A DNA stretch of 64,000 nt, from the NCBI GenBank assembly GCA_040384965.1, contig JAZKIH010000075.1, positions 65,709 through 129,708 on the forward strand. Direction: 5' to 3'. Position 1 is the first letter of the stretch. The number at the start of each line of letters is the position of its first letter. Shown piece after piece: positions 1 to 64,000 of the stretch. The stretch is from Bacteroidota bacterium. Lineage in GTDB: Bacteria > Bacteroidota > Bacteroidia > Sphingobacteriales > Sphingobacteriaceae. The notes under the pieces were generated by a model. The model did not search any database and was not told where the DNA came from. It worked only from the letters and a program-made list of their open reading frames with translations. Both the position numbers and the translations under genes were made by a program.

Positions 1-29
1 ACCAGCTTATTGTAACTAAATATAAAGAA

Positions 30-779
30 TTAATGATTCAACAATTCAGGTAGTGAAGCTTTAAAAAACAAAGGTGCGGCATTTGTCGGCAAAGCCACGC
101 TGCCCGTGTATTGCTCGTCTATATCGAAACTTGTAACATACCACGGACTGGAAATCAAGTCAGATCTGATTAATTCGTTCTCGTGTACACATTGAATTGC
201 AGCCAGGTCAGCAATTATTCCCTTCGAACAGGCCTTTAGTATAGCCTCTTTTCGCGTCCACAGTGTATAAAATGCTTTGAGCGGGACAATAGCTTGGGTA
301 ATATGGTTTATTTCTTCTTCCGTGAAGTAATGCTCCAGAATCTCTGAATAATGGAAGTCAGGGTTTACCTTTTCAATATCCACACCGAGCTCCTGATAAC
401 TAAAAGCAATTAATACCCTGTTATCTGTATGACTGAGATTAAACTTAGGACTACTTTTATGTTGAACATCAACGATTGGACGTTTATTTTGACCGCTTGT
501 AAAAACAATGCTTTCGGCCTTAGTGCCAATATATTTGCTTAGAAAAAGGCGTAGGTAAGCTCTTCTTACGATGTAGTTTTCCGTGTCTTTTTGAAAATGG
601 AATTTTCTGGCCTTAACTGCTTCTTCATCGGAAAGCATCGCTTCTAAACTTTCCAGGTAGGGCTTCGTTTCCGATACATTTATATCCCAAATATGGCATG
701 AATTCTCTAACAAAGGAATGTGCGATCCCTGCATCCACTTTGCAGCAACAGACTGAAAAGAGATTGTTGTAAAGTCCAT
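30..779 (-). CDS. Sfp-type 4'-phosphopantetheinyl transferase
   Basis: From ORF 30..815. PPTase motifs are FNLSHTDNRVLIAFS, GVDIEKV and WTRKEAILKA (W-x-x-KEA-x-x-K). The track start at 815 is TTG. The first ATG (MDFTT) is at 779 and overlaps the TAA of the upstream NRPS by 1 nt (TAATG), so 779 is preferred. Confidence 0.9.
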   Translation of the reverse strand: MDFTTISFQSVAAKWMQGSHIPLLENSCHIWDINVSETKPYLESLEAMLSDEEAVKARKFHFQKDTENYIVRRAYLRLFLSKYIGTKAESIVFTSGQNKRPIVDVQHKSSPKFNLSHTDNRVLIAFSYQELGVDIEKVNPDFHYSEILEHYFTEEEINHITQAIVPLKAFYTLWTRKEAILKACSKGIIADLAAIQCVHENELIRSDLISSPWYVTSFDIDEQYTGSVALPTNAAPLFFKASLPELLNH

Positions 780-3700
780 TACTTTGAAGAAAACCTGACA
801 GCATTGTCGAGACAAGCCTGCAGGATCTTTGCAAATTCTTTATCATTAGGCGGAGCGAAAATGTAATTGTGCTCCCCCGGTATTTCATGAATACGTACAC
901 CTTTTAATGCAAGAGGCTTCCATCCGAGGTATTCAAAATCGTCCATGTAGAACGTTTTCTTCTGGGCTCTGAAGAGTTCGATGGAGCCATTGTATGGAGT
1001 AAAAACATACTTTTCCCATGCTTGAACATTCTTAATATCAATCTTATTGGCGTAGCCAAAAAAGCCTTCCTGGTTTTGATCTTTCCCGAAACGGAATTTC
1101 CAATACAGTTGGATGAACCTCCTTTTAATCGCTTCCGTTTTATACTCGATAGTTCTTTTTGGGTCTTCTTTATATAGGGTAGCTGTGTATAGTATTTGCT
1201 TGGTCAGGTATCGTAAATTAGTATATACCTTCTTTGCGAAGCCATCGTAGCGATCTGATTGGTAAGCATAGGTATCGAACATGGCAAGCATCTTTACGTC
1301 TTTGTTCATGGCCTTCAATTGCTTTGCCATTTCAAATGCTATTATTCCTCCAAAAGAGAAGCCAGCCAGTGCATAGGGACCGCGGGGGTTCTTTTTGAGT
1401 ATTTCTGAGATGTAAAACGCAGCCATATCCTCTATTTTTTCAAGAGGTTCATCTATCCCGTTCAGGCCTTTTGCCTGTAAGCCATAAACTGGCTGTTCAG
1501 AGTCCATGTTTTTCGCCAGCGTGTTGAAGAACAAAACGTTCAGTCCCGCCCCATGTACAATATATAGAGGCATTTTATTTCCCTCGGTACGAATTGGTAC
1601 AAGCGAGTCCCACGTTATTGACTTAGAATCCATCTGGAGCATTAGCGCCAGGGACTCGACGGTGGAACTTTCAAAGAAGGAGGCCAGGGGAAGGCGTTTC
1701 CCTGTTTGTTTTTCGATGTGGGTCATTACTTGCATTGCAATTAATGAATGACCACCAAGTTCGAAAAAGTCATCATAGACGCCAACAGACTCAACGCCAA
1801 GTAATTCAGCCCAAATGTTTGCTACCATCTTCTCGAGATCTGTGCGCGGCAGCACTTTATTCATTTTTGGTATTTCAGGCTTGCCCGTTTGCGTGCCTGC
1901 TGATTGGGATTGTACGGGTAGATCCGGCTTAATTGAGCCTTCTTCTGATTGTTGCTGAACTGGGTCGCTGCCGGCCTTAACTGGTAATGCTTCAAGTAAT
2001 TCTGCAAAAGCTCCGAGAACGGAATGTTTAAATAAGCTTGTCAGCGGTAGTTTACGACCAGTTTCTTTTTCAAGGCGGATCATCACCTGAACTGCTGTAA
2101 GCGAATGTCCGCCCAGTTCAAAAAAATCATCATGTAAGCCTATATAATCGAGCTTTAGGAACTCTTTCCAAATGTCTGTAACCAGTTTTTCATTTTCTGA
2201 TGCCGGTTTTTGTCCTGAAAGCCTCCCCTGAACAATGTTGTTTGGTTTTGGCAGAGCCTTCCGGTCAATTTTTCCATTCGGTAGCGTGGGGATGGATGGT
2301 AATCCAACATATTCGCCCGGAACCATATACGCCGGTAATAATTCCTTGAGGCCTGTTTTCCAGCTTAAAACTTCTTCGGGAGTCAGAATTAGGGTTTTCC
2401 CTGATTCGCTGTGTTCATGGCTGTCAGGATTAAGAGGTACTATATACGCAACGAGGCGCTGGTCGCCGGGCCGGTTTTCATAAGCGGAAACAACGCAATT
2501 CCCTACTGCTTCTAAGCTGTTTAACGCACTTTCTATGGCGCCGAGTTCAATTCTGTATCCCCTGACTTTTACCTGATTGTCTATGCGGCCGAAACATTGA
2601 ATTTCACCGTTAGGCAAGAACTTGCCCAGATCTCCGGTACGGTATATCCGGAGAACGCCGGCATCAATTGTGGTGCTTATGAAGCTTTTTTGGGTAAGTT
2701 CTGGTTGATTCCAATACTCTCTGGCAAGGCCATCGCCGGAAATGTAGATTTCGCCAGTATTCCCTGGTAGTACAACATGCAAATCTTCATCGAGTATGAA
2801 AATTTTAGTGTTGTCGATTGGTCGTCCTACAGTAATTATTTCAGTGGAATCAGTAATCCGCTTTACGGACGACCATATAGTAGTTTCGGTTGGACCATAC
2901 ATGTTCCAGACCTGATCGCATCTCTCCAACAGCAGTTCGGCGAGATCCTGTGGAAGTGCCTCTCCTCCGCATAATGCTTTCAGGTTCAATTTGTCATCCC
3001 ACCCTGTTTCAACCATCATGCGCCATGTTGACGGAGTGGCTTGCATTACCGTAATGCGCTCATTTTTGAGCAGATCAATAATTTCTCTGCCGTCTCTCGC
3101 ATCTTCAGCATCGGCAAGAATAAGTTGAGCGCCGCTTATGAGTGGGAGATAAAGTTCCAGGCCTGAAATGTCAAAAGAGATTGTAGTAACCGCCAGGAGC
3201 TTATCTTCAGCAGATATCCCGGGTGCCTTCTGCATGCTGCACAGAAAATTGGTAAGGCTGTGATGCTCTATAGCGATTCCTTTTGGCTGGCCAGTCGACC
3301 CTGAAGTATATATGATGTATGCAAGGTCATCACCATTAATAGTTACCTGTTGCTCGATGGAAGGATAGTTAATCAGGTTTTCTGCAATTTCCTCAAAGAC
3401 GATCTCATTGATGTTTCCATTAACAAATTGGCCTTTATAGTCAGCAGATGTCAGCAGTGCTTTTGCCGCTGAATCGCTCAGCATATATTCAATACGTGTC
3501 TTTGGATATTCAGGATCAACAGGAATATATGCCGCTCCTGTTTTCATGATCGCCAAAAGGCTTATGACCATTTCCAATGAGCGATCCATTGCAATGGCTA
3601 TTCGGTCTCCGCCTCTGATTCCAAGATCAATCAAATAAGCTGCAAGTCGGTTCGTCTGCGCTTCCAGGTCGCTATATGAAACTTCTGAGTTTTTAATTTT

Positions 3701-5182
3701 GATAGCCGCCTTATCGGGATAGAGTTTAGCATTGCGGCTAACAAACTCGTGGACTGGCGTGTTAGCTGGGTAGCTGACAGTTGTTTCATTCCAGTCGGCC
3801 AGGCTTTCGGTATAGTGATTTTCGTTTCTCCCGGCCAGCTCATAAACAGAAGTCTCAGGGTCGTGTACAACAGTATGAAGCATGCTCACAAACTCTGCCA
3901 TCATTTGTTTTATCGAGTCACGCTTGAACAGTTGGGTGTTGTAAGTCCATTCCAGGACAAAGTTTTGTCCCGTATCCGTGGCGTTCACAAATATTTCAAA
4001 GTTTTCGTAATCCCTTTTATTAGAAAAAAGGCTATTCTCCATATCGTCAAACTTCACTGCATCGCCTATTCCCATATCGATACTGAACACAATCGATACT
4101 AAAGGCAAACGCGAGGGGTCACGGGAGACGTTTAGCTTCTTCAGCAGGCTTCCAAAGGTGAATAGCTGATTGTCGTACGCTTCCAGGGTGGCATTTTTAC
4201 GCGTGTTCAAATACCTGGAAAAACTGGTGTCTTCTCCGAGCCTGCTTCGAAGAGGCAGAAAGTTGATGCAATGACTCATCAGCGAGTAGTTACCGGTAGC
4301 GGCCTGCCCCGCTGTAGGAAGTCCGAGCACGATGTCGTTTTGCTTCGTTATTTTATATAGAAAAACTTCAAATACAGCCCTTAAAATAATTGCCAGACTA
4401 CATCTGGTTTTACTTGCCAGGGACTTAATATCGCCTAGCAGGCCGGCGTCCATCACGATATCGTATCTCTCACTTTTTGTTGTTCGGATCGCGGGTCGTA
4501 CTCCATCCAGAGGAAGCTCCAGAATAGGAATAGAATCCTTAAACTCGTTGAGCCAAAAGCGTTCTATCTGTTTGTAATCGTCTGATTGGGTAAAGGTTTG
4601 TTGCTTGTGAGCGTATTCCTGAAACGAAACGGGTTCATCAAGAGTGCTCGTTTGTCCTTTAATACAGGTTGTATAATTACTTCCAAGTTCTTCAAGAAAC
4701 AATCCCATTGACCAGCCATCGCAAACAAGATGGTGTATCGTGAAAACAAGAATATGTTTTTCATTTTCGATGCGGAATAGGGAAAGCTGATATAGCGGCC
4801 CGTTAAGCAGATCGAAAACGACATTAATCTGGGTACGGATGTAGTTATCTAAAGCAGAATCCTTTTGTACAGGTGCAAGTGATGAAAGATCTTCAAAATG
4901 CATTTGCAGTACCCCATCACTTTCTATCCGAACCTGTGCGCCGTCTTCGGTGAACGTTGATCTTAGAGCTTCATGACGGTTAATCTCTTCCTGTAGACAT
5001 TTTTCAAGGCATGATTGGTCGAGATTTCCGGTGAGCGTTAATGATACGGATAGATTATAAGCGCGGTTAGCATTGTCTCCGCCAACTATGCATGATATCC
5101 ATACTTCCTGTTGCGCCTCTGTCGCTGGAGCAAATGATATTTTTGTCTTGTCTGTTATGCTGCTGTCTGAGAGAGAACGCAT
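779..5182 (-). CDS. NRPS termination module, C-A-T-T-TE
   Basis: 1467 aa. C domain has HHLVCDGWS. A-domain cores are LAYIIYTSGSTGQPKG, FDISGLE, NMYGPTETT, YRTGDLG, GRIDNQVKVRGYRIEL and PNGKIDRKAL. There are two carrier domains: FFELGGHSLTA (Ser codon 2102..2104) and FFELGGHSLIA (Ser codon 1745..1747). The thioesterase has GFSFGG (Ser codon 1355..1357) and a C-terminal GEH. Confidence 0.95.
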   Translation of the reverse strand: MRSLSDSSITDKTKISFAPATEAQQEVWISCIVGGDNANRAYNLSVSLTLTGNLDQSCLEKCLQEEINRHEALRSTFTEDGAQVRIESDGVLQMHFEDLSSLAPVQKDSALDNYIRTQINVVFDLLNGPLYQLSLFRIENEKHILVFTIHHLVCDGWSMGLFLEELGSNYTTCIKGQTSTLDEPVSFQEYAHKQQTFTQSDDYKQIERFWLNEFKDSIPILELPLDGVRPAIRTTKSERYDIVMDAGLLGDIKSLASKTRCSLAIILRAVFEVFLYKITKQNDIVLGLPTAGQAATGNYSLMSHCINFLPLRSRLGEDTSFSRYLNTRKNATLEAYDNQLFTFGSLLKKLNVSRDPSRLPLVSIVFSIDMGIGDAVKFDDMENSLFSNKRDYENFEIFVNATDTGQNFVLEWTYNTQLFKRDSIKQMMAEFVSMLHTVVHDPETSVYELAGRNENHYTESLADWNETTVSYPANTPVHEFVSRNAKLYPDKAAIKIKNSEVSYSDLEAQTNRLAAYLIDLGIRGGDRIAIAMDRSLEMVISLLAIMKTGAAYIPVDPEYPKTRIEYMLSDSAAKALLTSADYKGQFVNGNINEIVFEEIAENLINYPSIEQQVTINGDDLAYIIYTSGSTGQPKGIAIEHHSLTNFLCSMQKAPGISAEDKLLAVTTISFDISGLELYLPLISGAQLILADAEDARDGREIIDLLKNERITVMQATPSTWRMMVETGWDDKLNLKALCGGEALPQDLAELLLERCDQVWNMYGPTETTIWSSVKRITDSTEIITVGRPIDNTKIFILDEDLHVVLPGNTGEIYISGDGLAREYWNQPELTQKSFISTTIDAGVLRIYRTGDLGKFLPNGEIQCFGRIDNQVKVRGYRIELGAIESALNSLEAVGNCVVSAYENRPGDQRLVAYIVPLNPDSHEHSESGKTLILTPEEVLSWKTGLKELLPAYMVPGEYVGLPSIPTLPNGKIDRKALPKPNNIVQGRLSGQKPASENEKLVTDIWKEFLKLDYIGLHDDFFELGGHSLTAVQVMIRLEKETGRKLPLTSLFKHSVLGAFAELLEALPVKAGSDPVQQQSEEGSIKPDLPVQSQSAGTQTGKPEIPKMNKVLPRTDLEKMVANIWAELLGVESVGVYDDFFELGGHSLIAMQVMTHIEKQTGKRLPLASFFESSTVESLALMLQMDSKSITWDSLVPIRTEGNKMPLYIVHGAGLNVLFFNTLAKNMDSEQPVYGLQAKGLNGIDEPLEKIEDMAAFYISEILKKNPRGPYALAGFSFGGIIAFEMAKQLKAMNKDVKMLAMFDTYAYQSDRYDGFAKKVYTNLRYLTKQILYTATLYKEDPKRTIEYKTEAIKRRFIQLYWKFRFGKDQNQEGFFGYANKIDIKNVQAWEKYVFTPYNGSIELFRAQKKTFYMDDFEYLGWKPLALKGVRIHEIPGEHNYIFAPPNDKEFAKILQACLDNAVRFSSK

Positions 5183-5185
5183 TAA

Positions 5186-8100
5186 TTAGTGCTTCGTATA
5201 TAACTGAGCAAACTGCTCTAAAATTGAATATTTAAATAATGTAGTTAATGGCAGGCGAACGCCGGTTTCTTTTTCCATCCGTATCATCACCTGTACTGCC
5301 AGCAGCGAATGCCCGCCTAACTCAAAAAAATCTGCATTGAGATTTAACGTTTTTAAACTCAATACATCTCCCCATACTCTGGCCACCCGCTTTTCGATTT
5401 CCGTTCCCGGCAAATTATCTGTATTGTCAGAAAAGCCTTTATCCTGAGGTTTAGGCAGCTTATTTATGTCAATCTTGCCATTAGGAAGCAAAGGCATTTT
5501 ACTAACCCTCACGAACTCGGAAGGGATCGTGTATGCAGGAAGAAATTCTTTAAGACGTTGTTTCCATTCCATTTCTTGCTCACTGCTGAAATCCCCTTCG
5601 TTACCAGATGGGTTTCTCGCATACTCGTAAATATCAGTATTAAGATTTGTAAACTCAACAGGTTGAGGGATTTTATCACCGAGAGCTTGCGGTATGAAGA
5701 TAGCGTCGAATAGCCCGTCTGCGCCGTCGCTTGACCAGCGAATGTGTGTGTTAAAACCTTTGTTTTTTCCGAGATTCCACAATGACTGAGGATCTTGTCC
5801 GTTTGTCACCTGGTGAAGTGCCGCCTTAACTTTACTTACTGTCGGATTTTCGACCTCATTTTGAATAACTTCCTGGAGCCGGTGATCGACTGAAGTTCGG
5901 GTATTAAAAACGTTCGTAATTGAAATAACCTTTGATAGGTTTTTGTCAATTATTGTCGAAATATCGTCGATAGTTGAAGCTGGGAGCCATGGTATTTCTA
6001 CTTCTGCCGCAGCAGACATAGATGGACCATTGACAAAGAGCCATATATCGTAATGATATTTAGTAGTTTCATTCAAATGGCTGCCTTCCCGTAGCTGTAT
6101 ATTCACTGAGGTAATTGCGGGAATAACCTGTGGAAGCAGATAGAAAAACCCCGGGTCTGCAACTAATTCATCTTCAACTCTAACTCGTCGCTCAACTATT
6201 TTTTTGAATTCGGTAGTTAGCTGCTGATCGTCACTGCGGTTTAGCTGATCCAGGGCATGATACATAGACAGTGTATTCTTGCCCTGCATGTCACCAATAA
6301 AGATGCAGCCGCCATCTTTTAATGCTTTAGATGACTCCCGGAGAACTTTCAGCAGATACTCTGCATCCGGGAAATATTGTACGACGCCGTTTATTATAAT
6401 TAAATCGAGAGAGTGGGGTTCAACAATGCTCAGGTCATCTGCCGGAGCAGCCAATGCTGTCACGTTTCTAAACTTTTCCGGTTCGGCATCAAGTTTTTCC
6501 TGCAGTTTACTGATCGCTGTTTCAGAGTAATCAGTAGCTACAAACTTCTCAGTTAAAGGTGCAATCTCGAACACTAGCTGCCCCGCACCACAGCCTAATT
6601 CCATCGTGTTCTTTGTGACTAGTATTTTAATACGGTCTACCGATTGTTTAAGCCATTCTTCAACTTCTCCTTTAATATCCTGGCGTCCGCTTATTTGCTG
6701 AGCTACTGCAATATCCAATTGCCTTTCACCAACGGTAAGGAGATTTTCTGCAACAGCGCCTCTTTGATAAAGATCTTCCCATCTTTCCTGCCATGTAGGA
6801 TGGGAGTTTGTGGCAACATATTCAGGAACTATAAAGGCAACAAGCCGCATGTCTCCAGCTGCATTTTCTTTCGGAACAACGATCGCCTCCTTTACTTCAT
6901 CATTTTGATTAAGGAAATGTTCAATCGCAGATAACTCAATCCGGTGGCCTCTGATCTTTATCTGATTATCTATCCGGCCCAGGTAAACGATTTCACCCGA
7001 TCCTGTGAATTTGCCCAGGTCTCCTGTCCGGTAAATTGTCTGGTGCTTGTTGTCCAAAAAAACATCAGTTATAAAATTACCGGCTGTTAATGCTGGTTGA
7101 TTAAGATATCCCCTTGCAAGGCCTTCACCCGCTATATAAATCTGGCCTTCGAGCCCCGGCATTACAGGATGTAGGTTCTCGTCCAGGATATAAATGCTTG
7201 TATTATTTATAGGCCTGCCTATAGTAATCGCCTCACCCTTTACACTAATATTCTTGATGGACGACCAGATGGTTGTTTCGGTAGGCCCGTACATGTTCCA
7301 AACTTCGTGAGTAAGGTCAATAAGTTTATTAGCAAGATCCGATGACAGTGCTTCCCCGCCGCAAAGCGCTTTTATCTCAACTGGTGTATTCCAGCCGGCA
7401 TCAATCATCATTTTCCATGTAGATGGAGTAGCCTGCATGATACTTATCTGGTGTGATTTTATCATATCCATCAAAATCCGTCCATCTTTAACAGCTTCTT
7501 TATCTGCAATGATTACTTCTGCGCCGCTAATTAGGGGCAGAAACAACTCCAGCCCGGCAATGTCGAACGAAATTGTGGTAACGGCGAGCAGGCGATCACT
7601 ACTTGTGATGCCGGGCGACGTTTGCATGCTGTGTAAAAAATTAACAACGTTGTGATGTTCCAGCAGCGTGCCTTTAGGTTTTCCGGCAGATCCGGAGGTA
7701 TAAATTATATACGCAAGATCTGAGCCGCCAACCGGTACAATTGGGTTAGTATCCGGGTATGTTGGCAGTTTCGCTCCTATTTCCTCAAGAATAATCTCCG
7801 GAATCTGTGAGTTAAACCGGCCTTTATAATGTGTCTGTGTTATCAGGATCTTTGCAGAAGAATCAGACAGCATATACTCAATGCTTTTTTGGGGATAGAG
7901 CGGATCAATAGGTACATATGATGCCCCGCATTTAAGGATGGCTAATAAGGCTATAAGCATTTCCGCTGAACGGTCAACCGCCAGCGCAACCCTATCATCT
8001 TTTTCTATGCCATAGGTCAGCAGATGCCTCGATAGCTGGTTAGCTCGTGCATTAAGTTGATGGTATGTGAAGTAGGTGTCGTTGAAAGTTACGGCCTTAC

Positions 8101-9592
8101 TGTGTGGATATTCAGCTGCTGTCTGCTCAATAAGGGAGTGAATGGATGCCTCCTTTGGATAGTAGGCGTCGGTGTTATTTTGAATTCTCTGTGATTTGGC
8201 AAAGGTGTCTGACGGTTGCAGTCGGATTTGACCAATCTTTATCTGCGGATTTTCGACTATAGCTCTGAGTAGAGATTCGAAATCGTCCATCATTCTTTTT
8301 ATCGTACTCTCTTCAAACAGATATGTATTATATGACCACTCCAGAGTCAAAGAATTGTTGGAACCGCTGGCATTTAAGAATATCTCGAAATTTTCAAACT
8401 CGCGTTTATTAATTACGAGAGTGTGCTCAAGATCTTTAAACTTAACGCCATCATCCAGGCCAATGTCAATATTGAAAACTATTGGGATTAACGGTATCCT
8501 TGAAGCATCACGTACCGCGCCCATCTTCTTCAATAGACTGCCGAAGGTAACCTGTTGGTTTTCGTAAGCGTCGAAAATTGAGCTCTTGCGTAACTTTAGA
8601 AAGTTAACAAAAGTTGACTCTTGGTCGTGTTTGCTTCTTACCGGGAGCATATTTACACAATGTCCCACTAAGCCGTAAATATTATCAGCAGCCTGTCCCG
8701 CTGAGGGGATTCCAAGCACAATATCCTTCTGCCCCGAGATTTTATGTAGAAATACTTCGAAAGCAACGATCATAGTAGTTATGAACGTACAGCCAGCCTG
8801 AGACCCTACTTCCCGAATTCCATTTATCAGTGTTTTGTCTAGCTTATAGTCGTCTCTCCGGCTTATGTAAGTCCTGGTTTCCGGTCTGATATGGTCGGTG
8901 GGAATATCCATAACCGGAACATCATCCTTGAACTGTTCTAACCAATAACCCTCTATACGCTGATATTCCGGACTGTCATGGAAAATCTTCTGTTCCGCAG
9001 CGTAATCAGAGAATGAAGGAGCGGGATCAAGTGCTGCTAAATGTCCATCGATAAAAAATGAATAAGCTTTTGCGAGTTCCTGCATAATAACTCCGATCGA
9101 CCAGCCATCGCATATAATATGATGTGCAGAAAGGGTGAGGTGGTGGCGATCATCGGCCTGCTTAAATAAATTAACGCGGAAAAGCGGCCCAGTTTCCAGA
9201 TTAAACGCGGTGCGAGCGTCGTTTTTAAGAAAGTCTGTTATAATGTGTGCTTGCTCATCGTTTAAACGAATACTAATATCTTGATAAGTGAAAGACAGAA
9301 CACCTTCTTTGAAGATGCATAATTGCTTACCGTTTGCACTGAATCCCGACCGTAGGGCTTCATGCCTCTGAATTATATAGCTTAGGGCTTTTTCAAGTGC
9401 CGCATGTTTAAGACTGCCTGTGAGTTCGAGAGAAACTGATTCGTTGTAAGAGCGGTTTGCGTCCTCGCCGCCCAACACGCAGGCCGCCCAAATTTCAATC
9501 TGGGATTCTAATGCAGGTACAACCTTATCAATTTCGGGACCTGCAAAAGGGTCAAATTCGATTGGCCGTAAGCTATAGTCCTTCTCTGTCAC
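5186..9592 (-). CDS. NRPS elongation module, C-A-T with a methyltransferase inserted in the A domain
   Basis: 1468 aa. C domain has HHIICDGWS. A-domain cores are LAYIIYTSGSAGKPKG, FDIAGLE, NMYGPTETT and GRIDNQIKIRGHRIEL. A ~400-aa insert follows, carrying SAM motif I ELGCGAGQLVFE (about nt 6575..6600). Cores A9/A10 then resume (LPAYTIPSEF, PNGKIDINKL). The T domain is FFELGGHSLLA (Ser codon 5306..5308). The start is GTG at 9592, overlapping the upstream TGA (GTGA). Confidence 0.95.
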   Translation of the reverse strand: MTEKDYSLRPIEFDPFAGPEIDKVVPALESQIEIWAACVLGGEDANRSYNESVSLELTGSLKHAALEKALSYIIQRHEALRSGFSANGKQLCIFKEGVLSFTYQDISIRLNDEQAHIITDFLKNDARTAFNLETGPLFRVNLFKQADDRHHLTLSAHHIICDGWSIGVIMQELAKAYSFFIDGHLAALDPAPSFSDYAAEQKIFHDSPEYQRIEGYWLEQFKDDVPVMDIPTDHIRPETRTYISRRDDYKLDKTLINGIREVGSQAGCTFITTMIVAFEVFLHKISGQKDIVLGIPSAGQAADNIYGLVGHCVNMLPVRSKHDQESTFVNFLKLRKSSIFDAYENQQVTFGSLLKKMGAVRDASRIPLIPIVFNIDIGLDDGVKFKDLEHTLVINKREFENFEIFLNASGSNNSLTLEWSYNTYLFEESTIKRMMDDFESLLRAIVENPQIKIGQIRLQPSDTFAKSQRIQNNTDAYYPKEASIHSLIEQTAAEYPHSKAVTFNDTYFTYHQLNARANQLSRHLLTYGIEKDDRVALAVDRSAEMLIALLAILKCGASYVPIDPLYPQKSIEYMLSDSSAKILITQTHYKGRFNSQIPEIILEEIGAKLPTYPDTNPIVPVGGSDLAYIIYTSGSAGKPKGTLLEHHNVVNFLHSMQTSPGITSSDRLLAVTTISFDIAGLELFLPLISGAEVIIADKEAVKDGRILMDMIKSHQISIMQATPSTWKMMIDAGWNTPVEIKALCGGEALSSDLANKLIDLTHEVWNMYGPTETTIWSSIKNISVKGEAITIGRPINNTSIYILDENLHPVMPGLEGQIYIAGEGLARGYLNQPALTAGNFITDVFLDNKHQTIYRTGDLGKFTGSGEIVYLGRIDNQIKIRGHRIELSAIEHFLNQNDEVKEAIVVPKENAAGDMRLVAFIVPEYVATNSHPTWQERWEDLYQRGAVAENLLTVGERQLDIAVAQQISGRQDIKGEVEEWLKQSVDRIKILVTKNTMELGCGAGQLVFEIAPLTEKFVATDYSETAISKLQEKLDAEPEKFRNVTALAAPADDLSIVEPHSLDLIIINGVVQYFPDAEYLLKVLRESSKALKDGGCIFIGDMQGKNTLSMYHALDQLNRSDDQQLTTEFKKIVERRVRVEDELVADPGFFYLLPQVIPAITSVNIQLREGSHLNETTKYHYDIWLFVNGPSMSAAAEVEIPWLPASTIDDISTIIDKNLSKVISITNVFNTRTSVDHRLQEVIQNEVENPTVSKVKAALHQVTNGQDPQSLWNLGKNKGFNTHIRWSSDGADGLFDAIFIPQALGDKIPQPVEFTNLNTDIYEYARNPSGNEGDFSSEQEMEWKQRLKEFLPAYTIPSEFVRVSKMPLLPNGKIDINKLPKPQDKGFSDNTDNLPGTEIEKRVARVWGDVLSLKTLNLNADFFELGGHSLLAVQVMIRMEKETGVRLPLTTLFKYSILEQFAQLYTKH

Positions 9593-12500
9593 TGGTCTTC
9601 GTTATAGGTTACTTGTAAATATTTTCCGGGGTTATCCAGATCGGCAATAAACCATGCCGGATTTCCATCCTTGTCTCTTCCTAACCTGGCACCTTCAACG
9701 GGAGGAGTATTGACAGTTTCAAGATTAACAAAATTAACCGATTTGTCAATAATGGGATGTAAAAATCCTGCGTCAATCATTTCAATCAGGCTCTCTTTGA
9801 ACTTGTCTGAGATCTGCGTCAGTTCATCAAGGGTATGGCTTTCGGTCGTGAAACATGGAAAGCCGTCCACGATATGGATTCCCTTATATCTCATTAAGGT
9901 GAATAATAGCTCGCTGTATGGAATGTCTTCTTCGAATTTGATTTTCCACATCGATCCGAACCCTACGATGTTAATCGCCATTCGCAGCTCCCTGCACGTC
10001 TGGCTCATCGTGTTTATCAAATAAGATGTCTTCTCATTTAGTTCTTTTTGAAGGGCGGGCCCGCGGCTTTTAAAATACTCCAGGGAAGCTTTGGCAGCTG
10101 CAAGTGCTAAAGGATGCCGGACGAATGTGCCCGCGAAATAAGTTACACCGGCTTCAGGTACTGACGAGTCTCCGAATTGCCATAAGCCTCCGTCAAGAGC
10201 ATCCATAAATTCCTTTCTTCCCGCTATTACCCCGATTGGCAAACCTCCGCCTATCACTTTGCCATAAGATGCGAGGTCGGCTTTAATCCCGAATAATGCT
10301 TGCGCTCCACCGGGGTGCATTCTAAAACCTGTGATAACTTCATCGAATATTAATACTGTACCAGAATCTGTCGTTAATTGACGGACCGCTTTCAGGAAGT
10401 CGATTGGCTGAAATTCTGGCCTTCGGCTTTGTACCGGTTCAACTAATACCGCGGCGATTTCTTCTGCCCGATCGGCAATTATTTTGAGAGTGTCGTCCGT
10501 GCCGTAATCAAGAATAAGCATGTTTTGAACAGCTTCAGGCATAATACCGGGGGCTGCCGGAATAGTTCGGAAAGTTTTAGTGCCCCGAACTATTACTTCA
10601 TCAAATATTCCATGGTAGGATCCAGAGAATGCGACAATTAATGATCTTCCGGTAACGGTCCTCGCTATCCGCATCGTTCCCAGTACAGCTTCTGATCCGG
10701 TACTGCAAAGTGCTGCACGGTCGAAACCAGTAAATTCGCAAACTAGTTTACAAACCTCCCCCGCAAGTTCATGCTGTGGCCCAATTTCGTAGCCGATCTC
10801 GATCTGATTCTTTATAGCTTCTACTAAGAAATCTGGTTGAAATCCAAGCATGTTTGAACCAAATCCATTTAATGCATCGATATATTCATTACCATCGATG
10901 TCCCAAATCCTGCTTCCTTTCGATCGTCTGGCTACTATCGGATAAACCAGTTCTTTAGTTAACGGCCTGAATCCTGATACGACCCTCGGGTCCGCCATGT
11001 GAGTCCTGTTCTTCTGTGTGTACTCTTTACTGGCTTTTGTCTTTTTATTAAAGTCGTCAGTTAATGACTTAATAAACCTGGATTGAGCTGGCGTTAAACC
11101 AGAGCTGGTCATGTCTATTTTGGGACTTGCGCCGAAGGGTTTTATTGCCCCAGATATTTCCGATTGTTTAAAATTCCGATCGTTGGCGTCATTGATAATA
11201 GTAGACGTTATTGTCTTTAACGATTTGCGACTTGTGAAACTGCTTTCATCCTGTAGGATATCTGGAGTCAACCCCGCATTAATATAATCCGCCAATAGGT
11301 TTACTGTGTTCAAATTTTCATTAAGCTGTCTGAAGCTTATTGGCAAAAATTCTTTTCTTAACGTAATGGCGAGCTGAGTTAGGAGCAATGAATCCATGCC
11401 TATCTCAATAAAGCTGTAATTAATGTCAGTATCATCCAGATTAATACCGGATGAAGACTCAATTATAGCCCTGATCCTTGTAATCAATGTTGATTTTCTG
11501 GAGAGTGTCTCAGCACCTTCTGTTAACTCAGGAAGTTCTGTGATGTGTTCGGATCGGGGAATTACCGGGGCGGTTGAATTTATTAAAGCGGGTTCTACCC
11601 AATATCTTTTTTTGTCGAATGCATAAGCAGGCAATTCGATCTTTCTGCCCATTGCATTTAGCGACTTCCAATCTGGAATAATTCCTGCCTGCCATAATTT
11701 TCCCATAGACTGCAGGGCAGACATGTATTCAGAGCTTCGGCTTTGTTGTTTTTCAAACCCCGGAACTGAAGTAAGTGATTTTCCCCGCGCAAATTGTTTA
11801 GCAAATATAGTAGCAGAATTTCCTGGGCCTACTTCAAGCAAAACTCTCAATGGATCTTCCCATAACGATTGAACTGCATCATAAAATCTAACCGGCTGCC
11901 GGAGCTGATCAGCCCAATAGTCAACGCTCATTGCTTCGAACTCCGACATCCATTTTCCTGTCACTGTAGAAACAATTGGCAGACGAGGGGGACTTAACTT
12001 AATTGACAATAAAAAGGTTTTGAAGTCGGCTTTAATATCGTCCATCATAGACGAATGAAAGGCATGGCTCGTTTTAAGTAGTTTGTTTGCAACTCCGCTC
12101 CCAGTAAGTTCCTTTGAAAAAGTTGCGACAGAAGTCGTTGGTCCTGAGACAACCGAAAGATCGGAGGTATTATAAGCGGCTATACTTAATGACGAAGGCA
12201 AGATCTTCGCAAGTTCAAATGTTGGCATTTTTACAGATAACATACTCCCGCCAGGGAGCCTGCTGATGAGCCTTGCCCGTTTCGAGACAACTTTTAAAAC
12301 ATCTTCCAGGGAAAATATGCCAGCAAAATGTGCTGCCACAAATTCGCCGATACTATGGCCTGCTACAGCCGATGGGTTTATGCCCCAGCTCATCCAAAGC
12401 TTTGCCATAGCATATTCGGTGACAAACAATGCGGGCTGTGTGTATCGGGTATTTTGAAGGTTTGCTTCTGCTGGACTTTCTTCATCCGAAGGATAAAGGA

Positions 12501-15500
12501 TATCCCTGATATCGGCTTCTAAATAAGGCAATAATATATTTGCACAGGTCTCAATAGCATCTTTAAAGACCGGATGTAAGTCATAAAAAGATCTTCCCAT
12601 GTTAAGATATTGCGAACCTTGTCCGGGGAAGATAAACGCAGTTTCCGAAGCAGCTTCCGAAAATACTTTTGGGAGACCGGCGGATCGATTTTTCAGCTTA
12701 TCAAGAAGATCATTTATATCGTGTGCAACTACGAATTGCCTGAGTGGAAAATCTTTTCTGGTGCGCTGAAGTGTCGCCGCTAAATCTGCAAGGTCAACCG
12801 AGGGATTTTGTTTTACATACTCTTCCAGCTTTCGCTGATACTCGTTCAGACTGTATTCTGTCTTTGCTGACCATAATATAAGCTGAGGACTGCTTGTTCT
12901 CCCAGTTGAAGGCCGGGTTTCCGGGAACTCTTCGAGGATAACATGTACGTTTGTTCCGCCTACACCAAACGAGCTTACACCTGCGCGCCTTGTGCCAGAC
13001 GAATCCCATTTTTTCAGTCGGGAGTTAACATAGAAGGGGCCGTTTTGAAAATCGATATTGGGGTTAGCATTCTCGTAAAAAAGTGAAGGCGGGAGTTGCT
13101 TGTGATATAATGACATCGTTGTCTTGATGAAGCCGGCAATTCCTGCTGCATGTGTGAGGTGTCCGATATTGCTTTTTATCGATCCTATAGCACAGAATTG
13201 CTTACTTTGCGGCAGTCCGAAAGCGAGCTTCAAACCTTCAATTTCGATAGGATCGCCTAGTGGAGTAGCCGTTCCGTGGGCCTCAATATAACTTAAAGAA
13301 GAAGCTTCTATTCCAGCATCGTCCATAGCCATAGTAATTGCTCCTGCTTGTCCTTCGGGATCGGGTGCGGTAAAACTCGCTTTTCCAGCTCCATCATTAT
13401 TGAGACCAACTCCTTTGAGTATTGCGAATATTGTATCGCCATCACGTTCAGCAGATTCCCGTGTTTTAAGAACTACAACTCCTGCGCCGTCGCTGAAAAC
13501 GGTGCCGGTTGCATGTGCATCAAAAGGCCTGCAATGTCCATCTCTGCTGAGCATCGCACCTTCTTCATATACATGTCCGCTATTTACAGGGACCGTGATG
13601 GATATACCGCCAGCTAATGCAACATCACATTGCCCTTTTCTAAGACTTTCGGCTGCCTGAGCAACAGCCAGCAGTGAAGTCGAACATGCAGAATAAACGC
13701 TTACTGCCGGTCCCTTTAGATTTAACTCGTATGCGGTACGCATAGATATATAGTCCTTTTCGTTCAGCGTTGATACCTGAAAGCTGCCCGCACGTTCTAT
13801 GAGTTCCTGGCGCGTATGTACATTATTTAAATAGTAGGTATTTGATCCGCTGCCAGCGAAAACGCCAATTCTTCCATCATATTTATCGGGCAGATGACCA
13901 GATTGTTCAAGTGCTTCCCATGCGATCTCAAGAAAAATACGCTGCTGCGGATCCATGAGTTCAGCGAGTAAGGGTGGGATTCCAAAGAAGGCAGCGTCAA
14001 ATTTGTCGACATTACTTACAATGCCCCGGGCTTTTACATATTCGGGATTGTTTATTACATGATCAGGCAGACTTGCGTCCAATTCCTCGTCGCTGAAGAA
14101 TTTGGTCGTTTCACGGCCAGAAATCAGTATCTGCCATAGTTCAGCTACAGTATCTGCCCCAGGAAATCTCCCGGCCATACCTACAACTGCAAGATCTTTG
14201 CTTAACGATGGTTTTTTGCTCTTTTTTTCTGATTTAATCTCCTCCTTCCCGGATAAAGTGAGGGACAACTGTTTAATATATGGGTATTGGTAAAGGCGTG
14301 TAACAGGGAGAGATAATTTATGTTCGTTCAATAGCACAGAAACAAAACGAAGTGCCAGCAGTGAATTACCCCCCAAATCAAAGAAATTATCGTTGATCCC
14401 AATTTTATCGATTTGGAGAAGAGAGCTCCAGATGGACGATAAAAGCTTCTCCATTGGTGATACCGGAGCTTTGAAGAGCACGTTCAAATCCGGGCGTGCA
14501 GTTCCTGGTTCTGGCAGCGCATTACGGTCAATTTTACCATTCTCGCTCAACGGTACTTTATCAATTTCAAGTAAATGATCGGGAACCATGTAATCAGGAA
14601 GCTGCAGGTTCAAATATGCGCGAAGATTGGCTTTATCGAATTGACTTGATGAACTGACGATATAGCCCACCAACTTTTTCATTCCATCCGCGGCTCCTTT
14701 TGCGACTACAACACACTGCGCTACCCCCTCGTACTGAAGGATTGTATTTTCTATTTCACCAAGTTCTATCCGGAACCCCCGGATTTTTACCTGATCGTCT
14801 GAACGGCCAAGATATTCCAGATTTCCACTCGGATGCCACTTTGCCAGGTCACCTGTTCGATAAAGTCGATTGTGTTCGCTGTTCGTGAAAGGATTTAGCA
14901 AGAATCTATAGCTATCCAGTTCCGGACGGTTTAAATAACCTCTTGCAACCTGGCACCCGCCAATGTAAAGTTCGCCCGAAATTCCTGTTTCGCAGGGATT
15001 CATGTGCTCGTCAAGAACATACAAACTAGTGTTTGCAATAGGCTTACCTATAAAAATTTTCTCGGGTTGCTCAGGCACATCATAGCAGCTAACGTCTATG
15101 GCGGCCTCGGTAGGGCCATATAGGTTGTGAAGTGAGACGTGCGGAAGCTTTTCGCGGAAGCTATTGGCTTGTTTAAGTGTAAGTTCTTCGCCGCTGCAGA
15201 GCACTCTTTTTAACCCCGGACATGAGTTTGTTTCTATCTCTTGAAGGAACATTTCCAGCATTGATGGCACAAAATGAATTGTTGTGACTTTTTGTTCATC
15301 AATAACATTTTGTAAGTAAACTGGATCTTTTTGCCCCCCAGGTTTTGCCATCATAACCGTGCAGCCGACCATCAAAGGCCAAAGAAGTTCCCACACCGAA
15401 ACATCAAAGCAGATTGTGGTTTTTTGAAGTATAACATCTCCGGCTTGTAAGTGAAAGTGACTTTGCGCCCATTTCAGCCTGTTGGCTAATGCATAGTGCT

Positions 15501-16074
15501 CGGTTAAAACCCCCTTAGGCTTGCCCGTGGAGCCGGAAGTATAAATTACGTAAGCAAGGTCGTGAGATTGTATGCGTGGAAGTGATAAAGCAGGTGCCGG
15601 AACTTGTTCCCACTCCTCATCAACAACGACAGAATTTAGTCCGCTAATTCTGGAGAGTGGCTCGTTTATTTTACCGATAGTTGAACTATTTGTAAGGACG
15701 ATTTTTACTCCGGCATCATTCAGCATGAATACAATGCGGTCAGCCGGGTAATCGGGATCTATAGGTAGATACGCCCCTCCGGCCTTAAGCGTAGCAAGAA
15801 TAGATACCATCATTTCGATAGATCTGTCCAGACAAATACCTATAATTTCTTCTTTAGACAGGCCTTTTGATAGTAGATATGCTGCTAGTTGATTCGATTT
15901 AACTTCAAGCTGTGAATAGGTTAAGCTTTCGAGTTCAGTTATGACAGCCACCTTATCTGGAAATAGTTTGGCTTGGTTAGAGAATTCAGAAGGAAACATT
16001 TCCGCGTTTGCGAAGGTTATTTCAGTATTGTTAAACGTATAAAGGACTTTCTCGTTTTCTTCAGGATGTGGCAT
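9589..16074 (-). CDS. Hybrid NRPS-PKS loading/extension protein, A-T-KS-AT-ACP-aminotransferase
   Basis: 2161 aa. A domain: LAYVIYTSGSTGKPKG, FDVSVWE, NLYGPTEAA, YRTGDLAKW, NGKIDRNAL. T domain: FFDLGGNSLLA (Ser571, nt 14362..14364). KS: C-H-H triad VYSACSTS (Cys797, nt 13684..13686), EAHGTATPLGDP, SNIGH. AT: GHSIGE (Ser1241, nt 12352..12354) and HAFH. ACP: IGMDSLL (Ser1562, nt 11389..11391). C-terminal class-III PLP aminotransferase: GFGSNMLGFQP, FDEVITGFR, SYGKVIGGG (Lys1939, nt 10258..10260). Confidence 0.95.
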   Translation of the reverse strand: MPHPEENEKVLYTFNNTEITFANAEMFPSEFSNQAKLFPDKVAVITELESLTYSQLEVKSNQLAAYLLSKGLSKEEIIGICLDRSIEMMVSILATLKAGGAYLPIDPDYPADRIVFMLNDAGVKIVLTNSSTIGKINEPLSRISGLNSVVVDEEWEQVPAPALSLPRIQSHDLAYVIYTSGSTGKPKGVLTEHYALANRLKWAQSHFHLQAGDVILQKTTICFDVSVWELLWPLMVGCTVMMAKPGGQKDPVYLQNVIDEQKVTTIHFVPSMLEMFLQEIETNSCPGLKRVLCSGEELTLKQANSFREKLPHVSLHNLYGPTEAAIDVSCYDVPEQPEKIFIGKPIANTSLYVLDEHMNPCETGISGELYIGGCQVARGYLNRPELDSYRFLLNPFTNSEHNRLYRTGDLAKWHPSGNLEYLGRSDDQVKIRGFRIELGEIENTILQYEGVAQCVVVAKGAADGMKKLVGYIVSSSSQFDKANLRAYLNLQLPDYMVPDHLLEIDKVPLSENGKIDRNALPEPGTARPDLNVLFKAPVSPMEKLLSSIWSSLLQIDKIGINDNFFDLGGNSLLALRFVSVLLNEHKLSLPVTRLYQYPYIKQLSLTLSGKEEIKSEKKSKKPSLSKDLAVVGMAGRFPGADTVAELWQILISGRETTKFFSDEELDASLPDHVINNPEYVKARGIVSNVDKFDAAFFGIPPLLAELMDPQQRIFLEIAWEALEQSGHLPDKYDGRIGVFAGSGSNTYYLNNVHTRQELIERAGSFQVSTLNEKDYISMRTAYELNLKGPAVSVYSACSTSLLAVAQAAESLRKGQCDVALAGGISITVPVNSGHVYEEGAMLSRDGHCRPFDAHATGTVFSDGAGVVVLKTRESAERDGDTIFAILKGVGLNNDGAGKASFTAPDPEGQAGAITMAMDDAGIEASSLSYIEAHGTATPLGDPIEIEGLKLAFGLPQSKQFCAIGSIKSNIGHLTHAAGIAGFIKTTMSLYHKQLPPSLFYENANPNIDFQNGPFYVNSRLKKWDSSGTRRAGVSSFGVGGTNVHVILEEFPETRPSTGRTSSPQLILWSAKTEYSLNEYQRKLEEYVKQNPSVDLADLAATLQRTRKDFPLRQFVVAHDINDLLDKLKNRSAGLPKVFSEAASETAFIFPGQGSQYLNMGRSFYDLHPVFKDAIETCANILLPYLEADIRDILYPSDEESPAEANLQNTRYTQPALFVTEYAMAKLWMSWGINPSAVAGHSIGEFVAAHFAGIFSLEDVLKVVSKRARLISRLPGGSMLSVKMPTFELAKILPSSLSIAAYNTSDLSVVSGPTTSVATFSKELTGSGVANKLLKTSHAFHSSMMDDIKADFKTFLLSIKLSPPRLPIVSTVTGKWMSEFEAMSVDYWADQLRQPVRFYDAVQSLWEDPLRVLLEVGPGNSATIFAKQFARGKSLTSVPGFEKQQSRSSEYMSALQSMGKLWQAGIIPDWKSLNAMGRKIELPAYAFDKKRYWVEPALINSTAPVIPRSEHITELPELTEGAETLSRKSTLITRIRAIIESSSGINLDDTDINYSFIEIGMDSLLLTQLAITLRKEFLPISFRQLNENLNTVNLLADYINAGLTPDILQDESSFTSRKSLKTITSTIINDANDRNFKQSEISGAIKPFGASPKIDMTSSGLTPAQSRFIKSLTDDFNKKTKASKEYTQKNRTHMADPRVVSGFRPLTKELVYPIVARRSKGSRIWDIDGNEYIDALNGFGSNMLGFQPDFLVEAIKNQIEIGYEIGPQHELAGEVCKLVCEFTGFDRAALCSTGSEAVLGTMRIARTVTGRSLIVAFSGSYHGIFDEVIVRGTKTFRTIPAAPGIMPEAVQNMLILDYGTDDTLKIIADRAEEIAAVLVEPVQSRRPEFQPIDFLKAVRQLTTDSGTVLIFDEVITGFRMHPGGAQALFGIKADLASYGKVIGGGLPIGVIAGRKEFMDALDGGLWQFGDSSVPEAGVTYFAGTFVRHPLALAAAKASLEYFKSRGPALQKELNEKTSYLINTMSQTCRELRMAINIVGFGSMWKIKFEEDIPYSELLFTLMRYKGIHIVDGFPCFTTESHTLDELTQISDKFKESLIEMIDAGFLHPIIDKSVNFVNLETVNTPPVEGARLGRDKDGNPAWFIADLDNPGKYLQVTYNEDQ

Positions 16075-16187
16075 GCTCTGGACCGATTCTTAACAACTAT
16101 TGCCAAAATAATAAAAAATGTATTGACCTCGCCATCCGCGATTAGATGGATAGGAGGGTTGAATTGACTCTTTGAAAAAGTTAATCA

Positions 16188-17357
16188 TTACGTTTTTCGA
16201 CGAGCTTTATCCCACACTGAACTTTGTTCGCCACTGAAGTATTTTTCTATTCCAACAAGAATTGCATAGTTCATTACGCAGAAATAATATGGGATAAATA
16301 ATATCTTGATGCGTAGATGTTTTTCCTCAAGTATCCAGCCAAGTATCGCCAGGAAGTAAAATGTCAATTGCCCTAGTAGCAAAAACATATATATTGGACT
16401 GATTGGGTTAATTGCCAGAGGAATATTTAATATCAACACGATTATCAGAAGAAATGGTGTTATTGTCCAGCGAAATACGCGGTGACTAATGTATTGGAAA
16501 CTGAGAACACCATATCGGAATATGTTTAGTAAGTGAGCCAGCCGGACGATCGATTGTATGCCACCTGCAGCTATTCTTGTTTTACGTTTTAATTCTTCAG
16601 CAATATTTTCAGAAGCAGATTCTAAGGCGAACGCTTCAGGTTCATACTTTATCTTATAGCCCATTGCAGCCACTTGCATGGAAATCATAAAGTCGTCCAG
16701 AACCGTGTCGGAAGGCACCTCATGGTAAAGTTCACGGCGTACACTGAACAGCTCGCCGGCAGCGCCTACTGTTGAATATAATTCAGAGTCCCACTTTTTT
16801 AATGCTGACTCATATCGCCAATAAAAGCCTTCGCCTGCGGTGTTCGCATCGGAAAGCTCATCTACATAGATGCGTTTTTCTCCAGCAACCGCGCCTACAT
16901 CCGAATCTGAATAATGCTTAGCAATATTGATAAGGGCAGTTAAATTCAGATATGTATTCGCATCCGAAAAAGTTATGATCTCTGAAGAGCTATTCGTAAT
17001 AGCCCTGTGCATTGCTGCCGCCTTGCCCCGTCGCGGATGATCATGCATTAATTTTATCTGCGGATACTCGGCGACAATTTCTGGTGTTTTGTCGTCAGAG
17101 CCATCCGTAATGATAATTATTTCTAGCTTCCTCGGATCGTATTCCAGCGCCAAAGTATTTAAAATCTTGTCGCGAATAAATGATTCTTCATTATATGCCG
17201 CAATAATAAGTGTGCAGGACGGCCGTTCTGTAACACTTAGGGCTGGATTAGGAGCTTTTAGCAACCGTTTAATCCTAATAAGGATATAAAGGATGATACC
17301 ATATCCAATAAACGTATAGAAAATTATAAAGAGCCCCAGCCAGAAAGTTATAACCAT
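16188..17357 (-). CDS. Membrane-integrated family 2 glycosyltransferase
   Basis: 389 aa with an ATG start. It has an N-terminal TM helix, a GT-A core (IIAAYNEE, ITDGSDD, FSDAN, GAAGELFSVRR) and a C-terminal bundle of TM helices. It lies 113 nt upstream of the NRPS-PKS gene on the same strand. Confidence 0.8.
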   Translation of the reverse strand: MVITFWLGLFIIFYTFIGYGIILYILIRIKRLLKAPNPALSVTERPSCTLIIAAYNEESFIRDKILNTLALEYDPRKLEIIIITDGSDDKTPEIVAEYPQIKLMHDHPRRGKAAAMHRAITNSSSEIITFSDANTYLNLTALINIAKHYSDSDVGAVAGEKRIYVDELSDANTAGEGFYWRYESALKKWDSELYSTVGAAGELFSVRRELYHEVPSDTVLDDFMISMQVAAMGYKIKYEPEAFALESASENIAEELKRKTRIAAGGIQSIVRLAHLLNIFRYGVLSFQYISHRVFRWTITPFLLIIVLILNIPLAINPISPIYMFLLLGQLTFYFLAILGWILEEKHLRIKILFIPYYFCVMNYAILVGIEKYFSGEQSSVWDKARRKT

Positions 17358-17409
17358 TTCAAGTTCTAATATCTAAAGGTTATCCAAAAACCAAACACGC
17401 AGACGCCGT

Positions 17410-18309
17410 TCACCGATTCAGGCTATCTTTCTGATGAGTGATGTTCCACCAAATCCCTTTGAAAAATGCTTTAGCCAGGTCAATCCTGTTTGCGGCTAAA
17501 TATCTGTATAAATTTCTGGGTAAAACAAGAGTATAAAAGTACAAATGGAAAATAATTACGGTTAGAGGAGTAGCATTTCTTCGAATAAAGAGGATTCTGT
17601 TACGAGTCATAAAATATTCCTTCATGGGACTATTTTGACCAGTGGAAAGTGATTCTTTGTGGTAAATCACAGCACTTGGGTCAATCCAGATTTCATAACC
17701 GTACTTTTTTATGCTCTCGCACCATTCCATTTCCTCATAGTACAAAAAGTAATTTTCGGGCATAGACCCAGCTTTTTCTATTGCACTTCGCCGCAACATC
17801 ATTGCTGCTCCATGTGCAAATTCAGTTCGATAGGATGTTGAACCATATTGACCGTAATCAGTTTCAAGCTGCCCGATACATTTATTACGTCCGGTGTAAA
17901 AATTCATTTTTGTAAAGCCCGCATATTGAATAGTATTCTGCTGAGCGTAGTATATGATCTTTGGACAGACAATTCCTGCCAGGGGCTTACTTTCTAATAA
18001 TGCAATTAGTTTTTCAATCAGTCCGGCCGTAAACTCCGTGTCATTGTTAACGAAGAACAAGTAGTCGCCGCTTGCTTTTTCAACGCCCAGATTATTGCCG
18101 CCAGCGAAACCCAGGTTTTTTTCTGAACGGATGTAAGTTACCTCCGGAAATTCAAATGACAGTTCTTTGGTCGCGTTAGTAATGCTTCCATTATCAACTA
18201 CGATTATCTCCGCATCGCCATATTGTTTGAGCAAATCTATCGATCGCAAAAGCTCCAGCGTGGCTTGCGGTTGGTTGAAATTTACCGTGATGATTGAAAG
18301 TTTTTTCAA
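17410..18309 (-). CDS. Family 2 glycosyltransferase (soluble, rhamnosyl/WbbL-like architecture)
   Basis: 299 aa. Motifs are LSIITVNFNQ, VVDNGS and FFVNNDT (DxD-like). The start codon at 18309 is TTG, and there is no in-frame ATG near the N-terminus. Confidence 0.8.
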   Translation of the reverse strand: MKKLSIITVNFNQPQATLELLRSIDLLKQYGDAEIIVVDNGSITNATKELSFEFPEVTYIRSEKNLGFAGGNNLGVEKASGDYLFFVNNDTEFTAGLIEKLIALLESKPLAGIVCPKIIYYAQQNTIQYAGFTKMNFYTGRNKCIGQLETDYGQYGSTSYRTEFAHGAAMMLRRSAIEKAGSMPENYFLYYEEMEWCESIKKYGYEIWIDPSAVIYHKESLSTGQNSPMKEYFMTRNRILFIRRNATPLTVIIFHLYFYTLVLPRNLYRYLAANRIDLAKAFFKGIWWNITHQKDSLNR

Positions 18310-18582
18310 ACCTGAATGTCTTAATAGTCGGCAGGAAATTACATAAAAAAGGGTTAAAGGTGAGAATATTTGCAGACGAGGGCTAATTTGTCTTGCATAA
18401 ATCAGAAATTTAAAGGGATATTCACCTGCAACGTATTTGGTGATTCTTGTTATATTTGAGTATGACAGAGGATCGCCAGTATCGGCTTACGCGATAGAGA
18501 GATCAATCCCTTTCCTAAGTTCTTAACAAATCAATCGCTTCAGGCGATTTACTTAAATTGCGCTCATTTAATATATTATACG

Positions 18583-19095
18583 TTGGAAAATTTAGTTAAA
18601 GGAGGGATCTCCGAGTCTGTTAAAAATCTTAACCAGGTAGAGGAAATCCATCATAAGATGGAAGAGTTAATTCATTTGATTGCGCAAACTTCGCTGGATG
18701 AAGCTACTAAGGCAAGTTTGGATGCGCGATTTCAGTCTGTCATCGCTTCGCGTTCCACTGCTTTGCAAAAGCATAGTTCCCCAATTATCGATCGAAACGA
18801 AAATAATGACTTCGGACAGCTTTTATTTATGGATAATCTTGACAGACGCACGCAAAAAAAGCATACTTTTTACAAGGTAGCTAGTGTGTTGGTAAGAAGT
18901 ATTATAGCAGGCTTACTTATTTTACTGGGTTTCGGAATGATTATCATGCCGGCACCTCCATATTTCGAGATGTTTACACTTTTTTATATTAATCCTAACG
19001 ACGGAGTAACAATAATGGACGTTGTTTCTTTGTTAGTTGTTTTTACCGGAGTTTATCTCCTAATATCGATCCTTTTAAAATCTAAAAAGCATTAG
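18583..19095 (+). CDS. Hypothetical membrane protein (two C-terminal TM helices)
   Basis: 170-aa ORF. The track start is TTG and the first ATG is at 18658. The N-terminal half is hydrophilic and helical; the C-terminal half has two hydrophobic spans. No recognisable family. Confidence 0.45.
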   Translation: MENLVKGGISESVKNLNQVEEIHHKMEELIHLIAQTSLDEATKASLDARFQSVIASRSTALQKHSSPIIDRNENNDFGQLLFMDNLDRRTQKKHTFYKVASVLVRSIIAGLLILLGFGMIIMPAPPYFEMFTLFYINPNDGVTIMDVVSLLVVFTGVYLLISILLKSKKH

Positions 19096-19342
19096 ACGTA
19101 GAATTTTTTGCCCATGTTGGGGAAAAAAGTCGTATAAAAATCCATAACTCTAGTGACTAGCTGAACACTTCTAATCCATTCTCAATTAAAATAACTGCTG
19201 AACGTTCGCAGAAGTTGTAATTGCACCCATAATTCATATTTGCTCCTCAAACTGGATTAATATTTGAAATAAGGCGAATATGAATTGGGGTGAGGTATGA
19301 ATCTTTCCAATTCATTTTTATTACTGAAGATGAGTTAAAAGG

Positions 19343-22300
19343 ATGATTAGAAAGTTACTTTTTTTTATATTACTACTGTTATGCGCGGTATTGACTAAGA
19401 GCGCCTACTCTCAAAGTGTATTTCCGTATACCGAAAGCTTTACCAAAACATCAGCAAATACTACCGGACTTGTTTTCGGAGGTACACCCAACGCAGCCTT
19501 TTTGACGGCAGGTGTAACTACTCAGCCCGGCTTTGCTGCTGATGCAAATGGTACAGGGTTTTTGCGGTTAACTAGTAACGACGCAAATCAGGCAGGTTTT
19601 GCCAGGAGTACAACTATATTTCCTTCCGGGGATGGTGTAGATGTTAGTTTTGAATATTTCACTTACGGCGGTCAAAACGGTTCAGCTGATGGTATTACGT
19701 TCTTTTTATTCGATGCATCTGTAGGAACTTTTCAAATTGGAGCATTCGGAGGCTCACTGGGCTATGCTCAACGGGACGACGGTAGCGGTAACCCTTCATT
19801 AACGGGAGTTTCAGGAGGTTACCTGGGTGTGGGGATTGACGAGTTTGGAAACTTCTCAAATGCAACTGAAGGAAGGCAAGGAGGCGATGGGGGCAGGCGT
19901 TTAAGTTCACTGGTTCTTAGAGGATCTGGCAATGGCAATTCCTTGGCGGCCACGAATTATGAGTTTCTGAAAAAAATTCAGACTGAGGATGCTGGTACTC
20001 CCGCGAATGACTTTACAAACCCCGGTAATCCAAACTACGTGGAAAACGGAGCCTATAGCGCTAAATTTTTCTCTATCGCCGGGGGTGTAGACGGCAGAAC
20101 TGCTGGAACTGGTCCAGCCTCAACTATTGGTCCAGCCAATGCAGGTTACAGAAAAGTTAGAATAGTTATCGAGAAAGCCACTGGTTTAGCAACTGGTTAT
20201 GACATAACTACATACATTACCGTTGGTGGAGATAATATCCCGAATAGGATCGGGTCAGGAACCGGAACTTATAGATTATTAAATAAATATAATTATCCGA
20301 CAAGTGCAGCGACAATCCCAGCCAACCTCAGTTTTGGATTTGCTGCATCTACCGGTAGTGAAAATAATTACCACGAAATTCGCAATATTGAAGTAGTTAT
20401 ACCTCCAAGCGTTTTGAAAGTCCCCGCAGCTGTTGCTGATGCTGCAATCATGAAAAAAGTGGACGGTTCAATTACATTTAATATAACAGACAATGATAAA
20501 GATGAGAATGGTAACGGAACTTTAAATACTACAACAACGGGAGTCGATCTAGATGTAAATACAAACGGAGTTCAGTCTACTATTACGGTGACTAATGTCG
20601 GGACTTATACTTACAACGGCGACAAAACAATAACTTTCACGCCAGTGACTGCTTTTACAGGCGTCGCACCGGCACTCCCCTATAACATTAAAGATAATGG
20701 TGGTGATGAAGGCGCAGGTCCTGTGGTTGCCATTTCAACCAGCCCTAATGTAAATATAACCGTCACCGTCCTCGGCGATATAGGCGGTCCGTCTACGGTA
20801 TGTGTAGGATCAACTATCACGGCAACTAATACAACGTCAGGTGGTACATGGACTAGCGGTACCCCTGCAAACGCAACTATAAATTCTTCTACGGGTGTGA
20901 TTACTGGGGTAGCTGACGGAACTACAACAATATCGTATGCTGTTCAGGTAGGGACAACTACTCTTACCGTAACAAGACTCATTACAGTGAATGCAAGACC
21001 AACTGTTGCAGCAATCACTGGTACATTAACTCTTTGTGAAAGCGGTTCGGCGGCGTCTACCACGCAGCTTGCAAATGCTACTGCAGGCGGAAGCTGGAGT
21101 AGCGGCAATACTGCTGTCGCTACCGTTAGCAGCACTGGGCTTGTAACCGGGGTAGCAGCGGGAACAGCTGTAATTACATACACTACTGCAGCAAATGGTA
21201 GTGGTTGTACGAATACCACGACTGCGACAGTAACCGTGAATGCAAAGCCTACAGTTGCGGCCATCACCGGAACTTTATCTGTTTGCGAAGGAGGTTCCAC
21301 TACGCAACTTGCCAACGCTACTTTGGGCGGTACCTGGAGTAGCAGTAATACAGCTTTCGCTACAGTAAGCAGTACTGGACTTGTAACAAGTGTTGCAGCA
21401 GGAACAGTAACGATAACTTACACCACTGCAGCAAATGGAAGCGGTTGTACAAACAGCGCGACTGCAACAGTAACTGTAAACGCGAAACCAGCAATTGCCG
21501 CCATCACTGGCACTTTAACTGTTTGTGAAGGCGGTTCTACTACACAGCTGGCAAACGCTACGACTGGAGGTACCTGGAGTAGCAGCAATACAGCTGTTGC
21601 CACAGTTAGCAGCGCAGCCCTTGTTACAGGCCTTACCGCAGGGACGGTTACAATCACTTATACGACTGCTGCAAATGGAAGCGGTTGTATCAGCAGTACA
21701 ACAGCTACAGTCACTGTAAATGCAAGACCTGCAGTTACAGCTATCACCGGAACGTTAATAGTTTGCGAAGGTGGTTCAACTACGCAGCTGGCTAATGCTA
21801 CTACAGGTGGAAGTTGGAGCAGTAGTAATACTGCTGTGGCTACAGTCAGTTCCACAGGTGTTGTTACGGGAGTGACCGCCGGCACTGCAACCATTACCTA
21901 CACTACTGCGGCAAATGGAAGCGGCTGTACCAATAGTACCACCTCAACAGTAACTGTAAATGCTAGACCTGCGGTTACAGCTATCACAGGAACTCTAACG
22001 GTTTGCGAAGGAGGGTCTACTACTCAACTCGCTAATTCTACAACAGGAGGAAGCTGGAGCAGCAGTAACACTGCGGTGGCTACGGTTAACAATGCGGGAC
22101 TCGTAACAGGAGTTACCCCTGGTTCCGTAACTATCACATATACCACAGCAGCTAACGGAAACGGATGTACCAACTCTACAACAGTTGGAGTTACGGTGAA
22201 TGCTCTCCCAACGGTAGCAGCTATCTCCGGAGCTTCTACTACATCAGTAGGGTCTTCAACGGTATTTTCAAGTACAACGCCTGGTGGAGTTTGGAGCAGT

Positions 22301-24154
22301 GCCAGCCCGAATATTGCCACGGTTAATAATTCTGGCATAGTAACCGGGGTTTCTGTTGGTACAGGTGTTATTATCTATACTGTTACTACCTCGGGATGTA
22401 CGACAAGTGTTAATAAAACCATCACGGTAACTGGGTCGCCTGGAGGTAATACTCTGCCAATAATTGCTGATATAACGAAAACAGGAACAAAAGATACTCC
22501 AGTACCTTTCACTGCTACGGATTTTACAGACAAATTTGCAGATGCAGATCCCTTAGCAAAAATTAAAATAGTTGCCCTGCCTTCCTCAGGAACTTTAAAG
22601 CTGAATGGTGTAAATATTTCTTCAGGACAGGAGATACCAGCCGCTGATTTGGCTAAGATTACGTTCCTCCCGTCTACAGGTTTTACCGGCGGACCTGTAA
22701 GTTTTCAATGGAATGGATCGGATGGGGTTGATTATGCTGTAACTGCGAGAAATGTTAATATAACTATTGCAGCGCCAAACACTGCGCCAGTAGCTGTAGC
22801 AGATACTTACACGATTACCAGGGGAGGTACATTGACGGTGTCTCTGCCAGGAGTTTTAACAAACGATACCGACACCGAAGGAAACTCACTTAACGCTGTT
22901 AAGGTAACTAATCCTTCCAATGGAACAGTAACATTGAATTCCAACGGATCATTTATATATATTCATAACGGAGGTAATTCAACTTCTGATGTATTCACTT
23001 ATAAAGTAAATGATGGCACCATTGACGGTAATACTGTTAGTGTTACTATTGGTATAACCTCATCGAATGGCCCTCCAGTCGTTTCAGATCTGCCAAAGAT
23101 TGGTACAGGATTTACACCGATTACATTTACTGCTGCTGATTTTCAGGGAAAGTATACGGATCCAAATTCTGACCCTCTTGTTAAGATAGTTGTTGTCTCA
23201 CTTCCACCAGTTGGAATACTTAAACTAAGTGGGATTCCAGTCGTCGCAGGGCAGGAGATTCCGGTTGCCAACCTTGGGAACTTGACTTTTGAACCACCAG
23301 TCAATTGGAGTGGAACAACCGCATTTGGATGGAATGGCTTTGACGGAACTGTTTATGCCATTAATCCAGCTAATGTTACTCTTACCGTAGCCTTGGCGGG
23401 AGATCCAACAGCAAAAATAGGCTTAGCAAAAAGCCTTGCCTCCATTACTCCAGCTTTGAATGCGTCGTATGATGTCAAATTTATTTTTACAGCGGTTAAT
23501 TACGGATTAAACGGATTAGAAAATATCAGCATCAAGGATAACTTGCTTATCACTTTTGGTGGAGCTGTGGTAACAGTGAAAAATATCATTGCATTCGGAA
23601 ATTTAAAGGCAAATAATTCTTTTAACGGGTCGAGCGATATTGAGCTTCTCTTGCCTGCCAGTAAACTGTCGGCAGGAGAACAAGCACGCGTGGAGTTATT
23701 GATTAATGTGAAGATGGGAGTAACTGGCGGTCTTTTCCAAAATACGGCTACCGCTGAGGCCTCGTCAACCGTTAATGGAATTAAAGTCACCGACAAATCA
23801 ACAAACGGATTAAAGCCAGATCCGGCTGCGAACAACGATGTCAGTCCATCGGATGCAACGCCTATACAGCTTGATGCACAGCCGACTTATGTGCCGCAAG
23901 GCTTCTCTCCAAACGGCGATGGCCAGAATGATAAGTTTATTATTCAGAATGCGCTCGGAAAACATGTTTCGCTGGAAGTTTATAATCGTTGGGGCAACAG
24001 GGTTTACAAATCTGCCGACTATCAAAATGATTGGGGTGGTGAAGTGACGGAAGGATTTTTTGTAGGACGAGCTATACCCGACGGGACATATTACTATATC
24101 ATTATAGTTGAAAAATCAGATAAATATACTGGCTTTATTACCATTAATAGGTAA
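19343..24154 (+). CDS. Giant T9SS-secreted surface adhesin (L-type lectin, Ig-like array, cadherin-like domains, type-B CTD)
   Basis: 1603 aa with a signal peptide. The N-terminal legume-lectin-like region has FLRLTSNDANQAGFA, DGITFFLFD, GGSLGY and GVGIDEFGNF. Seven Big_2-like units follow. Cadherin-like segments have VADTYTITRGGTL..VLTNDTDTEGN, plus two copies of a KIxIVxLPxxGxLKLxG unit. The C-terminus PQGFSPNGDGQNDKFII..YNRWGNRVYKS..YQNDWGG..DGTYYYII matches the gliding-motility/T9SS type-B C-terminal domain. Confidence 0.92.
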   Translation: MIRKLLFFILLLLCAVLTKSAYSQSVFPYTESFTKTSANTTGLVFGGTPNAAFLTAGVTTQPGFAADANGTGFLRLTSNDANQAGFARSTTIFPSGDGVDVSFEYFTYGGQNGSADGITFFLFDASVGTFQIGAFGGSLGYAQRDDGSGNPSLTGVSGGYLGVGIDEFGNFSNATEGRQGGDGGRRLSSLVLRGSGNGNSLAATNYEFLKKIQTEDAGTPANDFTNPGNPNYVENGAYSAKFFSIAGGVDGRTAGTGPASTIGPANAGYRKVRIVIEKATGLATGYDITTYITVGGDNIPNRIGSGTGTYRLLNKYNYPTSAATIPANLSFGFAASTGSENNYHEIRNIEVVIPPSVLKVPAAVADAAIMKKVDGSITFNITDNDKDENGNGTLNTTTTGVDLDVNTNGVQSTITVTNVGTYTYNGDKTITFTPVTAFTGVAPALPYNIKDNGGDEGAGPVVAISTSPNVNITVTVLGDIGGPSTVCVGSTITATNTTSGGTWTSGTPANATINSSTGVITGVADGTTTISYAVQVGTTTLTVTRLITVNARPTVAAITGTLTLCESGSAASTTQLANATAGGSWSSGNTAVATVSSTGLVTGVAAGTAVITYTTAANGSGCTNTTTATVTVNAKPTVAAITGTLSVCEGGSTTQLANATLGGTWSSSNTAFATVSSTGLVTSVAAGTVTITYTTAANGSGCTNSATATVTVNAKPAIAAITGTLTVCEGGSTTQLANATTGGTWSSSNTAVATVSSAALVTGLTAGTVTITYTTAANGSGCISSTTATVTVNARPAVTAITGTLIVCEGGSTTQLANATTGGSWSSSNTAVATVSSTGVVTGVTAGTATITYTTAANGSGCTNSTTSTVTVNARPAVTAITGTLTVCEGGSTTQLANSTTGGSWSSSNTAVATVNNAGLVTGVTPGSVTITYTTAANGNGCTNSTTVGVTVNALPTVAAISGASTTSVGSSTVFSSTTPGGVWSSASPNIATVNNSGIVTGVSVGTGVIIYTVTTSGCTTSVNKTITVTGSPGGNTLPIIADITKTGTKDTPVPFTATDFTDKFADADPLAKIKIVALPSSGTLKLNGVNISSGQEIPAADLAKITFLPSTGFTGGPVSFQWNGSDGVDYAVTARNVNITIAAPNTAPVAVADTYTITRGGTLTVSLPGVLTNDTDTEGNSLNAVKVTNPSNGTVTLNSNGSFIYIHNGGNSTSDVFTYKVNDGTIDGNTVSVTIGITSSNGPPVVSDLPKIGTGFTPITFTAADFQGKYTDPNSDPLVKIVVVSLPPVGILKLSGIPVVAGQEIPVANLGNLTFEPPVNWSGTTAFGWNGFDGTVYAINPANVTLTVALAGDPTAKIGLAKSLASITPALNASYDVKFIFTAVNYGLNGLENISIKDNLLITFGGAVVTVKNIIAFGNLKANNSFNGSSDIELLLPASKLSAGEQARVELLINVKMGVTGGLFQNTATAEASSTVNGIKVTDKSTNGLKPDPAANNDVSPSDATPIQLDAQPTYVPQGFSPNGDGQNDKFIIQNALGKHVSLEVYNRWGNRVYKSADYQNDWGGEVTEGFFVGRAIPDGTYYYIIIVEKSDKYTGFITINR
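20987..22195 (+). repeat. Five tandem coding repeats (249, 240, 240, 240, 240 bp) encoding 80-83-aa Ig-like units
   Basis: Unit starts were read at 20987, 21236, 21476, 21716 and 21956, with the next, diverged unit at 22196. Each unit encodes VNA(R/K)P(T/A)VAAITGTL.VCEGGSTTQLANAT.GG.WSS.NTAVATVSS.GLVTG..AGT..ITYTTAANGSGC. One more diverged unit lies on each side, so the array spans about 20770..22432. Confidence 0.9.
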
Positions 24155-24174
24155 ATGAACGGAATTACAAGGTA

Positions 24175-25119
24175 ATGATGCACAAAACAATAAAAGGTTT
24201 AGTTATAGCAGTATTTTGCGCAATGCAGTCGGTGACTTCCTTTGCGCAGCAAAACGCTTTATTTTCGCAGTACATGTTTAATACACTTGCAGTAAATCCA
24301 GCTTATGCAGGCAGCAGAAATGTTGTTGCAGCTACTGCACTCTACCGTAATCAATGGGTAGGTATCGAGGGTGCTCCAAAAACAGGAACTTTCACGATCG
24401 ACGCTCCTTTTGCGAATGACCGTATTGGGCTCGGAGCGCAGATAATCAGTGATAAAATTGGAATAACTAGTATGACTTCCGGCGTTTTAACGACTGCATA
24501 TCGCATACCAATGAATAATGGCGCGTTGTCATTTGGTATGGAAGGAAGTGTGACATCATATCGTGCTGGTTATACAGATGTACAGCTTGATCCCTCCGGT
24601 CCGGTAGGAGATCCTGGATTCTCAGAAGATATAAACAAGACTCTTTATAATTTCGGCTCGGGTATTTATTTTAATACAGACCGTTTATATGCCGGGTTTT
24701 CTGTAAAGGATTTTGTGCGCAACCGACTTAATTCTAATACCTTAGTTAATATTGATGATGTAACAGCAAGGCAATCTGCGCATGCATATTTTGCGCTCGG
24801 TTATGTTTTCCCACTGAGTATGGACCTCAACCTTAAAACTTCGGGGCTTGTTAAAGGCGTTCGTGGTGCACCTGTTCAGGGAGATCTTAACGCTACTCTG
24901 TGGATTAAAGAAATGATTGCTATTGGAGTAGAGTATCGCACCAATGCGGATGTGTCAGCTCTTATGGAATTAAGAGTAACTCCGCAAGTCCGTTTGGGTT
25001 ACGCGTATGACAAGAGTACAACCAAATTGGGTAGTTATAATACGGGAAGCCATGAGTTTATGCTACGATATGAGTTCTCATTTGATCGAGATAGAATGTT
25101 ATCACCGAGATATTTTTAA
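24175..25119 (+). CDS. PorP/SprF-family type IX secretion system membrane protein
   Basis: 314 aa. A signal peptide is followed by the family signature QQNALFSQYMFNTLAVNPAYAGS. It starts 20 nt after the adhesin stop, the typical cargo-partner arrangement. Confidence 0.9.
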   Translation: MMHKTIKGLVIAVFCAMQSVTSFAQQNALFSQYMFNTLAVNPAYAGSRNVVAATALYRNQWVGIEGAPKTGTFTIDAPFANDRIGLGAQIISDKIGITSMTSGVLTTAYRIPMNNGALSFGMEGSVTSYRAGYTDVQLDPSGPVGDPGFSEDINKTLYNFGSGIYFNTDRLYAGFSVKDFVRNRLNSNTLVNIDDVTARQSAHAYFALGYVFPLSMDLNLKTSGLVKGVRGAPVQGDLNATLWIKEMIAIGVEYRTNADVSALMELRVTPQVRLGYAYDKSTTKLGSYNTGSHEFMLRYEFSFDRDRMLSPRYF

Positions 25120-25135
25120 AAAAAAGACTTAGACT

Positions 25136-27220
25136 ATGTCAACCAGAATATTGTTAGTTACGTTTTTGATCATCGTCAATACAGGAACGAGTCTGCTATA
25201 TGCTCAGCCAATGGATAATGGTCCGTTGCTAAGAAAAGCTATGATTGAATATCAGGGCTTGCGCTTTACATCTGCAATCAAAGAGCTGACGAAAGTTTTG
25301 GATAAAGATCCTGAAAACGTCGCAGCTCAGGAGATGATTGCTGGTAGTAACCGGAATATTAAAAATTATGACGAAGCTCTCTATTGGTACGGAGAGTTAT
25401 GTAAACAGAAAAACATCAAACCTGAATGGGCGCTGTATTACGCGGAAGCTTTGGCTAATCGTGAGAAGTACGAGGAATCAGAACAATGGTATCGTAAGTT
25501 TCTAAGTATGAAACCAAATGATCGACGTGCTGAAGCATTTAGTAAAGCAAACTTAAATACTTTTTCAAGTAACGCTGGTGAATACAAGGTTGTTTACTCC
25601 AGCCTGAACACTGACGCCTCTGAATATTCTCCAATGTATTACAAAAACGGGTTGATTTTTATAAGTAATCGTGAAGAGAAGAATAGGTATGTATTTCAAT
25701 GGGATCGTACTGCTTATTCAGATATGTATTTTATTAACGATCTCGAAGATATCACAGAAGGCGAGCCCGATAGTGCAAAGCGTGCTGAGAAATTAAAGGC
25801 TTCTCGGTATGTAGCGTCTCATGACGAGGAAAGATCGCTCATGTCTCTTTTTTCTTCATCCAAGGTAAACGAAGACCCTTCTAAAGAACCTCAACTCCTT
25901 CGCGGAAAAGTTAATAGCTCTTACCATGAAGGGCCGGCAGCATTACTTCCAGAGGGTAGTTTGTTGTTTACAAGAAATAACTATATAGGAGGCAAGGCAG
26001 GTAAAAGTCAGGCGGGTGTGAATAAACTCAAGCTTTATACTGCCTCTGGGCCTACTTGGGAAAAGATAACAAACTTCCCTTATAACAATAATGAATATTC
26101 AACAGGTCATCCAACTGTTTCATCAGATGGAAAGGTTTTAATATTTTCTTCTGATATGCCCCGCGGTTTTGGCGGAACTGACCTCTATTATTGTGTTCGC
26201 ACGGGTGATGGTAAGCAATGGGGAAGGCCGGTAAATCTTGGACCAAGAATTAATACAGAAGGCCATGAACAGTTTCCATATCTTGACAAGAACGGAAAAT
26301 TATATTTCTCCTCCACGGGGCATCCGGGATTGGGCGGCCTTGATATTTTCGAGGTTGTATTAAAAGACTTGAAACCAATAGGTAATCCTAAACATCTTGG
26401 GTCGGACGTTAATTCATCTGCGGATGACTTTGGATATATTCAGGATGAAATGGGTAAGACAGGTTATTTCAGCTCCAACAGAAGAGGAAATGACGATATC
26501 TATCAATTCACTCGCATGGCATATACGGTTACTCTCAAAGGATCAGTGATAGACGCAAATGGTAACAGACCTCTCCCAGGCAGTAAAGTAATTATGCGTC
26601 AGAACGGTGTTACTGATACATTGACGACTAATGCTAAAGGTGAATTTACAAGAATTTTGAAAAAGGAAACTGATTATGAGCTGGGTGCGAGCAGACTGTC
26701 ATATGTAAGCGCGCAGAACTATATTTCCACCAGCGATATTAAAATTGATTCAACGATAAATGTAGTCCTTAAGTTAACTCGTGCGGAAAATATCCAGCAA
26801 TGGGTTATGGACAATTGCGCATCGCTGAAGAAGACTTTTACTCTGAAAAATATCTACTACGATCTTGACAAGGCGGTGATCCGTCCTGATGCACAATCAG
26901 CCCTGGATGAAATTGCTGAAGTATTACGGAAAAATCCGGAGATAAGCATTATTACTGCAAGCCATACCGACAGCCGGGCAACAGAAAGCTATAATCGAGA
27001 TTTGTCATTAAGACGGGGGGAAGCCGCGAAAGCATATTTAGTTGCGCGGGGAATTAGTGCGGGAAGAATTGAAGTACAATATTATGGAAAAAGCAGACTG
27101 CAAAACTTGTGTGTGGAGGGTGTTCCTTGCCCGGAAAATGAACAACAGGCGAACAGGAGGACGGAGTTCGAAGTAATAATGAATGGAGTTAATTTATCAC
27201 AGCTAAATTGTCAAAATTAA
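25136..27220 (+). CDS. OmpA-family protein with TPR and TolB-like beta-propeller regions
   Basis: 694 aa with a signal peptide. It has TPR-like helices and PD40-like repeats (SPMYYKNGLIF, HPTVSSDGKVLIFSS, FPYLDKNGKLYFSS). The C-terminal OmpA peptidoglycan-binding domain has NIYYDLDKAVIRPD, HTDSRATESYNRDLSLRRGEAA and NRRTEFEV. Confidence 0.9.
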   Translation: MSTRILLVTFLIIVNTGTSLLYAQPMDNGPLLRKAMIEYQGLRFTSAIKELTKVLDKDPENVAAQEMIAGSNRNIKNYDEALYWYGELCKQKNIKPEWALYYAEALANREKYEESEQWYRKFLSMKPNDRRAEAFSKANLNTFSSNAGEYKVVYSSLNTDASEYSPMYYKNGLIFISNREEKNRYVFQWDRTAYSDMYFINDLEDITEGEPDSAKRAEKLKASRYVASHDEERSLMSLFSSSKVNEDPSKEPQLLRGKVNSSYHEGPAALLPEGSLLFTRNNYIGGKAGKSQAGVNKLKLYTASGPTWEKITNFPYNNNEYSTGHPTVSSDGKVLIFSSDMPRGFGGTDLYYCVRTGDGKQWGRPVNLGPRINTEGHEQFPYLDKNGKLYFSSTGHPGLGGLDIFEVVLKDLKPIGNPKHLGSDVNSSADDFGYIQDEMGKTGYFSSNRRGNDDIYQFTRMAYTVTLKGSVIDANGNRPLPGSKVIMRQNGVTDTLTTNAKGEFTRILKKETDYELGASRLSYVSAQNYISTSDIKIDSTINVVLKLTRAENIQQWVMDNCASLKKTFTLKNIYYDLDKAVIRPDAQSALDEIAEVLRKNPEISIITASHTDSRATESYNRDLSLRRGEAAKAYLVARGISAGRIEVQYYGKSRLQNLCVEGVPCPENEQQANRRTEFEVIMNGVNLSQLNCQN

Positions 27221-27267
27221 TTCGATTTGCACCTGTGCAGGTTGGAGGATTTTGAAACCATTAATAT

Positions 27268-29433
27268 ATGAAACGCATACTCACTCTTATAATTCTCTCA
27301 GCATTAGTTAGTCTATCATCATGTCAGAAACAGGATGCCACTGAAGGCACTGTGGCGAAAGACATTGATGATCTCAAAGTTCCTGCAGGCTTTACATGGG
27401 AGAGTTCCAGAGACATATATTTTGAGATTAGTATCACGGATACAAAATTCTCCTCAGCTATTCACGTGGTTTCAATTTACGATGCAGACCCGGCTCGTAA
27501 CGGGAAGCTTTTGGCAAAAGGATCAGGTTCTATCTCTTCGCCTTTCATGACAAAAGTGTACTTGCCAAATACGATTAAAGAAGTATTTGTTGTTAAAACG
27601 GCGTCCGATAATAGTGAGACCATGCAGAAGGTAGCCGTCACTGGTATAAAGTTAGATGTGAAATTAAGCGGAGTGATTAAAGACGGCGTATTATCAACAA
27701 ATCAGGGAAAAATTTCGGGCTTAAGTGACAGTCCGGATTGCGCTACCGGATGTACGCAAACAATAACATCCAGCAATACCAATCTTAACGTTAATAATGG
27801 CGATGTAATTTGTGTTACAGGAAATAATATAACTATTGGGTTCAATGGCAATGGGGGGACTGTCAGGATTTGCGGCAGCAACGTAACTGTTCAAAACGCA
27901 AATTTAAATAATAGTGCCAAGCTAATAATTACCCGAACTGCATCGGTTACATTCAGTAATCTTAATATGAATGGCACTTCATCTGAATTTATCAACTACG
28001 GTACAACTTCGGTCAATGGTTCATTTTCACCAAAGGGCACCATTACGAACGAGGGAAAGTTAACTACGGGCGGAGACTTTAATCTGAACACAGATACTGA
28101 CTTTTTAAATAATGGGGTGCTCAACGTCGGTGCTACAATGAACGTAAATACGAACACTGTTGCAATTAATAACGGTTCAATAACTACTACCCAGCATTTT
28201 GAGTTAAACAGCAATAGCGATTTCATCAATAATTGCTTTATATGGGCTAAAGGCGAATACAAGCACAATGCCGACATGTTTAATCATGGACTTATAAAAG
28301 TTAATAGCACTACTACCGTAAACGGCAACAGTTTATTATCTCTTCATAATGGTGCTATGTTATCAACGAAGGATATCAAGTTAAATGGTGAAATAATTGG
28401 AGTGGGTACCAGATCAGTTGTGAAAGTCACTGGTGAATCGACTCTTAACGGCGGCGGCAGTGTTAAGAATTCGGTGCAGTTCTGTGATGCCAATGGGGTC
28501 GAAACTAATAAGTCTCCATTTAGCGGTGGTGCCAGTCTGGGATGTAATCAATATATTCCGGTTACTAATTGTAATACAGAAGGAAACGGACAGGCCCCAA
28601 TTGCTGATAGTGACGGCGATGGTGTTAATGATCCGCAGGATGAATATCCTGCAGACCCAACAAAGGCATTTAATAACTATTATCCATCATCATCCCCCAC
28701 GTCTGGAGCTACCGTTGCATTTGAGGATCAATGGCCAAGAAAAGGTGATTATGATATGAATGATGTTGTAGTTTCCTATCGGTACAAGATCGTAACCAGT
28801 GCCCAAAACAAAGTTGTGCAGGTAAATGGTGATTACACATTACACGCATCCGGCGGAAATCTGAAAAATGCATTTGCCGTTGAATTTCCATTAAACCGAA
28901 GCTCAGCAAGCTCGGTAACCGGGGGGACTCTGGAAACTAATCAGGACAAGGCAGTGATTATATTGTTTTCAAATATGCGTGCTGAAATGGTGAATTGGAA
29001 CACCGTGCCAGGTGAGGCGACTACAGCTGAGAAAAACTACAGTATTTCCTTTAATGTGACCAATGGCCCATCTTTAAGTGTTTTTGGGTTGGGCTCCTAT
29101 AATCCTTTTATATGGGACAATGGATCGCTGATCGGCAGAGGATATGAAATTCACCTTCCGGGGCAAACACCTACTAACCGGGCAAATTCTTCCATCTTTG
29201 GAACTGACGACGATAATACTAATCCCGGTGCAGCAAGATATTATTTAACTGCAGGCAACTTGCCCTGGGCTATCAGCATGCCGGTTAAGCCTTTTAAATA
29301 TCCTAAAGAACAAACGCCTATTGTGGGAGGTTATCTCAAATTTCAAACATGGGCAGAATCTGGAGGAAGCCAGTTTGTTGACTGGTATTCTAATACTTCA
29401 ACGGGCTACCAGGATCTAACCAAGTTATATTAG
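27268..29433 (+). CDS. LruC-domain lipoprotein with an Asn-rich beta-solenoid-like N-terminal half
   Basis: 721 aa. Lipobox is LVSLSSC. About 300 aa of N/G/T-rich ~20-25-aa periodic sequence follow. It also has a thrombospondin-type-3-like Ca-binding motif DSDGDGVNDPQDEYPADP and the LruC signature AFEDQWPRKGDYDMNDVVV. Confidence 0.8.
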   Translation: MKRILTLIILSALVSLSSCQKQDATEGTVAKDIDDLKVPAGFTWESSRDIYFEISITDTKFSSAIHVVSIYDADPARNGKLLAKGSGSISSPFMTKVYLPNTIKEVFVVKTASDNSETMQKVAVTGIKLDVKLSGVIKDGVLSTNQGKISGLSDSPDCATGCTQTITSSNTNLNVNNGDVICVTGNNITIGFNGNGGTVRICGSNVTVQNANLNNSAKLIITRTASVTFSNLNMNGTSSEFINYGTTSVNGSFSPKGTITNEGKLTTGGDFNLNTDTDFLNNGVLNVGATMNVNTNTVAINNGSITTTQHFELNSNSDFINNCFIWAKGEYKHNADMFNHGLIKVNSTTTVNGNSLLSLHNGAMLSTKDIKLNGEIIGVGTRSVVKVTGESTLNGGGSVKNSVQFCDANGVETNKSPFSGGASLGCNQYIPVTNCNTEGNGQAPIADSDGDGVNDPQDEYPADPTKAFNNYYPSSSPTSGATVAFEDQWPRKGDYDMNDVVVSYRYKIVTSAQNKVVQVNGDYTLHASGGNLKNAFAVEFPLNRSSASSVTGGTLETNQDKAVIILFSNMRAEMVNWNTVPGEATTAEKNYSISFNVTNGPSLSVFGLGSYNPFIWDNGSLIGRGYEIHLPGQTPTNRANSSIFGTDDDNTNPGAARYYLTAGNLPWAISMPVKPFKYPKEQTPIVGGYLKFQTWAESGGSQFVDWYSNTSTGYQDLTKLY

Positions 29434-29504
29434 CGTTTTTGTGATGCATCGGTATCATAAAGGCAAGTCTCTTATACAACTATCTCATTCCATTAGTCGG
29501 CTGA

Positions 29505-30404
29505 ATGAGATGGGCTTTCCGGCTGCTCGTGAGTAGAGTTAAAAATTATATAACTTTAATTCGGCCGCATCAATGGATTAAAAACCTATTCATTTTTGCT
29601 CCTTTCTTTTTTGGGTTTCATTTTTCCTCAGCAAATATTAAAACTCTTGCGATAGGATTTGGGATATTTTGCTTAAGCGCGAGTGCTGTCTATATCCTCA
29701 ATGATTTTTTAGATGTTAATGAAGACAGGCTCCACCCAACAAAACGCAACCGTCCATTAGCCGCCGGAAATATTTCAAAATCATCCGCAATGATAGTGAT
29801 GCTTGTTATATTGAGTGTTTCGATTTTAGGAGCATACCTTCTGAACCGGGATTTTTTTTATATAATATTGATCTATGTCGTTCAGAATATTTTATACTCT
29901 TATAAGTTGAAGCACATCTCCATACTTGATATATCTTTAATATCAACCGGGTTTGTATTGCGCATTCTGGCTGGAGCTGTATTGATTCAAGTCCAGGCGT
30001 CGGTCTGGATCGTGCTCGTCACCTTTCTTTTATCCATATTTCTGGCCCTTGCGAAAAGGAGAGATGATGTGCTGCTGTCTTCAAAAGGAACTCCAAGTGT
30101 TCGTCGGAATATTGACGGCTATAATCTTGAATTTGTTAATGCCGGGATGATACTTACTTCAGGAATGACGATATGTGCTTATGTTTTATATACTGTGCAG
30201 CCGGAAGTCATGTTGAGGTTTGGATCTAATAACGTGTATCTTACCTCAGTCTTTGTCATCATGGGTATTTTAAGGTATATGCAAATCACCTTTGTGGAGA
30301 ACAATTCCGGGAACCCTACCTTAATTCTTTTGAAGGATACATTTCTTCAATTTGTACTCCTAGCCTGGCTGTTGAGCTTTATGATTTTTTTTCTTAACTG
30401 GTAA
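29505..30404 (+). CDS. UbiA-family polyprenyl-phosphate 5-phosphoribosyltransferase (Rv3806c / DPPR synthase-like)
   Basis: 299 aa, polytopic. IRPHQWIKN and SASAVYILNDFLDVNEDRLHPTKRNRPLAAG closely parallel the M. tuberculosis Rv3806c motifs IRPRQWVKN and NDVRDVEADREHPTKRFRPIAAG, which I recalled from memory. Confidence 0.8.
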   Translation: MRWAFRLLVSRVKNYITLIRPHQWIKNLFIFAPFFFGFHFSSANIKTLAIGFGIFCLSASAVYILNDFLDVNEDRLHPTKRNRPLAAGNISKSSAMIVMLVILSVSILGAYLLNRDFFYIILIYVVQNILYSYKLKHISILDISLISTGFVLRILAGAVLIQVQASVWIVLVTFLLSIFLALAKRRDDVLLSSKGTPSVRRNIDGYNLEFVNAGMILTSGMTICAYVLYTVQPEVMLRFGSNNVYLTSVFVIMGILRYMQITFVENNSGNPTLILLKDTFLQFVLLAWLLSFMIFFLNW

Positions 30405-30415
30405 TCTGATCTGTA

Positions 30416-31714
30416 ATGAAATTGCATGCTTGGGGGAATTATCCGGAAGTTGACGCACTGATATATTATTATCGGGGTCAAACGGATTTATCGCCGATGC
30501 TGAATACGCGAGCACCATTTATAGCATTCGGAAATGGACGAAGTTATGGAGATTCTGCTTTATCCGAAAAGGTATTGAGGATGACACAACACAACCGTAT
30601 GTTGAGTTTTGATAATGAGCTTGGCAAACTTACATGTGAGTCCGGCCTTTTACTATCTGACATTATAAAAGTGTTCCTGCCAAGAGGTTGGTTTCTTCAG
30701 GTTACTCCCGGTACGAAACTTATAACAGTCGGTGGTGCGATCGCCGCCGACATCCATGGTAAGAACCATCATCAGCTGGGTTGCTTTAGCTCATGTGTGG
30801 AGTCTTTTAAATTGGTGCTTCCGGATGATAGAATCGTTTCCTGCTCCGAGAAAGAAAACACAGATTTGTTTAGGGCAACTTGTGGTGGAATGGGTTTGAC
30901 GGGTATAATTATCGAAGCAACACTATTTTTAAAGAAAGTGCAATCCAGTAAAATTTCACAAACTACCATTAAAAACGCTGATCTTGAACAGACCTTTGAA
31001 GCATTTGAGAAATATAAAAACTCACCATACTCAGTCGCATGGATCGATTGCTTAGCTAAAGGGAAGTCTATGGGGCGTTCTCTATTGATGTGTGGCGAAT
31101 TTCTTACTGATGGCCATCTTGATTATCGGGAAAAGAAATCCATGAATGTACCTCGGTTTTTTCCAGCCTTTCTATTGAATGCGTTAACGGTGAGGGTATT
31201 CAATTTCGTTTACTATAATAAAGTTGTCAATAGAATTACGACGAAAGATGTCAGTGTCGATAGCTTTTTCTATCCTCTGGACGCGATTAAAAACTGGAAC
31301 AGGGTGTATGGTAAAAATGGTTTTGTTCAATACCAGTTTATCCTACCTAAGGATAATAGTTTTGAAGGTCTGAGGGAGATTTTACACATAATCGCCGAAA
31401 GTGGAAAGGGATCTTTCCTCGCTGTACTGAAATTATATGGGGAAGAAAATGAAAACTATTTATCTTTTCCAATAGAGGGGTATAGTTTAGCACTAGATTT
31501 TAAAATTGAAAATGGATTGTTTGAATTATTAAACGAACTTGACATATTGGTATTAAAATATTCCGGGCGAATATACTTAGCGAAAGATGCAAGGGTGTCG
31601 AAGGAAGTCTTTGAGAAGGGCTATCCGAAAATTACCGTTTTTCGTGATCTTAGAGATAGGTTCGGCATGAAAAATATATTCAGCTCACGACAGTCTGAGC
31701 GATTGGGTTTATAA
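30416..31714 (+). CDS. dprE1: FAD-dependent polyprenylphospho-ribose 2'-oxidase (DprE1-like)
   Basis: 432 aa. Motifs match DprE1 along the whole length: GNGRSYGDS, VTPGTKLITVGGAIAADIHGKNHH, GGMGLTGII, FFYPLDAIKNWNRVYGKNGFVQYQF, SFPIEGYSLALDF and GRIYLAKDARV. Confidence 0.85.
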   Translation: MKLHAWGNYPEVDALIYYYRGQTDLSPMLNTRAPFIAFGNGRSYGDSALSEKVLRMTQHNRMLSFDNELGKLTCESGLLLSDIIKVFLPRGWFLQVTPGTKLITVGGAIAADIHGKNHHQLGCFSSCVESFKLVLPDDRIVSCSEKENTDLFRATCGGMGLTGIIIEATLFLKKVQSSKISQTTIKNADLEQTFEAFEKYKNSPYSVAWIDCLAKGKSMGRSLLMCGEFLTDGHLDYREKKSMNVPRFFPAFLLNALTVRVFNFVYYNKVVNRITTKDVSVDSFFYPLDAIKNWNRVYGKNGFVQYQFILPKDNSFEGLREILHIIAESGKGSFLAVLKLYGEENENYLSFPIEGYSLALDFKIENGLFELLNELDILVLKYSGRIYLAKDARVSKEVFEKGYPKITVFRDLRDRFGMKNIFSSRQSERLGL

Positions 31715-32448
31715 TGGAAAAATGGTTATTAATACTTGGGGCTAACAGCGATATCGCAATTGCTACTGCTCATCAGTTTTCATCATTTGGGTGGAATATA
31801 ATGCTTTGTTCCCGTAATGTAGAAAATCTGCAAAGAGTAGCGGCTGATCTTCATATCAGGCATAATGTACAAGTCAAAGTGATGTACTTTGATGCCTCAG
31901 ACTTTGGTTCTCATAGAGCATTTTATGAAGGCTTGCCCAAACAACCGGATGGGGTGATTTTAGCTTTTGGCTATCTTGGAGACCAGTATCGCGCCCAGGC
32001 AGATTTCCAGGAATCCAGGGAGATTATCAATGTAAACTATTCGGGTGCCGTGAGTATTCTTGAAATTATTTCAGTTAAAATGGAAGCTGCGCAAAAAGGT
32101 TTCATTGTTGGAGTAAGTTCGGTGGCGGGAGATCGCGGCAGAGCCAGTAATTATATTTACGGATCGGCGAAAGGAGCTTTCTCTGTATATTTAAGTGGAT
32201 TGCGTCATCGGATGTTTGCTTCAAATGTTAGTGTGCTAACGGTTAAGCCGGGCTTTGTGGCTACAAAAATGACAGCCGATTTGAACTTGCCAAAATTGTT
32301 AACTGCCGATCCCGAACAAGTTGCGAAGGCAATTTATGGCGGTGTGCAAAAGAGAAAAAATGTGATTTATGTTAAACCCATCTGGCAGCTTATAATGACG
32401 GTAATACAGCTGCTTCCTGAGTTTATTTTTAAACGGACTAAACTTTAG
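31714..32448 (+). CDS. dprE2: Short-chain dehydrogenase/reductase, DprE2-like 2'-keto reductase
   Basis: 244 aa. Rossmann motif is LILGANSDIA and the catalytic motif is YGSAKGA (YxxxK). Blocks FDASDFGSH, AFGYLGD, INVNYSGAVS, KPGFVATKM and PEFIFKR parallel Rv3791. Its start overlaps the dprE1-like stop (TAATG). Confidence 0.8.
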   Translation: MEKWLLILGANSDIAIATAHQFSSFGWNIMLCSRNVENLQRVAADLHIRHNVQVKVMYFDASDFGSHRAFYEGLPKQPDGVILAFGYLGDQYRAQADFQESREIINVNYSGAVSILEIISVKMEAAQKGFIVGVSSVAGDRGRASNYIYGSAKGAFSVYLSGLRHRMFASNVSVLTVKPGFVATKMTADLNLPKLLTADPEQVAKAIYGGVQKRKNVIYVKPIWQLIMTVIQLLPEFIFKRTKL

Positions 32449-33042
32449 ATGAGGCTCGCTTTATTTGATTTTGATGGAACGCTGACTAGTGAAGATTCAT
32501 TACAGCATTTTATCATATTTTCCATAGGGCGATGGAAATACATTATTGGCTTAATGCTTCTCAGTCCTATTCTTGTTTCATATTTTCTGGGTTTGATTTC
32601 AAATGATAAGGCAAAGGAAATATTAGTGGGCTATTTTTTTAAAGGCTGGTCTGTATCTAGTTTTAATGAAATAGCGGAACGGTATTCCCTCAATGAAATT
32701 CAAAAGATCATTCGGCCAAAGGCAATGGAAAGGATCGAATACCATCAGGCAAACAACGATCGGATAATTGTGGTATCTGCATCCCTCCGGCCGTGGATAG
32801 AGCCTTGGTGCCGGTCCAACAAAATCGAAGTTATAGCTACAACCTTACAAGATGAAAATGGAATAATTACCGGGAGGTTTTCATCTAAGAATTGTAATGG
32901 TCCTGAGAAAGTTGTACAAATTAGAAAGATCGTAAATCTAGAAAGCTACGACAAGATATTTGCATATGGAGACAGTTCCGGCGATATGGAAATGTTGGAA
33001 TTAGCAACGGATGACTTAGGTTTCAAGAAGTTGTTTCATTGA
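32449..33042 (+). CDS. HAD-superfamily (subfamily IB-like) phosphatase
   Basis: 197 aa. HAD motif I is LALFDFDGTLT. Motif II is VVSAS and motif IV is YGDSSGDMEML. Its ATG directly abuts the upstream TAG. Confidence 0.8.
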   Translation: MRLALFDFDGTLTSEDSLQHFIIFSIGRWKYIIGLMLLSPILVSYFLGLISNDKAKEILVGYFFKGWSVSSFNEIAERYSLNEIQKIIRPKAMERIEYHQANNDRIIVVSASLRPWIEPWCRSNKIEVIATTLQDENGIITGRFSSKNCNGPEKVVQIRKIVNLESYDKIFAYGDSSGDMEMLELATDDLGFKKLFH

Positions 33043-33045
33043 TGT

Positions 33046-34407
33046 ATGAGTCATCAAGTAAAGCCTTTCGTTAATTTGAATAAAGCATTTTTTTTACGCT
33101 TTCTTACTTTTTTCCTAAGCTTTTCATTGTTAGTGATTTTTATCTATCAATGTATTAAGGGTTATGAAAAGAGTTCGTGGAACATTACAGAATGGTTAAT
33201 AAATTATGAAGGTGGATTTGTCCGGCGTGGCTTGCCCGGACAGCTTATACTCTTCATGTATGAAAATTTGAATGTAAACCCGTATTATTTTATAATAGGT
33301 TTGTGTGCGGTATCTTACATAACTTTCGTTGGGATCATATTTTACCACTCTCAACACAAAAAGTTCCCAAATATTTTACTTCCTTCGGCCTTTTTGCTTG
33401 GAGGACCTATCATTAATGATTTCTGGGTTAGAAAGGACGTGACCCTGCTTTTGTTTTTCATTTCTGCGCTCTACATAATTAAAAGCTATCGAAGTTTCGC
33501 TAGCGTCCTTGCATTCAATATAATAATAGTCATAGCCCTTCTGTGCCACGAAACTTTTGGTTTTTGGGCACTGAGCACGTTGATACTAGTTTACACGCTA
33601 AGTATCCCGGACAAAAAGCAACGTTCTTTTTTGCACGAATTGAGTTGTAGTTTGGGATATTTTTCGCCATCTATTATCGTGTTTCTTATCTGTATTTATT
33701 TCAAAGGTAATTTGGATATCGCGAATACTATATGGTCCTCTTGGGAAGATATTACATTTCCGAAGCCTGGATTGCTAGACACGGTACCACCAGCAGCTAT
33801 TCACTCGCTATCTTGGAGTTTAAGGCAGGGTATGAGCCTCTCTTTTTATTTGCTGGTGGAATTCTCCTACGGTATCTATGTTCCGGCAGGAATATTTTTC
33901 ACTCTTATGTCGGTCTATCTGCTCCTATCAAATTCACCCGAAATCAAGGCTGTTGACAATAGTAAATCGAGGAATGGAATATTCGACTCTTTGATCGAAA
34001 AAGATATTCTTGCTAAATGGTTGATAATACAATTTGTTTTAATATTCCCATTATTCATCTTAGGATGGGATTATGGCCGCTGGATCTTTATATGGTCTGC
34101 CAGTTCCTTATCCTTGTTTTTAATACTCCCGTTAGAAACTCATCAGGGAATGAGGGAATTTAAAATTTGGAGAGTGTTAACAAGAGTAAAGCAGAATACC
34201 TTTCGACTTATTTTTGGCAAACTAATTTCGAGGCTACCCATATCTCAATCTCCCCGAAAGTTTCAATTTTTTGTTTTGTTATTTTTATTTACGGGGGTTT
34301 CAGTAACAGGCTGGAATCTTTTAACGTTCATTATTACATCTCCATTGGGCATCATCTCACGGCTGCTTTTTTTAATTAGTCGGGGATCATTAGGAAACTT
34401 AGGATAG
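33046..34407 (+). CDS. Polytopic membrane protein of unknown family (candidate lipid-linked-sugar-dependent glycosyltransferase)
   Basis: 453 aa with roughly 10-12 hydrophobic spans. The first loop contains NYEGGFVRRGLPGQ. It starts 4 nt after the HAD stop and is the last gene of the plus-strand operon. The function is inferred from context only. Confidence 0.6.
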   Translation: MSHQVKPFVNLNKAFFLRFLTFFLSFSLLVIFIYQCIKGYEKSSWNITEWLINYEGGFVRRGLPGQLILFMYENLNVNPYYFIIGLCAVSYITFVGIIFYHSQHKKFPNILLPSAFLLGGPIINDFWVRKDVTLLLFFISALYIIKSYRSFASVLAFNIIIVIALLCHETFGFWALSTLILVYTLSIPDKKQRSFLHELSCSLGYFSPSIIVFLICIYFKGNLDIANTIWSSWEDITFPKPGLLDTVPPAAIHSLSWSLRQGMSLSFYLLVEFSYGIYVPAGIFFTLMSVYLLLSNSPEIKAVDNSKSRNGIFDSLIEKDILAKWLIIQFVLIFPLFILGWDYGRWIFIWSASSLSLFLILPLETHQGMREFKIWRVLTRVKQNTFRLIFGKLISRLPISQSPRKFQFFVLLFLFTGVSVTGWNLLTFIITSPLGIISRLLFLISRGSLGNLG

Positions 34408-34448
34408 CGTAAGTTCTAAGCGTGGACTAGACGATTTATGTTTGAAAG

Positions 34449-35258
34449 TTAGTTATGAATTTGGGTCTTATTCTTGATAAGTTCGAAGATACCGCACCCA
34501 TAATAATTACAGTTAAAGTTTGATGCGATACCTTCCTCGGTTAACTCCGCATTTTCGAAAAGATCGCCACTGTCGTCTACATAACTAAAGCTCCGGATAT
34601 TGTAATTTGGTTGGAGAATACCAAGCAAATAGGCGACACTAAAAACCCGTTGCTCATTAAACTCTATCCTTTGTTTTCCTATAGGCACAGAAAAGTAAAA
34701 TATGCCATTATCCGATAGCATCTTATGTATCGTTTTTAAAGCTTTTAAATGACCATCAATGTCGATTGGGTCACCGTATCTGCCTAGGCCAAAATGTTCA
34801 ATGGCATGTAGTGACGATATGGAGTCGCAACAAGCCTCCATGTCTCTGGGAAGCTGGGTCAAATCAGCCTGAGAAAACTTAATATTCTTTACAAAGCTTT
34901 TTTGCGGCCTTATGTCAAAGATTTCAATTTCTCTAAAAATGGATACATGAGCTACAAATCCGTCGATTCTGGACCCAATGTCAATATGCCTTATTGGCTT
35001 GTTTTCATATACTTTACGCGCAACCAGGATATCCTGATGGAAGTAATTCCCTTTCATAGTCCCGCTTTCAGAATCCATTTCATTAAGAACAGGAGAAAAT
35101 CTGCCGAAACTGAAGTCAGTACTACCTCTCATTTGTTTTTTAAGTGTCCTGTATCCCCTTATATAGGCCGGAAATTTTGTTATAAGATCGATAAATTTCG
35201 ACCCGTTAAATCCGAGCAGGAGAAACAATAGTTCTATTTCTTTTACGAGTCTTTTCAT
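34449..35258 (-). CDS. Class I SAM-dependent methyltransferase (DUF268-like)
   Basis: 269 aa. Motif-I-like sequence is IRHIDIGSRIDGF. It also has SSLHAIEHFGLGRYGDPID. It is the last gene of the minus-strand glycan operon. Confidence 0.65.
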   Translation of the reverse strand: MKRLVKEIELLFLLLGFNGSKFIDLITKFPAYIRGYRTLKKQMRGSTDFSFGRFSPVLNEMDSESGTMKGNYFHQDILVARKVYENKPIRHIDIGSRIDGFVAHVSIFREIEIFDIRPQKSFVKNIKFSQADLTQLPRDMEACCDSISSLHAIEHFGLGRYGDPIDIDGHLKALKTIHKMLSDNGIFYFSVPIGKQRIEFNEQRVFSVAYLLGILQPNYNIRSFSYVDDSGDLFENAELTEEGIASNFNCNYYGCGIFELIKNKTQIHN

Positions 35259-35261
35259 AAT

Positions 35262-36083
35262 CTATATCACATCTTCAATTACGTCGCACCATATAAATTT
35301 TTTTGTCATTATTCCTTTCGGATGTTCTTTATTCAACCGAAATCCGAGCCAGTTTTTTGGTGCATAAACTTTATTTTGTTTTTCGCTGAGATAAGAAGCC
35401 CACCAGGAAAAACTGCTATTGGAAATTATCGCGATATCGGCATTTTTGATAATTTGAAAATCGATGATTTCTGAGTTTTCTGAGAAGATAAAATTTTCTT
35501 TAACATCAAATTCCTTTTTGACGAAATCGATATCGTCGCTTAGGAAAAATACACGATACGAGCTTAAATCAGAAATGTTATTCAGGCGATTTTTGAAATA
35601 TTCGATCGGAAGGGAAATGTCTCTTTTACCATAATTCAGGTAGTCGGTCCGGCGAATATGAATAGCGATCGTTTTGTTATGGTCGAATATATCGCCATAT
35701 AAGTTTCTAAATTGATCAATGTACTTTTTTTTGAGTTTGAGCTGTAATTTATCAGGTGTTTGATTTATATACCAATCAGTTTGGAAGAAACCAGTATAGA
35801 TTGTATTATTTTTAATTTCGACTGGTTTCGGAACCTGGATATTTTGAATGTAAACTTCTTTGAATTTAAGGGCCTTCGGAATTATCCTCATTAGCACGGA
35901 GTACAATTTTGAATTAAGGGTCAAATTGTTGAAGACCCCCAGATCGAAATACTTCGCAAAATAAGCGTGATGTGGGTTCGGGAAAAAGAAAATTTGATGC
36001 TTCGACAAAGACTTTAAATATCTGAGGAAAGTAAATTGAAATAGCTGATTTCCCAGTCTGCCGTTAAACTTAACGCCGATCAT
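35262..36083 (-). CDS. GT11-family alpha-1,2-fucosyltransferase-like glycosyltransferase
   Basis: 273 aa. GT11 signature blocks are GRLGNQLFQF, IAIHIRRTDYL and ISNSSFSWWASYL. Confidence 0.85.
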   Translation of the reverse strand: MIGVKFNGRLGNQLFQFTFLRYLKSLSKHQIFFFPNPHHAYFAKYFDLGVFNNLTLNSKLYSVLMRIIPKALKFKEVYIQNIQVPKPVEIKNNTIYTGFFQTDWYINQTPDKLQLKLKKKYIDQFRNLYGDIFDHNKTIAIHIRRTDYLNYGKRDISLPIEYFKNRLNNISDLSSYRVFFLSDDIDFVKKEFDVKENFIFSENSEIIDFQIIKNADIAIISNSSFSWWASYLSEKQNKVYAPKNWLGFRLNKEHPKGIMTKKFIWCDVIEDVI

Positions 36084-36103
36084 TATAGTGCGATTTAATT
36101 TCT

Positions 36104-37510
36104 TTATTGGTTGTTATTTTCAGAGCCTGGAAAATGTTTTTTCCCTTTCATCCGGGAGTAAAGAACTCGCTTTACTCGCAGGTGATATTTACTGTACATT
36201 TCGGGATAGAATTTATATGCATATATCAAAGTATTTCTCATTCTTATATTAAGTTCTTTTCGCAAAACTATCTTAGCGATAAAAAAGCCGATGATTGCTG
36301 AAATGAGTGATGCATAGGCGGCGCCCATAATTCCCAGCCATGTAATCAGTGGGTAATTCAAACTGATGTTAATACTGGCAGTTGCTAACACAATAAAAAA
36401 CGTAGCTCTTGTTTTTCCTATGGAATCTAAAATTGTGCCTACCTGCCGGCCGTATGGAATTAGCAAGCAATATAATAGCGTTACATGCAAAAGCGGTACA
36501 GCATCCTCATAATTGTTGCCCGCAATTAAATATACAATTTGGTCAGAAAAAAGGAAAAGAAACAGAACTGCTGGAATAAGTATAGCCATTAAAATTCCAA
36601 CCGATTTTTCATATAAATACTTAATGGCATCTTTTCCTTCCGACTCTATTCTCATGGCGCTTTGAGGGAACACAATGGTAGCGACAGCATTAGTTGGGAT
36701 ATCAACCAGATTAGTTATACGCACAGCCACATTGAATGCGCCTGATGCTGCTGGTGATATCATGGCTCCCAGCATCATCTGGTCAATCGTATTTGCAAGA
36801 ATTCCGCTCACCGAAGTTCCAAAAGCATATTTGCTAAAATGAAACATGCGTTTAATCCATTCTGGATAGATTTTGAAGGAGAGCAGGAGATGTGGCCGGA
36901 CATAACGATATGAAAGGACAAGCGAGATCAAAACGGTAACTATTTGTAAATAAACAAGGTTGATTAACTCAACCTTGATATCGAATATAAAGCATAAAAA
37001 TAGATAGCCTGTGAATGTGCCCTGCCTAACAAATGAACTAATGAAAATGCCTCTGAATTTTAAATTGGCTTGTTCTATGCAATTTAACTGAACAAGAATT
37101 CCCGAGAGCAGGAACACAACATTGTAAAGTTGAAAGATAGGGACAAGTTCAGGAGAATCCCAGGCCTTTGCCAAAAGTGGTGCAAACAACAGACTGATAA
37201 CAATGCAGCCTAAAGTCAAAATGCCAGTTATCACAAATGAAGAGGAAATAATTTTTGAGTGATCTTCTTCGTCACTCCCGGAAATGAATTTTATCAGAGC
37301 ATTTTGGACCAGACCGCTTCTCACGATCTCCAAAACTGTCACTGTACTTAAGAATAATGTCCAGCTGCCAAATGCATGCTCATCGAGAAGATAGTGGACC
37401 AGTAGATAGAAGGTCGCAAAACCAAAAAAAACACCTGACAGATTCTGAAGGATCGTAAAAAAACCAGATCTGATCCAATAAACATCCTTGCCCCTCCCGC
37501 TTATCTTCAT
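36104..37510 (-). CDS. wzx: Wzx-like oligosaccharide flippase (MOP/PST family)
   Basis: 468 aa with about 12-14 TM helices. It has the typical PST organisation and a basic C-terminal tail. Its ATG overlaps the upstream TGA (ATGA). Confidence 0.8.
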   Translation of the reverse strand: MKISGRGKDVYWIRSGFFTILQNLSGVFFGFATFYLLVHYLLDEHAFGSWTLFLSTVTVLEIVRSGLVQNALIKFISGSDEEDHSKIISSSFVITGILTLGCIVISLLFAPLLAKAWDSPELVPIFQLYNVVFLLSGILVQLNCIEQANLKFRGIFISSFVRQGTFTGYLFLCFIFDIKVELINLVYLQIVTVLISLVLSYRYVRPHLLLSFKIYPEWIKRMFHFSKYAFGTSVSGILANTIDQMMLGAMISPAASGAFNVAVRITNLVDIPTNAVATIVFPQSAMRIESEGKDAIKYLYEKSVGILMAILIPAVLFLFLFSDQIVYLIAGNNYEDAVPLLHVTLLYCLLIPYGRQVGTILDSIGKTRATFFIVLATASINISLNYPLITWLGIMGAAYASLISAIIGFFIAKIVLRKELNIRMRNTLIYAYKFYPEMYSKYHLRVKRVLYSRMKGKKHFPGSENNNQ

Positions 37511-38475
37511 ACTTCAGTTAGCTGACGGCAATAGTATAAAGAAACGATCTTTTTTAGTTCGTCTTCATTTTTTGCATGATGGATTTTTGCACCCGATAGT
37601 TGAGGATATAGTTTTGAATAACAATTGAAATGATGCTCAGGTCCTTTTTTGGATAGAATAATGTTTGTTCCCCCAAAATAGCTCGCCAGAGTAGCTGTAC
37701 CCCCATGTGTGGAAATAAAGCAATCCGAATTGGCATAGACCATTAATTGCAGATGATTGAAACTTCGTGCATTTGCCTGGTTCTCGGTATACAAGTCGTC
37801 AAGTAAAATCACCTCCGGATATTCAGTTCGTAACCAGTCATATTCGTTCAAATCGAAAATTGTACTATCGTCAGAAACTATATTTACTACTTTCGGCCGA
37901 TTATATATAATGGTGTAGTTTTCTCTTAAATTTTCGATCAAAAACTTAAGCATTGGGATGTCAAAAAAGCTTATAGGCGGTCCGTTCCATTCTTCATTAT
38001 ACCGGTTTGCAATAACAAGGCTGGGCTTTTCGAATACGTAAATGTCATTTTTATAATAGTCTTTTAACGGTACCGAAAGCCATTTGCTCATGTCATAATT
38101 CTGGCTATAAAGGATTCTCGGCAGTTCGAAGTCGTAATTCCCCTCGTTTGTCCGGGAATCAAATATTTCCTCATGGTCAGGGGAAAAAAAATAAAGCTCG
38201 CGTGTGTATTTTGAAGATCTGGTCTTTTTCAAGGTCCCGTTCTTAAAATGCCAGTAAGCAAAGGGGAGGGCGAATTGCAATTCAGGTGCAAATTCACCCT
38301 GGAAAGAAACAATTTTGTATTTCTGTTTTAAGAAGTAGTCACGAATGATGTATTTAGTTTGAACCAACTGGCAAACAATGGTATCCCTGTAGAAGTATCT
38401 TAACAATGGATCCACCCGTGGGTACTTCAAAAGCAGGTAAAAGCTTAGTAGCTTATTTAGCAATTTAGAGATCAT
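37507..38475 (-). CDS. Hypothetical protein, possible unclassified glycosyltransferase
   Basis: 322 aa. No known family was recognised by eye. C-terminal ISTHGGTATLASYFGGTNIILSKKG resembles nucleotide-sugar-binding loops of GT-B-like enzymes. It is translationally coupled inside a GT-rich operon. Confidence 0.5.
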   Translation of the reverse strand: MISKLLNKLLSFYLLLKYPRVDPLLRYFYRDTIVCQLVQTKYIIRDYFLKQKYKIVSFQGEFAPELQFALPFAYWHFKNGTLKKTRSSKYTRELYFFSPDHEEIFDSRTNEGNYDFELPRILYSQNYDMSKWLSVPLKDYYKNDIYVFEKPSLVIANRYNEEWNGPPISFFDIPMLKFLIENLRENYTIIYNRPKVVNIVSDDSTIFDLNEYDWLRTEYPEVILLDDLYTENQANARSFNHLQLMVYANSDCFISTHGGTATLASYFGGTNIILSKKGPEHHFNCYSKLYPQLSGAKIHHAKNEDELKKIVSLYYCRQLTEV

Positions 38476-38479
38476 ATTA

Positions 38480-39382
38480 TCAAGTGTTATTTGATCTCTT
38501 TGATCTTAATCCATTGGATATGTAATTTATAGCATTATTCCCGTGAAGCTTAAGTCTGTTTTGAAAGGATCGAAAGATTCCACCTTCTGCGCGAAGCCGT
38601 CGTGACGACGTAAATGCTCTGGTATCATTACCGGTTAGCTGTTTTAAACGGCCTTTAGTTAATAAATTAAGAGCCATTGTTCCGTCTTCGGCTTCATCAA
38701 CAAAGTACTCGCTGCCCAGGGCATTATCATAGATTCGAGCTCTTTTTACTTTAAAACCGCTGCCGGTCTTGCCTATTTCGGTCACGAAACCCATATTGAA
38801 GCCCAGGACATTAATAAACTCATGTCTGGGTTTCCTGATCTTGATAAGGACGCTTGTTAATGTTTCATAAAAGAAAAAGCTTAATCGACTTTGTTTTTCT
38901 CCAGGAACAAAGGAATATCTGCCGTAAACCCCAACTATTTCTGGATCGTCCTTCATAGGCTTTACCATTGAATCTATCCATTCTGGCGGATATAAAGTAT
39001 CTGAATCTGCACACAGATGAAATTTCCCTTTTGCATTTTCCAGTCCCATTTGTCGTGCATGGGAAGGGCCCTGAAGGACTTGTAACAGACTTTTAACATT
39101 TAACCTGTCAAGAATTTCCTGGGTAGTGTCAGTAGAATTATTATTAACAACGATAATTTCGACGTTCTTAGAAGTGATGTTTGATGCAAGTGATGAAAGG
39201 GTTTTGTGGATACACCCTTCTTCGTTCCATGCCGGCACCACAATAGACACTTCAGGATCAGTTGAGCGGAATTTACTGAGTCGTTCTTTCAACTCATTAA
39301 CTTCCTCTTGAGAAAGCTCGCTAAAATTTCTATCCGCATATAAGTGCGGAATTATCCATGGCGGTAGTTTGAATATCGACAT
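38480..39382 (-). CDS. Family 2 glycosyltransferase
   Basis: From ORF 38480..39391, whose track start is TTG. The first ATG (MSIFKLPPW) is at 39382. Motifs are VSIVVPAWNEE, VNNNSTD and CADSDT. Confidence 0.85.
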   Translation of the reverse strand: MSIFKLPPWIIPHLYADRNFSELSQEEVNELKERLSKFRSTDPEVSIVVPAWNEEGCIHKTLSSLASNITSKNVEIIVVNNNSTDTTQEILDRLNVKSLLQVLQGPSHARQMGLENAKGKFHLCADSDTLYPPEWIDSMVKPMKDDPEIVGVYGRYSFVPGEKQSRLSFFFYETLTSVLIKIRKPRHEFINVLGFNMGFVTEIGKTGSGFKVKRARIYDNALGSEYFVDEAEDGTMALNLLTKGRLKQLTGNDTRAFTSSRRLRAEGGIFRSFQNRLKLHGNNAINYISNGLRSKRSNNT

Positions 39383-39435
39383 CAAATACAAGGTCTTAAA
39401 ATGGGGACTTTCACAATGAGTGCAGTAATTGTAAA

Positions 39436-40320
39436 TTAAAAATTCAGACTTACATACCGCTCCAGCTTATTATACAGCTTTTTTGTAATTCTGTGCATTT
39501 CTCCTACCCGTTTGGAACCACTCCAGTGGGTTTGCGATAAATACTGATCAAAAATCTGTTGGTAGCGCGGGTTATTTGAATAGGTGCGATACATAGGCTT
39601 TCGTCCACTAAAATGAATAATATATGGGCTATCCTCTTGCGAGGTTGAGTGGCAGTTCCACAATGGATCCAGTTCTAGCCAATTACCAGCGAATATAATA
39701 TTCAGACCATATTGATCTGGGTAATTAGCGAATTCTATATTGTTGTTAATGCAATTTATTGTTTTGTCAGCAATTTCCTCGATCTTCCACTTTATCGGGT
39801 CCATCAATAACAACCCGCTGTTGAAATACTTCAAATCTCCTGAAAGTCCAAGATCATGATAGTTAGCGATACCACCCCAATTACTGATTGTTTGCGGCCG
39901 ATCAATAACTGCAGCCAGGGTTTTATCACCTAATTCCACAGCAAAGAGTTTAGAAATATCTGTTAACACAATCATGTCCACATCTAAATAGAGGACTTTT
40001 TCAACGTTTTCTGGAATAAAATAAGGAATAAACAGACGTGCGTAGATATTTAACGGGAACGATGAATTATCAAGGGGTAACTTTACCTGAGTTGGAATAA
40101 TTTCGTCGATTTTTTTCCAAATTATTGAAATCTTGTCCGATTGAATGGACTCCTCTAGCTTTTTTTTATTCTCTTTTCTGATATTGTCTTCAACGATATA
40201 ATAGTCAATCAACTCTCCTGTTGTATGATTCACCTCTATTGACTTCATGAGAGCAGCCAATAAGGATACATAATGATTGTCGCATACAGATACAATAGAA
40301 AGTGTTTTGGATAAACTCAT
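39436..40320 (-). CDS. Family 8 glycosyltransferase (LPS glucosyl/galactosyltransferase-like)
   Basis: 294 aa. GT8 motifs are YLDVDMIV (DxD), YFNSGLLLMD and IIHFSGRKP. Confidence 0.85.
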   Translation of the reverse strand: MSLSKTLSIVSVCDNHYVSLLAALMKSIEVNHTTGELIDYYIVEDNIRKENKKKLEESIQSDKISIIWKKIDEIIPTQVKLPLDNSSFPLNIYARLFIPYFIPENVEKVLYLDVDMIVLTDISKLFAVELGDKTLAAVIDRPQTISNWGGIANYHDLGLSGDLKYFNSGLLLMDPIKWKIEEIADKTINCINNNIEFANYPDQYGLNIIFAGNWLELDPLWNCHSTSQEDSPYIIHFSGRKPMYRTYSNNPRYQQIFDQYLSQTHWSGSKRVGEMHRITKKLYNKLERYVSLNF

Positions 40321-40415
40321 TCGTCTGTCAAAGCTAGTTTAACTGATGTTTAAAGATAATTATATAAAATAGATGCAGCATATGTTTTAAATGGAATTGT
40401 ATAAAGACTTTCAGA

Positions 40416-41630
40416 TCAACTGCTAGGCTTTGAATTACTCAAATGCATTTCGATAAGCTTCTCTATATCAGCCGCTCGCGTTTCCCAGGTGTTCTTCCTG
40501 CTTATTTCTAACCGATTCAATCGCTTATCATCATTATCATTGATCAAAGCCTCGTTCAGTGCTTTTGAAAAGGCAAAAGCGCCATCGCAAAATGTCACAG
40601 TATTTCCGGTAAATTCCCGGAGGTCGGGATTGAAATCGGTAGCAACAACCGGCTTTCCTGAGGCAAGATATTCAAATAGTTTCAGTGGAAATATAGAAGC
40701 ACTCACTTCATCCTTCGTGAAGGGAATTATCGCTACATCAAAACCCTTTAGAACAGATGGAGTTTCATCATATGTAACAGGTCCCATGAGATGGACATTT
40801 TGGATGCTTCTAAACCATTCAGGGATATAATCTTCGTTTTTCGGGCCGACAAAAACAAAGCTTTTGTCTAAATTTTGCTCTGCAACGTCCCTGATTAATT
40901 TGTAATCCATTCGCCGTTCTATAGTTCCGATGTATCCAATAATTGGTTTCGGTATAGCGGTTATTCGCGGATCGGTAATGGTAGCCTTGTCGAATGTTTT
41001 GTTAAAATAGTTTGAATCGGCTGCGTTTGGGACAAAATAAGTGTTGGCGTTTAACTCTTTTTTCTCGTTATATAACTGCCTGCTTGTACATATCACTAAA
41101 TCGCTGTTTTTGACAAGTACCTTTTCAGAAACAATTCCATGTTTCTTATCGTATGGCATTATCATCGGATCTACACAATGATAGATTTCTAGCGCAGGTT
41201 TTAGCCCTTCGGTGACTCCCGGGTAATGAAAATTAAACGAGTTAAAATAAACATAGTCTGAAATTCCGTGATTTTTCAACACTTGCTTTAGTTTCAATCG
41301 TATCACTAATTCATTAAATTTCAGGAGCTTCCTGTACAACTGGCCTTCTTTCAGAAAGTTAATCGAAAGGAGAGGAGGTAAGATGATTATTTTTAGGCCG
41401 CTGTCAGACTCAATAACCCTTCCTGAAAAAGGGGAGAAAAACGACCATCTTGATTTAAGTTGTTGTTTGTTTTTAGCGCGAAAACAATCCCGAAATGTAA
41501 ACGGATAATCAATGTAATAAACAGCGTTGTTTTTTGCTAGTTCTCTCGCTATCGAAAAACTTGTCGACTGGTCTGAGCCATCAAATTTTGTAGTGCCTAA
41601 AAACAGAATGGATAGTTTCTGGGAACTCAT
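40416..41630 (-). CDS. GT-B (family 4-like) glycosyltransferase
   Basis: 404 aa. C-terminal EX7E-type region is FPLKLFEYLASGKPVVAT. Its ATG overlaps the upstream TGA. Confidence 0.8.
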   Translation of the reverse strand: MSSQKLSILFLGTTKFDGSDQSTSFSIARELAKNNAVYYIDYPFTFRDCFRAKNKQQLKSRWSFFSPFSGRVIESDSGLKIIILPPLLSINFLKEGQLYRKLLKFNELVIRLKLKQVLKNHGISDYVYFNSFNFHYPGVTEGLKPALEIYHCVDPMIMPYDKKHGIVSEKVLVKNSDLVICTSRQLYNEKKELNANTYFVPNAADSNYFNKTFDKATITDPRITAIPKPIIGYIGTIERRMDYKLIRDVAEQNLDKSFVFVGPKNEDYIPEWFRSIQNVHLMGPVTYDETPSVLKGFDVAIIPFTKDEVSASIFPLKLFEYLASGKPVVATDFNPDLREFTGNTVTFCDGAFAFSKALNEALINDNDDKRLNRLEISRKNTWETRAADIEKLIEMHLSNSKPSS

Positions 41631-42253
41631 TTAATTTTCTCCCAGATTTTGGTTTGAGGATTATATGTTTTTATCACTTTAGCTGGATTACCCACGGCAA
41701 CGCTAAATGGGGGGATATCTTTCGTGACGACACTTCCGGCACCAATAATACAATGAGTTCCCAAAGTTACACCTGCTGTAATTGTACTGTTGGCTCCGAT
41801 CCAGACTTTGTCGCCAATTCTAATAATTGCGGTGGTAACTTTTTGTCTCATTGGAGACTTGCTTACGTCTTCATAGCCATGGTTCAAGCCTGAAATAACA
41901 ATATTTTGGGCTAATATTACTTCGTCTCCAATTTCGACAGGGCCTATTATTACATTACTAACACCTATCAGCGAACTTTTTCCAATGATCACATCTCCAA
42001 CAGCATTATTCACAGTACTAAAATCTTCAATCACTGAATCATCACCAATTTGAAAATCCCTAAAAGGAAACACATCCATTCTTGTTCTCCAGCGTATAAT
42101 AGATCCTCTGCCTTTCCGGTGGAAAAAAGGATTAACAATTAACCTTACCCATAAGCGTGGCCTGTACTCTCCGGTTGGGATAAGCATCCATGAAGCCAGT
42201 TTTTTCAGGGCCGGATTAGATTTTATTTTATTTTTGATAGTCATGCTCGGCAT
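41627..42253 (-). CDS. Hexapeptide-repeat (left-handed beta-helix) O-acetyltransferase
   Basis: 208 aa. Hexapeptide repeats run through IGDKVWIGANSTITAGVTLGTHCIIGAGSVVTKDIPPFSVAVGNPAKVI. Confidence 0.85.
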   Translation of the reverse strand: MPSMTIKNKIKSNPALKKLASWMLIPTGEYRPRLWVRLIVNPFFHRKGRGSIIRWRTRMDVFPFRDFQIGDDSVIEDFSTVNNAVGDVIIGKSSLIGVSNVIIGPVEIGDEVILAQNIVISGLNHGYEDVSKSPMRQKVTTAIIRIGDKVWIGANSTITAGVTLGTHCIIGAGSVVTKDIPPFSVAVGNPAKVIKTYNPQTKIWEKIK

Positions 42254-42256
42254 TTG

Positions 42257-43732
42257 TCAATGAAGGACTTTATCTTCAGGCATGTGAATCTTTTCTTGAT
42301 ATTCCTTATCTATTCGATAGGTGATATTTATCAGTGCTGTAATCAGATAAAAATAAATATTCGCAGGAAATTGTACTAAAGCTTCCTGCGGATAGTTCCC
42401 AATGTTAATTGCAAAGACAATTAACACCATCGCTAAACAATAGCTTTTTAACTCTGGATCTTTGATCAAATAATAATTGTTAATGCCCGTTTTTAAAATT
42501 ATAAACATCAATATACAAAAGAGAAGCAGCCCAAGCCATCCCAACTCAACTGCTACCCGAACATATCCGCTATCAGGAGGAAAAGAAGCCAGGAAAGAAC
42601 CTGGTGAAAATTTAACACCCCATATGCCCGTTGAACCAAGTCCGCCACCCAATGGATGAGTCTGTATAAATGGCTGAATCCTTTTCTGGTTAATTGCCCG
42701 GACGTTGAAAGAGGCGTCATTTGATGGCTTAAATGCAGTTTGGAATCTGTACAGGGCGAGATTACTCGTTGGTACATATATAAGAAACATGATAAACACG
42801 GTTGCTACCCCGGCAAAGAATACCATTTTTTTATTAAATACCAGAATCACAAGAAGTATTAAAGCTGCTGGGAACAATATAAAAGCACTCCTGGTTCCGG
42901 AGTATAACATATTCATTAAGAAAAAGCAGATAAGAAAAAACAGAATAACTTTCTTAGCTCGCGATACAGGACCAAACATCAAGCCGAGGCACAGTATACT
43001 CGCAATGATCATGTTGTAGGAAAAAGTTACAGGATCTGAGAAAATTGAGAATTTGCGCCATTCTCCCCCTATAAATAACAGGTCCATGATAATAGGATCG
43101 GAATAAAGATAAGCCTCCTCAAATCCAAAAAAACCTATGTGTTGCTGCTTAAATGCATAGCATGCCGCGAAAAAGCTTAATCCAAGCCAAATCTTTATGA
43201 TCAACCTTATAAAAGAAACGCTACGAATATTGTAACTAAAGATAAAGTAGGTAAGCATAACTATAGCTACGCTTCTTATCGTATACAGCCAGGCTAATCT
43301 GGATTCTGCTGTCGGATTTATAAACTGAAGGAAATTGTAAGCGATCCATACAATGATCATTATACTTATAGGGCTCTTAAAAATGCTCCAGTCAGGCTCA
43401 TATTTTTGTCGGATGAACATGCCGAGTATTAGAAGAGCCTGTAAACCGTCCATAACTGTGCCCAGAGGAAAACTGGTTAAATTCATCCTTAGAATCCAGT
43501 TAATGAAAAAGGGGAGACTAATAAGAATTATTATCCCGAATTTGGCGTTTGTGGCTATCGAATAAACGATCATTGGCGCCAGGATTGCTAAGAGGATCGT
43601 AACTCCTGACTTAACTCCTCCTTCTTTAATAAAAAAAGCGAAAGAAATAGCTATTAGCACAAGTAACGCTATTCCCAAAGGTTTCTTTAACCGTTTAATT
43701 TTTGAAAACGAAGTGGAGAATACGTTCTTCAA
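42257..43732 (-). CDS. wzy: O-antigen polymerase/ligase-like (Wzy-type) membrane protein
   Basis: 491 aa with at least 10 TM helices and a large loop near the C-terminal third. This is typical Wzy/O-antigen-ligase architecture. The start at 43732 is TTG, and the reading frame opens directly after an in-frame TAG (see findings). Confidence 0.7.
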   Translation of the reverse strand: MKNVFSTSFSKIKRLKKPLGIALLVLIAISFAFFIKEGGVKSGVTILLAILAPMIVYSIATNAKFGIIILISLPFFINWILRMNLTSFPLGTVMDGLQALLILGMFIRQKYEPDWSIFKSPISIMIIVWIAYNFLQFINPTAESRLAWLYTIRSVAIVMLTYFIFSYNIRSVSFIRLIIKIWLGLSFFAACYAFKQQHIGFFGFEEAYLYSDPIIMDLLFIGGEWRKFSIFSDPVTFSYNMIIASILCLGLMFGPVSRAKKVILFFLICFFLMNMLYSGTRSAFILFPAALILLVILVFNKKMVFFAGVATVFIMFLIYVPTSNLALYRFQTAFKPSNDASFNVRAINQKRIQPFIQTHPLGGGLGSTGIWGVKFSPGSFLASFPPDSGYVRVAVELGWLGLLLFCILMFIILKTGINNYYLIKDPELKSYCLAMVLIVFAINIGNYPQEALVQFPANIYFYLITALINITYRIDKEYQEKIHMPEDKVLH

Positions 43733-43875
43733 TTTATATTGGGTTACGCTCTAGAAAAAAAGAATTTTAAAAAAGAAGAAAAAAACACTTAAAAAGGCGA
43801 TTATGATCGCGACTTTCCTGGTCATAAATTGAATGTTTTCTTCTGTAGTTTTGACCTGTTTTGTACTATTTGTTC

Positions 43876-44613
43876 TCATACAATTTGATCAGAAGGAATG
43901 AAAAAGAAATTAATTCCGGTTTGGTCATCCATATTTACAAGATTTCCGTTTCGAAATACTTTTGTTTTGTACCCAAGATTTTCAAGGAAGTCGATAGTCA
44001 TTTTCCGCATCTCATTCTCCCATAATTCACAATAAATTAAAGGTGTATGCTTTGTCAATAAATTAACACCCCCCTTTAGAACAAAATACTCGAAGTTTTC
44101 AACGTCGATTTTTATTCCTGAAATTCGGCTGGATCCCTGCAGTTCCTCTAAATTATCGAGCGATTTGGCCTTTACAGATATTTGCCTTTCGCCGGAGATT
44201 TCATCGTCACCTTTATAAATATGGCTCAATCCCTGCATCTTAACGTTTTTTATAACGGGCATTACCATTGTTAATTCTCCATCACTTTCTCCAAGGGCCA
44301 AATCGAAAATTTTGACGTTTTTTAATTTGAAAAAGCTTACAACTTTCCGAAGAGCAGCCAGGTTGTCGGGCATCGGCTCAAATGAGAAAACCTGTGCCTG
44401 CGGTTTTTCCCGTGCCAGGGGCACCGTTGTAATTCCAATGTTTGCTCCAATGTCAAGGATAATTCCTTCATTCGGTACAAGATTTACAAAATGTAAAAAA
44501 TCCGCCTCTGCACTGTTTAACTTTAACTTTTTAATTGTTATTATCGAAAAAAGGAACAGATAATTATTGAAGCCCAAACATTTTTGGAGCATATATCGTA
44601 AAAAATGTTTCAT
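43876..44613 (-). CDS. FkbM-family SAM-dependent methyltransferase
   Basis: From ORF 43876..44616, whose first codon is TTG. The ATG is at 44613. Motifs are ILDIGANIGITTVPLA and FSFEPMPDN. Confidence 0.8.
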   Translation of the reverse strand: MKHFLRYMLQKCLGFNNYLFLFSIITIKKLKLNSAEADFLHFVNLVPNEGIILDIGANIGITTVPLAREKPQAQVFSFEPMPDNLAALRKVVSFFKLKNVKIFDLALGESDGELTMVMPVIKNVKMQGLSHIYKGDDEISGERQISVKAKSLDNLEELQGSSRISGIKIDVENFEYFVLKGGVNLLTKHTPLIYCELWENEMRKMTIDFLENLGYKTKVFRNGNLVNMDDQTGINFFFIPSDQIV

Positions 44614-44619
44614 CAACTG

Positions 44620-45810
44620 TTATTTGATATTTTCTGATTTGTCTTTGTGGAAATGTTTGGTTGCAATCGAGCCCTGGTCTATGGACTTTACTTTAAAAAG
44701 AGCTGCAACTTGAAAATATATGAAAGAGGGTATATAAACCATTGATGCCTTAATACGCTTGTCTACCGGGAAATAGTAAAATGGTATTATAAAGCTAATC
44801 ACATAAATAAGCAGGGCTAATGCCCATATTAATGCGATTACAGGATTTAACAAGAAATTTAAAAACATGGTTATAACCGACATTATTAAAAATATAAATA
44901 AAGGAGGCCTTAATAGGGTTATACCAAATACAAATTGATTCCAATTGAAATTACGAAAACCTTTGCCAATCAGTTTGAAACCGTAGTTGAAATATTTGAA
45001 CCAGGTATATATCCATCGGGAACGTTGTTTTACAAGTTGGCTGGTTTTGGATGTTTTTTCGTCATAGACAATAGCTTTTTCAGCAAAAGCTATTCTTAGT
45101 CCCCGACTAACAATTTCAAATTGCAGAACCTTATCGAATCCAGCTTTATTAATTTCATGATCTCGGAGACATTCTTCATATAAATCGGTGCTGAATGCCA
45201 TTCCTGATCCCGAAAGGGTAGAAGAAGAACCGAGGCGAAAGAGAATCTTTCCATCATAGAAATGATAGTAAACATCTCGTAAGGCATCGAGGGAAGAGTA
45301 TGTGGTATCTAGATTTTTTGGCTTTCGTATGCCTTGAACACCTTGATAGCCATTGTCGAAAAATTTGTTGAGCTCGTTCAGGTAGTTTTTATCAACAAGA
45401 TTATCACTATCGATAATTGTGAGTCTTTCATGGTTACGCTTGAACCGATTTATTGCGTAAAAGTGAGAACCAATATTACTGGCAATGATTTTTTCAGGCC
45501 GCAATACAACGATTCGCTCGTTTTCGAAAGTAAGGTCCGACACATCGCAATTGTCGGCGACTATATAAACTATAAAGTTTGAATAGTTCATAGACAATAA
45601 CGAGTCGACGAGTTGGGGAATCAATGCAGTTTCCTCATATGCCGTGACAATAATTCCATAGTCTGCCTCGGCAGGATTACGTTCCTGAGAGATGGGTGAT
45701 GGATCTTTTCGCAGCCGGGATAAAAGGAAAAGTATAAGAGGAGTGATCAGATTATATCCTATAATAACCTGACATATTAGCCAGACGTAATAGATTATCC
45801 TGTCGTTCAT
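44620..45810 (-). CDS. Membrane-embedded GT2, synthase-like (QxxRW-type)
   Basis: 396 aa. It has an N-terminal TM helix, a GT-A core (IVTAYEE, IVADNCD, IIDSDNL, GSGMAF), VKQRSRW (Q-R-x-R-W) and C-terminal TM helices. Confidence 0.8.
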   Translation of the reverse strand: MNDRIIYYVWLICQVIIGYNLITPLILFLLSRLRKDPSPISQERNPAEADYGIIVTAYEETALIPQLVDSLLSMNYSNFIVYIVADNCDVSDLTFENERIVVLRPEKIIASNIGSHFYAINRFKRNHERLTIIDSDNLVDKNYLNELNKFFDNGYQGVQGIRKPKNLDTTYSSLDALRDVYYHFYDGKILFRLGSSSTLSGSGMAFSTDLYEECLRDHEINKAGFDKVLQFEIVSRGLRIAFAEKAIVYDEKTSKTSQLVKQRSRWIYTWFKYFNYGFKLIGKGFRNFNWNQFVFGITLLRPPLFIFLIMSVITMFLNFLLNPVIALIWALALLIYVISFIIPFYYFPVDKRIKASMVYIPSFIYFQVAALFKVKSIDQGSIATKHFHKDKSENIK

Positions 45811-45811
45811 G

Positions 45812-48013
45812 TTATTCTATCACCGTCGCATGTTCAACTTTTTCCGGGGCTTTTTCGCGTGATATAACTTTATTTAATATCCATCCAATAAATTGCCCGT
45901 TAATACTCGTTAAATAATTGATATGCTGTTTTTTTAATGCATCTAATTCCTGATTTGCTTCAAAAACGCCAATCGTTTTACTGGAGTATAGAATCCACTC
46001 CTTTGCTTTGTTTAGAGATGACAAAGCAGGTGTTTCTATTAGAATGACGTCAAACTTTGTTTTCAGGTATTCTAATCTCATTTTAATTGTGTCTTCGTCA
46101 ACAACTTCGAGAAGAGATTTATCGCCGCCTTGATTTCCCATTACAAGAATGCCCGAATTGAAATCCGAATTCTCTAGATGACCGTTATGAAGGAAATCTT
46201 CGATAAAGACTTTAGTGTTCGAGTTGCGTGTTATGGAGGGATTGTCAAAATTCCCGTCGATGAGCAGCACTTTTTTACTAACCATAACATAGGTGTACGC
46301 AATACAAGCAGCCACTAATGTCTTGCCTTCACCTTCATTTAGACTTGTAATGCTTAATACCTGGCCCTTGTTCGAGTTGAGAGTCATTTCTCTGTCCACT
46401 TCGAATCTGGCAGAACGCAGTTGTTTTTTAAACTCCTGCATTTCTCGGGTACCATGTAAATTTTTCCAAATCCCTTTAAGATCAAGAGTCGATTTTCCAA
46501 CCAGATTCAAATATCCAAGGACAGGCCGACTTGTAGCAACAGCCAGTGCCATTGGATCTGTGATGCGGTTGTCGAAGAAAAAGATCATGAAAAATACCAT
46601 CACACAAAAGGCACCACTGACAATTCCGCTTAAGATGACCAATAACATCTTTTTCGATGGATTCGGTGCTCCTGGCATTGCTAATTGTACTTGTCGCAAT
46701 TTAACGGGAAACTCAGATTCCATACTAATCTGATTATACTGAGCAAGAAGATCCTGGTACTCTTTACTTACTACATCAATATCTCTTTCCATCGATGTAA
46801 TTACAGCTTCATGAGGAACCAGTTCATTAAATTTACTGCCAATTTCGCCAATCCTCTTTTTAATGGATGCAAGACTATTTGCCGCCAGGTCGTACTGTAC
46901 CTGAAGTCCCAGCTTTTGCTGGATAAGAGTTTCTTTAGTGTTTAGTGGATTGGTAATATACTTATCGTTTATATTGCCGATCTGGGTTGTAAGAAGCTGC
47001 TGCAACGAATCAATTGAGCGGGTATATTGTTCATCATAATCGCTTTTAATTTGTTTATCAAGCAATGTTTGTAATTCCTGCCTTGTAACAAGTACTTGCT
47101 GATTTACACCCGTCATTGCTGCCTCAGCATATCGTCTGTCAAGCGGATCAAATTTCTTATCAATATTATCAATAGTCCCCTTAAGTGAGGCCATCGATTT
47201 TTCTATTTCCTGCTGCTGAGCCCGGTAGGTACTAATATCACTCAACACCTGCATAGACTGATTGGAGAGATCCAGTATTCGATTGTTGATTTTGTAGTTC
47301 CCCAGCCGATGAACCCTATCGGTGAGAGTGTCTGATTTTATTTTAATCAATTTCTCAAGAAATTCTACAGATGCACGCTGGTTTTCCTTGAACAGGTTTG
47401 TATAATCGTTTATAAACTCTCTGGCTATGGCATTCACAACAAACGCTGAGACTTCAGCATTTGTTGATTCGTAGTCAAGATGGATAAAGTCACTCGCCCC
47501 CAAGCGAAATGCACTCATTCCGTATAGTATAGAACCACTGTCATAACCCATCCAGCCCAAAACTATTGCCAATCCTGCCTGGTCAGGATCTCTCAGATTT
47601 AAAGCCTCTCTTTTTTTATACTTTTCGGTATAAACTTCTATTGCATGCTTAATGGCGGCATCATTTAGACCATTTTTGTATAGTATAGAAATATCCTTGA
47701 AAGGTTTATCGGATGTGAGGTCGTGTAATATTAATTGATATGAAACCTGATCAATCAGACTTTTAGATTTCATAGTTTCAATAAGATTCACGAACTTCTG
47801 ATTTACTCGTGATTCCTGTAAAACACTGGCGTCGGAGAATGCCATTTGTTGTGTTTCGTCAACAATACCGGTGGCGATTTGAGTTGGTGATGAATATGTA
47901 TCCGGAAGATTTCTTACAATGTAAAAAGTTATCATGACCGTGATAAGCGGTATAACAACCAAAATTATTCTATAACGCCAAAGTAATCGGGTGAATTTCT
48001 TTACTTCTTCCAT
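45812..48013 (-). CDS. Polysaccharide co-polymerase (Wzz/GumC-like) fused to a BY-kinase-like P-loop domain
   Basis: 733 aa. It has an N-terminal TM helix, a long coiled periplasmic region and a second TM helix. The cytoplasmic P-loop domain has Walker A NEGEGKT, an A'-like VLLIDGNFDNP and a B-like DVILIETPA. Confidence 0.85.
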   Translation of the reverse strand: MEEVKKFTRLLWRYRIILVVIPLITVMITFYIVRNLPDTYSSPTQIATGIVDETQQMAFSDASVLQESRVNQKFVNLIETMKSKSLIDQVSYQLILHDLTSDKPFKDISILYKNGLNDAAIKHAIEVYTEKYKKREALNLRDPDQAGLAIVLGWMGYDSGSILYGMSAFRLGASDFIHLDYESTNAEVSAFVVNAIAREFINDYTNLFKENQRASVEFLEKLIKIKSDTLTDRVHRLGNYKINNRILDLSNQSMQVLSDISTYRAQQQEIEKSMASLKGTIDNIDKKFDPLDRRYAEAAMTGVNQQVLVTRQELQTLLDKQIKSDYDEQYTRSIDSLQQLLTTQIGNINDKYITNPLNTKETLIQQKLGLQVQYDLAANSLASIKKRIGEIGSKFNELVPHEAVITSMERDIDVVSKEYQDLLAQYNQISMESEFPVKLRQVQLAMPGAPNPSKKMLLVILSGIVSGAFCVMVFFMIFFFDNRITDPMALAVATSRPVLGYLNLVGKSTLDLKGIWKNLHGTREMQEFKKQLRSARFEVDREMTLNSNKGQVLSITSLNEGEGKTLVAACIAYTYVMVSKKVLLIDGNFDNPSITRNSNTKVFIEDFLHNGHLENSDFNSGILVMGNQGGDKSLLEVVDEDTIKMRLEYLKTKFDVILIETPALSSLNKAKEWILYSSKTIGVFEANQELDALKKQHINYLTSINGQFIGWILNKVISREKAPEKVEHATVIE

Positions 48014-48015
48014 TG

Positions 48016-48699
48016 CTATTGAACCTCTTCAATTTTCTTAGTCAGCAATTCTTCTAGAGATGCTTTAGCAGTCAAAAAGTTTGATTCCGCGCCGATCTTT
48101 CCCTGCATTGAATTATTGAGGACCATCTGCGCTTGTAAGAAATCTGTAAAGGTTACTTCCCCTTTTGAGTATTTATTGCCAATATCTTTATTTAAACTTT
48201 GTGCATCAGCATAAGCTTTACTTTGCAATCTAAGTGATATAAGGTGTTGGATGTAAGTAAAATACCTTGACTTAACTTGCGTCTCCAAAGTCAGATTATA
48301 TTCATCCTTATCATAGTTTACAAGCTTTAATTGTTCTTTAGCTTGTTTAACTGCGCCTGATTTTTGAAAAAGGGAATTAACGCTGAATTGAACAGCTACC
48401 TGATATCCATTGAAAAATGAAGGATTGACAATATTAAGGGTGTTGTTAGGTTGATAGATATATGAAAACGAAAGTCCATCAAGCCACGCACTTTTTTGCG
48501 ATGTGATAACGCTTTTTGCAATTGCCTCCCTGCTTTTGAAAGTGTTAAGGCGGGGGTAATTTTCTTTTGCAGTAGCAATGAGCTTTTCAAGAAAAATGTA
48601 CGAAACTTCTGTCATCATCGACTCCTGAACCTGAGCTTTAGCATTTTGAGTAAAAAAAGCCAGGCTTAGCAGAAATATTGAAGTGTACTTTGTTAACAT
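48016..48699 (-). CDS. Secreted protein with a single TolC/OEP-like repeat (half-size TolC-like)
   Basis: 227 aa with a signal peptide (..QNAKAQ). The order of helix, strand, strand and long helices parallels one repeat of the bona fide TolC at 53776..55089. Examples are AKENYPRLNTFKSREAIAK vs NEQSPDLQLALINKRIAEL, and GYQVAVQFSVNSLFQKSG vs GMTASINIFNGFLQKRN. Confidence 0.55.
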   Translation of the reverse strand: MLTKYTSIFLLSLAFFTQNAKAQVQESMMTEVSYIFLEKLIATAKENYPRLNTFKSREAIAKSVITSQKSAWLDGLSFSYIYQPNNTLNIVNPSFFNGYQVAVQFSVNSLFQKSGAVKQAKEQLKLVNYDKDEYNLTLETQVKSRYFTYIQHLISLRLQSKAYADAQSLNKDIGNKYSKGEVTFTDFLQAQMVLNNSMQGKIGAESNFLTAKASLEELLTKKIEEVQ

Positions 48700-48702
48700 A
48701 GT

Positions 48703-49794
48703 TTAAAATTTTTCCTTGTGTAATACGACTGGCAGCGTTTTAATAAGTATTTCTAAGTCGAACCAGAGTGAATAATTTGATGCATAAAAGTTATCAAATT
48801 TTTTTCTTTCCCGCTCGGAAATATCTTTCTTTCCTCTGCTTTTTATTTGCCATAAACCTGTAACTCCTGCTGGCCCCATGAAACGGAGCGACCACTCATT
48901 CGATGTAAGCATTTCTGCTTCGTATAATGGTAATGGTCTGTTTCCTACCAGCGACATATTACCTCTCAGCACATTGAATAATTGTGGTAACTCGTCTATA
49001 CTTGTTTTTCTGATAAATTTCCCCACCCGGGTTACTCTTGGGTCATCTTTCAGCTTTACGAAGGCCGTTTTGGGCCCCGAATTTTCTTCCTTATTATAAC
49101 GGTTTAACATGGCAAATTCCTCTAACTGAGTATCTGCATTCCTTCCCATCGACCGGAATTTGTAAAAATCAAAAATATTATATCCTGTGCCGACCCTTTT
49201 ACTTTTATAAATAACCGGACCTTTTGAGTCAAGTTTAATTAGGATAGCAGTGAGGAGTAATATAGGTGATAATATCAATATTCCGAATGCCGAAAACACA
49301 ATGTCGAAAACTTTTTTCCCCACAGGTAATTTGTACACAACATCCACATTGCCAAGTACAGATAATTGAGGTTTTACAAGCTTGAATTTTACCAGAAAAT
49401 TAAGCCTTTCAAGTAAGTGATCTATGGGAAACGGTAATATATAGTAGTCGTGAACTTTAAGTTGAAGAGCTTTTGATTTCGAATCTTTATTCCGGTCAGT
49501 TGCAATAAGAACAATTATAAGATCTCGCCATAAGGGGCTGCTTTTTATTTTTTTAATATAATCGAAGCACGCGCCCTCAGGATCCGTTTCTATTAGAATA
49601 ACGTCTGGAAGAGTTAATATCGACTGGTCTTTAAGGTATTCCAGAAGCCCGTCGAGCGAATTAAAACTGTAAGTATTGTATCTCGCGGAAAGGTCTTGTA
49701 TAATGTCAGCAGTTTTCGTAGTTCCGAAAGTTGCAGCAATTAGTTGTGAGGTATCGATCTTTCGACTTTCTTCTTTAATTATTTGCGAGCTCAT
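48703..49794 (-). CDS. Polyprenyl-phosphate sugar-1-phosphate transferase (Bac_transf/WbaP-type) with an N-terminal receiver-like domain
   Basis: The track ORF 48703..49938 overlaps the upstream gene. The first plausible ATG (MSSQIIKEE) is at 49794. The C-terminal catalytic block is DPRVTRVGKFIRKTSIDELPQLFNVLRGNMSLVGNRPLP. One TM helix is present. The N-terminal ~130 aa has a CheY-like fold pattern. Confidence 0.85.
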   Translation of the reverse strand: MSSQIIKEESRKIDTSQLIAATFGTTKTADIIQDLSARYNTYSFNSLDGLLEYLKDQSILTLPDVILIETDPEGACFDYIKKIKSSPLWRDLIIVLIATDRNKDSKSKALQLKVHDYYILPFPIDHLLERLNFLVKFKLVKPQLSVLGNVDVVYKLPVGKKVFDIVFSAFGILILSPILLLTAILIKLDSKGPVIYKSKRVGTGYNIFDFYKFRSMGRNADTQLEEFAMLNRYNKEENSGPKTAFVKLKDDPRVTRVGKFIRKTSIDELPQLFNVLRGNMSLVGNRPLPLYEAEMLTSNEWSLRFMGPAGVTGLWQIKSRGKKDISERERKKFDNFYASNYSLWFDLEILIKTLPVVLHKEKF

Positions 49795-50161
49795 ATTGGT
49801 TAAGCGCTGTTCTGATTGATAGCTTGAGTTCGGCGGGATTGAAAGGTTTCTTAAAAAAGCAGTCCGCTCTATATGGCATCTGTTCCACGATTGTTTCGAG
49901 GTTATCTGCCCCGGAAAGCAAAATAACAGGAGTATCACGGTAAAAACCGCTAATTTTTAAATTGCGAATAAAAGATCCACCGTCTATGTAAGGCATTTCC
50001 AGATCTGAAATGATTAACGCGGGATCATTTCCATCTTCAAGCCACGCTATAGCATCAGCACCATTCTGTTTTATGACCAGATCATAGTCTTTTGACAAGA
50101 TGAAATTGAGCAGCTTCAGGATACTTAATTCATCATCAACAACGAGAATTTGTCTTTTCAT
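49775..50161 (-). CDS. Stand-alone response-regulator receiver protein (CheY-like)
   Basis: 128 aa. Canonical residues are present: ILVVDDE (acidic pair), LIISDLEMPYIDG (phospho-acceptor Asp), VILLSGA (Ser/Thr) and FFKKPF (Lys). It is the first gene of the operon. Confidence 0.9.
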   Translation of the reverse strand: MKRQILVVDDELSILKLLNFILSKDYDLVIKQNGADAIAWLEDGNDPALIISDLEMPYIDGGSFIRNLKISGFYRDTPVILLSGADNLETIVEQMPYRADCFFKKPFNPAELKLSIRTALNQYELANN

Positions 50162-50469
50162 AAAATTCGAAAATTAAGGTCCCTATATCAGATGATGAGT
50201 TATTTAAATACTAATCATCTCTGGAAATACAATTAAGTAATAAACCGGAAAATTCATATGCTTAGAGTATAACATCCTCAAAAACATGAATCACATAACC
50301 AAGTTATTACATATCAACAGACAAGTGGAATGCCAGAAATAAAAACGCGGACATCAGATATTGAACGAAGATTTTTAAAGAGTAAAAATCTCACTTCGAG
50401 GAAAATATTCCACAAATGCGGTAAAATATTACCACACATTTAACCCGCAAACATCGATAGATATTTAAT

Positions 50470-50964
50470 CTATTTTGAGAGCATTGGATATCCTTTACTA
50501 ATCCAATTTTGCTTAATGTTTACCGGAATATTTAATAGCTTGCCATTCACAAATCCCATTTCTTTCATCAAAGCGAATGCGGGCCTTATATTAGGGCATT
50601 TGTCAAACGGGCAACAACCGCAATATATTACGATAGCACTGCTTTTTGGTAGTTTACTTAAACGATCCTTTAAAACAACCAAATTATCATTTTTGCTTGC
50701 TGGCCCCAATCGTTGGGAACCTTCAATATCCTCTACGACGCCAATGTTAAAAATTGCTGGTCTTGTTTTTTTCTTATTAGTTAGAATGGCGGCCAGCTCG
50801 GCAGGTTGAATCAGATCCTTGGTTGTCCAAAGATTAGGCTTATCCAGAGATATTGATTCCTTTCCCGGAATTTGCGCTTTCGTAGTTAAAGACAAACTCA
50901 ATGTAAAAAGGAAGAATGCTAATACTGAAAAACGACGTGAGAAACAACTGAGTCTTTTATTCAT
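50470..50964 (-). CDS. Secreted rhodanese-like domain protein
   Basis: 164 aa with a signal peptide. The rhodanese-like active-site region is AIVIYCGCCPFDKCPNIR. Confidence 0.65.
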   Translation of the reverse strand: MNKRLSCFSRRFSVLAFFLFTLSLSLTTKAQIPGKESISLDKPNLWTTKDLIQPAELAAILTNKKKTRPAIFNIGVVEDIEGSQRLGPASKNDNLVVLKDRLSKLPKSSAIVIYCGCCPFDKCPNIRPAFALMKEMGFVNGKLLNIPVNIKQNWISKGYPMLSK

Positions 50965-51103
50965 AAACGATAGTAATTGCGAAATGACGCTGGTATAAGT
51001 TAACGCATTAGGATTAAAAAAATTATTTTTTCTGACTTTTTCAGGAGGATATTGGCGCTTGGTCGAATTGTAAAGAATCTTTCCTTTTAGGTTGGTAAAA
51101 GGT

Positions 51104-51904
51104 TTATAAAAAAAGCAGTTCTTTTATCAGGATGAAGAGTCCTGTAAAAAGAAGAAACCACCCGAAAATGTTTTTTATTCGAGATCCTGGTAATTTTCCC
51201 GAGAGCCAGTTGCCCGCGAACGTTCCGCAAATCCCTAGTGCGGTGATCGATAAAAGAGTAGTCCAGTCAATGGGATGATGAAAGATATCACCAACGAATC
51301 CGACAAGGGAGTTCAATGCAATGATTAACAATGAAGATCCAACAGCAGTTTTGATATCCAGCGAGGCATAGAAAATGAGCGCGGGGATAATTATAAACCC
51401 TCCTCCTGCGCCAAGCAAACCTGACACAATGCCCACGACTACCCCCAACAGCACAAGGCCCTGAGTTTGCGGTAAAACAGGTCTCCTTATTTCCTGTGGC
51501 TTTAGTATACCTACCGCAGCAGCGATCATTAAAATTGAGAATAACACAAGTGTCAACAAACCCTTATGCACAGCAAAACTATTATACTGGAAAATAACCT
51601 CCGGTATTGATGGGATGAGCAACTTTCGGATTAAATACACCGTAATTAGCGACGGCAATCCGAATATGATCGCAACTTTAAAGTTGATCTCGTTCTTTGC
51701 CCATTTTTGCATAGCTCCAACCGCACTGGTTGAACCAACGATGAAAAGAGAATATGCTGTTGCCAGAACCGGCTCAATCTGAAAGAAATATACTAATATG
51801 GGAACTGTCAGCACTGACCCTCCTCCTCCAATCATTCCCAAAGAAATGCCAATAAATAATGACGCGAAATATCCAGCAATTTCCATTACAGCAATTTGGG
51901 TCAA
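51104..51904 (-). CDS. TauE/SafE (TSUP) family anion exporter
   Basis: 266 aa with about 8 TM helices. Duplicated G-rich motifs are GMIGGGGSVLTVPIL and GLLGAGGGFIIIPAL. The track start at 51904 is TTG, and an in-frame ATG (MEIAGY) lies at 51886. Confidence 0.85.
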   Translation of the reverse strand: MTQIAVMEIAGYFASLFIGISLGMIGGGGSVLTVPILVYFFQIEPVLATAYSLFIVGSTSAVGAMQKWAKNEINFKVAIIFGLPSLITVYLIRKLLIPSIPEVIFQYNSFAVHKGLLTLVLFSILMIAAAVGILKPQEIRRPVLPQTQGLVLLGVVVGIVSGLLGAGGGFIIIPALIFYASLDIKTAVGSSLLIIALNSLVGFVGDIFHHPIDWTTLLSITALGICGTFAGNWLSGKLPGSRIKNIFGWFLLFTGLFILIKELLFL

Positions 51905-52155
51905 AGATGAGAAAGAATAATGTGACTAATCAATATTAATCACTCTACATTTTCAAATTATCAATGTAGTAAAATTTATTATGCTGTATTTATTTTCTGA
52001 CATAGGTAAGTTGCTGGTAAACAGTGAGCTGGAAAAATAAAAAAAATAACAGGGATTTTGACGCTGCGATAGCGGTATTTGTATTGAAACGGATTGGGAG
52101 CTGCTTTTTTGGCTTGGTTTTCGAGGATGGGAATATTCACGAAAATCAATTCGCC

Positions 52156-52455
52156 ATGGCAAGAAGTAAAATCACTGCTATTAAAACCTGGATGAAAGGT
52201 ATGGGATTTAAATTAATTAAATCTCATGTCATCAATGGCAGATCAACTAAAATTAACTACTATAGTTTAGGCACTTTCGGCATATATGAAGAAATTTCGA
52301 AAGGCATCAAGGGTGGGAAGAAAATTGCGGGAGATAAACTTCGTTTTATTTCATGGACACCATGGGGAATAGATTTTGAAGTGAATTCCGTAAATGATCT
52401 TAGTAAGGCATATCAGGATTCTATCAGCTATAATCCTGATGTTGTTTTAGGATAA
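52156..52455 (+). CDS. Small hypothetical protein
   Basis: ORF 52024..52455 starts at GTG. The first ATG (MARSKITAIK) is at 52156, giving 99 aa. No family was recognised. It is convergent with the kinase-like gene, with 6 nt between the stop codons. Confidence 0.35.
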   Translation: MARSKITAIKTWMKGMGFKLIKSHVINGRSTKINYYSLGTFGIYEEISKGIKGGKKIAGDKLRFISWTPWGIDFEVNSVNDLSKAYQDSISYNPDVVLG

Positions 52456-52461
52456 TTAACC

Positions 52462-53319
52462 CTAAATACTCTTTACTTCATTGTTAAGGATAAAGTTCGA
52501 GAGTTCTTCTATCGGATGCTTTAGGATTTTCCCTACCCGTACGCCTTTTTCCTCGCAAACTTGTGTGAGAATATCTTTGAAATGAAATGCTATCGATCCA
52601 ACAAAATGACAAACCTGTCTTCTGAAATCAGGGTAAGATTTTATGTTGGTTTCAACGAACTCTTCGAATCCGCTTCTCAATAGCTCCTGAATAAAAGGAT
52701 GCTCGGCCTTGTCACTCATAAATGGCGCGAATGATGCCAAGAATGAGTTTGGAGATGGTTGTTGATAGATGCGTTTAATTACGGACTCTTTGTCAACGTT
52801 AAATTTCTCTCTAAATGACCTAGACAATTCTTCGGGCATCGTGCCGTATAAAAAGGCAGTTAGTAGTTTTCTGCCGAAGAACGTACCGGAACCTTCGTCG
52901 CCCAAAATATAGCCCAGGCCGTGCTTGCTCTCATGAATCCTTGTTCCGTCGAAATAGGAGATATTAGAACCTGTTCCCAAAATGCAGCATATTCCTTCAG
53001 ATGCCCCGCATGTAGCATATATTGAGGCTATAATATCGATATCAACACTTACAAAAGCATTCTTAAAAACCTTTGAAAGTGCGTTTGATATTATTTCTCT
53101 TCTATCCGGACTTGAGCATCCTGCGCCAAAAAAATAGATTTCTTTAACCTGGTCAACATACTCCTGGATTTCTGTAGCATTTTGGAAAACCTGTGTGATG
53201 TCCTTTTCTGAGAGAAAGAAAGGATTAATTCCTTTTGTTCGGAAGTGAACAGTTTGCTTGTCAGGACGAGTTAATATCCAGTCGGCTTTGGTTGAGCCGC
53301 TGTCTGCAACTAATAGCAT
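52462..53319 (-). CDS. BadF/BadG/BcrA/BcrD-type ATPase, N-acetylglucosamine-kinase-like
   Basis: 285 aa. Motifs are LLVADSGSTKADW, FFGAGCSS, CILGTGSNISYFDG and GYILGDEGSG. Confidence 0.8.
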   Translation of the reverse strand: MLLVADSGSTKADWILTRPDKQTVHFRTKGINPFFLSEKDITQVFQNATEIQEYVDQVKEIYFFGAGCSSPDRREIISNALSKVFKNAFVSVDIDIIASIYATCGASEGICCILGTGSNISYFDGTRIHESKHGLGYILGDEGSGTFFGRKLLTAFLYGTMPEELSRSFREKFNVDKESVIKRIYQQPSPNSFLASFAPFMSDKAEHPFIQELLRSGFEEFVETNIKSYPDFRRQVCHFVGSIAFHFKDILTQVCEEKGVRVGKILKHPIEELSNFILNNEVKSI

Positions 53320-53328
53320 AGTAAATTA

Positions 53329-53721
53329 TTATATTTCTTCAAGTATCTGGTTAGTAAGCGGCTTGCCAATGAACCTCGATACAAGGTGGTTTTCATTTAT
53401 CCGTTTAATGTCCTTTGGATCCAGGGATGAAGAGAGGACAAAAATCTTAATCAGGTTTGGTGTTAGAGTAGGGAGTTCAATAAGTGATTTTAGAAATTCG
53501 AAACCATTCATTATCGGCATTCTCAAATCTAGGAATATAACCTCTGGGACATTATTTCCAGTACTTAGAGAATTTCGCACAAATTCGAATGCATCTTCAG
53601 GGGAATCTATAACCGTGATCGTTTCTGCGTAATTGGCGTTATCCAATATTTTGCGATTGATCAGATTATCTATATGATTATCGTCTATAAGAAGAACATT
53701 TTTATACCGGTACGAATTCAT
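53329..53721 (-). CDS. Stand-alone response-regulator receiver protein
   Basis: The track ORF starts at TTG 53760. The first ATG (MNSYRYKNVLLIDD) is at 53721. Motifs are LLIDDN, VIFLDLRMPIMNG, IFVLSSS and IGKPL. Confidence 0.85.
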   Translation of the reverse strand: MNSYRYKNVLLIDDNHIDNLINRKILDNANYAETITVIDSPEDAFEFVRNSLSTGNNVPEVIFLDLRMPIMNGFEFLKSLIELPTLTPNLIKIFVLSSSLDPKDIKRINENHLVSRFIGKPLTNQILEEI

Positions 53722-53775
53722 CCAATCAAAAATACTAAATCTTTGCACTTTAGCAAACAATCGTATTGTGAGAGT

Positions 53776-55089
53776 CTATTCAAGCGATAATGTGCCAGAT
53801 AACTGTTGAAGATTAACTTCCGCCAGTTTAGCCTGGTATTGTGCATTTGTATAGCGTGCACTGGCATCGATATAATTTCTCTGCGCTTCCCGGAATTCGA
53901 GCGGAGCTACACTCCCCAGCCTGAATTTTTCCATAGTTATTTCAAGATTCTGCCTTGCCACCTCAAGATTCTGCTGCTCAAGACGCACCAATTCAAGATT
54001 GGTTTGAAACGTTTGATATATAGAATTTAATTGCGCTGAAATGTTCTGATTAAGCTTTTCGTATTGAAGCTGGGCATTATCAATTTCTATAGACGCGTTC
54101 TTTTCATTTCGTTTCTGAAGAAACCCATTAAATATGTTAATGGATGCTGTCATGCCGTAGTTGAATCCCCGACCCACGGAGTTTCGGGCAAAACCAAGTT
54201 CTGATGTGGATTTGTTGAAATTATATCCCGAATTTAAGAAAACTGTTGGGTAACGACCTGCCTTAACCTGTTTGAGGTTAAGTTCAGCAATTCGCTTGTT
54301 TATTAAAGCGAGTTGTAAATCGGGGCTTTGCTCATTTGCTGAAGTTTGAAGATCGGCAAGGAATATTCTGTTTTGAATGATAATGGTGTCGGTAACAGTA
54401 AAATCTGTGGTTACGTCTCTGGCCATTAACTCATTAAGCCTTATTTTGGTGCCCCGATAGAGATCTATCTGCCTTAGTAAATTGGTAGTGTCTGTATTTA
54501 GGTCGACTGACGCTGCTAATACTTCTAATTTGGCCGCCCTGCCTATCAGATATCTATTCTGTGAATTCTTTAGTCTCAGCCGTGAAATATCTACTGCTCC
54601 ATTTAGCGCCTTTATTTGCTGTTGTTGTTGTACAAGGTCGTAGTAGTTATTCACCACATCTGCCAATGTCGTTTGAACCATAAGCTTGAAGTTGGTTTCT
54701 CCCAATCGTTCCAATTCTTTAAGCTGGTCATATCTCGCAAACATTCCAAACCCATCAAAAACTTGCCAGCTAAATGCCGGTCCGTAAGACAAGTTTGAAT
54801 TCCTTGCCCCATTTCGTTCTTGTGTCACCCCGCTGGAGAGAGTTTGAGTAGTGTTTGACGTTGTATTGTTAGTGCTAAGATTTCCGGTCACTACAGGAAA
54901 CATCCCTGCGTTTGCCCTGCTGACATTCGTTTTGGCGATCTCGATATCGTTTCGGGTTAACCTGATATCATAATTATTTTCAAGAGCAAGTTGTACCGCT
55001 CTTTCGAGTGTCAACCTTTCCTGGGCCTTAACACTGAACGTTGCTAATACACCTATAAACAGGGGTAAAATTATTGTATTCCACTTCAT
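53776..55089 (-). CDS. TolC-family outer-membrane efflux channel
   Basis: The track ORF reaches 55179 and overlaps the RND gene. The ATG at 55089 gives MKWNTIILPLFIGVLATFSVKAQE, a clean signal peptide. Two OEP repeats are present. Confidence 0.9.
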   Translation of the reverse strand: MKWNTIILPLFIGVLATFSVKAQERLTLERAVQLALENNYDIRLTRNDIEIAKTNVSRANAGMFPVVTGNLSTNNTTSNTTQTLSSGVTQERNGARNSNLSYGPAFSWQVFDGFGMFARYDQLKELERLGETNFKLMVQTTLADVVNNYYDLVQQQQQIKALNGAVDISRLRLKNSQNRYLIGRAAKLEVLAASVDLNTDTTNLLRQIDLYRGTKIRLNELMARDVTTDFTVTDTIIIQNRIFLADLQTSANEQSPDLQLALINKRIAELNLKQVKAGRYPTVFLNSGYNFNKSTSELGFARNSVGRGFNYGMTASINIFNGFLQKRNEKNASIEIDNAQLQYEKLNQNISAQLNSIYQTFQTNLELVRLEQQNLEVARQNLEITMEKFRLGSVAPLEFREAQRNYIDASARYTNAQYQAKLAEVNLQQLSGTLSLE

Positions 55090-55126
55090 TGGTAAATTGG
55101 GTATGGAGTCTGCATAAATTAAATAG

Positions 55127-58100
55127 CTAATTGTGCGCCAACTCAAATTTTTCTTCCTTTGTTTCATTTTCTTCGCCAACTTCGGGAAGGTCTTTATGGT
55201 TCTTTGACCACAACGAATAAATTGCCGGAATTACGTAGAGGGTAAGCACCAGAGAGAATAAGGTTCCGCCGATGATGACGATACCCATACTCATCCTGCT
55301 TTTTGCTGCTGCACCCAATGCCAGTGCGATAGGTAAGGCTCCCAAAGCTATGGCTAAGCTCGTCATTAAAATAGGCCGTAAGCGAGCTACTGACGCCTCA
55401 ACGATAGCTTGTTTAAGAGGTATTCCACGTTCTTTGAGCTGATTAGCAAACTCCACGATAAGAATACCATTTTTGGTAACCAGTCCGATGAGCATGATCG
55501 TTCCTATCTGGCTGAAAATGTTCCAGGTTTGCCCAAATAGCCAAAGCGACAAGAAAGCACCGGCAACTGCCATAGGTACGGTAATGATTATGATCAAAGG
55601 ATCTATAAAGCTCTCAAATTGTGCCGCCAGGATAAGATAAACAAGAAGCAAAGCCAATCCAAATGCGAAAAGTGTGTTAGAAGAACTTTCCTGAAAATCT
55701 CTTGACTCGCCGCCTAAAGTTGTTGAGAAAGTATCATCTAATACTTTATCTCTGATTTCCTCCATGGCTGCAATCCCATCGCCGATGCTTTTTCCAGGAG
55801 CCAGGCCTGCTGACACGGTGGCTGATAGAAATCTGTTGTTATGAAATAATTGTGGTGGGCTGCTTCGTTCCTCAACGGTAACAAGGTTATCAAGCTGAAC
55901 CAATTCCCCCTTGTTATTTCGCACAAATGTCGAGGTAAGATCCATCGGATCGTCACGATCTGATTTGGCGTACTGCCCCATCACCTGATATTGTTTACCA
56001 TTCATTATAAAATACCCGAAACGTTGTCCGCTAAGGGCTAACTGCAGTGATTGTGCTACATCCAGAACCGAAACGCCCAGACTCTGAGCTTTGTCGCGGT
56101 CGATCGAGACATTGATTTCAGGTTTATTGAATTTCAAATTGACATCGGTGCTTGAAAATGTTGGATCCTGAGAAGCCTGGGTCATAAACTCAGGTATTTT
56201 TTCCTGCAATTTGGCAAAATTGGGCGCCTGAATAATGAATTGGATGGGTAAACCCCCTCGCCTGTTTACAGCGATTGTTGGCTGTTCCGTAACAAGCGTT
56301 CTTCCGGTGGTGTACTTTTTAGTTATTTTGCTGAGGGCTGTAACAATGTCCTTCTGGCTTCGTTCACGATCGCCCGGATCAACCAGGGCAAGGCGCATGA
56401 AGCCTGAGTTAGCTGAACCAGAGCCACCAAATCCTGGAGCAGTATATATAATGTTCACCTTTTTTTCAGGAATAGAATCATTTACTACTTTGGCCAGCTC
56501 GAGCATGAACCGGTCCATATATTCAAAAGTTGTACCTTCCGGAGCACTGGCTTGCACACTCACAAAACTCCTGTCATCATAAGGAGCAGTTTCTTTTTGC
56601 AGGAGAACCCAAAATAAGGCGATCATCCCTATACAAATGCCGATTATCGGAAAGCTAATCCAACGCTTTGTCATAAAATTCTTTAATGACTCAGAATAAC
56701 CAGTCGTCATCTTTACAAAATACGGCTCAGTAACGTTGTAGAACTTTGATTTCTTTTGTACTCCGCCCTTCATCAGATAGGCATTAAGCATAGGAGTTAG
56801 CGTAAGGGATACAAATGCTGAAATGAGAACGGCAGCACCTATCACTATGCCGAACTCCCGAAAAAGCCGGCCGACAAAACCTTCCAGAAAGATCACCGGA
56901 AGGAAAACCGCTGCGAGTGTTATTGAAATTGAAATAACCGCCCAAAAAATCTCGTTAGAGCCCTTAATTGCCGCCTCAAATGGCGACATTCCCTCCTCAA
57001 CTTTTTTATAAATATTTTCTGTAACAACAATACCGTCATCGACAACCAACCCTGTGGCTAGCACTATAGCGAGCAAAGTAAGTACGTTTACGGAAAACCC
57101 GAAAATGTACATGATAAAGAAAGTAGCGATAAGCGATACGGGAATATCAATAAGGGGTCTGAACGCTATACTCCAATCCCTGAAGAACAGATAAATTATA
57201 AGTATTACCAGGACAAGTGAAATGAGAATAGTTTCCGAAACCTCAACGACAGATTGTTTAATAAACACTGTATTATCAATCACGAGCTCCATCTGAATAT
57301 CCTTTGGAAGTTCTTTCAAAATCTGCTGATAGCGCTCATTAACAAGTTTCGAAATTTCCAGGTAGTTCGTTCCTGGCTGTGGCGTAATTGCAAGCCCAAT
57401 CATTGGAGTGCCGGATTCGCGCATAATACTCTCCATATTTTCTGGAGCCAGCATAGCCTCACCAACATCGCTGAAACGGGTGATCCTGTTCGAATCGGTC
57501 TTTAAAATAAGGTTGTTAAATCCCTCAACAGTATTGAGATTACCAATGGTTTTTATCCCAAGTTCAGTATTATCTCCTGTGAGTTTTCCAGATGGAAGCT
57601 CAACATTCTCGCGAGCCAGGGCATTTCTGACATCAAGCGGTGTTAGACCATAAGCAGATAATTTGGTTGGATCGATCCACAAACGCATTGCGTATCTTTT
57701 TTCACCGTAAATATTCAGACTGCTTACTCCAGGTACGGTCTGAAATCGGGGTACAATTACATTGTCTGCATAGTCACTCAACGACAACGAGCTGCGTGAG
57801 TTGCTCTGAAGCGTAAACGTCATTATGGGCTGTGAATCTGCATCCTGTTTGGATACTATCGGCGGTGCGTTAATATCCTGCGGAAGACTTCTCGCGGCTT
57901 GAGACACTTTATCCCTTATATCATTAGCGGCTTCTTCAAGGTTTTTATCAAGCGTAAATTCAACAGTGATATTGCTGGAACCCTGGCTGCTAGAGGAGGT
58001 TATGTTACGAATTCCGTCAATTGAATTTATTGCTTTTTCCAGCGGCTCGGTGATCTGCGATTCAATCACATCCGAATTCGCTCCCGAATAACTCGTCCTC

Positions 58101-58240
58101 ACTGAAATTACGGGCGGATCAATTGAGGGAAACTCGCGTATCCCCAAAAACGTAAAGCCGATGATTCCAAATAAAACAAGCACCAGATTCATAACAATTG
58201 TCAGAACCGGTCTTTTTATACTGGTGGATGATAAACTCAT
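55127..58240 (-). CDS. RND-family efflux permease (AcrB/HAE1-like)
   Basis: 1037 aa with 12-TM and two-large-loop architecture. The N-terminus SIKRPVLTIVMNLVLVLFGIIGF..REFPSIDPPVISV is typical of AcrB-family pumps. Confidence 0.95.
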   Translation of the reverse strand: MSLSSTSIKRPVLTIVMNLVLVLFGIIGFTFLGIREFPSIDPPVISVRTSYSGANSDVIESQITEPLEKAINSIDGIRNITSSSSQGSSNITVEFTLDKNLEEAANDIRDKVSQAARSLPQDINAPPIVSKQDADSQPIMTFTLQSNSRSSLSLSDYADNVIVPRFQTVPGVSSLNIYGEKRYAMRLWIDPTKLSAYGLTPLDVRNALARENVELPSGKLTGDNTELGIKTIGNLNTVEGFNNLILKTDSNRITRFSDVGEAMLAPENMESIMRESGTPMIGLAITPQPGTNYLEISKLVNERYQQILKELPKDIQMELVIDNTVFIKQSVVEVSETILISLVLVILIIYLFFRDWSIAFRPLIDIPVSLIATFFIMYIFGFSVNVLTLLAIVLATGLVVDDGIVVTENIYKKVEEGMSPFEAAIKGSNEIFWAVISISITLAAVFLPVIFLEGFVGRLFREFGIVIGAAVLISAFVSLTLTPMLNAYLMKGGVQKKSKFYNVTEPYFVKMTTGYSESLKNFMTKRWISFPIIGICIGMIALFWVLLQKETAPYDDRSFVSVQASAPEGTTFEYMDRFMLELAKVVNDSIPEKKVNIIYTAPGFGGSGSANSGFMRLALVDPGDRERSQKDIVTALSKITKKYTTGRTLVTEQPTIAVNRRGGLPIQFIIQAPNFAKLQEKIPEFMTQASQDPTFSSTDVNLKFNKPEINVSIDRDKAQSLGVSVLDVAQSLQLALSGQRFGYFIMNGKQYQVMGQYAKSDRDDPMDLTSTFVRNNKGELVQLDNLVTVEERSSPPQLFHNNRFLSATVSAGLAPGKSIGDGIAAMEEIRDKVLDDTFSTTLGGESRDFQESSSNTLFAFGLALLLVYLILAAQFESFIDPLIIIITVPMAVAGAFLSLWLFGQTWNIFSQIGTIMLIGLVTKNGILIVEFANQLKERGIPLKQAIVEASVARLRPILMTSLAIALGALPIALALGAAAKSRMSMGIVIIGGTLFSLVLTLYVIPAIYSLWSKNHKDLPEVGEENETKEEKFELAHN

Positions 58241-58244
58241 AAGA

Positions 58245-59348
58245 CTAATTTTTTGTAATCTTCACCTTCACTGGACTATCTGGCTTAAGAGCCATGATTC
58301 CCGTTGTTAAAAGTGTGTCGCCGATGCTCAATCCGGACGTTACCAACACTTCCTTCTCGGTTCTGGTACTTGTTTCGATAAGAACTTCAATAGCCTTTCC
58401 GTTCTTGCTTACAAAAACCTTTTTTCCTCGCTCCACAGGCACTACTGCTTCAGACGGAATTAATATGGCGTTAGTTATTTCAGCAAGGGGCAAATCAACC
58501 TTGGTAAACGAGCCCGGAAGCAATGACCCCGACGGGTTAGAAGCTCTAGCAGCAATTTGCAATGTTCTTGACGTGACGTTAATACCCGGATCAATGGCAT
58601 ATACTGTGGCAGTATTTTTACTGCTTGCGCCGGGAGCGGTAAAGCTTATTTGCGATCCGTTTCGAATTTGCTGCGCATATTTTTCCGGAACAGAGAATAT
58701 AATCTTCACCGGATCAATGCTGATGAGGCTGGCAACTACGCTCGACGGCGTAAGATAGCCACCTACAGAAACAGTTTTCAGACCAATGCGGCCGCTAAAT
58801 GGTGCAACCACAACAGTCCTTGAAATCTGAGCGCGTATAAGTTGAGTTGCAGCTTGTAAGGATCGTTTATCCGCGAGGGCAATATCATACTCTTCTTTGC
58901 TTATCGCCTCTTTCTTTAAAAGCATATTTGCCCGTAACTCCGTTTCTGAGGCTAGTTTTTCTCGAGTTAAAGCCTGTGACAACTGGGCTTGCAATTCAAT
59001 ATCGTTAATCTTAAGAAGCGCCTGGCCCCTTCTGACACTACTTCCTTCTTTGAAATAAATACCTTTGATTATTCCAGATACTTCTGATCTAATTTCAATT
59101 TGCTCATTTGCCTCGATCGAACCTGTCACCGATAATGAATTAGAAAAACTTTTAGGTGTTACAACGATGCCATTTACTGGCACAGGAGGAGCTCCTGCAC
59201 CACCCGGGCCACCCGGACCACGAGCTCCACCTCGTCCTCCAGCTTCTCCGCGCTGGCTATTGGCTTTAATTCTATATGCAACAAAAGCACCGAAAAGAAT
59301 TATTAACAGGGTATATACCAGGTATTTAGTCTTCATATATTTTTTCAT
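58245..59348 (-). CDS. RND efflux periplasmic adaptor (membrane-fusion protein)
   Basis: 367 aa. It has an N-terminal TM anchor, a Gly/Pro-rich linker, a lipoyl/coiled-coil hairpin (GQALLKINDIELQAQL..) and a beta-barrel C-terminus. Confidence 0.9.
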   Translation of the reverse strand: MKKYMKTKYLVYTLLIILFGAFVAYRIKANSQRGEAGGRGGARGPGGPGGAGAPPVPVNGIVVTPKSFSNSLSVTGSIEANEQIEIRSEVSGIIKGIYFKEGSSVRRGQALLKINDIELQAQLSQALTREKLASETELRANMLLKKEAISKEEYDIALADKRSLQAATQLIRAQISRTVVVAPFSGRIGLKTVSVGGYLTPSSVVASLISIDPVKIIFSVPEKYAQQIRNGSQISFTAPGASSKNTATVYAIDPGINVTSRTLQIAARASNPSGSLLPGSFTKVDLPLAEITNAILIPSEAVVPVERGKKVFVSKNGKAIEVLIETSTRTEKEVLVTSGLSIGDTLLTTGIMALKPDSPVKVKITKN

Positions 59349-59357
59349 GATGTTATA

Positions 59358-59795
59358 TCAACTTATCGGTTCTGGTACAATATGTAATAAATTATTCTGA
59401 ATGCTGCGGAGCACATCCATGAAAATTACCCTGTCCTTGTCGTTTATGTTTTTAAGTGAATGGTTGTTCAAATCTTCAATAGCCCGGCGTATTACAGGCA
59501 GGTCTTTTTTAGCTTTTAAGGTAAGCTTTATAACCTGCTCCCTTCGGTCATTTGGATTTTTCTCGCGGATTATATATTCCTTGTCGCTCAAATAATCAAG
59601 CATACTTACTAAATATGACTTATCAATATGTAGTAATTCAGCCAGAGCTTTTTGCGATAAATTTTCCTGATGAGCATCAATTAAAACTAAAACGTAGTGA
59701 TACCTGTCTATAGATAGATGAATTAAGCTTTTAGAAAGCCCATACAGATATCTTTTAGTGACTGTTGATAACGCTTGGGCAAGAGACTCTTCCAT
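59358..59795 (-). CDS. MarR-family transcriptional regulator
   Basis: The track start at 59807 is TTG, and the ATG (MEESLAQ) is at 59795. The winged-HTH region is LSQKALAELLHIDKSYLVSMLDYLSDKEYIIREKNPNDRREQVIKLT. It lies 9 nt upstream of the MFP gene. Confidence 0.85.
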   Translation of the reverse strand: MEESLAQALSTVTKRYLYGLSKSLIHLSIDRYHYVLVLIDAHQENLSQKALAELLHIDKSYLVSMLDYLSDKEYIIREKNPNDRREQVIKLTLKAKKDLPVIRRAIEDLNNHSLKNINDKDRVIFMDVLRSIQNNLLHIVPEPIS

Positions 59796-59921
59796 AATAC
59801 TACACAAAGCTATTTGTCTGGCAGCAAATTAGTTGGTTGTAGCAACTATTTTACAGCCGGGAGTTGAGCCTTATTTCAAAAACTTAATTACTAAGGCTAA
59901 ATTTGAAATTTATACTCATTT

Positions 59922-61724
59922 ATGAAATCTACATTCCTTTTGATCTTTATGACCGTCTTCGCAACAACATTAAGTGCGCAGGAAAAAGTAACTTTTAAAG
60001 TTTCTTTCCTGGAACCCAATGCCCATTATGCCGATATTGAGATGGAGATATCCGGCCTCAAACAAGATGAGCTAAATCTTAAAATGCCCGTTTGGACTCC
60101 GGGTTCATACCTTATTCGTGAGTTTGCGAAAAATGTGGAGGGCTTTCAGGTACATGGATCCTCGGGCAGTCCGTTAAGTTTTAATAAAATCAACAAAAAT
60201 ACGTGGCGAATAAATACACTTAAGAATTCGACGATCAGAGTTAATTACCGGGTTTATAGTTTTGAGATCTCCGTACGAACGAGTTTCGTTGATGATTCAC
60301 ATGCTTTTTTATCCCCGGCAGGATTGTTTTTGTATCCGGAAGGGAAGTTAAAGCTTCCATCAACCGTAACCGTTGTACCATATAAAACCTGGAGTAAAAT
60401 ATCTACAGGACTGGAGAAGCATCCGTCTCAGGCAAACACTTACACGGCAGCTGACTTTGATATTTTATATGATTCTCCTATTGAAGTTGGCAACCAGGAT
60501 ATTTTTGAATTTACCGCCGCCGGAGTGAATCATGAGATCGCAATGTATGGTGGTGGAAATTATGACAAAGAAGTCCTCAAACGAGATATTGCGAAGATCG
60601 TTCATGAGCAAACCAAGGTGTTTGGTGTTAATCCGAACAAAAGATATGTTTTTATAGTACATAATTTCAATTCTGGGGGTGGCGGTCTGGAGCATTTAAA
60701 TTCCACTGTTTTAGGCGCCACTAGAAATGCATACAACACACAAGCCGGTCTGTTGCGATTTCTGGGGCTGGTGTCGCATGAATATTTCCATTTATGGAAC
60801 GTCAAGCGGCTTCGTCCAATTGCCCTCGGTCCCTTCAATTACGATGAGGAGAATTATACGAGTAATCTATGGATTGCCGAAGGGTTTACAGCCTACTATC
60901 AGGACATATTCACGCAGCGAGCTGGTCTGCAAAGCCCTGAGCGCTTTGTCGCAAATCTGGCAACGTCGATAAGTTCAGTTGAAAACCAACCGGGAAATAG
61001 AATTCAGTCTGTTAGTGATGCAAGTTTCGACGCATGGATAAAACAGTACCGTCCTAATGAAAACTCTCCCAACTCAACTGTGTCGTATTACAGCAAAGGA
61101 TCATTAATCGCCCTTATAATGGATCTGGAAATCATTAATTCCACTCAGGGAAAGGCCGGCCTCGATGAAGTAATGAAAGCTATGTACGACGAATATTACG
61201 TGAAGCGCAAACGGGGATATACTGACAGTGAATTTAAAGCCATGGCTGAGAAAATTGCAGGACATTCATTAACAAATATTTACGATGAATATATTAATGA
61301 CGTAAAAACTATTGACTACAATAAATATTTAAATTATGCTGGCCTGTCTTTGATAAATGACGCTGCTCAGAGTAACGAGCCATATTTGGGTATCGCCACT
61401 TCGCTAAGGGAAGGCAAAGTGATAATCACGCAGGTTGCTCGTGGAAGCGGCGCGTGGAACAATGGATTGAATGTGAATGATGAAATATTGTCTATTGATA
61501 ATTATGTCATTAATAAAACTTCAGCTGGTAACACAGAAATGCTAAAGTATATTGCTGGCAGAGGGGTTGGGGAAAAAGCCAGGGTTTCTATTGTGAGAGA
61601 TGGGCAGGATAAGGTTATCGAGGTTTCACTTGATAAAAATCCTGCGGTTAAGTATAATATTTCTCCGATAGAAGGAGCGTCCGCGGCCCAGATGGCCGTA
61701 AGAAAACGATGGTTAAAATTGTAA
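59922..61724 (+). CDS. M61-family metallopeptidase (glycyl aminopeptidase-like) with a C-terminal PDZ domain
   Basis: 600 aa with a signal peptide. The zinc motif is HEYFHLWNV, followed by EGFTAYY. The PDZ-like region is GKVIITQVARGSGAWNNGLNVNDEILSIDN. Confidence 0.85.
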   Translation: MKSTFLLIFMTVFATTLSAQEKVTFKVSFLEPNAHYADIEMEISGLKQDELNLKMPVWTPGSYLIREFAKNVEGFQVHGSSGSPLSFNKINKNTWRINTLKNSTIRVNYRVYSFEISVRTSFVDDSHAFLSPAGLFLYPEGKLKLPSTVTVVPYKTWSKISTGLEKHPSQANTYTAADFDILYDSPIEVGNQDIFEFTAAGVNHEIAMYGGGNYDKEVLKRDIAKIVHEQTKVFGVNPNKRYVFIVHNFNSGGGGLEHLNSTVLGATRNAYNTQAGLLRFLGLVSHEYFHLWNVKRLRPIALGPFNYDEENYTSNLWIAEGFTAYYQDIFTQRAGLQSPERFVANLATSISSVENQPGNRIQSVSDASFDAWIKQYRPNENSPNSTVSYYSKGSLIALIMDLEIINSTQGKAGLDEVMKAMYDEYYVKRKRGYTDSEFKAMAEKIAGHSLTNIYDEYINDVKTIDYNKYLNYAGLSLINDAAQSNEPYLGIATSLREGKVIITQVARGSGAWNNGLNVNDEILSIDNYVINKTSAGNTEMLKYIAGRGVGEKARVSIVRDGQDKVIEVSLDKNPAVKYNISPIEGASAAQMAVRKRWLKL

Positions 61725-61730
61725 TAAAAC

Positions 61731-61764
61731 AAGAAAGCAGCTTTTAAGCTGCTTTCTTGTTTTT
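61731..61764. terminator. Bidirectional rho-independent terminator between convergent genes
   Basis: A perfect 11-bp stem AAGAAAGCAGC (61731..61741) pairs with GCTGCTTTCTT (61748..61758) around a 6-nt loop. It is followed by GTTTTT on the plus strand and preceded by an A-run that gives a T-run on the minus strand. It lies between the stops at 61724 (+) and 61763 (-). Confidence 0.85.
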
Positions 61765-62236
61765 ATAGGGTTAAGCGTATCGCAAGTCCTACGTCTCCTG
61801 TGCCGAAATTGGTGTTAGGAGTTAACTCAAGCCGCGGCCTCCAGTCGATGGCCAGGTTTAATGGCACTCCGTCAAACTTGTAGTCTAATCCTAAAACCCC
61901 GTCAGCGCTTAAAAATACGTCGCCTTCGAAATTTTTGGCTTTGTAGGAACCGATACTAGCGCCACCGCCATAATACCAAAGTAGTCCCGGAGCACCATTT
62001 ATTGGATTATGAACTTCATATAGTCCCGTTAGTATAAAACGTTTAAAATTATCATTGCTTCTTACAGACAAATTGAGGTCGAGTGCTTTATTGGTATTCA
62101 GAAAAGTTTTAAAATTCACACCATTATAGGATCCTATTCTTACCCCAATAGCATTTTCATAAGATTGTGCATTTGCATTTGTGCCGCAAAGCAGTAATAA
62201 ACCAGTAGTTAAACAAAGTAATAGTAATTTTTTCAT
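61763..62236 (-). CDS. Small outer-membrane beta-barrel protein
   Basis: 157 aa. The signal peptide ends NANAQ. The rest shows an alternating amphipathic-strand pattern rich in G/Y/N, consistent with 8 strands. Confidence 0.6.
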   Translation of the reverse strand: MKKLLLLCLTTGLLLLCGTNANAQSYENAIGVRIGSYNGVNFKTFLNTNKALDLNLSVRSNDNFKRFILTGLYEVHNPINGAPGLLWYYGGGASIGSYKAKNFEGDVFLSADGVLGLDYKFDGVPLNLAIDWRPRLELTPNTNFGTGDVGLAIRLTL

Positions 62237-62649
62237 CTTAAATAGTTTTTGTGTTAATGGTAATGAAAGTCGCAGGAGATAAAATCAGGGGTGCACCAAT
62301 GATAAAGCCCATGCTATTTCATAATGAATTTATTTTTGCACGGTCATTTCAAATACAATGCCAGTTGCATCGTTACACCTTCAAAATTTTCGTTGCAGAT
62401 AATAATTACATAACGAAGGTTAAGTAATTAACGTATACAGCTCCTTTTTTAGCTTAAGTTCGAGTTGATTGTAAAGGAGCATGCTGGTAAAGCATTCACT
62501 AGTAAAGGGTGCTTTAGGGCATCGTCTACAAAGAATATCTAATCAGTAAAAAAACGTAGCCTGGATAAGCCAGTTTAAAATTTCTCATTTCCACATGCTT
62601 ATTTTCATTAAATTGCTAAATTTCCTCTAGCAAGTACTTTACATAGCAT

Positions 62650-64000
62650 ATGCCCGAAATAACCCGTGTTTTTGATCTCTTAAAAATTTCTCAAAAGGAA
62701 TTCGATAAGGAAGATATTGTGGCCACTAAAATTAACGGTGCGTGGATCAAATATTCAACCCAGCGTTTTGTTCACGAAGTAGATTCAGTTAGCCGCGGTC
62801 TGATTAGCAAGGGTATTAAAAAGGGAGATAAAGTTGCTATTATGTCACCTAATCGGCCAGAATGGAATATATGCGACTTTGGTATAATGCAAATGGGAGC
62901 GACACAGGTTCCTATGTATCCCACACTTGCAGAAAATGACATAAAATTTATAGCAAAAGACGCTGACATTAGAATCGTATTTGTCTCAGATAAACTGCTT
63001 TACGACAAGTTGAACACTGTCAAGACGAGAGATGGAGCAAATTTTGAGATCTATACGTTTGATGATGTTCCCGGAATTGCGAACTGGAAAGATTTACTGA
63101 GTTTAGGCGACGCAAATGCATCAATCGATCTCGAAACGTATAGAAAGGAAATAAAGCCCGACGACCTCTTAACCCTAATTTATACCTCCGGCACCACCGG
63201 TACACCGAAAGGGGTTATGCTAACTCACAACAATTTGGTGACTAACGTGCGCGAGTCTTCGAAGTTATATCCAGCCAGTTTTACGAAAGCAATCAGTTTT
63301 TTACCATTATCACATGTTTTTGAACGCATGGTTTTCTATATGTATCTCTATTTGGGTATATCAGTTTACTATGCTCAAAGTATGGATACCATCGCTGCGG
63401 ACATCGCTGATGTTAGACCTCACGGGTTTACTACAGTACCCAGACTCCTTGAAAAAGTTTACGATCGCATAGTAGAAAAAGGATCGCAGCTTACCGGTGT
63501 TAAACGCAAGTTATTTTACTGGGCTCTGAATCTGGGTCTGCAGTTCGAGATGGACGGCAAAAACGGCGCATGGTATGAGCTTCAGTTAAAAATTGCTAAT
63601 AAATTGGTTTTCAGTAAATGGAGGGATGCTTTAGGAGGAAATATTATGGCAATTGTATCAGGCGGTGCCGCTTTACAACCGCGACTTGCCAGGGTGTTTT
63701 GGGCCGCTGGTATGCCGGTACTAGAGGGCTATGGTCTTACTGAAACATCACCTGTTATTAACGTAAACGGTCTTCGAAAGGGCGAGGCGAAATTTACCAC
63801 TGTGGGCAGAACCATTAAGGATGTCGAGGTGAAAATTGCTGAAGATGGAGAGATCTTATGTAAAGGGCCAAACGTGATGAAAGGATATTATAATCGCCCA
63901 GACCTGAGTGCGGAGGTCATCGATAAGGATGGGTTTTTTCATACTGGGGATATTGGTGAGATTGTAGATGGACAATATCTTCGGATTACCGACAGGAAAA
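62650..64000 (+). CDS. Long-chain acyl-CoA synthetase (AMP-binding family), 3'-truncated by the window end
   Basis: It is absent from the ORF track because no stop codon is reached. My own translation from the ATG at 62650 gives MPEITRVFDLLKISQKEF..VAIMSPNRPEWNICDFGIMQMGATQVPMYPTL..LLTLIYTSGTTGTPKGVMLTHNNLV..GYGLTETSPV..FHTGDIGE. The frame stays open to nt 64000. Confidence 0.85.
   Translation, partial: MPEITRVFDLLKISQKEFDKEDIVATKINGAWIKYSTQRFVHEVDSVSRGLISKGIKKGDKVAIMSPNRPEWNICDFGIMQMGATQVPMYPTLAENDIKFIAKDADIRIVFVSDKLLYDKLNTVKTRDGANFEIYTFDDVPGIANWKDLLSLGDANASIDLETYRKEIKPDDLLTLIYTSGTTGTPKGVMLTHNNLVTNVRESSKLYPASFTKAISFLPLSHVFERMVFYMYLYLGISVYYAQSMDTIAADIADVRPHGFTTVPRLLEKVYDRIVEKGSQLTGVKRKLFYWALNLGLQFEMDGKNGAWYELQLKIANKLVFSKWRDALGGNIMAIVSGGAALQPRLARVFWAAGMPVLEGYGLTETSPVINVNGLRKGEAKFTTVGRTIKDVEVKIAEDGEILCKGPNVMKGYYNRPDLSAEVIDKDGFFHTGDIGEIVDGQYLRITDRK

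What the first reader, a model, noticed from the sequence alone, without database searches (positions are those of the whole stretch)
30..16074. Orphan co-linear NRPS-PKS assembly line: A-T-KS-AT-ACP-AMT, then C-A(MT)-T, then C-A-T-T-TE, with its own Sfp-type PPTase
Three very large minus-strand genes and a PPTase are joined by 0-4-nt gaps or overlaps. Every catalytic signature I could read is intact. These are the KS Cys-His-His triad, the AT GHSIG serine, five carrier-domain serines, the HHxxxDG motif in both C domains, the PLP lysine and the TE GxSxG.

The domain order implies a sequence of steps. An amino-acid starter is extended by one malonyl unit with no KR/DH/ER. The beta-keto group is transaminated on-line. 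Two amino acids are added, one of them methylated. Release is by TE.

An amino-acid-primed KS-AT-ACP-AMT module resembles the fatty-acid-primed MycA/ItuA logic and the McyE AMT logic. I do not recognise this exact three-protein architecture from any characterised pathway. The predicted product is a small, very polar, diamino-acid-containing tripeptide-like molecule, a class easily missed by standard screens.
Basis: partly seen in the sequence, partly recalled or inferred. Interest (0 to 1): 0.8.

Follow-up and report, generated by a model that had tools for sequence, protein, structure and literature searches.

The report
Orphan serine-primed NRPS-PKS gene cluster
Four tightly packed genes in a Bacteroidota genome encode an intact peptide-polyketide assembly line, predicted to make a small, very polar diamino tripeptide-like compound; it is a real but fairly ordinary orphan natural-product cluster from a widespread, unstudied family.

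Summary
Window 30-16074 (minus strand) holds four translationally coupled genes:
- A-T-KS-AT-ACP-AMT (2161 aa)
- C-A(N-MT)-T (1468 aa)
- C-A-T-T-TE (1467 aa)
- an Sfp-type PPTase

Specificity codes sharpen the prediction. The starter is Ser (DVWHLSLIDK). The extender is malonyl (GHSIG/HAFH). Next comes Gly (DILQLGMIWK), N-methylated by an MT inserted between A8 and A9, then a second Gly. The predicted product is 3,4-diamino-5-hydroxypentanoyl-Sar-Gly (C10H20N4O5), linear or cyclised.

An empty site in Daejeonella lutea suggests these four genes are a discrete gain/loss block. The two upstream GT2 genes are conserved flank genes that also occur without the cluster.

The amino-acid-primed KS-AT-ACP-AMT module is widespread (Bacteroidota, Proteobacteria, Cyanobacteria and others). 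Its starter varies, and Gly usually follows. A 2013 survey listed it, uncharacterised, in Pedobacter heparinus. I found no characterised pathway that uses it.

Verdict: a genuine orphan cluster and a new member of a known kind. Interest is about 0.35, not 0.8.

The parts
9589..16074 (-). g1: hybrid NRPS-PKS, A(Ser)-T-KS-AT(malonyl)-ACP-AMT, 2161 aa (NCBI MES3018321.1)
14533..15984 (-). g1 adenylation domain. Specificity code DVWHLSLIDK, read as serine.
   Evidence: Pfam AMP-binding at 31-381 plus AMP-binding_C at 440-514. Code read from the A4-A5 segments.
14263..14442 (-). g1 peptidyl carrier domain, Ser571 (LGGNSL)
13081..14196 (-). g1 ketosynthase with Cys797, His of EAHGTAT (about residue 933) and His972
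   Evidence: The KS-AT region's best PDB match is 8xju, E 1.1e-232.
11737..12636 (-). g1 acyltransferase with GHSIG (S1241) and HAFH (1337), read as malonyl-specific
11275..11469 (-). g1 ACP, Ser1562 (IGMDSL)
9760..11097 (-). g1 class-III aminotransferase (AMT) domain, PLP Lys1939 (SYGKVIGGG)
   Evidence: Pfam Aminotran_3 3.1e-47. MycA AMT 6kfm E 2.5e-121, residue-level alignment.
5186..9592 (-). g2: NRPS module C-A(Gly, interrupted by N-MT)-T, 1468 aa, GTG start overlapping the g1 stop
8210..9466 (-). g2 condensation domain, HHIICDG at 157
6821..8128 (-). g2 adenylation core (A1-A8), code DILQLGMIWK, read as glycine
5603..6655 (-). g2 methyltransferase inserted between A8 and A9/A10. SAM motif LGCGAGQ (999) and NETTKYHYD (1174). 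Backbone N-MT type.
   Evidence: Pfam Methyltransf_12/31/25/11. TioS interrupted A domain 5wmm E 2.8e-108 over residues 491-1381. Sequence.
5204..5389 (-). g2 carrier domain, Ser1429
779..5182 (-). g3: NRPS termination module C-A(Gly)-T-T-TE, 1467 aa (NCBI MES3018319.1)
3836..5134 (-). g3 condensation domain, HHLVCDG at 150
2270..3736 (-). g3 adenylation domain, code DILQLGMIWK, read as glycine
1643..2182 (-). g3 tandem carrier domains, Ser1027 and Ser1146
   Evidence: Pfam PP-binding, 2 stretches. Motifs.
821..1570 (-). g3 type I thioesterase with GFSFG (S1276) and PGEH
   Evidence: Pfam Thioesterase 8.6e-26. Sequence.
30..779 (-). Sfp-type 4'-phosphopantetheinyl transferase. The likely ATG start at 779 overlaps the g3 stop by 1 nt; the mechanical ORF runs to a TTG at 815.
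   Evidence: Pfam ACPS plus AASDHPPT_N. NCBIfam HetI-like 6.9e-33, below cut-off. GVDIE and WTRKEA motifs. Junction.

Best explanation
A four-gene block (g1, g2, g3, PPTase) encodes a colinear hybrid NRPS-PKS assembly line. The domains and residues are shown; the chemistry is inferred.

Proposed steps:
1. The PPTase converts the five carrier domains to their holo forms.
2. The g1 A domain loads L-serine onto T1.
3. The KS condenses seryl-S-T with malonyl-S-ACP, loaded by the malonyl-type AT. This gives 4-amino-5-hydroxy-3-oxopentanoyl-S-ACP. There is no KR, DH or ER.
4. The MycA-type AMT domain converts the 3-keto group to an amine, making a vicinal 3,4-diamine.
5. The g2 C domain couples this acyl group to glycine. 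That glycine has been N-methylated on its carrier by the MT inserted in the A domain, so it enters as sarcosine.
6. g3 adds a second glycine. Its TE then releases 3,4-diamino-5-hydroxypentanoyl-Sar-Gly. The linear form is C10H20N4O5, [M+H]+ 277.1506. Release with ring closure through one of the free amines or the Ser hydroxyl gives [M+H]+ 259.1401.

The release mode is not resolved. The biological role is unknown.
For: - Domain order and E-values.
- All catalytic residues intact.
- AMT aligns end to end with the solved MycA AMT, E 2.5e-121, including the PLP lysine.
- The KS-AT region's best PDB match is the polyketide synthase entry 8xju, E 1.1e-232.
- Specificity codes, read against my recollection of the Stachelhaus 1999 table: DVWHLSLIDK is the serine code, and DILQLGMIWK is one residue from the glycine code DILQLGLIWK. 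A near-identical code, DVWHFSLVDK, is called serine in PMC8313283.
- g2's best PDB matches include the second C-A module of LgrA and 5u89, both glycine-activating by my recollection.
- The MT lies between A8 and A9 and matches the TioS interrupted A domain 5wmm, E 2.8e-108.
- ORF lengths match the orthologues in Daejeonella rubra (2146/1468/1444 aa), with the same three-gene order. This argues for a maintained, functional cluster.
- L081 carries the orthologous four-gene block between GT2a and a 245-aa gene. In D. lutea, GT2a is followed directly by the orthologous 244-aa gene (79% identical) and then TauE (94%).
- Coupled start and stop codons.
Against: - Nothing is shown experimentally. Substrates, the AMT reaction and the release mode all rest on homology and colinearity.
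- A free gamma-amine next to a thioester can lactamise on its own (tetramic acid or gamma-lactam shunt), and there is no N-capping domain.
- The closest relative (L081, 71% identity) has a middle module without an A core (C-MT-T, 1062 aa). Module use in this clade may therefore not be strictly colinear.
- The window ends at the PPTase, so genes to its left in this genome were not seen. Two look-ups failed.
- No transporter or regulator could be assigned to the cluster.
- MIBiG/antiSMASH could not be run.
Confidence: 0.6

Rival explanations
1. The two upstream GT2 genes (16188-18309) belong to the pathway, and the real product is a glycosylated peptide, or a peptide attached to a membrane glycan. 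The cluster would then be six genes, not four.
For: - Same strand, with gaps of 52 and 113 nt.
- After the PPTase, GT2b and GT2a are the most frequently shared accessory genes near g1 homologues: 14 and 13 clustered sequences including the window (26 for the PPTase), out of 83 fetched loci plus the window.
- They sit directly next to the cluster in two arrangements. Upstream and co-directional: window, L004, L026, L081-83, L085. Downstream and convergent: L003, L007, L025, L045.
- Some cyanobacterial homologues carry an N-terminal GT2 domain fused to A-T-KS-AT-ACP-AMT.
- PMC8313283 proposes that an AMT-containing PKS/NRPS product needs a sugar/Wzy locus.
Against: - GT2a is a highly conserved protein: 7985 homologues at E<=1e-30, with the 120 listed mostly 62-67% identical; the named ones are nearly all Sphingobacteriaceae.
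- Three of the four GT2a homologues sampled independently of g1 have the GT2b-GT2a pair with no NRPS-PKS nearby: D. lutea L084, Pedobacter sp. L086, Desertivirga L087.
- The D. lutea site is the same flank minus the four-gene block.
- The fused cyanobacterial GT2 is only generically similar: 33% over 92 aa.
- GT2a is a multi-pass membrane, PgaC-like enzyme. That is an odd partner for a very polar cytosolic product.
Confidence: 0.25
2. The AMT acts as an aminomutase rather than a transaminase. It belongs to the glutamate-1-semialdehyde aminomutase family, and its substrate here is a vicinal amino-ketone. It could therefore move the amine (4-amino-3-oxo to 3-amino-4-oxo) through a bound diamine, with no external amino donor. 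The product would be a beta-amino-gamma-keto peptide, C10H17N3O6, [M+H]+ 276.1190.
For: - After MycA, the domain's next PDB and NCBIfam matches are GSA aminomutases (E about 1e-46 to 1e-52; hemL 5.7e-72).
- The substrate has the same 1,2-amino-carbonyl pattern as GSA. This is inference from established GSAM chemistry.
Against: - The nearest characterised relative by far is the MycA AMT (E 2.5e-121). From my own knowledge, that domain is a true transaminase using an external donor.
- No sequence feature separating the two activities was identified.
- The substrate is tethered to a carrier, which makes the reorientation needed for a mutase cycle harder.
Confidence: 0.08
3. The line does not run to completion as drawn. 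The free gamma-amine cyclises onto the ACP thioester, releasing a tetramic acid or a 4-aminopyrrolidin-2-one. Alternatively, the cluster is silent or decaying and makes nothing under natural conditions.
For: - No N-acylating starter C domain or other N-cap is present.
- The closest relative has lost the A core of the middle module.
- Gain and loss of the block between close relatives shows it is dispensable.
Against: - All 16 domains keep their catalytic residues.
- The ORFs are uninterrupted and the same length as orthologues at 62-71% identity. That is the pattern expected under purifying selection.
- The same loading logic followed by a C domain is kept across several phyla.
Confidence: 0.1
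4. The cluster makes an already known compound whose biosynthesis is published or deposited but was missed here.
For: The paper library lacks most subscription journals. MIBiG/ClusterBlast could not be run.
Against: - No hit in nine full-text searches for the domain string, vicinal or 3,4-diamino products, or AMT domains in Bacteroidota.
- NCBIfam named NRPS/PKS equivalogues all score far below cut-off.
- The source record calls the proteins only 'amino acid adenylation domain-containing protein'.
- A survey of Pedobacter genomes reports no significant MIBiG hit for most of their BGCs.
Confidence: 0.08

Closest known systems
Mycosubtilin/iturin synthetase subunit A (MycA/ItuA): KS-AT-ACP-AMT-C-A-T
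   Same: A KR-less cis-AT PKS module is followed directly by a class-III aminotransferase domain and then a condensation domain. The AMT aligns over its full length with the solved MycA AMT (6kfm, E 2.5e-121) and keeps the PLP lysine.
   Different: MycA is primed by a long-chain fatty acid through an acyl-ligase/ACP. Here the primer is an amino-acid A-T didomain with Asp235 and a serine code, so the product of amination is a vicinal diamine, not a beta-amino fatty acid. The downstream C domain is on a separate protein. The peptide part has two residues rather than seven.
Microcystin/nodularin McyE/NdaF (KS-AT-CM-ACP-AMT-C-A-T-C)
   Same: An in-line AMT within a hybrid PKS-NRPS (my own knowledge). 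Microginin MicA appears among the distant hits at 35% identity.
   Different: Those act on a long polyketide chain (Adda) and include C-methylation. There is no amino-acid priming directly before the aminating module.
Uncharacterised Pedobacter heparinus protein C6XWU5 and the wider A-T-KS-AT-ACP-AMT family
   Same: Identical domain layout (A-CP-KS-AT-CP-PLP1, predicted 'Nrp-Mal-Gly-Pk') in Table 2 of PMC3870968. There are 80 full-length or near-full-length relatives in GTDB species genomes. The next A domain is Gly-like in 36 of 59 loci.
   Different: Most relatives are about 50% identical, use Pro-like (28/59) or Val-like (16/59) starters, and have a single C-A-T-TE partner. The serine-primed, three-protein form with an extra N-methylating module occurs only in the window, L081 and L082/83. 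L014 (Parapedobacter) is also serine-primed but appears to carry a single MT-containing Gly module before its TE.
Amino-acid-primed PKS modules that make statine-type gamma-amino-beta-hydroxy acids
   Same: An aminoacyl-S-T is handed to a KS-AT-ACP module and extended by one malonyl unit.
   Different: Those modules reduce the beta-keto group with a KR or leave it. Here an AMT replaces the KR, predicting the amino analogue (an 'aminostatine'-type unit). This comparison rests on my own knowledge, not on a test.
BioF/BioA chemistry (KAPA to DAPA in biotin synthesis)
   Same: An alpha-amino ketone is converted to a vicinal diamine by a class-III aminotransferase. The analogy is chemical only and rests on my own knowledge.
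   Different: Those are free-standing enzymes acting on free acids, with a different donor (SAM for BioA). They are not carrier-bound and not closely related in sequence.
TioS(A4aM4A4b) interrupted adenylation domain (PDB 5wmm)
   Same: A methyltransferase is inserted between motifs A8 and A9 of an A domain. The match covers residues 491-1381 of g2, E 2.8e-108.
   Different: The substrate differs (glycine here), as does the pathway.

Membership tests
Modular cis-AT hybrid NRPS-PKS assembly line | A, T, C and TE domains with core motifs: A3/A5/A7/A8/A10, carrier GGxS, HHxxxDG, GxSxG | tested here: met
   A3 matched my strict pattern in g1 and g3 only; the g2 A domain is otherwise supported by Pfam (8.4e-84) and by the A5, A7, A8 and A10 motifs.
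Modular cis-AT hybrid NRPS-PKS assembly line | KS with the Cys-His-His triad and an integrated AT with GHSxG | tested here: met
   C797, His in EAHGTAT (about 933), H972; GHSIG S1241; HAFH 1337
Modular cis-AT hybrid NRPS-PKS assembly line | A product is actually made, in the colinear order | not testable with these tools
   Needs expression and mass spectrometry.
Iturin/mycosubtilin-type beta-aminating module | A class-III AMT domain homologous to MycA AMT, with the PLP lysine, placed directly after the ACP of a KR-less module | tested here: met
   6kfm E 2.5e-121, with YGK(V/I)IGGG aligned. Domain order.
Iturin/mycosubtilin-type beta-aminating module | Fatty-acyl priming (acyl ligase/FAAL-ACP) giving a beta-amino fatty acid lipopeptide | tested here: not met
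   The primer is an amino-acid A domain (TIGR01733 1.3e-135) with Asp235 and the code DVWHLSLIDK. The line works like MycA at the amination step but is not an iturin-family lipopeptide synthetase.
Backbone N-methylating interrupted A domain | MT inserted between A8 and A9, with a SAM-binding GxGxG motif | tested here: met
   A8 at 872-896, MT at 980-1330, A10 at 1367. 5wmm E 2.8e-108.
Backbone N-methylating interrupted A domain | N-methylation of the tethered amino acid | not testable with these tools
   Inferred. Glycine has no side chain to methylate.
Sfp-type PPTase | Two-lobed ACPS fold (AASDHPPT_N plus ACPS) with the GxD and WxxKEA motifs | tested here: met
   Pfam. GVDIE at 144 and WTRKEA at 186.
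Sfp-type PPTase | HetI equivalogue (NCBIfam NF042922 cut-off of 370 bits) | tested here: not met
   113.9 bits. It is Sfp-type in general, but not a HetI equivalogue.
Cluster with a known product (named NRPS/PKS equivalogues; MIBiG) | Score above the curated cut-off for a named synthetase | tested here: not met
   SolG, EntF, AusA, MxcG, Pks13 and the rest all score far below cut-off.
Cluster with a known product (named NRPS/PKS equivalogues; MIBiG) | High-coverage MIBiG/ClusterBlast match | not testable with these tools
   No MIBiG library was available. Literature searches were negative.
GT2 pair as part of the cluster | The GT2b-GT2a pair occurs only together with the NRPS-PKS genes | tested here: not met
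   The pair is present without the cluster in L084, L086 and L087, and with it in L085. L084 is the empty site.

The most novel reading that the evidence does not exclude
The amino-acid-primed KS-AT-ACP-AMT module is a dedicated maker of carrier-bound beta,gamma-vicinal diamines ('aminostatine'-type units). I could find no described assembly line that makes this building block. It would define a cross-phylum family (Bacteroidota, Proteobacteria, Cyanobacteria, Verrucomicrobiota, Planctomycetota, Acidobacteriota) of small polar X-(beta-NH2)-Gly peptides with unknown function. This window would be the serine/sarcosine version. A more radical sub-reading is that the GSAM-type domain transposes amine and ketone without an external donor.
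Probability: 0.4. Interest if true: 0.5.

Novelty: new member of a known kind. Interest (0 to 1): 0.35.

Why it matters
If the prediction holds, the cluster gives access to a tiny, highly polar vicinal-diamine peptide. Standard reversed-phase screens miss compounds of this type.

It would also give access to an enzyme module that turns an amino acid into a chiral beta,gamma-diamino acid on a carrier protein. Such a unit is the amino analogue of statine, so it could act as a protease-inhibitor isostere or a metal-binding motif. Both suggestions are my inference.

The same logic recurs in many phyla with different starter amino acids, and no product is known for any of them. One characterised member would therefore annotate many clusters at once.

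Nothing here changes how assembly lines are understood. The value is that of a well-defined genome-mining target.

Tried and rejected
1. GT2 genes as cluster members. Co-occurrence looked persuasive at first. Sampling GT2a homologues independently of g1 showed the pair is a conserved unit that is often alone, and D. lutea has the empty site. I downgraded this to a rival.
2. GT2 domains fused to cyanobacterial homologues as proof of a link. They are only generically similar to GT2a and GT2b.
3. The sigma-70 promoter and terminator scan found no more sites than in shuffled sequence (45 vs 41.8; 19 vs 17.4). The scan is not suited to Bacteroidota.
4. The Rfam and tRNA scans of the whole window found nothing, so there is no riboswitch clue.
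5. No MbtH-like ORF was found in 1-20000.
6. Nine literature searches found no characterised homologue. One was too broad to be useful, and one was rejected for syntax.
7. I tried to read the DNA left of the window by exact-protein look-up of the PPTase, g3 and GT2a. All three failed.
8. The carenaemin cluster has an AMT and a sugar link, but its architecture is different (KS/AT-AMT at the N-terminus of a Gln module, and a KR-containing Ser module). It is not a relative.


Full report
**Observation**

The minus strand of window 30-16074 carries four ORFs: 2161, 1468, 1467 and 261 aa. Their junctions, read directly from the sequence, are:
- a 4-nt overlap between g1 and g2 (GTGA);
- a 3-nt gap between g2 and g3;
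- a 1-nt overlap (TAATG) between g3 and the PPTase, if the PPTase starts at the ATG at 779. That start gives 249 aa, close to the 244-aa orthologue in L081.

- g1: A-T-KS-AT-ACP-AMT
- g2: C-A-T, with a methyltransferase inside the A domain
- g3: C-A-T-T-TE
- a two-lobed Sfp-type PPTase

No KR, DH or ER is present, and the inter-domain linkers are too short to hide one.

- KS Cys797 in YSACSTS, with the HGTAT and NIGH histidines
- AT GHSIG
- five carrier serines: g1 S571 and S1562, g2 S1429, g3 S1027 and S1146
- HHxxxDG in both C domains
- the PLP lysine in SYGKVIGGG
- TE GFSFG

**What the domains say about substrates**

I located the specificity-conferring residues from the A4 and A5 motifs and the segments between them, then checked them by alignment across all loci.
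- The g1 A domain reads DVWHLSLIDK. By my recollection of the Stachelhaus 1999 table, this is the canonical serine code. A near-identical code, DVWHFSLVDK, is called serine in PMC8313283.
- Both downstream A domains read DILQLGMIWK, one residue from the canonical glycine code DILQLGLIWK (again my recollection). Their best PDB matches include the second C-A module of LgrA and 5u89, both glycine-activating by my recollection.
- The AT has GHSIG plus HAFH, the malonyl-CoA pattern.
- The g2 methyltransferase sits between A8 (residues 872-896) and A10 (residue 1367). The whole A-MT-A unit matches the TioS interrupted A domain 5wmm (E 2.8e-108). That is the backbone N-methylating type, and glycine has nothing else to methylate.
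- The AMT aligns over 446 residues with the solved MycA AMT (E 2.5e-121), PLP lysine included.

**Most likely mechanism (inferred by colinearity)**

1. Serine is loaded.
2. It is extended by one malonyl unit to 4-amino-5-hydroxy-3-oxopentanoyl-S-ACP.
3. The 3-keto group is transaminated on the carrier, as in MycA. This gives a 3,4-diamine.
4. g2 couples this acyl group to sarcosine.
5. g3 adds glycine.
6. The TE releases the chain.

The linear product would be C10H20N4O5 ([M+H]+ 277.1506). N-methylated and glycine residues favour cis-amide turns, so small-ring closure through an amine or the Ser hydroxyl (259.1401) is a real alternative. I could not resolve the release mode.

Two caveats apply:
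- The free gamma-amine could lactamise prematurely, because there is no N-cap.
- The AMT belongs to the glutamate-1-semialdehyde aminomutase family, and here it meets a vicinal amino-ketone. An amine/ketone transposition cannot be excluded, though MycA homology favours ordinary transamination.

**Source and relatives**

- The proteins are in NCBI as MES3018321.1 (g1), MES3018319.1 (g3) and MES3018322.1 (upstream GT2). They are labelled 'MAG... [Bacteroidota bacterium]', sit on a 131,957-bp contig, and carry only generic names.
- The closest g1 relative is 71% identical, in assembly GCA_040384025.1. The next are 62-63% identical, in Daejeonella and in metagenomes.
- Both L081 and D. rubra L082 keep the same three synthetase genes in the same order. 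L081 also keeps the PPTase. D. rubra has a Cupin_8 gene there instead, plus sulfotransferase, APS-kinase and Wzy_C genes upstream of g1.
- In L081 the middle module has no A core (C-MT-T, 1062 aa).
- The A-T-KS-AT-ACP-AMT layout is common. The best 80 match the query over all or nearly all of its length.
- By record title, those 80 come from Bacteroidota, Gamma- and Betaproteobacteria, Cyanobacteria, Verrucomicrobiota, Planctomycetota, Acidobacteriota and Halobacteriovorax.
- In 59 loci where both codes could be read, the starter is Pro-like in 28, Val-like in 16 and Ser in 3. The A domain after the AMT is Gly-like in 36.
- The window's starter A domain is only 34-44% identical to most of these, while its AMT is 60-69% identical to most Bacteroidota relatives and about 45-60% elsewhere. 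The loading domain appears to have been exchanged on a conserved chassis.

**Cluster boundaries**

Two GT2 genes lie just upstream on the same strand: GT2a (16188-17357), a PgaC-like multi-pass membrane enzyme, and GT2b (17410-18309), which is rhamnosyltransferase-like.

They first looked like cluster members. After the PPTase, they are the most frequently shared accessory genes near g1 homologues, and they occur in two different arrangements.

A search starting from GT2a changed the picture.
- GT2a has thousands of homologues. The 120 listed are mostly 62-67% identical, and the named ones are nearly all Sphingobacteriaceae.
- Of four sampled independently of g1, three have the GT2b-GT2a pair, preceded by a divergent gene for a small protein, with no NRPS-PKS nearby.
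- Daejeonella lutea is decisive. It has the same flank as L081 (OmpA, PorP, T9SS adhesin, small ORF, GT2b, GT2a). There GT2a is followed directly by the 244-aa gene and, further on, TauE. In L081 those two genes lie just beyond the PPTase. The orthologues are 79% and 94% identical.
- The window shares the adhesin, small-ORF and GT2 flank with L081 and D. lutea.

The four genes g1-g2-g3-PPTase are therefore a discrete unit that is present or absent between related genomes. A functional link to the GT2 pair stays possible, and I give it about 0.25. It is not needed to explain the data.

**Comparison with what is known**

- At the amination step the line works like MycA/ItuA. It fails the defining feature of that family, fatty-acyl priming, so it is not an iturin-type lipopeptide synthetase.
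- The priming step resembles the NRPS-to-PKS hand-off of statine-forming modules, with an AMT where those have a KR.
- The identical layout was listed for Pedobacter heparinus C6XWU5 in a 2013 survey of PLP domains in assembly lines (PMC3870968). No product was given.
- A 2023 survey found no significant MIBiG hit for most Pedobacter BGCs. A 2025 survey gave no detail on the hybrid clusters.
- Nine full-text searches found no characterised pathway with this module and no natural 3,4-diamino product made this way.
- NCBIfam offers no named equivalogue above cut-off.
- MIBiG itself could not be queried. That remains the main gap.

**Verdict**

This is a genuine, intact orphan hybrid NRPS-PKS cluster. 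This work adds the building blocks (Ser, malonyl, N-Me-Gly, Gly), the exact unit boundaries, the family context, and the demotion of the GT2 genes.

It is a new member of a known kind. Every domain and every step has precedent. The combination is an uncharacterised module variant found in many public genomes. A specialist would call it a reasonable mining target, not a surprise. I score interest at 0.35.

Noticed in passing
window 16188-19095: A conserved three-gene unit: a small two-TM protein (18583-19095, +, no Pfam hit) divergent from GT2b (17410-18309, -) and a PgaC-like membrane GT2a (16188-17357, -). The unit recurs across Sphingobacteriaceae, with GT2a at 62-67% identity, often without any NRPS-PKS. 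In Pedobacter sp. (L086) and Desertivirga (L087) it sits next to an RsbU/STAS/RsbW-type partner-switching module. Its glycan product is unknown.
   Followed up: yes
L081 16464-19652: In the closest relative (71% identical g1), the middle module is C-MT-T (1062 aa) with no AMP-binding core. About 405 aa are missing relative to the window's g2. Its carrier would need loading in trans, perhaps by the glycine A domain of the last module.
   Followed up: partly
L085 5011-7668 (also L004 and L026): Mucilaginibacter has a stand-alone A-T-TE protein (885 aa) inside a Wzx/Wzy polysaccharide locus, directly beside the GT2 pair and the NRPS-PKS. In L004 and L026, a TE-domain match 62-65% identical to the window's g3 TE lies in the corresponding upstream position, and it is closer than the TE of those loci's own C-A-T-TE. 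This hints at aminoacylation of a glycan.
   Followed up: partly
L082 3851-9839: In Daejeonella rubra, six extra genes lie between the GT2 pair and g1: Wzy_C/TPR, an arylsulfotransferase, a sulfotransferase, APS kinase and two small ORFs. A Cupin_8 gene replaces the PPTase. This suggests a sulfated or hydroxylated variant. Some distant homologues carry sulfotransferase domains fused to the synthetase (P0029, P0062).
   Followed up: no
P0036 and similar proteins: Cyanobacterial homologues (Chamaesiphon and others, about 2600 aa) have a GT2 domain fused to the N-terminus of A-T-KS-AT-ACP-AMT. This architecture is unusual. The GT2 domain is only generically similar to the window's GT2 genes.
   Followed up: partly
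window 19343-27220: A cell-surface set linked to type IX secretion: a 1603-aa Big_2/cadherin adhesin with a CHU_C sorting domain, then PorP/SprF, then an OmpA/TPR/PD40 protein. It is syntenic with L081 and D. lutea L084, which places the organism near Daejeonella.
   Followed up: partly
window 29505-33042: A UbiA prenyltransferase, an FAD_binding_4 oxidase, a short-chain dehydrogenase and a HAD phosphatase lie in a row. This gene set resembles the decaprenyl-phospho-arabinose (DprE1/DprE2-type) donor pathway, which would be unexpected in Bacteroidota.
   Followed up: no
window 34449-49938: A large Wzx/Wzy-type polysaccharide locus. It includes GT11, GT2, GT8 and GT1 enzymes, a hexapeptide acyltransferase, Wzy_C, an FkbM methyltransferase, a second PgaC-like GT2 (44620-45810), a 733-aa protein with no Pfam hit, and a Bac_transf initiating transferase.
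   Followed up: no
window 1-16000 vs 24000-52000: The NRPS-PKS block has 42-45% G+C, against 36-41% for most of the rest of the window. This fits the gain/loss behaviour of the block, but it could also reflect protein composition.
   Followed up: no
window 53776-61724: An RND efflux system (OEP, AcrB-type pump, HlyD-type adaptor) and an M61 glycyl aminopeptidase. No link to the cluster was found.
   Followed up: no

Follow-up and report, generated by a model that had tools for sequence, protein, structure and literature searches.

The first gene of a three-gene NRPS-PKS cluster from a Bacteroidota bacterium encodes, after an amino-acid-type loading domain and a single polyketide extension, an in-line class-III aminotransferase (AMT) domain of the MycA type, and we consider it likely that this gene is the loading and first-extension module of an assembly line that would turn serine and malonate into a vicinal diamine. 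The cluster lies at one end of the window, the whole stretch of 64,000 nucleotides that was analyzed, and all of its genes and domains described below are on the minus strand. Gene 1 (9589..16074) specifies 2161 amino acids and is read, from its ORF, its translation and the order of its Pfam matches, as A-T-KS-AT-ACP-AMT-tail. The loading adenylation domain (residues 31-514; 14533..15984) comprises a Pfam AMP-binding match at residues 31-381 and the corresponding C-terminal subdomain at 440-514, and is followed by a peptidyl carrier domain with a PP-binding match (residues 545-604; 14263..14442), a ketosynthase in which the Cys motif and both His motifs are present (residues 627-998; 13081..14196) and an acyltransferase with a GHSIG serine and an HAFH motif (residues 1147-1446; 11737..12636). 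In a second PP-binding stretch, the motif GMDSL at residues 1559-1563 places the phosphopantetheine attachment site at Ser 1562 (codon at 11389..11391), and this carrier is predicted to present the beta-ketoacyl chain to the AMT domain (residues 1661-2105; 9760..11094). Pfam scanning of the 2161 residues detected no KR, adh_short or other reductive domain in gene 1, and no N-terminal C, formyltransferase or acyl-ligase domain.

Several comparisons bear on the identity of the AMT. The Aminotran_3 family (PF00202) matches residues 1711-2087 with 161.6 bits, against a cut-off of 30.5. Among solved structures in the PDB, the best matches are those of the MycA AMT (6KFM, 6KFR and 6KFU), which align over the full length of residues 1661-2105 with an E-value of 3e-121, far below chance expectation, and 408.7 bits, whereas the best HemL structure reaches 180 bits (E-value 8e-52). 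A monomer model of the domain generated with AlphaFold from 46 homologues, which is of moderate confidence only (mean pLDDT 70), was compared with known structures using Foldseek, and 6KFU, the ACP-AMT fusion of MycA, and 6KFM ranked first, with an E-value of 1.5e-36 versus 1.2e-23 for HemL. The sequence also speaks against the domain being a HemL, as the HemL models of NCBIfam remain under their curated cut-offs (NF000818, 262 versus 398; TIGR00713, 246 versus 527) and the same genome encodes a separate HemL on another contig (G000:C67:9000-9932); BioA does not appear among the best 25 NCBIfam matches of the AMT. Relative to the genome's own HemL, the AMT carries an insertion of 11-12 residues, at approximately residues 1964-1975, just past the PLP lysine region. 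Aminotran_3 domains embedded in NRPS/PKS lines have been described as carrying about 12-14 inserted residues that HemL lacks (PMC3870968), and the same source summarizes the MycA AMT as an enzyme that aminates an ACP-bound beta-ketothioester with glutamine as the donor. Lysine 1939 (codon at 10258..10260), the putative Schiff-base lysine for PLP, aligns with the YGK lysine of both MycA and the genome's HemL, and, like aspartate 1911, the predicted partner of the pyridine nitrogen of the cofactor, it is invariant in 241/241 homologues. At the level of sequence and modeled fold, these data confirm the domain as a MycA-type in-line PKS aminotransferase, closer to MycA than to the free-standing class-III enzymes.

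The preliminary description of this DNA had proposed an in-line class-III aminotransferase that terminates the module, sits directly after an ACP and is accompanied by no KR. The type of domain, its place near the end of gene 1 and the lack of a KR are confirmed by the Pfam order and by the match to the MycA AMT. The domain does follow the ACP, but not directly, with about 55 linker residues between the ACP and the first AMT helix; nor is it the very end of the protein, as it stops at about residue 2105 and is followed by a conserved tail of 56 residues. The coordinates given for the domain, 9745..11082, correspond to residues 1665-2110, and the five motifs quoted for it were all recovered (residues 1694-1704, 1711-1733, 1737-1747, 1910-1918 and 1936-1944; 10243..10995 of the window). 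Loss of the PLP-lysine context in an alignment had been named as grounds for rejecting the assignment; in the alignment of 241 homologues the context is kept throughout, and the assignment stands.

The likeness to MycA, and by extension to ItuA/BmyA of the iturin family, extends over the fold, an end-to-end alignment in which about half of the aligned residues are identical by eye, the YGK lysine context and the insertion relative to HemL, and includes the placement of the AMT after KS-AT-ACP, with no KR, and ahead of a C domain that accepts a beta-amino acyl chain. The two systems differ in what precedes and what follows. In MycA the priming enzyme is a fatty acyl-AMP ligase, whereas gene 1 begins with an NRPS-type A domain that has a serine code and its own carrier, and the new amine would therefore be placed beside an existing one; the MycA AMT continues in the same polypeptide into the following C domain, whereas that of gene 1 ends the polypeptide with what is predicted to be a docking tail. 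Having a serine-code A domain instead of the FAAL priming and long-chain beta-amino fatty acid that define subunit A of the iturin family, gene 1 falls outside that class. In-line transamination of a beta-keto intermediate before peptide bond formation is also carried out by McyE/NdaF, in microcystin and nodularin synthesis, and by the KS-AT-ACP-AMT-C cassettes of cyanobacterial and myxobacterial lipopeptides; the chains in these systems are, however, long polyketides or fatty acids. Statine-type modules (A-T-KS-AT-KR-ACP) extend an amino acid with malonate and reduce the ketone, and gene 1 has an AMT in place of the KR, with an amine predicted instead of a hydroxyl. The chemical precedent for the predicted step is BioA, the 7,8-diaminopelargonate synthase of biotin synthesis, a class-III aminotransferase that converts an alpha-aminoketone to a vicinal diamine, but BioA is free-standing, its substrate is a free acid and its amino donor is SAM.

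The substrates can be predicted from the loading and acyltransferase domains. When aligned to gene 1's own motifs, the ten-residue pocket code of the A domain reads DVWHLSLIDK, which is serine-type and agrees at all ten positions with the canonical serine code. The best PDB matches of the pocket region are Txo1/Txo2, FscH and EntF, and of the 9 pocket positions that the alignment with the serine-activating EntF covers, 7 have identical residues; the entire A-T region places LgrA on top, a ranking that is uninformative on specificity, for which the pocket region alone is useful. The HAFH motif marks the acyltransferase as malonyl-type. The serine starter, as a predicted specificity, and the malonyl extender that had been proposed earlier are both supported by these motifs. 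Because the A pocket is serine-type and the acyltransferase malonyl-type, a 3,4-diamino-5-hydroxypentanoyl unit, also put forward in the preliminary description, is the most likely outcome once the AMT is taken into account. The A domain would load L-serine onto the first carrier, the ketosynthase would condense it with malonyl-ACP to yield 4-amino-5-hydroxy-3-oxopentanoyl-ACP, and the AMT, acting in the manner of MycA, would take the amino group of a free donor and place it on C3, resulting in 3,4-diamino-5-hydroxypentanoyl-ACP. Transamination of the ACP-bound beta-ketone as in MycA is, in our judgment, probable. We infer which substrates are used, that a transamination takes place, what donates the amine and what becomes of the product, and the same applies to whether the amine derived from serine stays free. 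A free gamma-amino thioester could cyclize to a lactam before hand-over, and the formyltransferase domains present in some relatives point to a possible need to mask the amine of the starter.

Hand-over of the aminated chain would take place between two polypeptides. The 56-residue tail of gene 1 (residues 2106-2161; 9592..9759), a predicted docking element, lies outside the aminotransferase fold and is modeled as three short strands (pLDDT 76-84). All 121 split forms, those in which the AMT ends the polypeptide, have the core motif of the tail, versus 7/120 forms with a fused C domain. The predicted partner lies at the N-terminus of gene 2, a motif (residues 5-25; 9518..9580) with the core FDPFxGPE that is located ahead of the C domain and is invariant in 5/5 partner proteins from five loci; a fused Spirosoma protein is colinear with the tail joined to the N-terminus of gene 2. 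When the tail was modeled together with the first 470 residues of gene 2, the complex obtained a score of 0.81, versus 0.00 for the best control; in a benchmark the score mark was reached by 58/80 solved complexes and 2/110 mismatched pairs, counts that hold only roughly here, as the complex was predicted with alignments of our own. The model runs have at least 65% of their contacts in common, with a partner pLDDT of at least 66, and the contacts connect tail residues 22-59 with residues 5-25 (5-18 and 20-25) and 85-92 of gene 2. The modeling supports a docking pair, in which the conserved tail that follows the AMT would dock on the motif at the N-terminus of gene 2. The TGA that ends gene 1 shares bases with the GTG at which gene 2 starts, and the order of AMT and then C domain is realized across two overlapping genes, colinear with the fused relatives. 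That the next gene opens with a C domain, as had been noted, is borne out by the intact C domain of gene 2 and is in line with the overlap and the docking model. A Mucilaginibacter partner C-domain protein has the FDPF motif twice at its N-terminus (L010:16599-16750).

The downstream part of the cluster consists of gene 2 (5186..9592), with the organization C-A(MT)-T, and gene 3 (779..5182), with the organization C-A-T-T-TE, both read from the ORFs, Pfam matches and pocket codes, followed by a gene for an Sfp-type phosphopantetheinyl transferase recognized by Pfam (30..815), a type of gene that adjoins the synthetase in 35/57 related loci. The A domains of genes 2 and 3 share the code DILQLGMIWK, which is glycine-type. 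The C domain of gene 2 would join the diamino acid to glycine, probably N-methylated by the embedded methyltransferase, and gene 3 would add a second glycine before its thioesterase frees the chain. The sequence of events predicted from this domain order begins with serine, malonate and amination, continues with a glycine at the module that has an embedded methyltransferase, and ends with a second glycine and the thioesterase. The product could be a small peptide, free or cyclized, or could be attached as a unit to a sugar polymer that comes from the neighboring GT2 enzymes described below. Just beyond position 1 of the window, the phosphopantetheinyl transferase gene is followed by a Cupin_8 (JmjC-like) gene (L009:14860-15708, minus strand), homologues of which are found beside the synthetase in the loci L013, L011 and G303 and in 6/57 related loci; it may encode a tailoring hydroxylase.

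Proteins with the architecture of gene 1 number in the thousands when metagenomic sequences are included, with AMT regions 67-82% identical to that of the window, and the matches listed in the protein search are uncharacterized relatives that all score above 525 bits. The relatives belong to Daejeonella, Mucilaginibacter, Pedobacter, Spirosoma, Dyadobacter, Hymenobacter, Larkinella and Puia, and longer fused forms extend to Myxococcota, Lysobacter and relatives within Burkholderiales. When each species was represented by one genome in a scan, the family was present on at least 585 contigs, mainly from Bacteroidota. In an even sample of the phylum, the AMT has a match in 14/401 genomes, about 8 of them close, including 3/7 genomes in the window's own family, and it is therefore an accessory trait; the gene was not found in the one other species of the window's genus within this 401-genome sample. 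The G+C content of the NRPS-PKS genes (1..16000 of the window) is 42-45%, versus 36-39% in much of the rest (for example 34000..52000), and this contrast, together with the absence from the sampled congener, fits an acquired accessory cluster.

The usual core of these loci is gene 1 with a single C-A-T-TE gene and a phosphopantetheinyl transferase, and the clade of the window has the extra C-A(MT)-T gene. The starter codes are varied (proline-like, valine-like, serine, glycine, threonine and others), with proline-like codes forming the largest group, and the AMT remains 62-78% identical across the family while starter specificity changes repeatedly. A FastTree phylogeny covering 116 AMT domains shows a minimum of 9 switches between starter classes, versus about 38 with shuffled labels, and the AMT of the window falls in a well-supported clade with 15 serine and 4 glycine starters. 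In the closest relative (L012:16464-19652), the AMT region of which is 82% identical, the middle gene encodes 1062 amino acids with a C domain, a methyltransferase and a carrier, but with no AMP-binding match, and looks like a module that lacks an A domain. Among the long relatives P0209, P0219, P0238, P0240 and P0218, some have formyltransferase domains beside the AMT in one polypeptide, and one has sulfotransferase and luciferase-like monooxygenase domains. In a Daejeonella MAG, the GT2 pair and a serine-primed gene 1 are separated by genes for an arylsulfotransferase, a sulfotransferase and an APS kinase (L013:6307-9843), which hints at a sulfated product there.

Directly upstream of gene 1, and on its strand, the window encodes a pair of GT2 glycosyltransferases (16188..18309) identified by Pfam and NCBIfam, a 389-residue, membrane-bound, synthase-like protein with a distant resemblance to PgaC/NodC-type synthases and a soluble protein of 299 residues. 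The two closest loci likewise have the pair beside the synthetase, and among the 57 related loci with full flanks it occurs within 10 kb of the AMT in 20-23 (approximately 40%). Other related loci hold Bac_transf, Wzy, flippase, GT8 and Cupin_8 genes, and in one protein (P0202), encoded within a glycan locus, a generic GT2 domain is fused to the N-terminus of the synthetase. The link between AMT synthetases and sugar-polymer genes is real as an association, and the GT2 proteins are not exclusive to AMT carriers. Orthologues of the 389-residue GT2 are present in 48/401 genomes of the phylum sample, versus 14 with the AMT, and in 2/5 AMT-carrying genomes the GT2 sits on another contig, so that it does not serve as a strict co-marker. 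The fused GT2 domain of P0202 was also considered as an orthologue of the soluble GT2 of the window and rejected, being only 29% identical to it over 183 residues, and the idea that the pair acts on the serine hydroxyl is weakened by its occurrence with proline-like, threonine-type and other starter codes. A phylum-wide cassette in which short peptides are built on a beta,gamma-diamino acid, with a side chain that is often exchanged from species to species, and in which the synthase-like GT2 pair leads to a glycosylated or glycan-bound product, a glycoconjugate that is secreted or held at the surface and not a free antibiotic, is a speculative reading that we hold only tentatively. If it were true, the glycosylated or glycan-bound diamino-peptide would represent an undescribed class of glycoconjugate. 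That a GT2 pair is so often nearby, and that starter specificity has changed repeatedly, suggests a cell-surface role or species-specific signaling.

How the AMT of the window acts could be read in other ways. The nearest solved relatives after MycA are the glutamate-1-semialdehyde aminomutases, and the predicted substrate is an alpha-aminoketone, the type of motif that HemL isomerizes through a vicinal diamine. By analogy, the AMT might swap the serine-derived amine and the ketone via a bound diamine, with 3-amino-5-hydroxy-4-oxopentanoyl-ACP as the outcome, no external donor and no net gain of nitrogen. HemL does share with the AMT the class-III fold, the PLP lysine and aspartate, and a chemistry on adjacent amino and oxo carbons, but it lacks the 11-12-residue insertion. 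We regard such a mutase as very improbable, given that the closest characterized relative by a wide margin is the MycA AMT, a true transaminase, and that in the largest group of the family the starters are proline-like while the AMT is still about 70% identical; as the ring nitrogen of a proline-like starter is barred from reacting with PLP as a primary amine, the mutase cycle would not be the chemistry of the family at large. Silent domains do occur in assembly lines, and the AMT could in principle be one of them, a scaffold or dimerization element past which the chain travels as a beta-keto or enol species. In 241 relatives from several phyla, with changing starters, 105 positions are at least 98% conserved, as are the lysine for PLP and the aspartate for the cofactor. 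This is the pattern expected of an active enzyme, and we give this possibility almost no credence.

A less distant alternative accepts a genuine beta-ketoacyl transaminase and differs in the unit, which would not be the free serine-derived diamine, either because another starter is used or because the amine or the hydroxyl is modified in trans by acylation, glycosylation or sulfation. The pocket code is, after all, a prediction, some relatives include formyltransferase or sulfotransferase domains within one polypeptide, sulfotransferases and an APS kinase are neighbors of gene 1 in the closest Daejeonella-type locus, and the GT2 pair is a frequent neighbor. Against this, the canonical serine code is matched at every position and EntF shares most of the pocket positions aligned, gene 1 itself has no N-terminal C, formyltransferase or acyl-ligase domain, and no sulfotransferase was found in the cluster of the window. 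We therefore consider a masked or different starter unlikely, while according it some weight, and retain MycA-like amination of a serine-primed beta-ketone as the preferred explanation.

Fatty or polyketide chains are the substrates of the in-line beta-amination known from the iturins and microcystins. The domain itself is of a known kind; what appears to be new is that it follows an amino-acid primer and should in this way produce a vicinal diamine, together with the terminal docking tail and the genomic company, and the window offers what reads as a serine-primed, three-gene form of the family. Placed after amino-acid primers, such AMT domains should yield beta,gamma-diamino acids. A literature search found no publication on the amino-acid-primed KS-AT-ACP-AMT family or its product, and no report of a beta,gamma-diamino acid as a building block of any characterized assembly line; PMC9248904 contains no description of the family or its product. 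The family is large and conserved, with its carriers on hundreds of species-level contigs, and several cultured strains of Pedobacter, Mucilaginibacter and Spirosoma are among them, which makes the family amenable to direct testing.

Two further gene sets lie elsewhere in the window. Four adjacent genes on the plus strand (29505..33042) encode a UbiA-type prenyltransferase, an FAD_binding_4 oxidase, a short-chain dehydrogenase and an HAD phosphatase, a combination that resembles the mycobacterial pathway for the decaprenyl-phosphoryl-arabinose donor; in Bacteroidota such a pathway would be unusual. A surface-polysaccharide locus on the minus strand (34449..41630), at a distance of about 18 kb from the synthetase, encodes a DUF268 methyltransferase, a GT11, a Wzx-type flippase, a GT2, a GT8 and a GT1.

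Follow-up and report, generated by a model that had tools for sequence, protein, structure and literature searches.

The closest described systems are the three-component systems of Citrobacter youngae O1/O2 (PNAS 2024, PMC11127046), in which a PRPP-dependent UbiA-type polyprenyl-phosphate phosphoribosyltransferase (PPPRS) carrying a catalytic NDxxDxxxD motif is encoded beside a polysaccharide locus, together with a HAD-type 5'-phosphatase and a polytopic membrane enzyme predicted to be periplasmic. Epimerases, where present, determine which pentose is made (DprE1/E2 for Araf). This PRPP-dependent "three-component" pentofuranose glycosylation is a widespread glycan-diversification system (Kelly et al., 2024, PMC11127046), and neither the paper nor its SI mentions Bacteroidota. 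The window (the whole 64-kb stretch of DNA that was analysed, part of a contig from a Bacteroidota MAG in NCBI) shares these features, but its HAD-IB phosphatase stands alone where that of Citrobacter is part of the PPPRS polypeptide, flippase genes of the MATE or SMR type are absent, and the terminal membrane protein, here called P5, has 453 residues, is Rv1490-like and lacks a CBM.

The mycobacterial DPA pathway provides homologues of three of the proteins, Rv3806c (29.5% identity), DprE1/Rv3790 (36.8%) and DprE2/Rv3791 (30.9%), with the catalytic residues kept. The window differs in having a HAD-IB phosphatase, as in Kelly-type systems, in place of the PAP2 protein Rv3807c, in lacking an Rv3789/GtrA-like protein and any Emb or Aft enzyme (GT53/85/89), and in having alanine at the Cys387 position of DprE1. 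Benzothiazinones target Cys387. Undecaprenyl phosphate presumably takes the place of decaprenyl phosphate as carrier, and the sugar is likely a decoration rather than part of an essential wall polymer. Pilin arabinosylation in Pseudomonas aeruginosa Pa5196/PA7 (PsPA7_6245-6249 plus TfpW) is a Gram-negative case with Rv3806c, DprE1 and DprE2 homologues, lipid-linked D-Araf and a polytopic user enzyme, where a dedicated flippase is likewise not strictly required; however, TfpW is a 646-residue GT-C protein with a DDX motif and a TPR domain that is unlinked to the sugar genes, the cluster encodes a PAP2-type phosphatase homologue and a GtrA-like protein, and the acceptor is pilin. In the Gtr-type O-antigen glucosylation of Shigella and Salmonella (GtrA/GtrB/GtrC), a lipid-phosphate-sugar synthase is combined with a serotype-specific polytopic periplasmic transferase. 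The same two-part logic is seen here, in that most P5 homologues are paired with a GtrB-like small GT2 and the cassettes behave as exchangeable units that diversify surface antigens, but the donor module in the window is based on PRPP and UbiA rather than GT2, GtrA is absent, and GtrC proteins show little resemblance to one another whereas the P5 family is conserved across phyla.

Layout of the locus

The earlier note described five tightly packed plus-strand genes at 29505-34407, and the ORF list reproduces these positions exactly (Table 1). The first two genes are 11 nt apart, the second and third overlap by 1 nt, the third and fourth abut (0 nt) and the fifth follows after 3 nt; the overlap, between the DprE1 and DprE2 genes, is in keeping with a complex of the two proteins. 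A search for promoter and terminator signals delimiting the transcription unit found none. The convergent Wzx/Wzy locus lies 41 nt away as claimed, its nearest gene ending at 34449; called a 16-gene operon in the earlier note, it has about 14-16 genes on the minus strand and encodes Wzx, Wzy, Wzz/kinase, an initiating transferase, several glycosyltransferases, two methyltransferases and an acetyltransferase. Upstream, the T9SS module borders the five genes directly, as had also been noted, and its CHU_C adhesin is 1603 residues long. An NRPS-PKS cluster lies 13 kb upstream.

Table 1. Features of the five-gene locus and its flanks (positions within the window)
Feature	Position	Strand	Basis
T9SS adhesin module: CHU_C adhesin, PorP/SprF, OmpA-type, DUF4842 lipoprotein	19343..29433	+	Context only
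UbiA protein (299 aa), putative polyprenyl-phosphate 5-phosphoribosyltransferase, Rv3806c/PPPRS type	29505..30404	+	NF008977, PDB 8j8j, motif
DprE1-like FAD-dependent putative polyprenyl-phospho-ribose 2'-oxidase (432 aa)	30416..31714	+	NF053785 (below cut-off), PDB DprE1
DprE2-like SDR, putative 2'-keto reductase (244 aa)	31714..32448	+	PDB DprE2, NF005489, motifs
HAD-IB phosphatase, probable polyprenyl-P-ribose-5-phosphate 5'-phosphatase (197 aa)	32449..33042	+	TIGR01490, motifs
P5, 12-TM membrane protein (453 aa), Rv1490-like family PF27463	33046..34407	+	AF2 model, neighbourhoods
DUF268-type methyltransferase, final gene in the convergent polysaccharide operon	34449..35258	-	Pfam DUF268, Methyltransf_23
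GT11 (fucosyltransferase family) glycosyltransferase	35262..36083	-	Pfam Glyco_transf_11, E=2e-20
Rest of Wzx/Wzy locus: Wzx, GT2, GT8, GT4, acetyltransferase, Wzy, FkbM methyltransferase, GT2, Wzz/kinase, OEP-like, initiating Bac_transf, response regulator	36104..50161	-	Pfam

Enzymes of donor formation

The earlier assignments of the first four genes all held. The UbiA protein matches Pfam UbiA and scores 245 bits against the curated equivalog NF008977, 'decaprenyl-phosphate phosphoribosyltransferase' (DPPRS; cut-off 234), and its best PDB match is Mtb Rv3806c (8j8j, E=4e-40, 29.5% identity across 275 columns). The NDxxDxxxD motif is kept as NDFLDVNED at residues 66-74, and the residues equivalent to N66, D67, D70 and D74 are essential in C. 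youngae ORF15 and in Mtb DPPRS (PMC11127046). The PDB search places the second protein with DprE1 (E~6e-72; next family 3e-8); it retains H132, K134 and K418, of which His132 and Lys418 are catalytic, and carries Ala for Cys387 and Phe for Tyr314 of the Mtb enzyme. The best PDB match of the SDR is DprE2 (21gq_C, E=3e-28), 15 orders of magnitude ahead of the next SDR (2e-13), and it has the Y149xxxK153 (Y-x3-K) and GANSDI cofactor motifs. In NCBIfam it passes NF005489 (336 bits, cut-off 267), while its 190 bits against the DprE2 model (cut-off 250) and the 391 bits of the DprE1-like protein against NF053785 (cut-off 500) fall short of equivalog cut-offs that are actinobacteria-tuned. The HAD protein scores 122 bits against TIGR01490 (HAD-IB, cut-off 98) and has the motifs DFDGT (residues 7-11) and GDSSGD (174-179); a homologue (34-46% identity) is found in eight of the nine genome P5 loci with a UbiA match, and in L085, L086 and L088 it follows UbiA or the UbiA-DprE1-DprE2 block. 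With all four proteins placed in DPA-pathway subfamilies, the prediction from sequence of a surface glycan containing D-Araf or a related pentofuranose is reasonable.

The earlier view that the pathway is experimentally known in only a few cases outside actinobacteria has to be revised, as it is widespread (PMC11127046) and the window's DprE1-like protein has more than 8000 matches at E<1e-30 in many phyla. The four-gene module UbiA-DprE1-DprE2-HAD is found again in Arenibacter (L086), in Desulfuromonas (L087) and on a related Bacteroidota contig (L088). The novelty of the locus is the uncharacterised membrane protein P5 and not the donor pathway.

The membrane protein P5 and its neighbourhoods

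The fifth gene does encode a polytopic membrane protein, now predicted to have 12 helices (AF2 model, pLDDT 88, pTM 0.90). It belongs to the uncharacterised Rv1490-like family (PF27463, ~4300 clusters), and no family match was found in the copies of Pfam and NCBIfam that were searched. In the predicted N-in topology every invariant charged residue falls on periplasmic loops, which hold E49, R60, R61, R129, K130, D131, H168, E169, D342 and R345, and two short helices follow TM1 in a GT-C-like arrangement in the model. Foldseek against the PDB gave TMq >0.2 for GT-C enzymes only (PglB, AftA, STT3), a weak resemblance; no characterised glycosyltransferase was a significant match (best E=0.64), a profile search of PDB sequences and a BFVD search gave no match, and similarity was not detectable to the DUF6044 protein of a Kelly-type gut contig or to ArnT, the closest sequence relative of GT136 (PMC11127046). 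A role for P5 as an Emb/Aft or GT136-type enzyme was unsupported in every test run.

A lipid-phosphate-sugar synthase lies within 4 kb of the P5 homologue in 53 of 81 loci, and in 40 of the 53 loci whose flanks extend 4 kb or more on each side. The associated donor modules are of three types: UbiA plus HAD, with or without DprE1/E2; GT2 (PgfS/ArnC/DPM-like) plus a GT75 MtdL-like protein, MtdL-like GT75 being an NDP-pyranose mutase (PMC9937993); and GT2 plus a UGM-like flavoprotein. The small GT2 is frequently paired with a pyranose-to-furanose mutase. The sister contig L082 has the same flanks as the window (68-84% aa identity), but there the arabinose module is replaced by a GT2, a UGM-like protein and a P5' that shares only 51% identity with P5; a donor-cassette swap of the same kind is seen in Prochlorococcus, and in Pontibacter a GT2-GT75-P5 cassette stands among housekeeping genes. 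From the association with lipid-phosphate-sugar synthases and the swap in the sister genome, we propose that P5 is probably a periplasmic polyprenyl-P-furanose-dependent glycosyltransferase, that is, a furanosyltransferase. A rough NJ tree puts the window's P5 with those of GT2-type modules rather than with the Ara- or Rib-module clades, so donor specificity is not readable from P5 alone.

Proposed mechanism and alternative readings

We now put forward, as a likely account, that the five genes act as a single operon for both the synthesis and the use of a lipid-linked D-arabinofuranose donor, with P5 moving the furanose to a surface glycan. What is observed is homology, conserved motifs, the order of the genes, their co-occurrence statistics and the exchange of donor cassettes between related genomes; the individual reactions, the carrier lipid, catalysis by P5, the anomeric configuration of the product and the acceptor are inferred, and would be as follows. 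The donor steps would take place at the cytoplasmic face of the inner membrane, where the UbiA enzyme would use PRPP and polyprenyl phosphate, the HAD-IB phosphatase would remove the 5'-phosphate, the DprE1-like flavoenzyme would oxidize C2' of the ribose, and the DprE2-like SDR would convert the 2'-keto intermediate to the arabino configuration, giving polyprenyl-phospho-beta-D-arabinofuranose. The donor would then cross the membrane; no flippase gene (GtrA, SMR, MATE) was found in the operon, and the whole 64-kb window holds no small polytopic ORF. P5, through its 12 helices and invariant periplasm-facing Glu, Asp, Arg, Lys and His residues, would finally transfer the furanose to the surface glycan, most probably the polysaccharide of the convergent Wzx/Wzy locus, which is the leading candidate acceptor.

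The absence of a flippase gene in the operon and the window could also mean that P5 is itself a flippase, scramblase or scaffold for polyprenyl-P-furanoses, the transferase being encoded elsewhere, and both its lack of significant similarity to solved glycosyltransferases and the flippase role proposed for the GT-C protein TfpW of P. aeruginosa are in keeping with this. We regard it as unlikely, in that minimal cassettes such as that of Pontibacter would then have no transferase, some UbiA+HAD+P5 loci already have an SMR/EamA-type small transporter (L041), and the invariant acidic and basic residues gather at the predicted periplasmic face as expected of a catalytic site. Somewhat less improbable, though still doubtful, is that the acceptor is LPS or a protein O-glycan such as one on the T9SS adhesin encoded upstream. 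The T9SS module directly precedes the cassette in the window and in the related contigs L082 and L088, and D-Araf is a pilin O-glycan in P. aeruginosa, but this module is not found beside P5 homologues outside the window's lineage. The two terminal genes of the Wzx/Wzy locus recur beside P5 in Geomonas, in Verrucomicrobiota and in a gammaproteobacterial MAG. Of the 81 loci, 19 have GT11 and 14 have the DUF268 methyltransferase within 4 kb of the P5 homologue, the latter including Verrucomicrobiota, the gammaproteobacterial MAG and L082.

That the sugar transferred is not D-Araf but a 2'-keto sugar, another pentofuranose or ribofuranose has a low probability. The missed equivalog cut-offs and the donor promiscuity of the GT136 enzyme ORF12 (PMC11127046) would allow it, as would seven Bacteroidota P5 loci with UbiA and HAD but without epimerases, from which ribofuranose transfer by the P5 family is likely. 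Against it, DprE1 and DprE2 lead all other solved relatives by a very wide margin and their catalytic residues are conserved here, and DprE1/E2 homologues occur in the loci of all Araf-containing glycans examined by Kelly et al. (PMC11127046). In addition, the P. aeruginosa DprE1, whose function has been validated by experiment, shares only 33% identity with the Mtb enzyme and is no closer to it than the window's protein. Far more remote is a chance clustering of unrelated UbiA, FAD and SDR subfamilies, for example in aromatic prenylation for a quinone or secondary metabolite, which the NRPS-PKS cluster might suggest; no other UbiA subfamily model exceeds 50 bits, compared with 245 for DPPRS, and the UbiA-DprE1-DprE2(-HAD) module is intact in the glycan loci of several phyla. 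The NCBIfam scores and PDB matches effectively refute this last reading. It should be noted that NCBI already names the window's UbiA protein decaprenyl-phosphate phosphoribosyltransferase.

Donor-pathway enzymes of the operon

The ORF listing of the window reproduces exactly the coordinates and the five plus-strand genes that the earlier note had read as a counterpart of the mycobacterial decaprenyl-phospho-arabinose (DPA) pathway, with spacings of 11 nt, a 1-nt overlap, 0 nt and 3 nt between successive genes. The surroundings that it described are also found: a convergent minus-strand polysaccharide gene ends 41 nt from the operon, the Pfam content of the locus to which that gene belongs agrees with a Wzx/Wzy system, and upstream on the plus strand lies a T9SS module with a CHU_C-signal adhesin and PorP/SprF. 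Scans for sigma-70 promoters and terminators, with a model not made for Bacteroidota promoters, gave matches below chance and none at the operon borders. NCBI's PGAP annotation names the UbiA protein 'decaprenyl-phosphate phosphoribosyltransferase' and gives the other operon proteins generic names only.

Features of the window and of three related loci (operon genes from the ORF listing, domains of the polysaccharide locus from Pfam)
Feature	Sequence	Coordinates	Strand	Content
UbiA-type PPPRS	window	29505-30404	+	operon, first gene
DprE1-like oxidase	window	30416-31714	+	operon, second gene
DprE2-like SDR	window	31714-32448	+	operon, third gene
HAD-IB phosphatase	window	32449-33042	+	operon, fourth gene
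P5	window	33046-34407	+	operon, fifth gene; 453 aa
T9SS module, upstream	window		+	1603-aa adhesin (Ig and cadherin repeats, CHU_C signal), PorP/SprF, OmpA-type protein, DUF4842 lipoprotein
Polysaccharide locus, P5-proximal part	window		-	DUF268 methyltransferase, GT11, Wzx, GT2, GT8, GT4
Polysaccharide locus, remainder	window		-	acetyltransferase, Wzy, FkbM methyltransferase, GT2, Wzz/kinase, OEP-like protein
Polysaccharide locus, last part	window		-	initiating Bac_transf, response regulator
Short OEP/TolC-like protein	window	48016-48699	-	227 aa; position where a Wza-type exporter might be expected
Response-regulator receiver ORF	window	49775-50161	-	overlaps the 5' end of the initiating-transferase ORF
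NRPS-PKS hybrid cluster	window	779-16074	-	three proteins
GT2 genes	window	16188-18309	-	two genes after the NRPS-PKS cluster, same strand
GT2-flavoprotein-P5 cassette (L082)	GCA_040384025.1, JAWVHG010000918.1	5908-9377		244-aa GT2, 417-aa flavoprotein, P5 homologue
GT2-STELLO-P5 cassette (L084)	Pontibacter sp. HSC-14F20	6195-9305		three genes
UbiA-DprE1-DprE2 locus (L087)	Desulfuromonas acetexigens	3048-9027		with GtrA and DUF212

The FAD protein, which has a FAD_binding_4 domain, matches DprE1 structures in the PDB at E~6e-72, the next family following at 3e-8, and shares 36.8% identity with M. tuberculosis DprE1; for comparison, the P. aeruginosa DprE1, which is validated genetically, shares 33% with the M. 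tuberculosis enzyme. His132, Lys134 and Lys418 (M. tuberculosis numbering) are retained, the catalytic Lys418 and His132 among them, and Ala and Phe stand at the positions of Cys387 and Tyr314. Because Ala replaces Cys387, the covalent benzothiazinone (BTZ) target in M. tuberculosis, the window enzyme is predicted to be intrinsically insensitive to this class, covalent BTZ-type DprE1 inhibitors being without effect on it. For the SDR, DprE2 is the best solved relative (E=3e-28, the next SDR in the PDB at 2e-13) and Y149xxxK153 is present. Both redox enzymes fall below the NCBI equivalog cut-offs (391 bits against 500 on the DprE1 model, and 190 against 250 on the DprE2 model, with the generic PRK07102 SDR model passed), so from sequence we regard them as probable members of the DprE1 and DprE2 subfamilies and do not call them proven isofunctional orthologues.

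The UbiA protein scores 245 bits on the NCBIfam model for decaprenyl-phosphate phosphoribosyltransferase (NF008977, cut-off 234) and at most 50 bits on all other NCBIfam UbiA subfamily models, and its closest solved relative is M. tuberculosis Rv3806c (8j8j, E=4e-40, 29.5% identity). It retains the loop N66-D67-x-x-D70-x-x-x-D74, the residues of which are essential in M. tuberculosis DPPRS and in Citrobacter ORF15 (PMC11127046). The fourth protein is a stand-alone HAD-IB phosphatase (TIGR01490) with the motifs DFDGT and GDSSGD (DxDxT and GDxxxD). Its pairing with UbiA is kept in other loci, and it is the predicted phosphoribose 5'-phosphatase of the pathway; Gram-negative systems use a HAD phosphoribose phosphatase (PMC11127046). 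The mycobacterial PAP2 phosphatase, Rv3807c, is no homologue of the HAD-IB protein. The alternative that the operon draws on unrelated UbiA, FAD and SDR subfamilies is rejected on the NCBIfam scores together with the best PDB matches. Hence the individual assignments of the earlier note hold for a UbiA enzyme tracking Rv3806c, a DprE1-like oxidase, a DprE2-like SDR, a HAD phosphatase and a polytopic fifth protein, for which 12 TM helices are predicted.

Relation to known pentofuranose systems

The pathway call of the earlier note is right. Its premise that the pathway is rare outside Actinobacteria is out of date, since Kelly, Duong, Nothof, Lowary and Whitfield (PNAS, 2024; PMC11127046) have described Gram-negative systems that attach alpha-linked pentofuranose side chains extracytoplasmically, and the 432-aa DprE1-like family gives more than 8000 matches at E<1e-30, at ~60% identity, in many phyla. 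Indeed, the UbiA-DprE1-DprE2(-HAD) module is also present in Arenibacter, with UbiA-DprE1-DprE2-HAD in Arenibacter sp. BSSL-BM3, in Desulfuromonas and on a related Bacteroidota contig. In the systems of Kelly et al., the UbiA-type PPPRS carries a HAD phosphatase domain and is joined by a MATE or SMR flippase and by a GT-C enzyme founding GT136, and the sugar is fixed by auxiliary epimerases, Xylf by an SDR and Araf by DprE1/E2 (PMC11127046); by homology, the operon has the DprE1/DprE2 pair for Araf. Bacteroidota are not mentioned in that paper or its SI (PMC11127046), and our literature search found no description of the DPA pathway in this phylum.

The operon pathway is thus a further member of the kind described in 2024, partly recognised by automatic annotation, and it is a variant in three respects: its HAD-IB phosphatase stands alone, where that of the Kelly systems is fused to the PPPRS; it has no flippase gene; and its predicted terminal transferase belongs to an uncharacterised family. 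Unlike the Kelly-type systems with their MATE or SMR flippase gene, neither the operon, whose five genes leave no space for one, nor the window holds a flippase gene; the 64-kb window has no small polytopic ORF and, apart from the convergent operon's Wzx, no MATE-like protein. The C-terminal CBM of the GT136 enzymes is absent from P5. PAP2 (Rv3807c), GtrA-like Rv3789 and Emb/Aft gave no Pfam match in the five proteins or their neighbours.

Two other loci came to light beside this comparison. A 6.6-kb unverified entry from human faeces labelled 'Bacteriophage sp.' (L085, MT837543.1) carries genes for UbiA, HAD, a small SMR/EamA transporter, a 565-aa membrane protein of the DUF6044 type and an NAD-dependent epimerase, and is a complete Kelly-type pentofuranose system, probably for Xylf, with a further candidate family of transferases; the entry may represent a piece of a Bacteroidales genome or a seroconverting phage. 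P5 shows no similarity to its DUF6044 protein. In the phage collection tblastn with P5 found nothing, and BK026208 was not among the matches when that collection was searched with the UbiA protein. The Desulfuromonas acetexigens locus has DUF212 in the phosphatase position, along with an NAD-dependent epimerase and an NAD_binding_8 flavoprotein, and no P5 was called in it.

The P5 family and its exchangeable donor modules

P5 has no family in NCBIfam or in the Pfam copy searched, which is without the PF27463 model; in precomputed tables PF27463, 'Rv1490', matches the window protein faintly and many homologues ordinarily. Five homologues and four longer or fused ones (P0252, P0329, P0074 and P0081) likewise have no Pfam or NCBIfam families. 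Searched with a profile, 1.84 billion cluster representatives nevertheless included 4319 relatives at E<=0.001, 2517 of them at E<=1e-10, so that the Rv1490-like family comprises ~4300 clusters at 50% identity. Two of its members are fused to N-terminal extensions, of ~595 aa and polytopic in P0252 (1014 aa) and of ~255 aa in P0329 (687 aa), and neither extension has a Pfam match or similarity to neighbour proteins.

From hydropathy and the positive-inside rule, P5 is predicted to have 12 TM helices and a cytoplasmic N-terminus, which would place all of its invariant or near-invariant charged residues (E49, R60, R61, R129, K130, D131, H168, E169, D342 and R345) on periplasmic loops. The loop after TM1 (residues 39-76) bears the family signature W-x-I-T-E-W-L-I-N-Y-x-G-G-F-V-R-R-G-L-x-G and near-invariant E49, and is predicted to form short helices at 45-51 and 62-75; such a loop with two short helices is typical of GT-C enzymes. 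The predicted topology falls within the GT-C pattern of 7-13 TM helices and an extracytoplasmic post-TM1 loop with short helices and a conserved acidic residue. The resemblance of the modelled fold to GT-C enzymes is weak and without statistical support: the AlphaFold2 model, built with 54 homologues (pLDDT 88, pTM 0.90), had no significant Foldseek match in the PDB, the best being PglB (E=0.64, TMq 0.35), and all matches above TMq 0.2 are GT-C proteins (PglB, AftA at 0.24-0.28 and STT3 at 0.26), none of them significant. A Foldseek search of BFVD was empty, the single-sequence PDB search returned only noise, and the 54-homologue profile found nothing among PDB sequences even at E<=10, neither ArnT nor any other chain.

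For the genomic context of P5 we took the best 80 of 423 genome matches, from Bacteroidota, Verrucomicrobiota, Cyanobacteriota, CPR, Proteobacteria and Actinomycetota, added L082 and L084, reached through exact look-ups with two homologues, P0002 and P0040, and clustered the neighbours within 4 kb of P5; 81 loci were tabulated. A lipid-phosphate-sugar synthase lies within 4 kb of P5 in 40 of the 53 loci whose flanks extend at least 4 kb to either side, and by this genomic-linkage proxy P5 is linked to polyprenyl-phosphate donor use. Eight of the 40 have a UbiA/DprE module and 32 a highly conserved 243-aa GT2, which among curated proteins is closest to PgfS, dolichyl-phosphate hexose transferase, ArnC and AglJ. 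DprE1/E2 accompany P5 in cyanobacterial, Hylemonella and actinomycete loci. Seven Bacteroidota loci (L035, L041, L045, L050, L056, L061 and L064) have P5, UbiA and HAD without the epimerases, and are for that reason predicted to encode ribosylation that depends on polyprenyl-P-ribofuranose; a candidate flippase, a small transporter of SMR/EamA type with 126 aa, is present in L041 as well. The GT2 is accompanied in 20 loci by a protein annotated 'STELLO', and the three-gene GT2-STELLO-P5 cassette is found in a Pontibacter (L084) and ~20 other loci. Because the only solved relatives of the STELLO protein are MtdL structures (E=3e-21), this cassette may make and use a lipid-linked hexofuranose, for example L-Fucf or L-Galf; MtdL itself belongs to GT75 and, as an NDP-pyranose mutase, produces GDP-L-Galf and GDP-L-Fucf (PMC9937993).

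Donor modules alternate at a fixed position among close relatives of the window. The clearest example is the contig L082 of a related MAG, which has the same flanks at 68-84% amino acid identity, with adhesin-PorP-OmpA-DUF4842 upstream and DUF268-GT11-Wzx-... downstream, and a P5 homologue 51% identical to that of the window; instead of the four arabinose genes it has the GT2 and a flavoprotein, all strong solved relatives of which are UDP-galactopyranose mutases (the only other matches, two amine oxidases, lie near the 0.001 limit), which points to a lipid-linked donor of galactofuranose type. In a third relative, L088, the arabinose module is present, as it is in the window. Prochlorococcus single-cell genomes (L038-L079) are a second, independent case of alternation, with either GT2+P5 or UbiA-HAD-DprE2-DprE1-P5 beside one conserved neighbour gene, provisionally LptF/G-like by its sequence.

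Proposed role of P5 and the flanking loci

P5 behaves as the constant partner of exchangeable lipid-phosphate-sugar modules, many of them making demonstrable or plausible furanoses. The simplest reading is that P5 would be a periplasmic transferase using lipid-phosphate-sugar donors, and in the window its donor would be polyprenyl-P-D-Araf. We put forward more tentatively, at somewhat less than even confidence, that P5 founds a new family of periplasmic glycosyltransferases specifically for polyprenyl-phosphate-furanose donors, with modules exchanged among close relatives at a fixed locus. Such modules would convert PRPP to Ribf or Araf via UbiA and HAD with or without DprE1/E2, or would combine the GT2 with either a FAD-dependent UGM-like mutase or a GT75 MtdL-like NDP-pyranose mutase. 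A role as a Wzy-type polymerase was considered and rejected for P5, since the locus already has a Wzy_C protein and the GT2-mutase-P5 cassettes occur without repeat-unit genes. A rough NJ tree places the window P5 among P5 proteins paired with GT2 modules, which suggests recent donor-module replacement, donor promiscuity or both; promiscuity has been shown for GT136 (PMC11127046).

As to the acceptor, the operon lies between a T9SS module and a polysaccharide operon, and the neighbours differ in how widely they recur. The two genes next to P5 in the window, for GT11 and for the DUF268 methyltransferase, lie within 4 kb of P5 homologues in 19 and 14 of the 81 loci, respectively, and do so in Verrucomicrobiota, Geomonas and a gammaproteobacterial MAG, whereas the T9SS module stands beside the cassette in the window's own lineage only. 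We infer from this that the cassette has its functional link with the convergent polysaccharide operon, not with the T9SS module, and that its acceptor would be found there.

D-arabinofuranose is best known from the mycobacterial wall, and the operon predicts it on the surface of an environmental Bacteroidota bacterium. The aspect that merits follow-up is the P5 family with its swappable furanose-donor modules: a large, unannotated family that crosses phyla, spanning Prochlorococcus, Akkermansiaceae, CPR bacteria and Actinomycetota, gains a testable function as transferase partner of lipid-linked furanose donors. If the proposal is true, it would extend the pentofuranose paradigm of 2024 to lipid-linked hexofuranoses, for which our literature search on lipid-linked galactofuranose GT-C systems found nothing relevant, and would offer a first clue to what Rv1490 does, an uncharacterised membrane protein of M. 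tuberculosis on which we found no functional literature. The swap of donor cassettes at one conserved locus amounts to a compact natural experiment on how glycans diversify, and the cassettes may yield new parts for glycoengineering.

Farther upstream, the NRPS-PKS hybrid cluster encodes a 2161-aa protein with acyl-AMP ligase, ACP, KS, AT, ACP and class-III aminotransferase domains, which looks like a loading module for the beta-amino fatty acid of a lipopeptide, and two further proteins, of 1468 aa (C-A-methyltransferase-PCP) and 1467 aa (C-A-PCP-TE).
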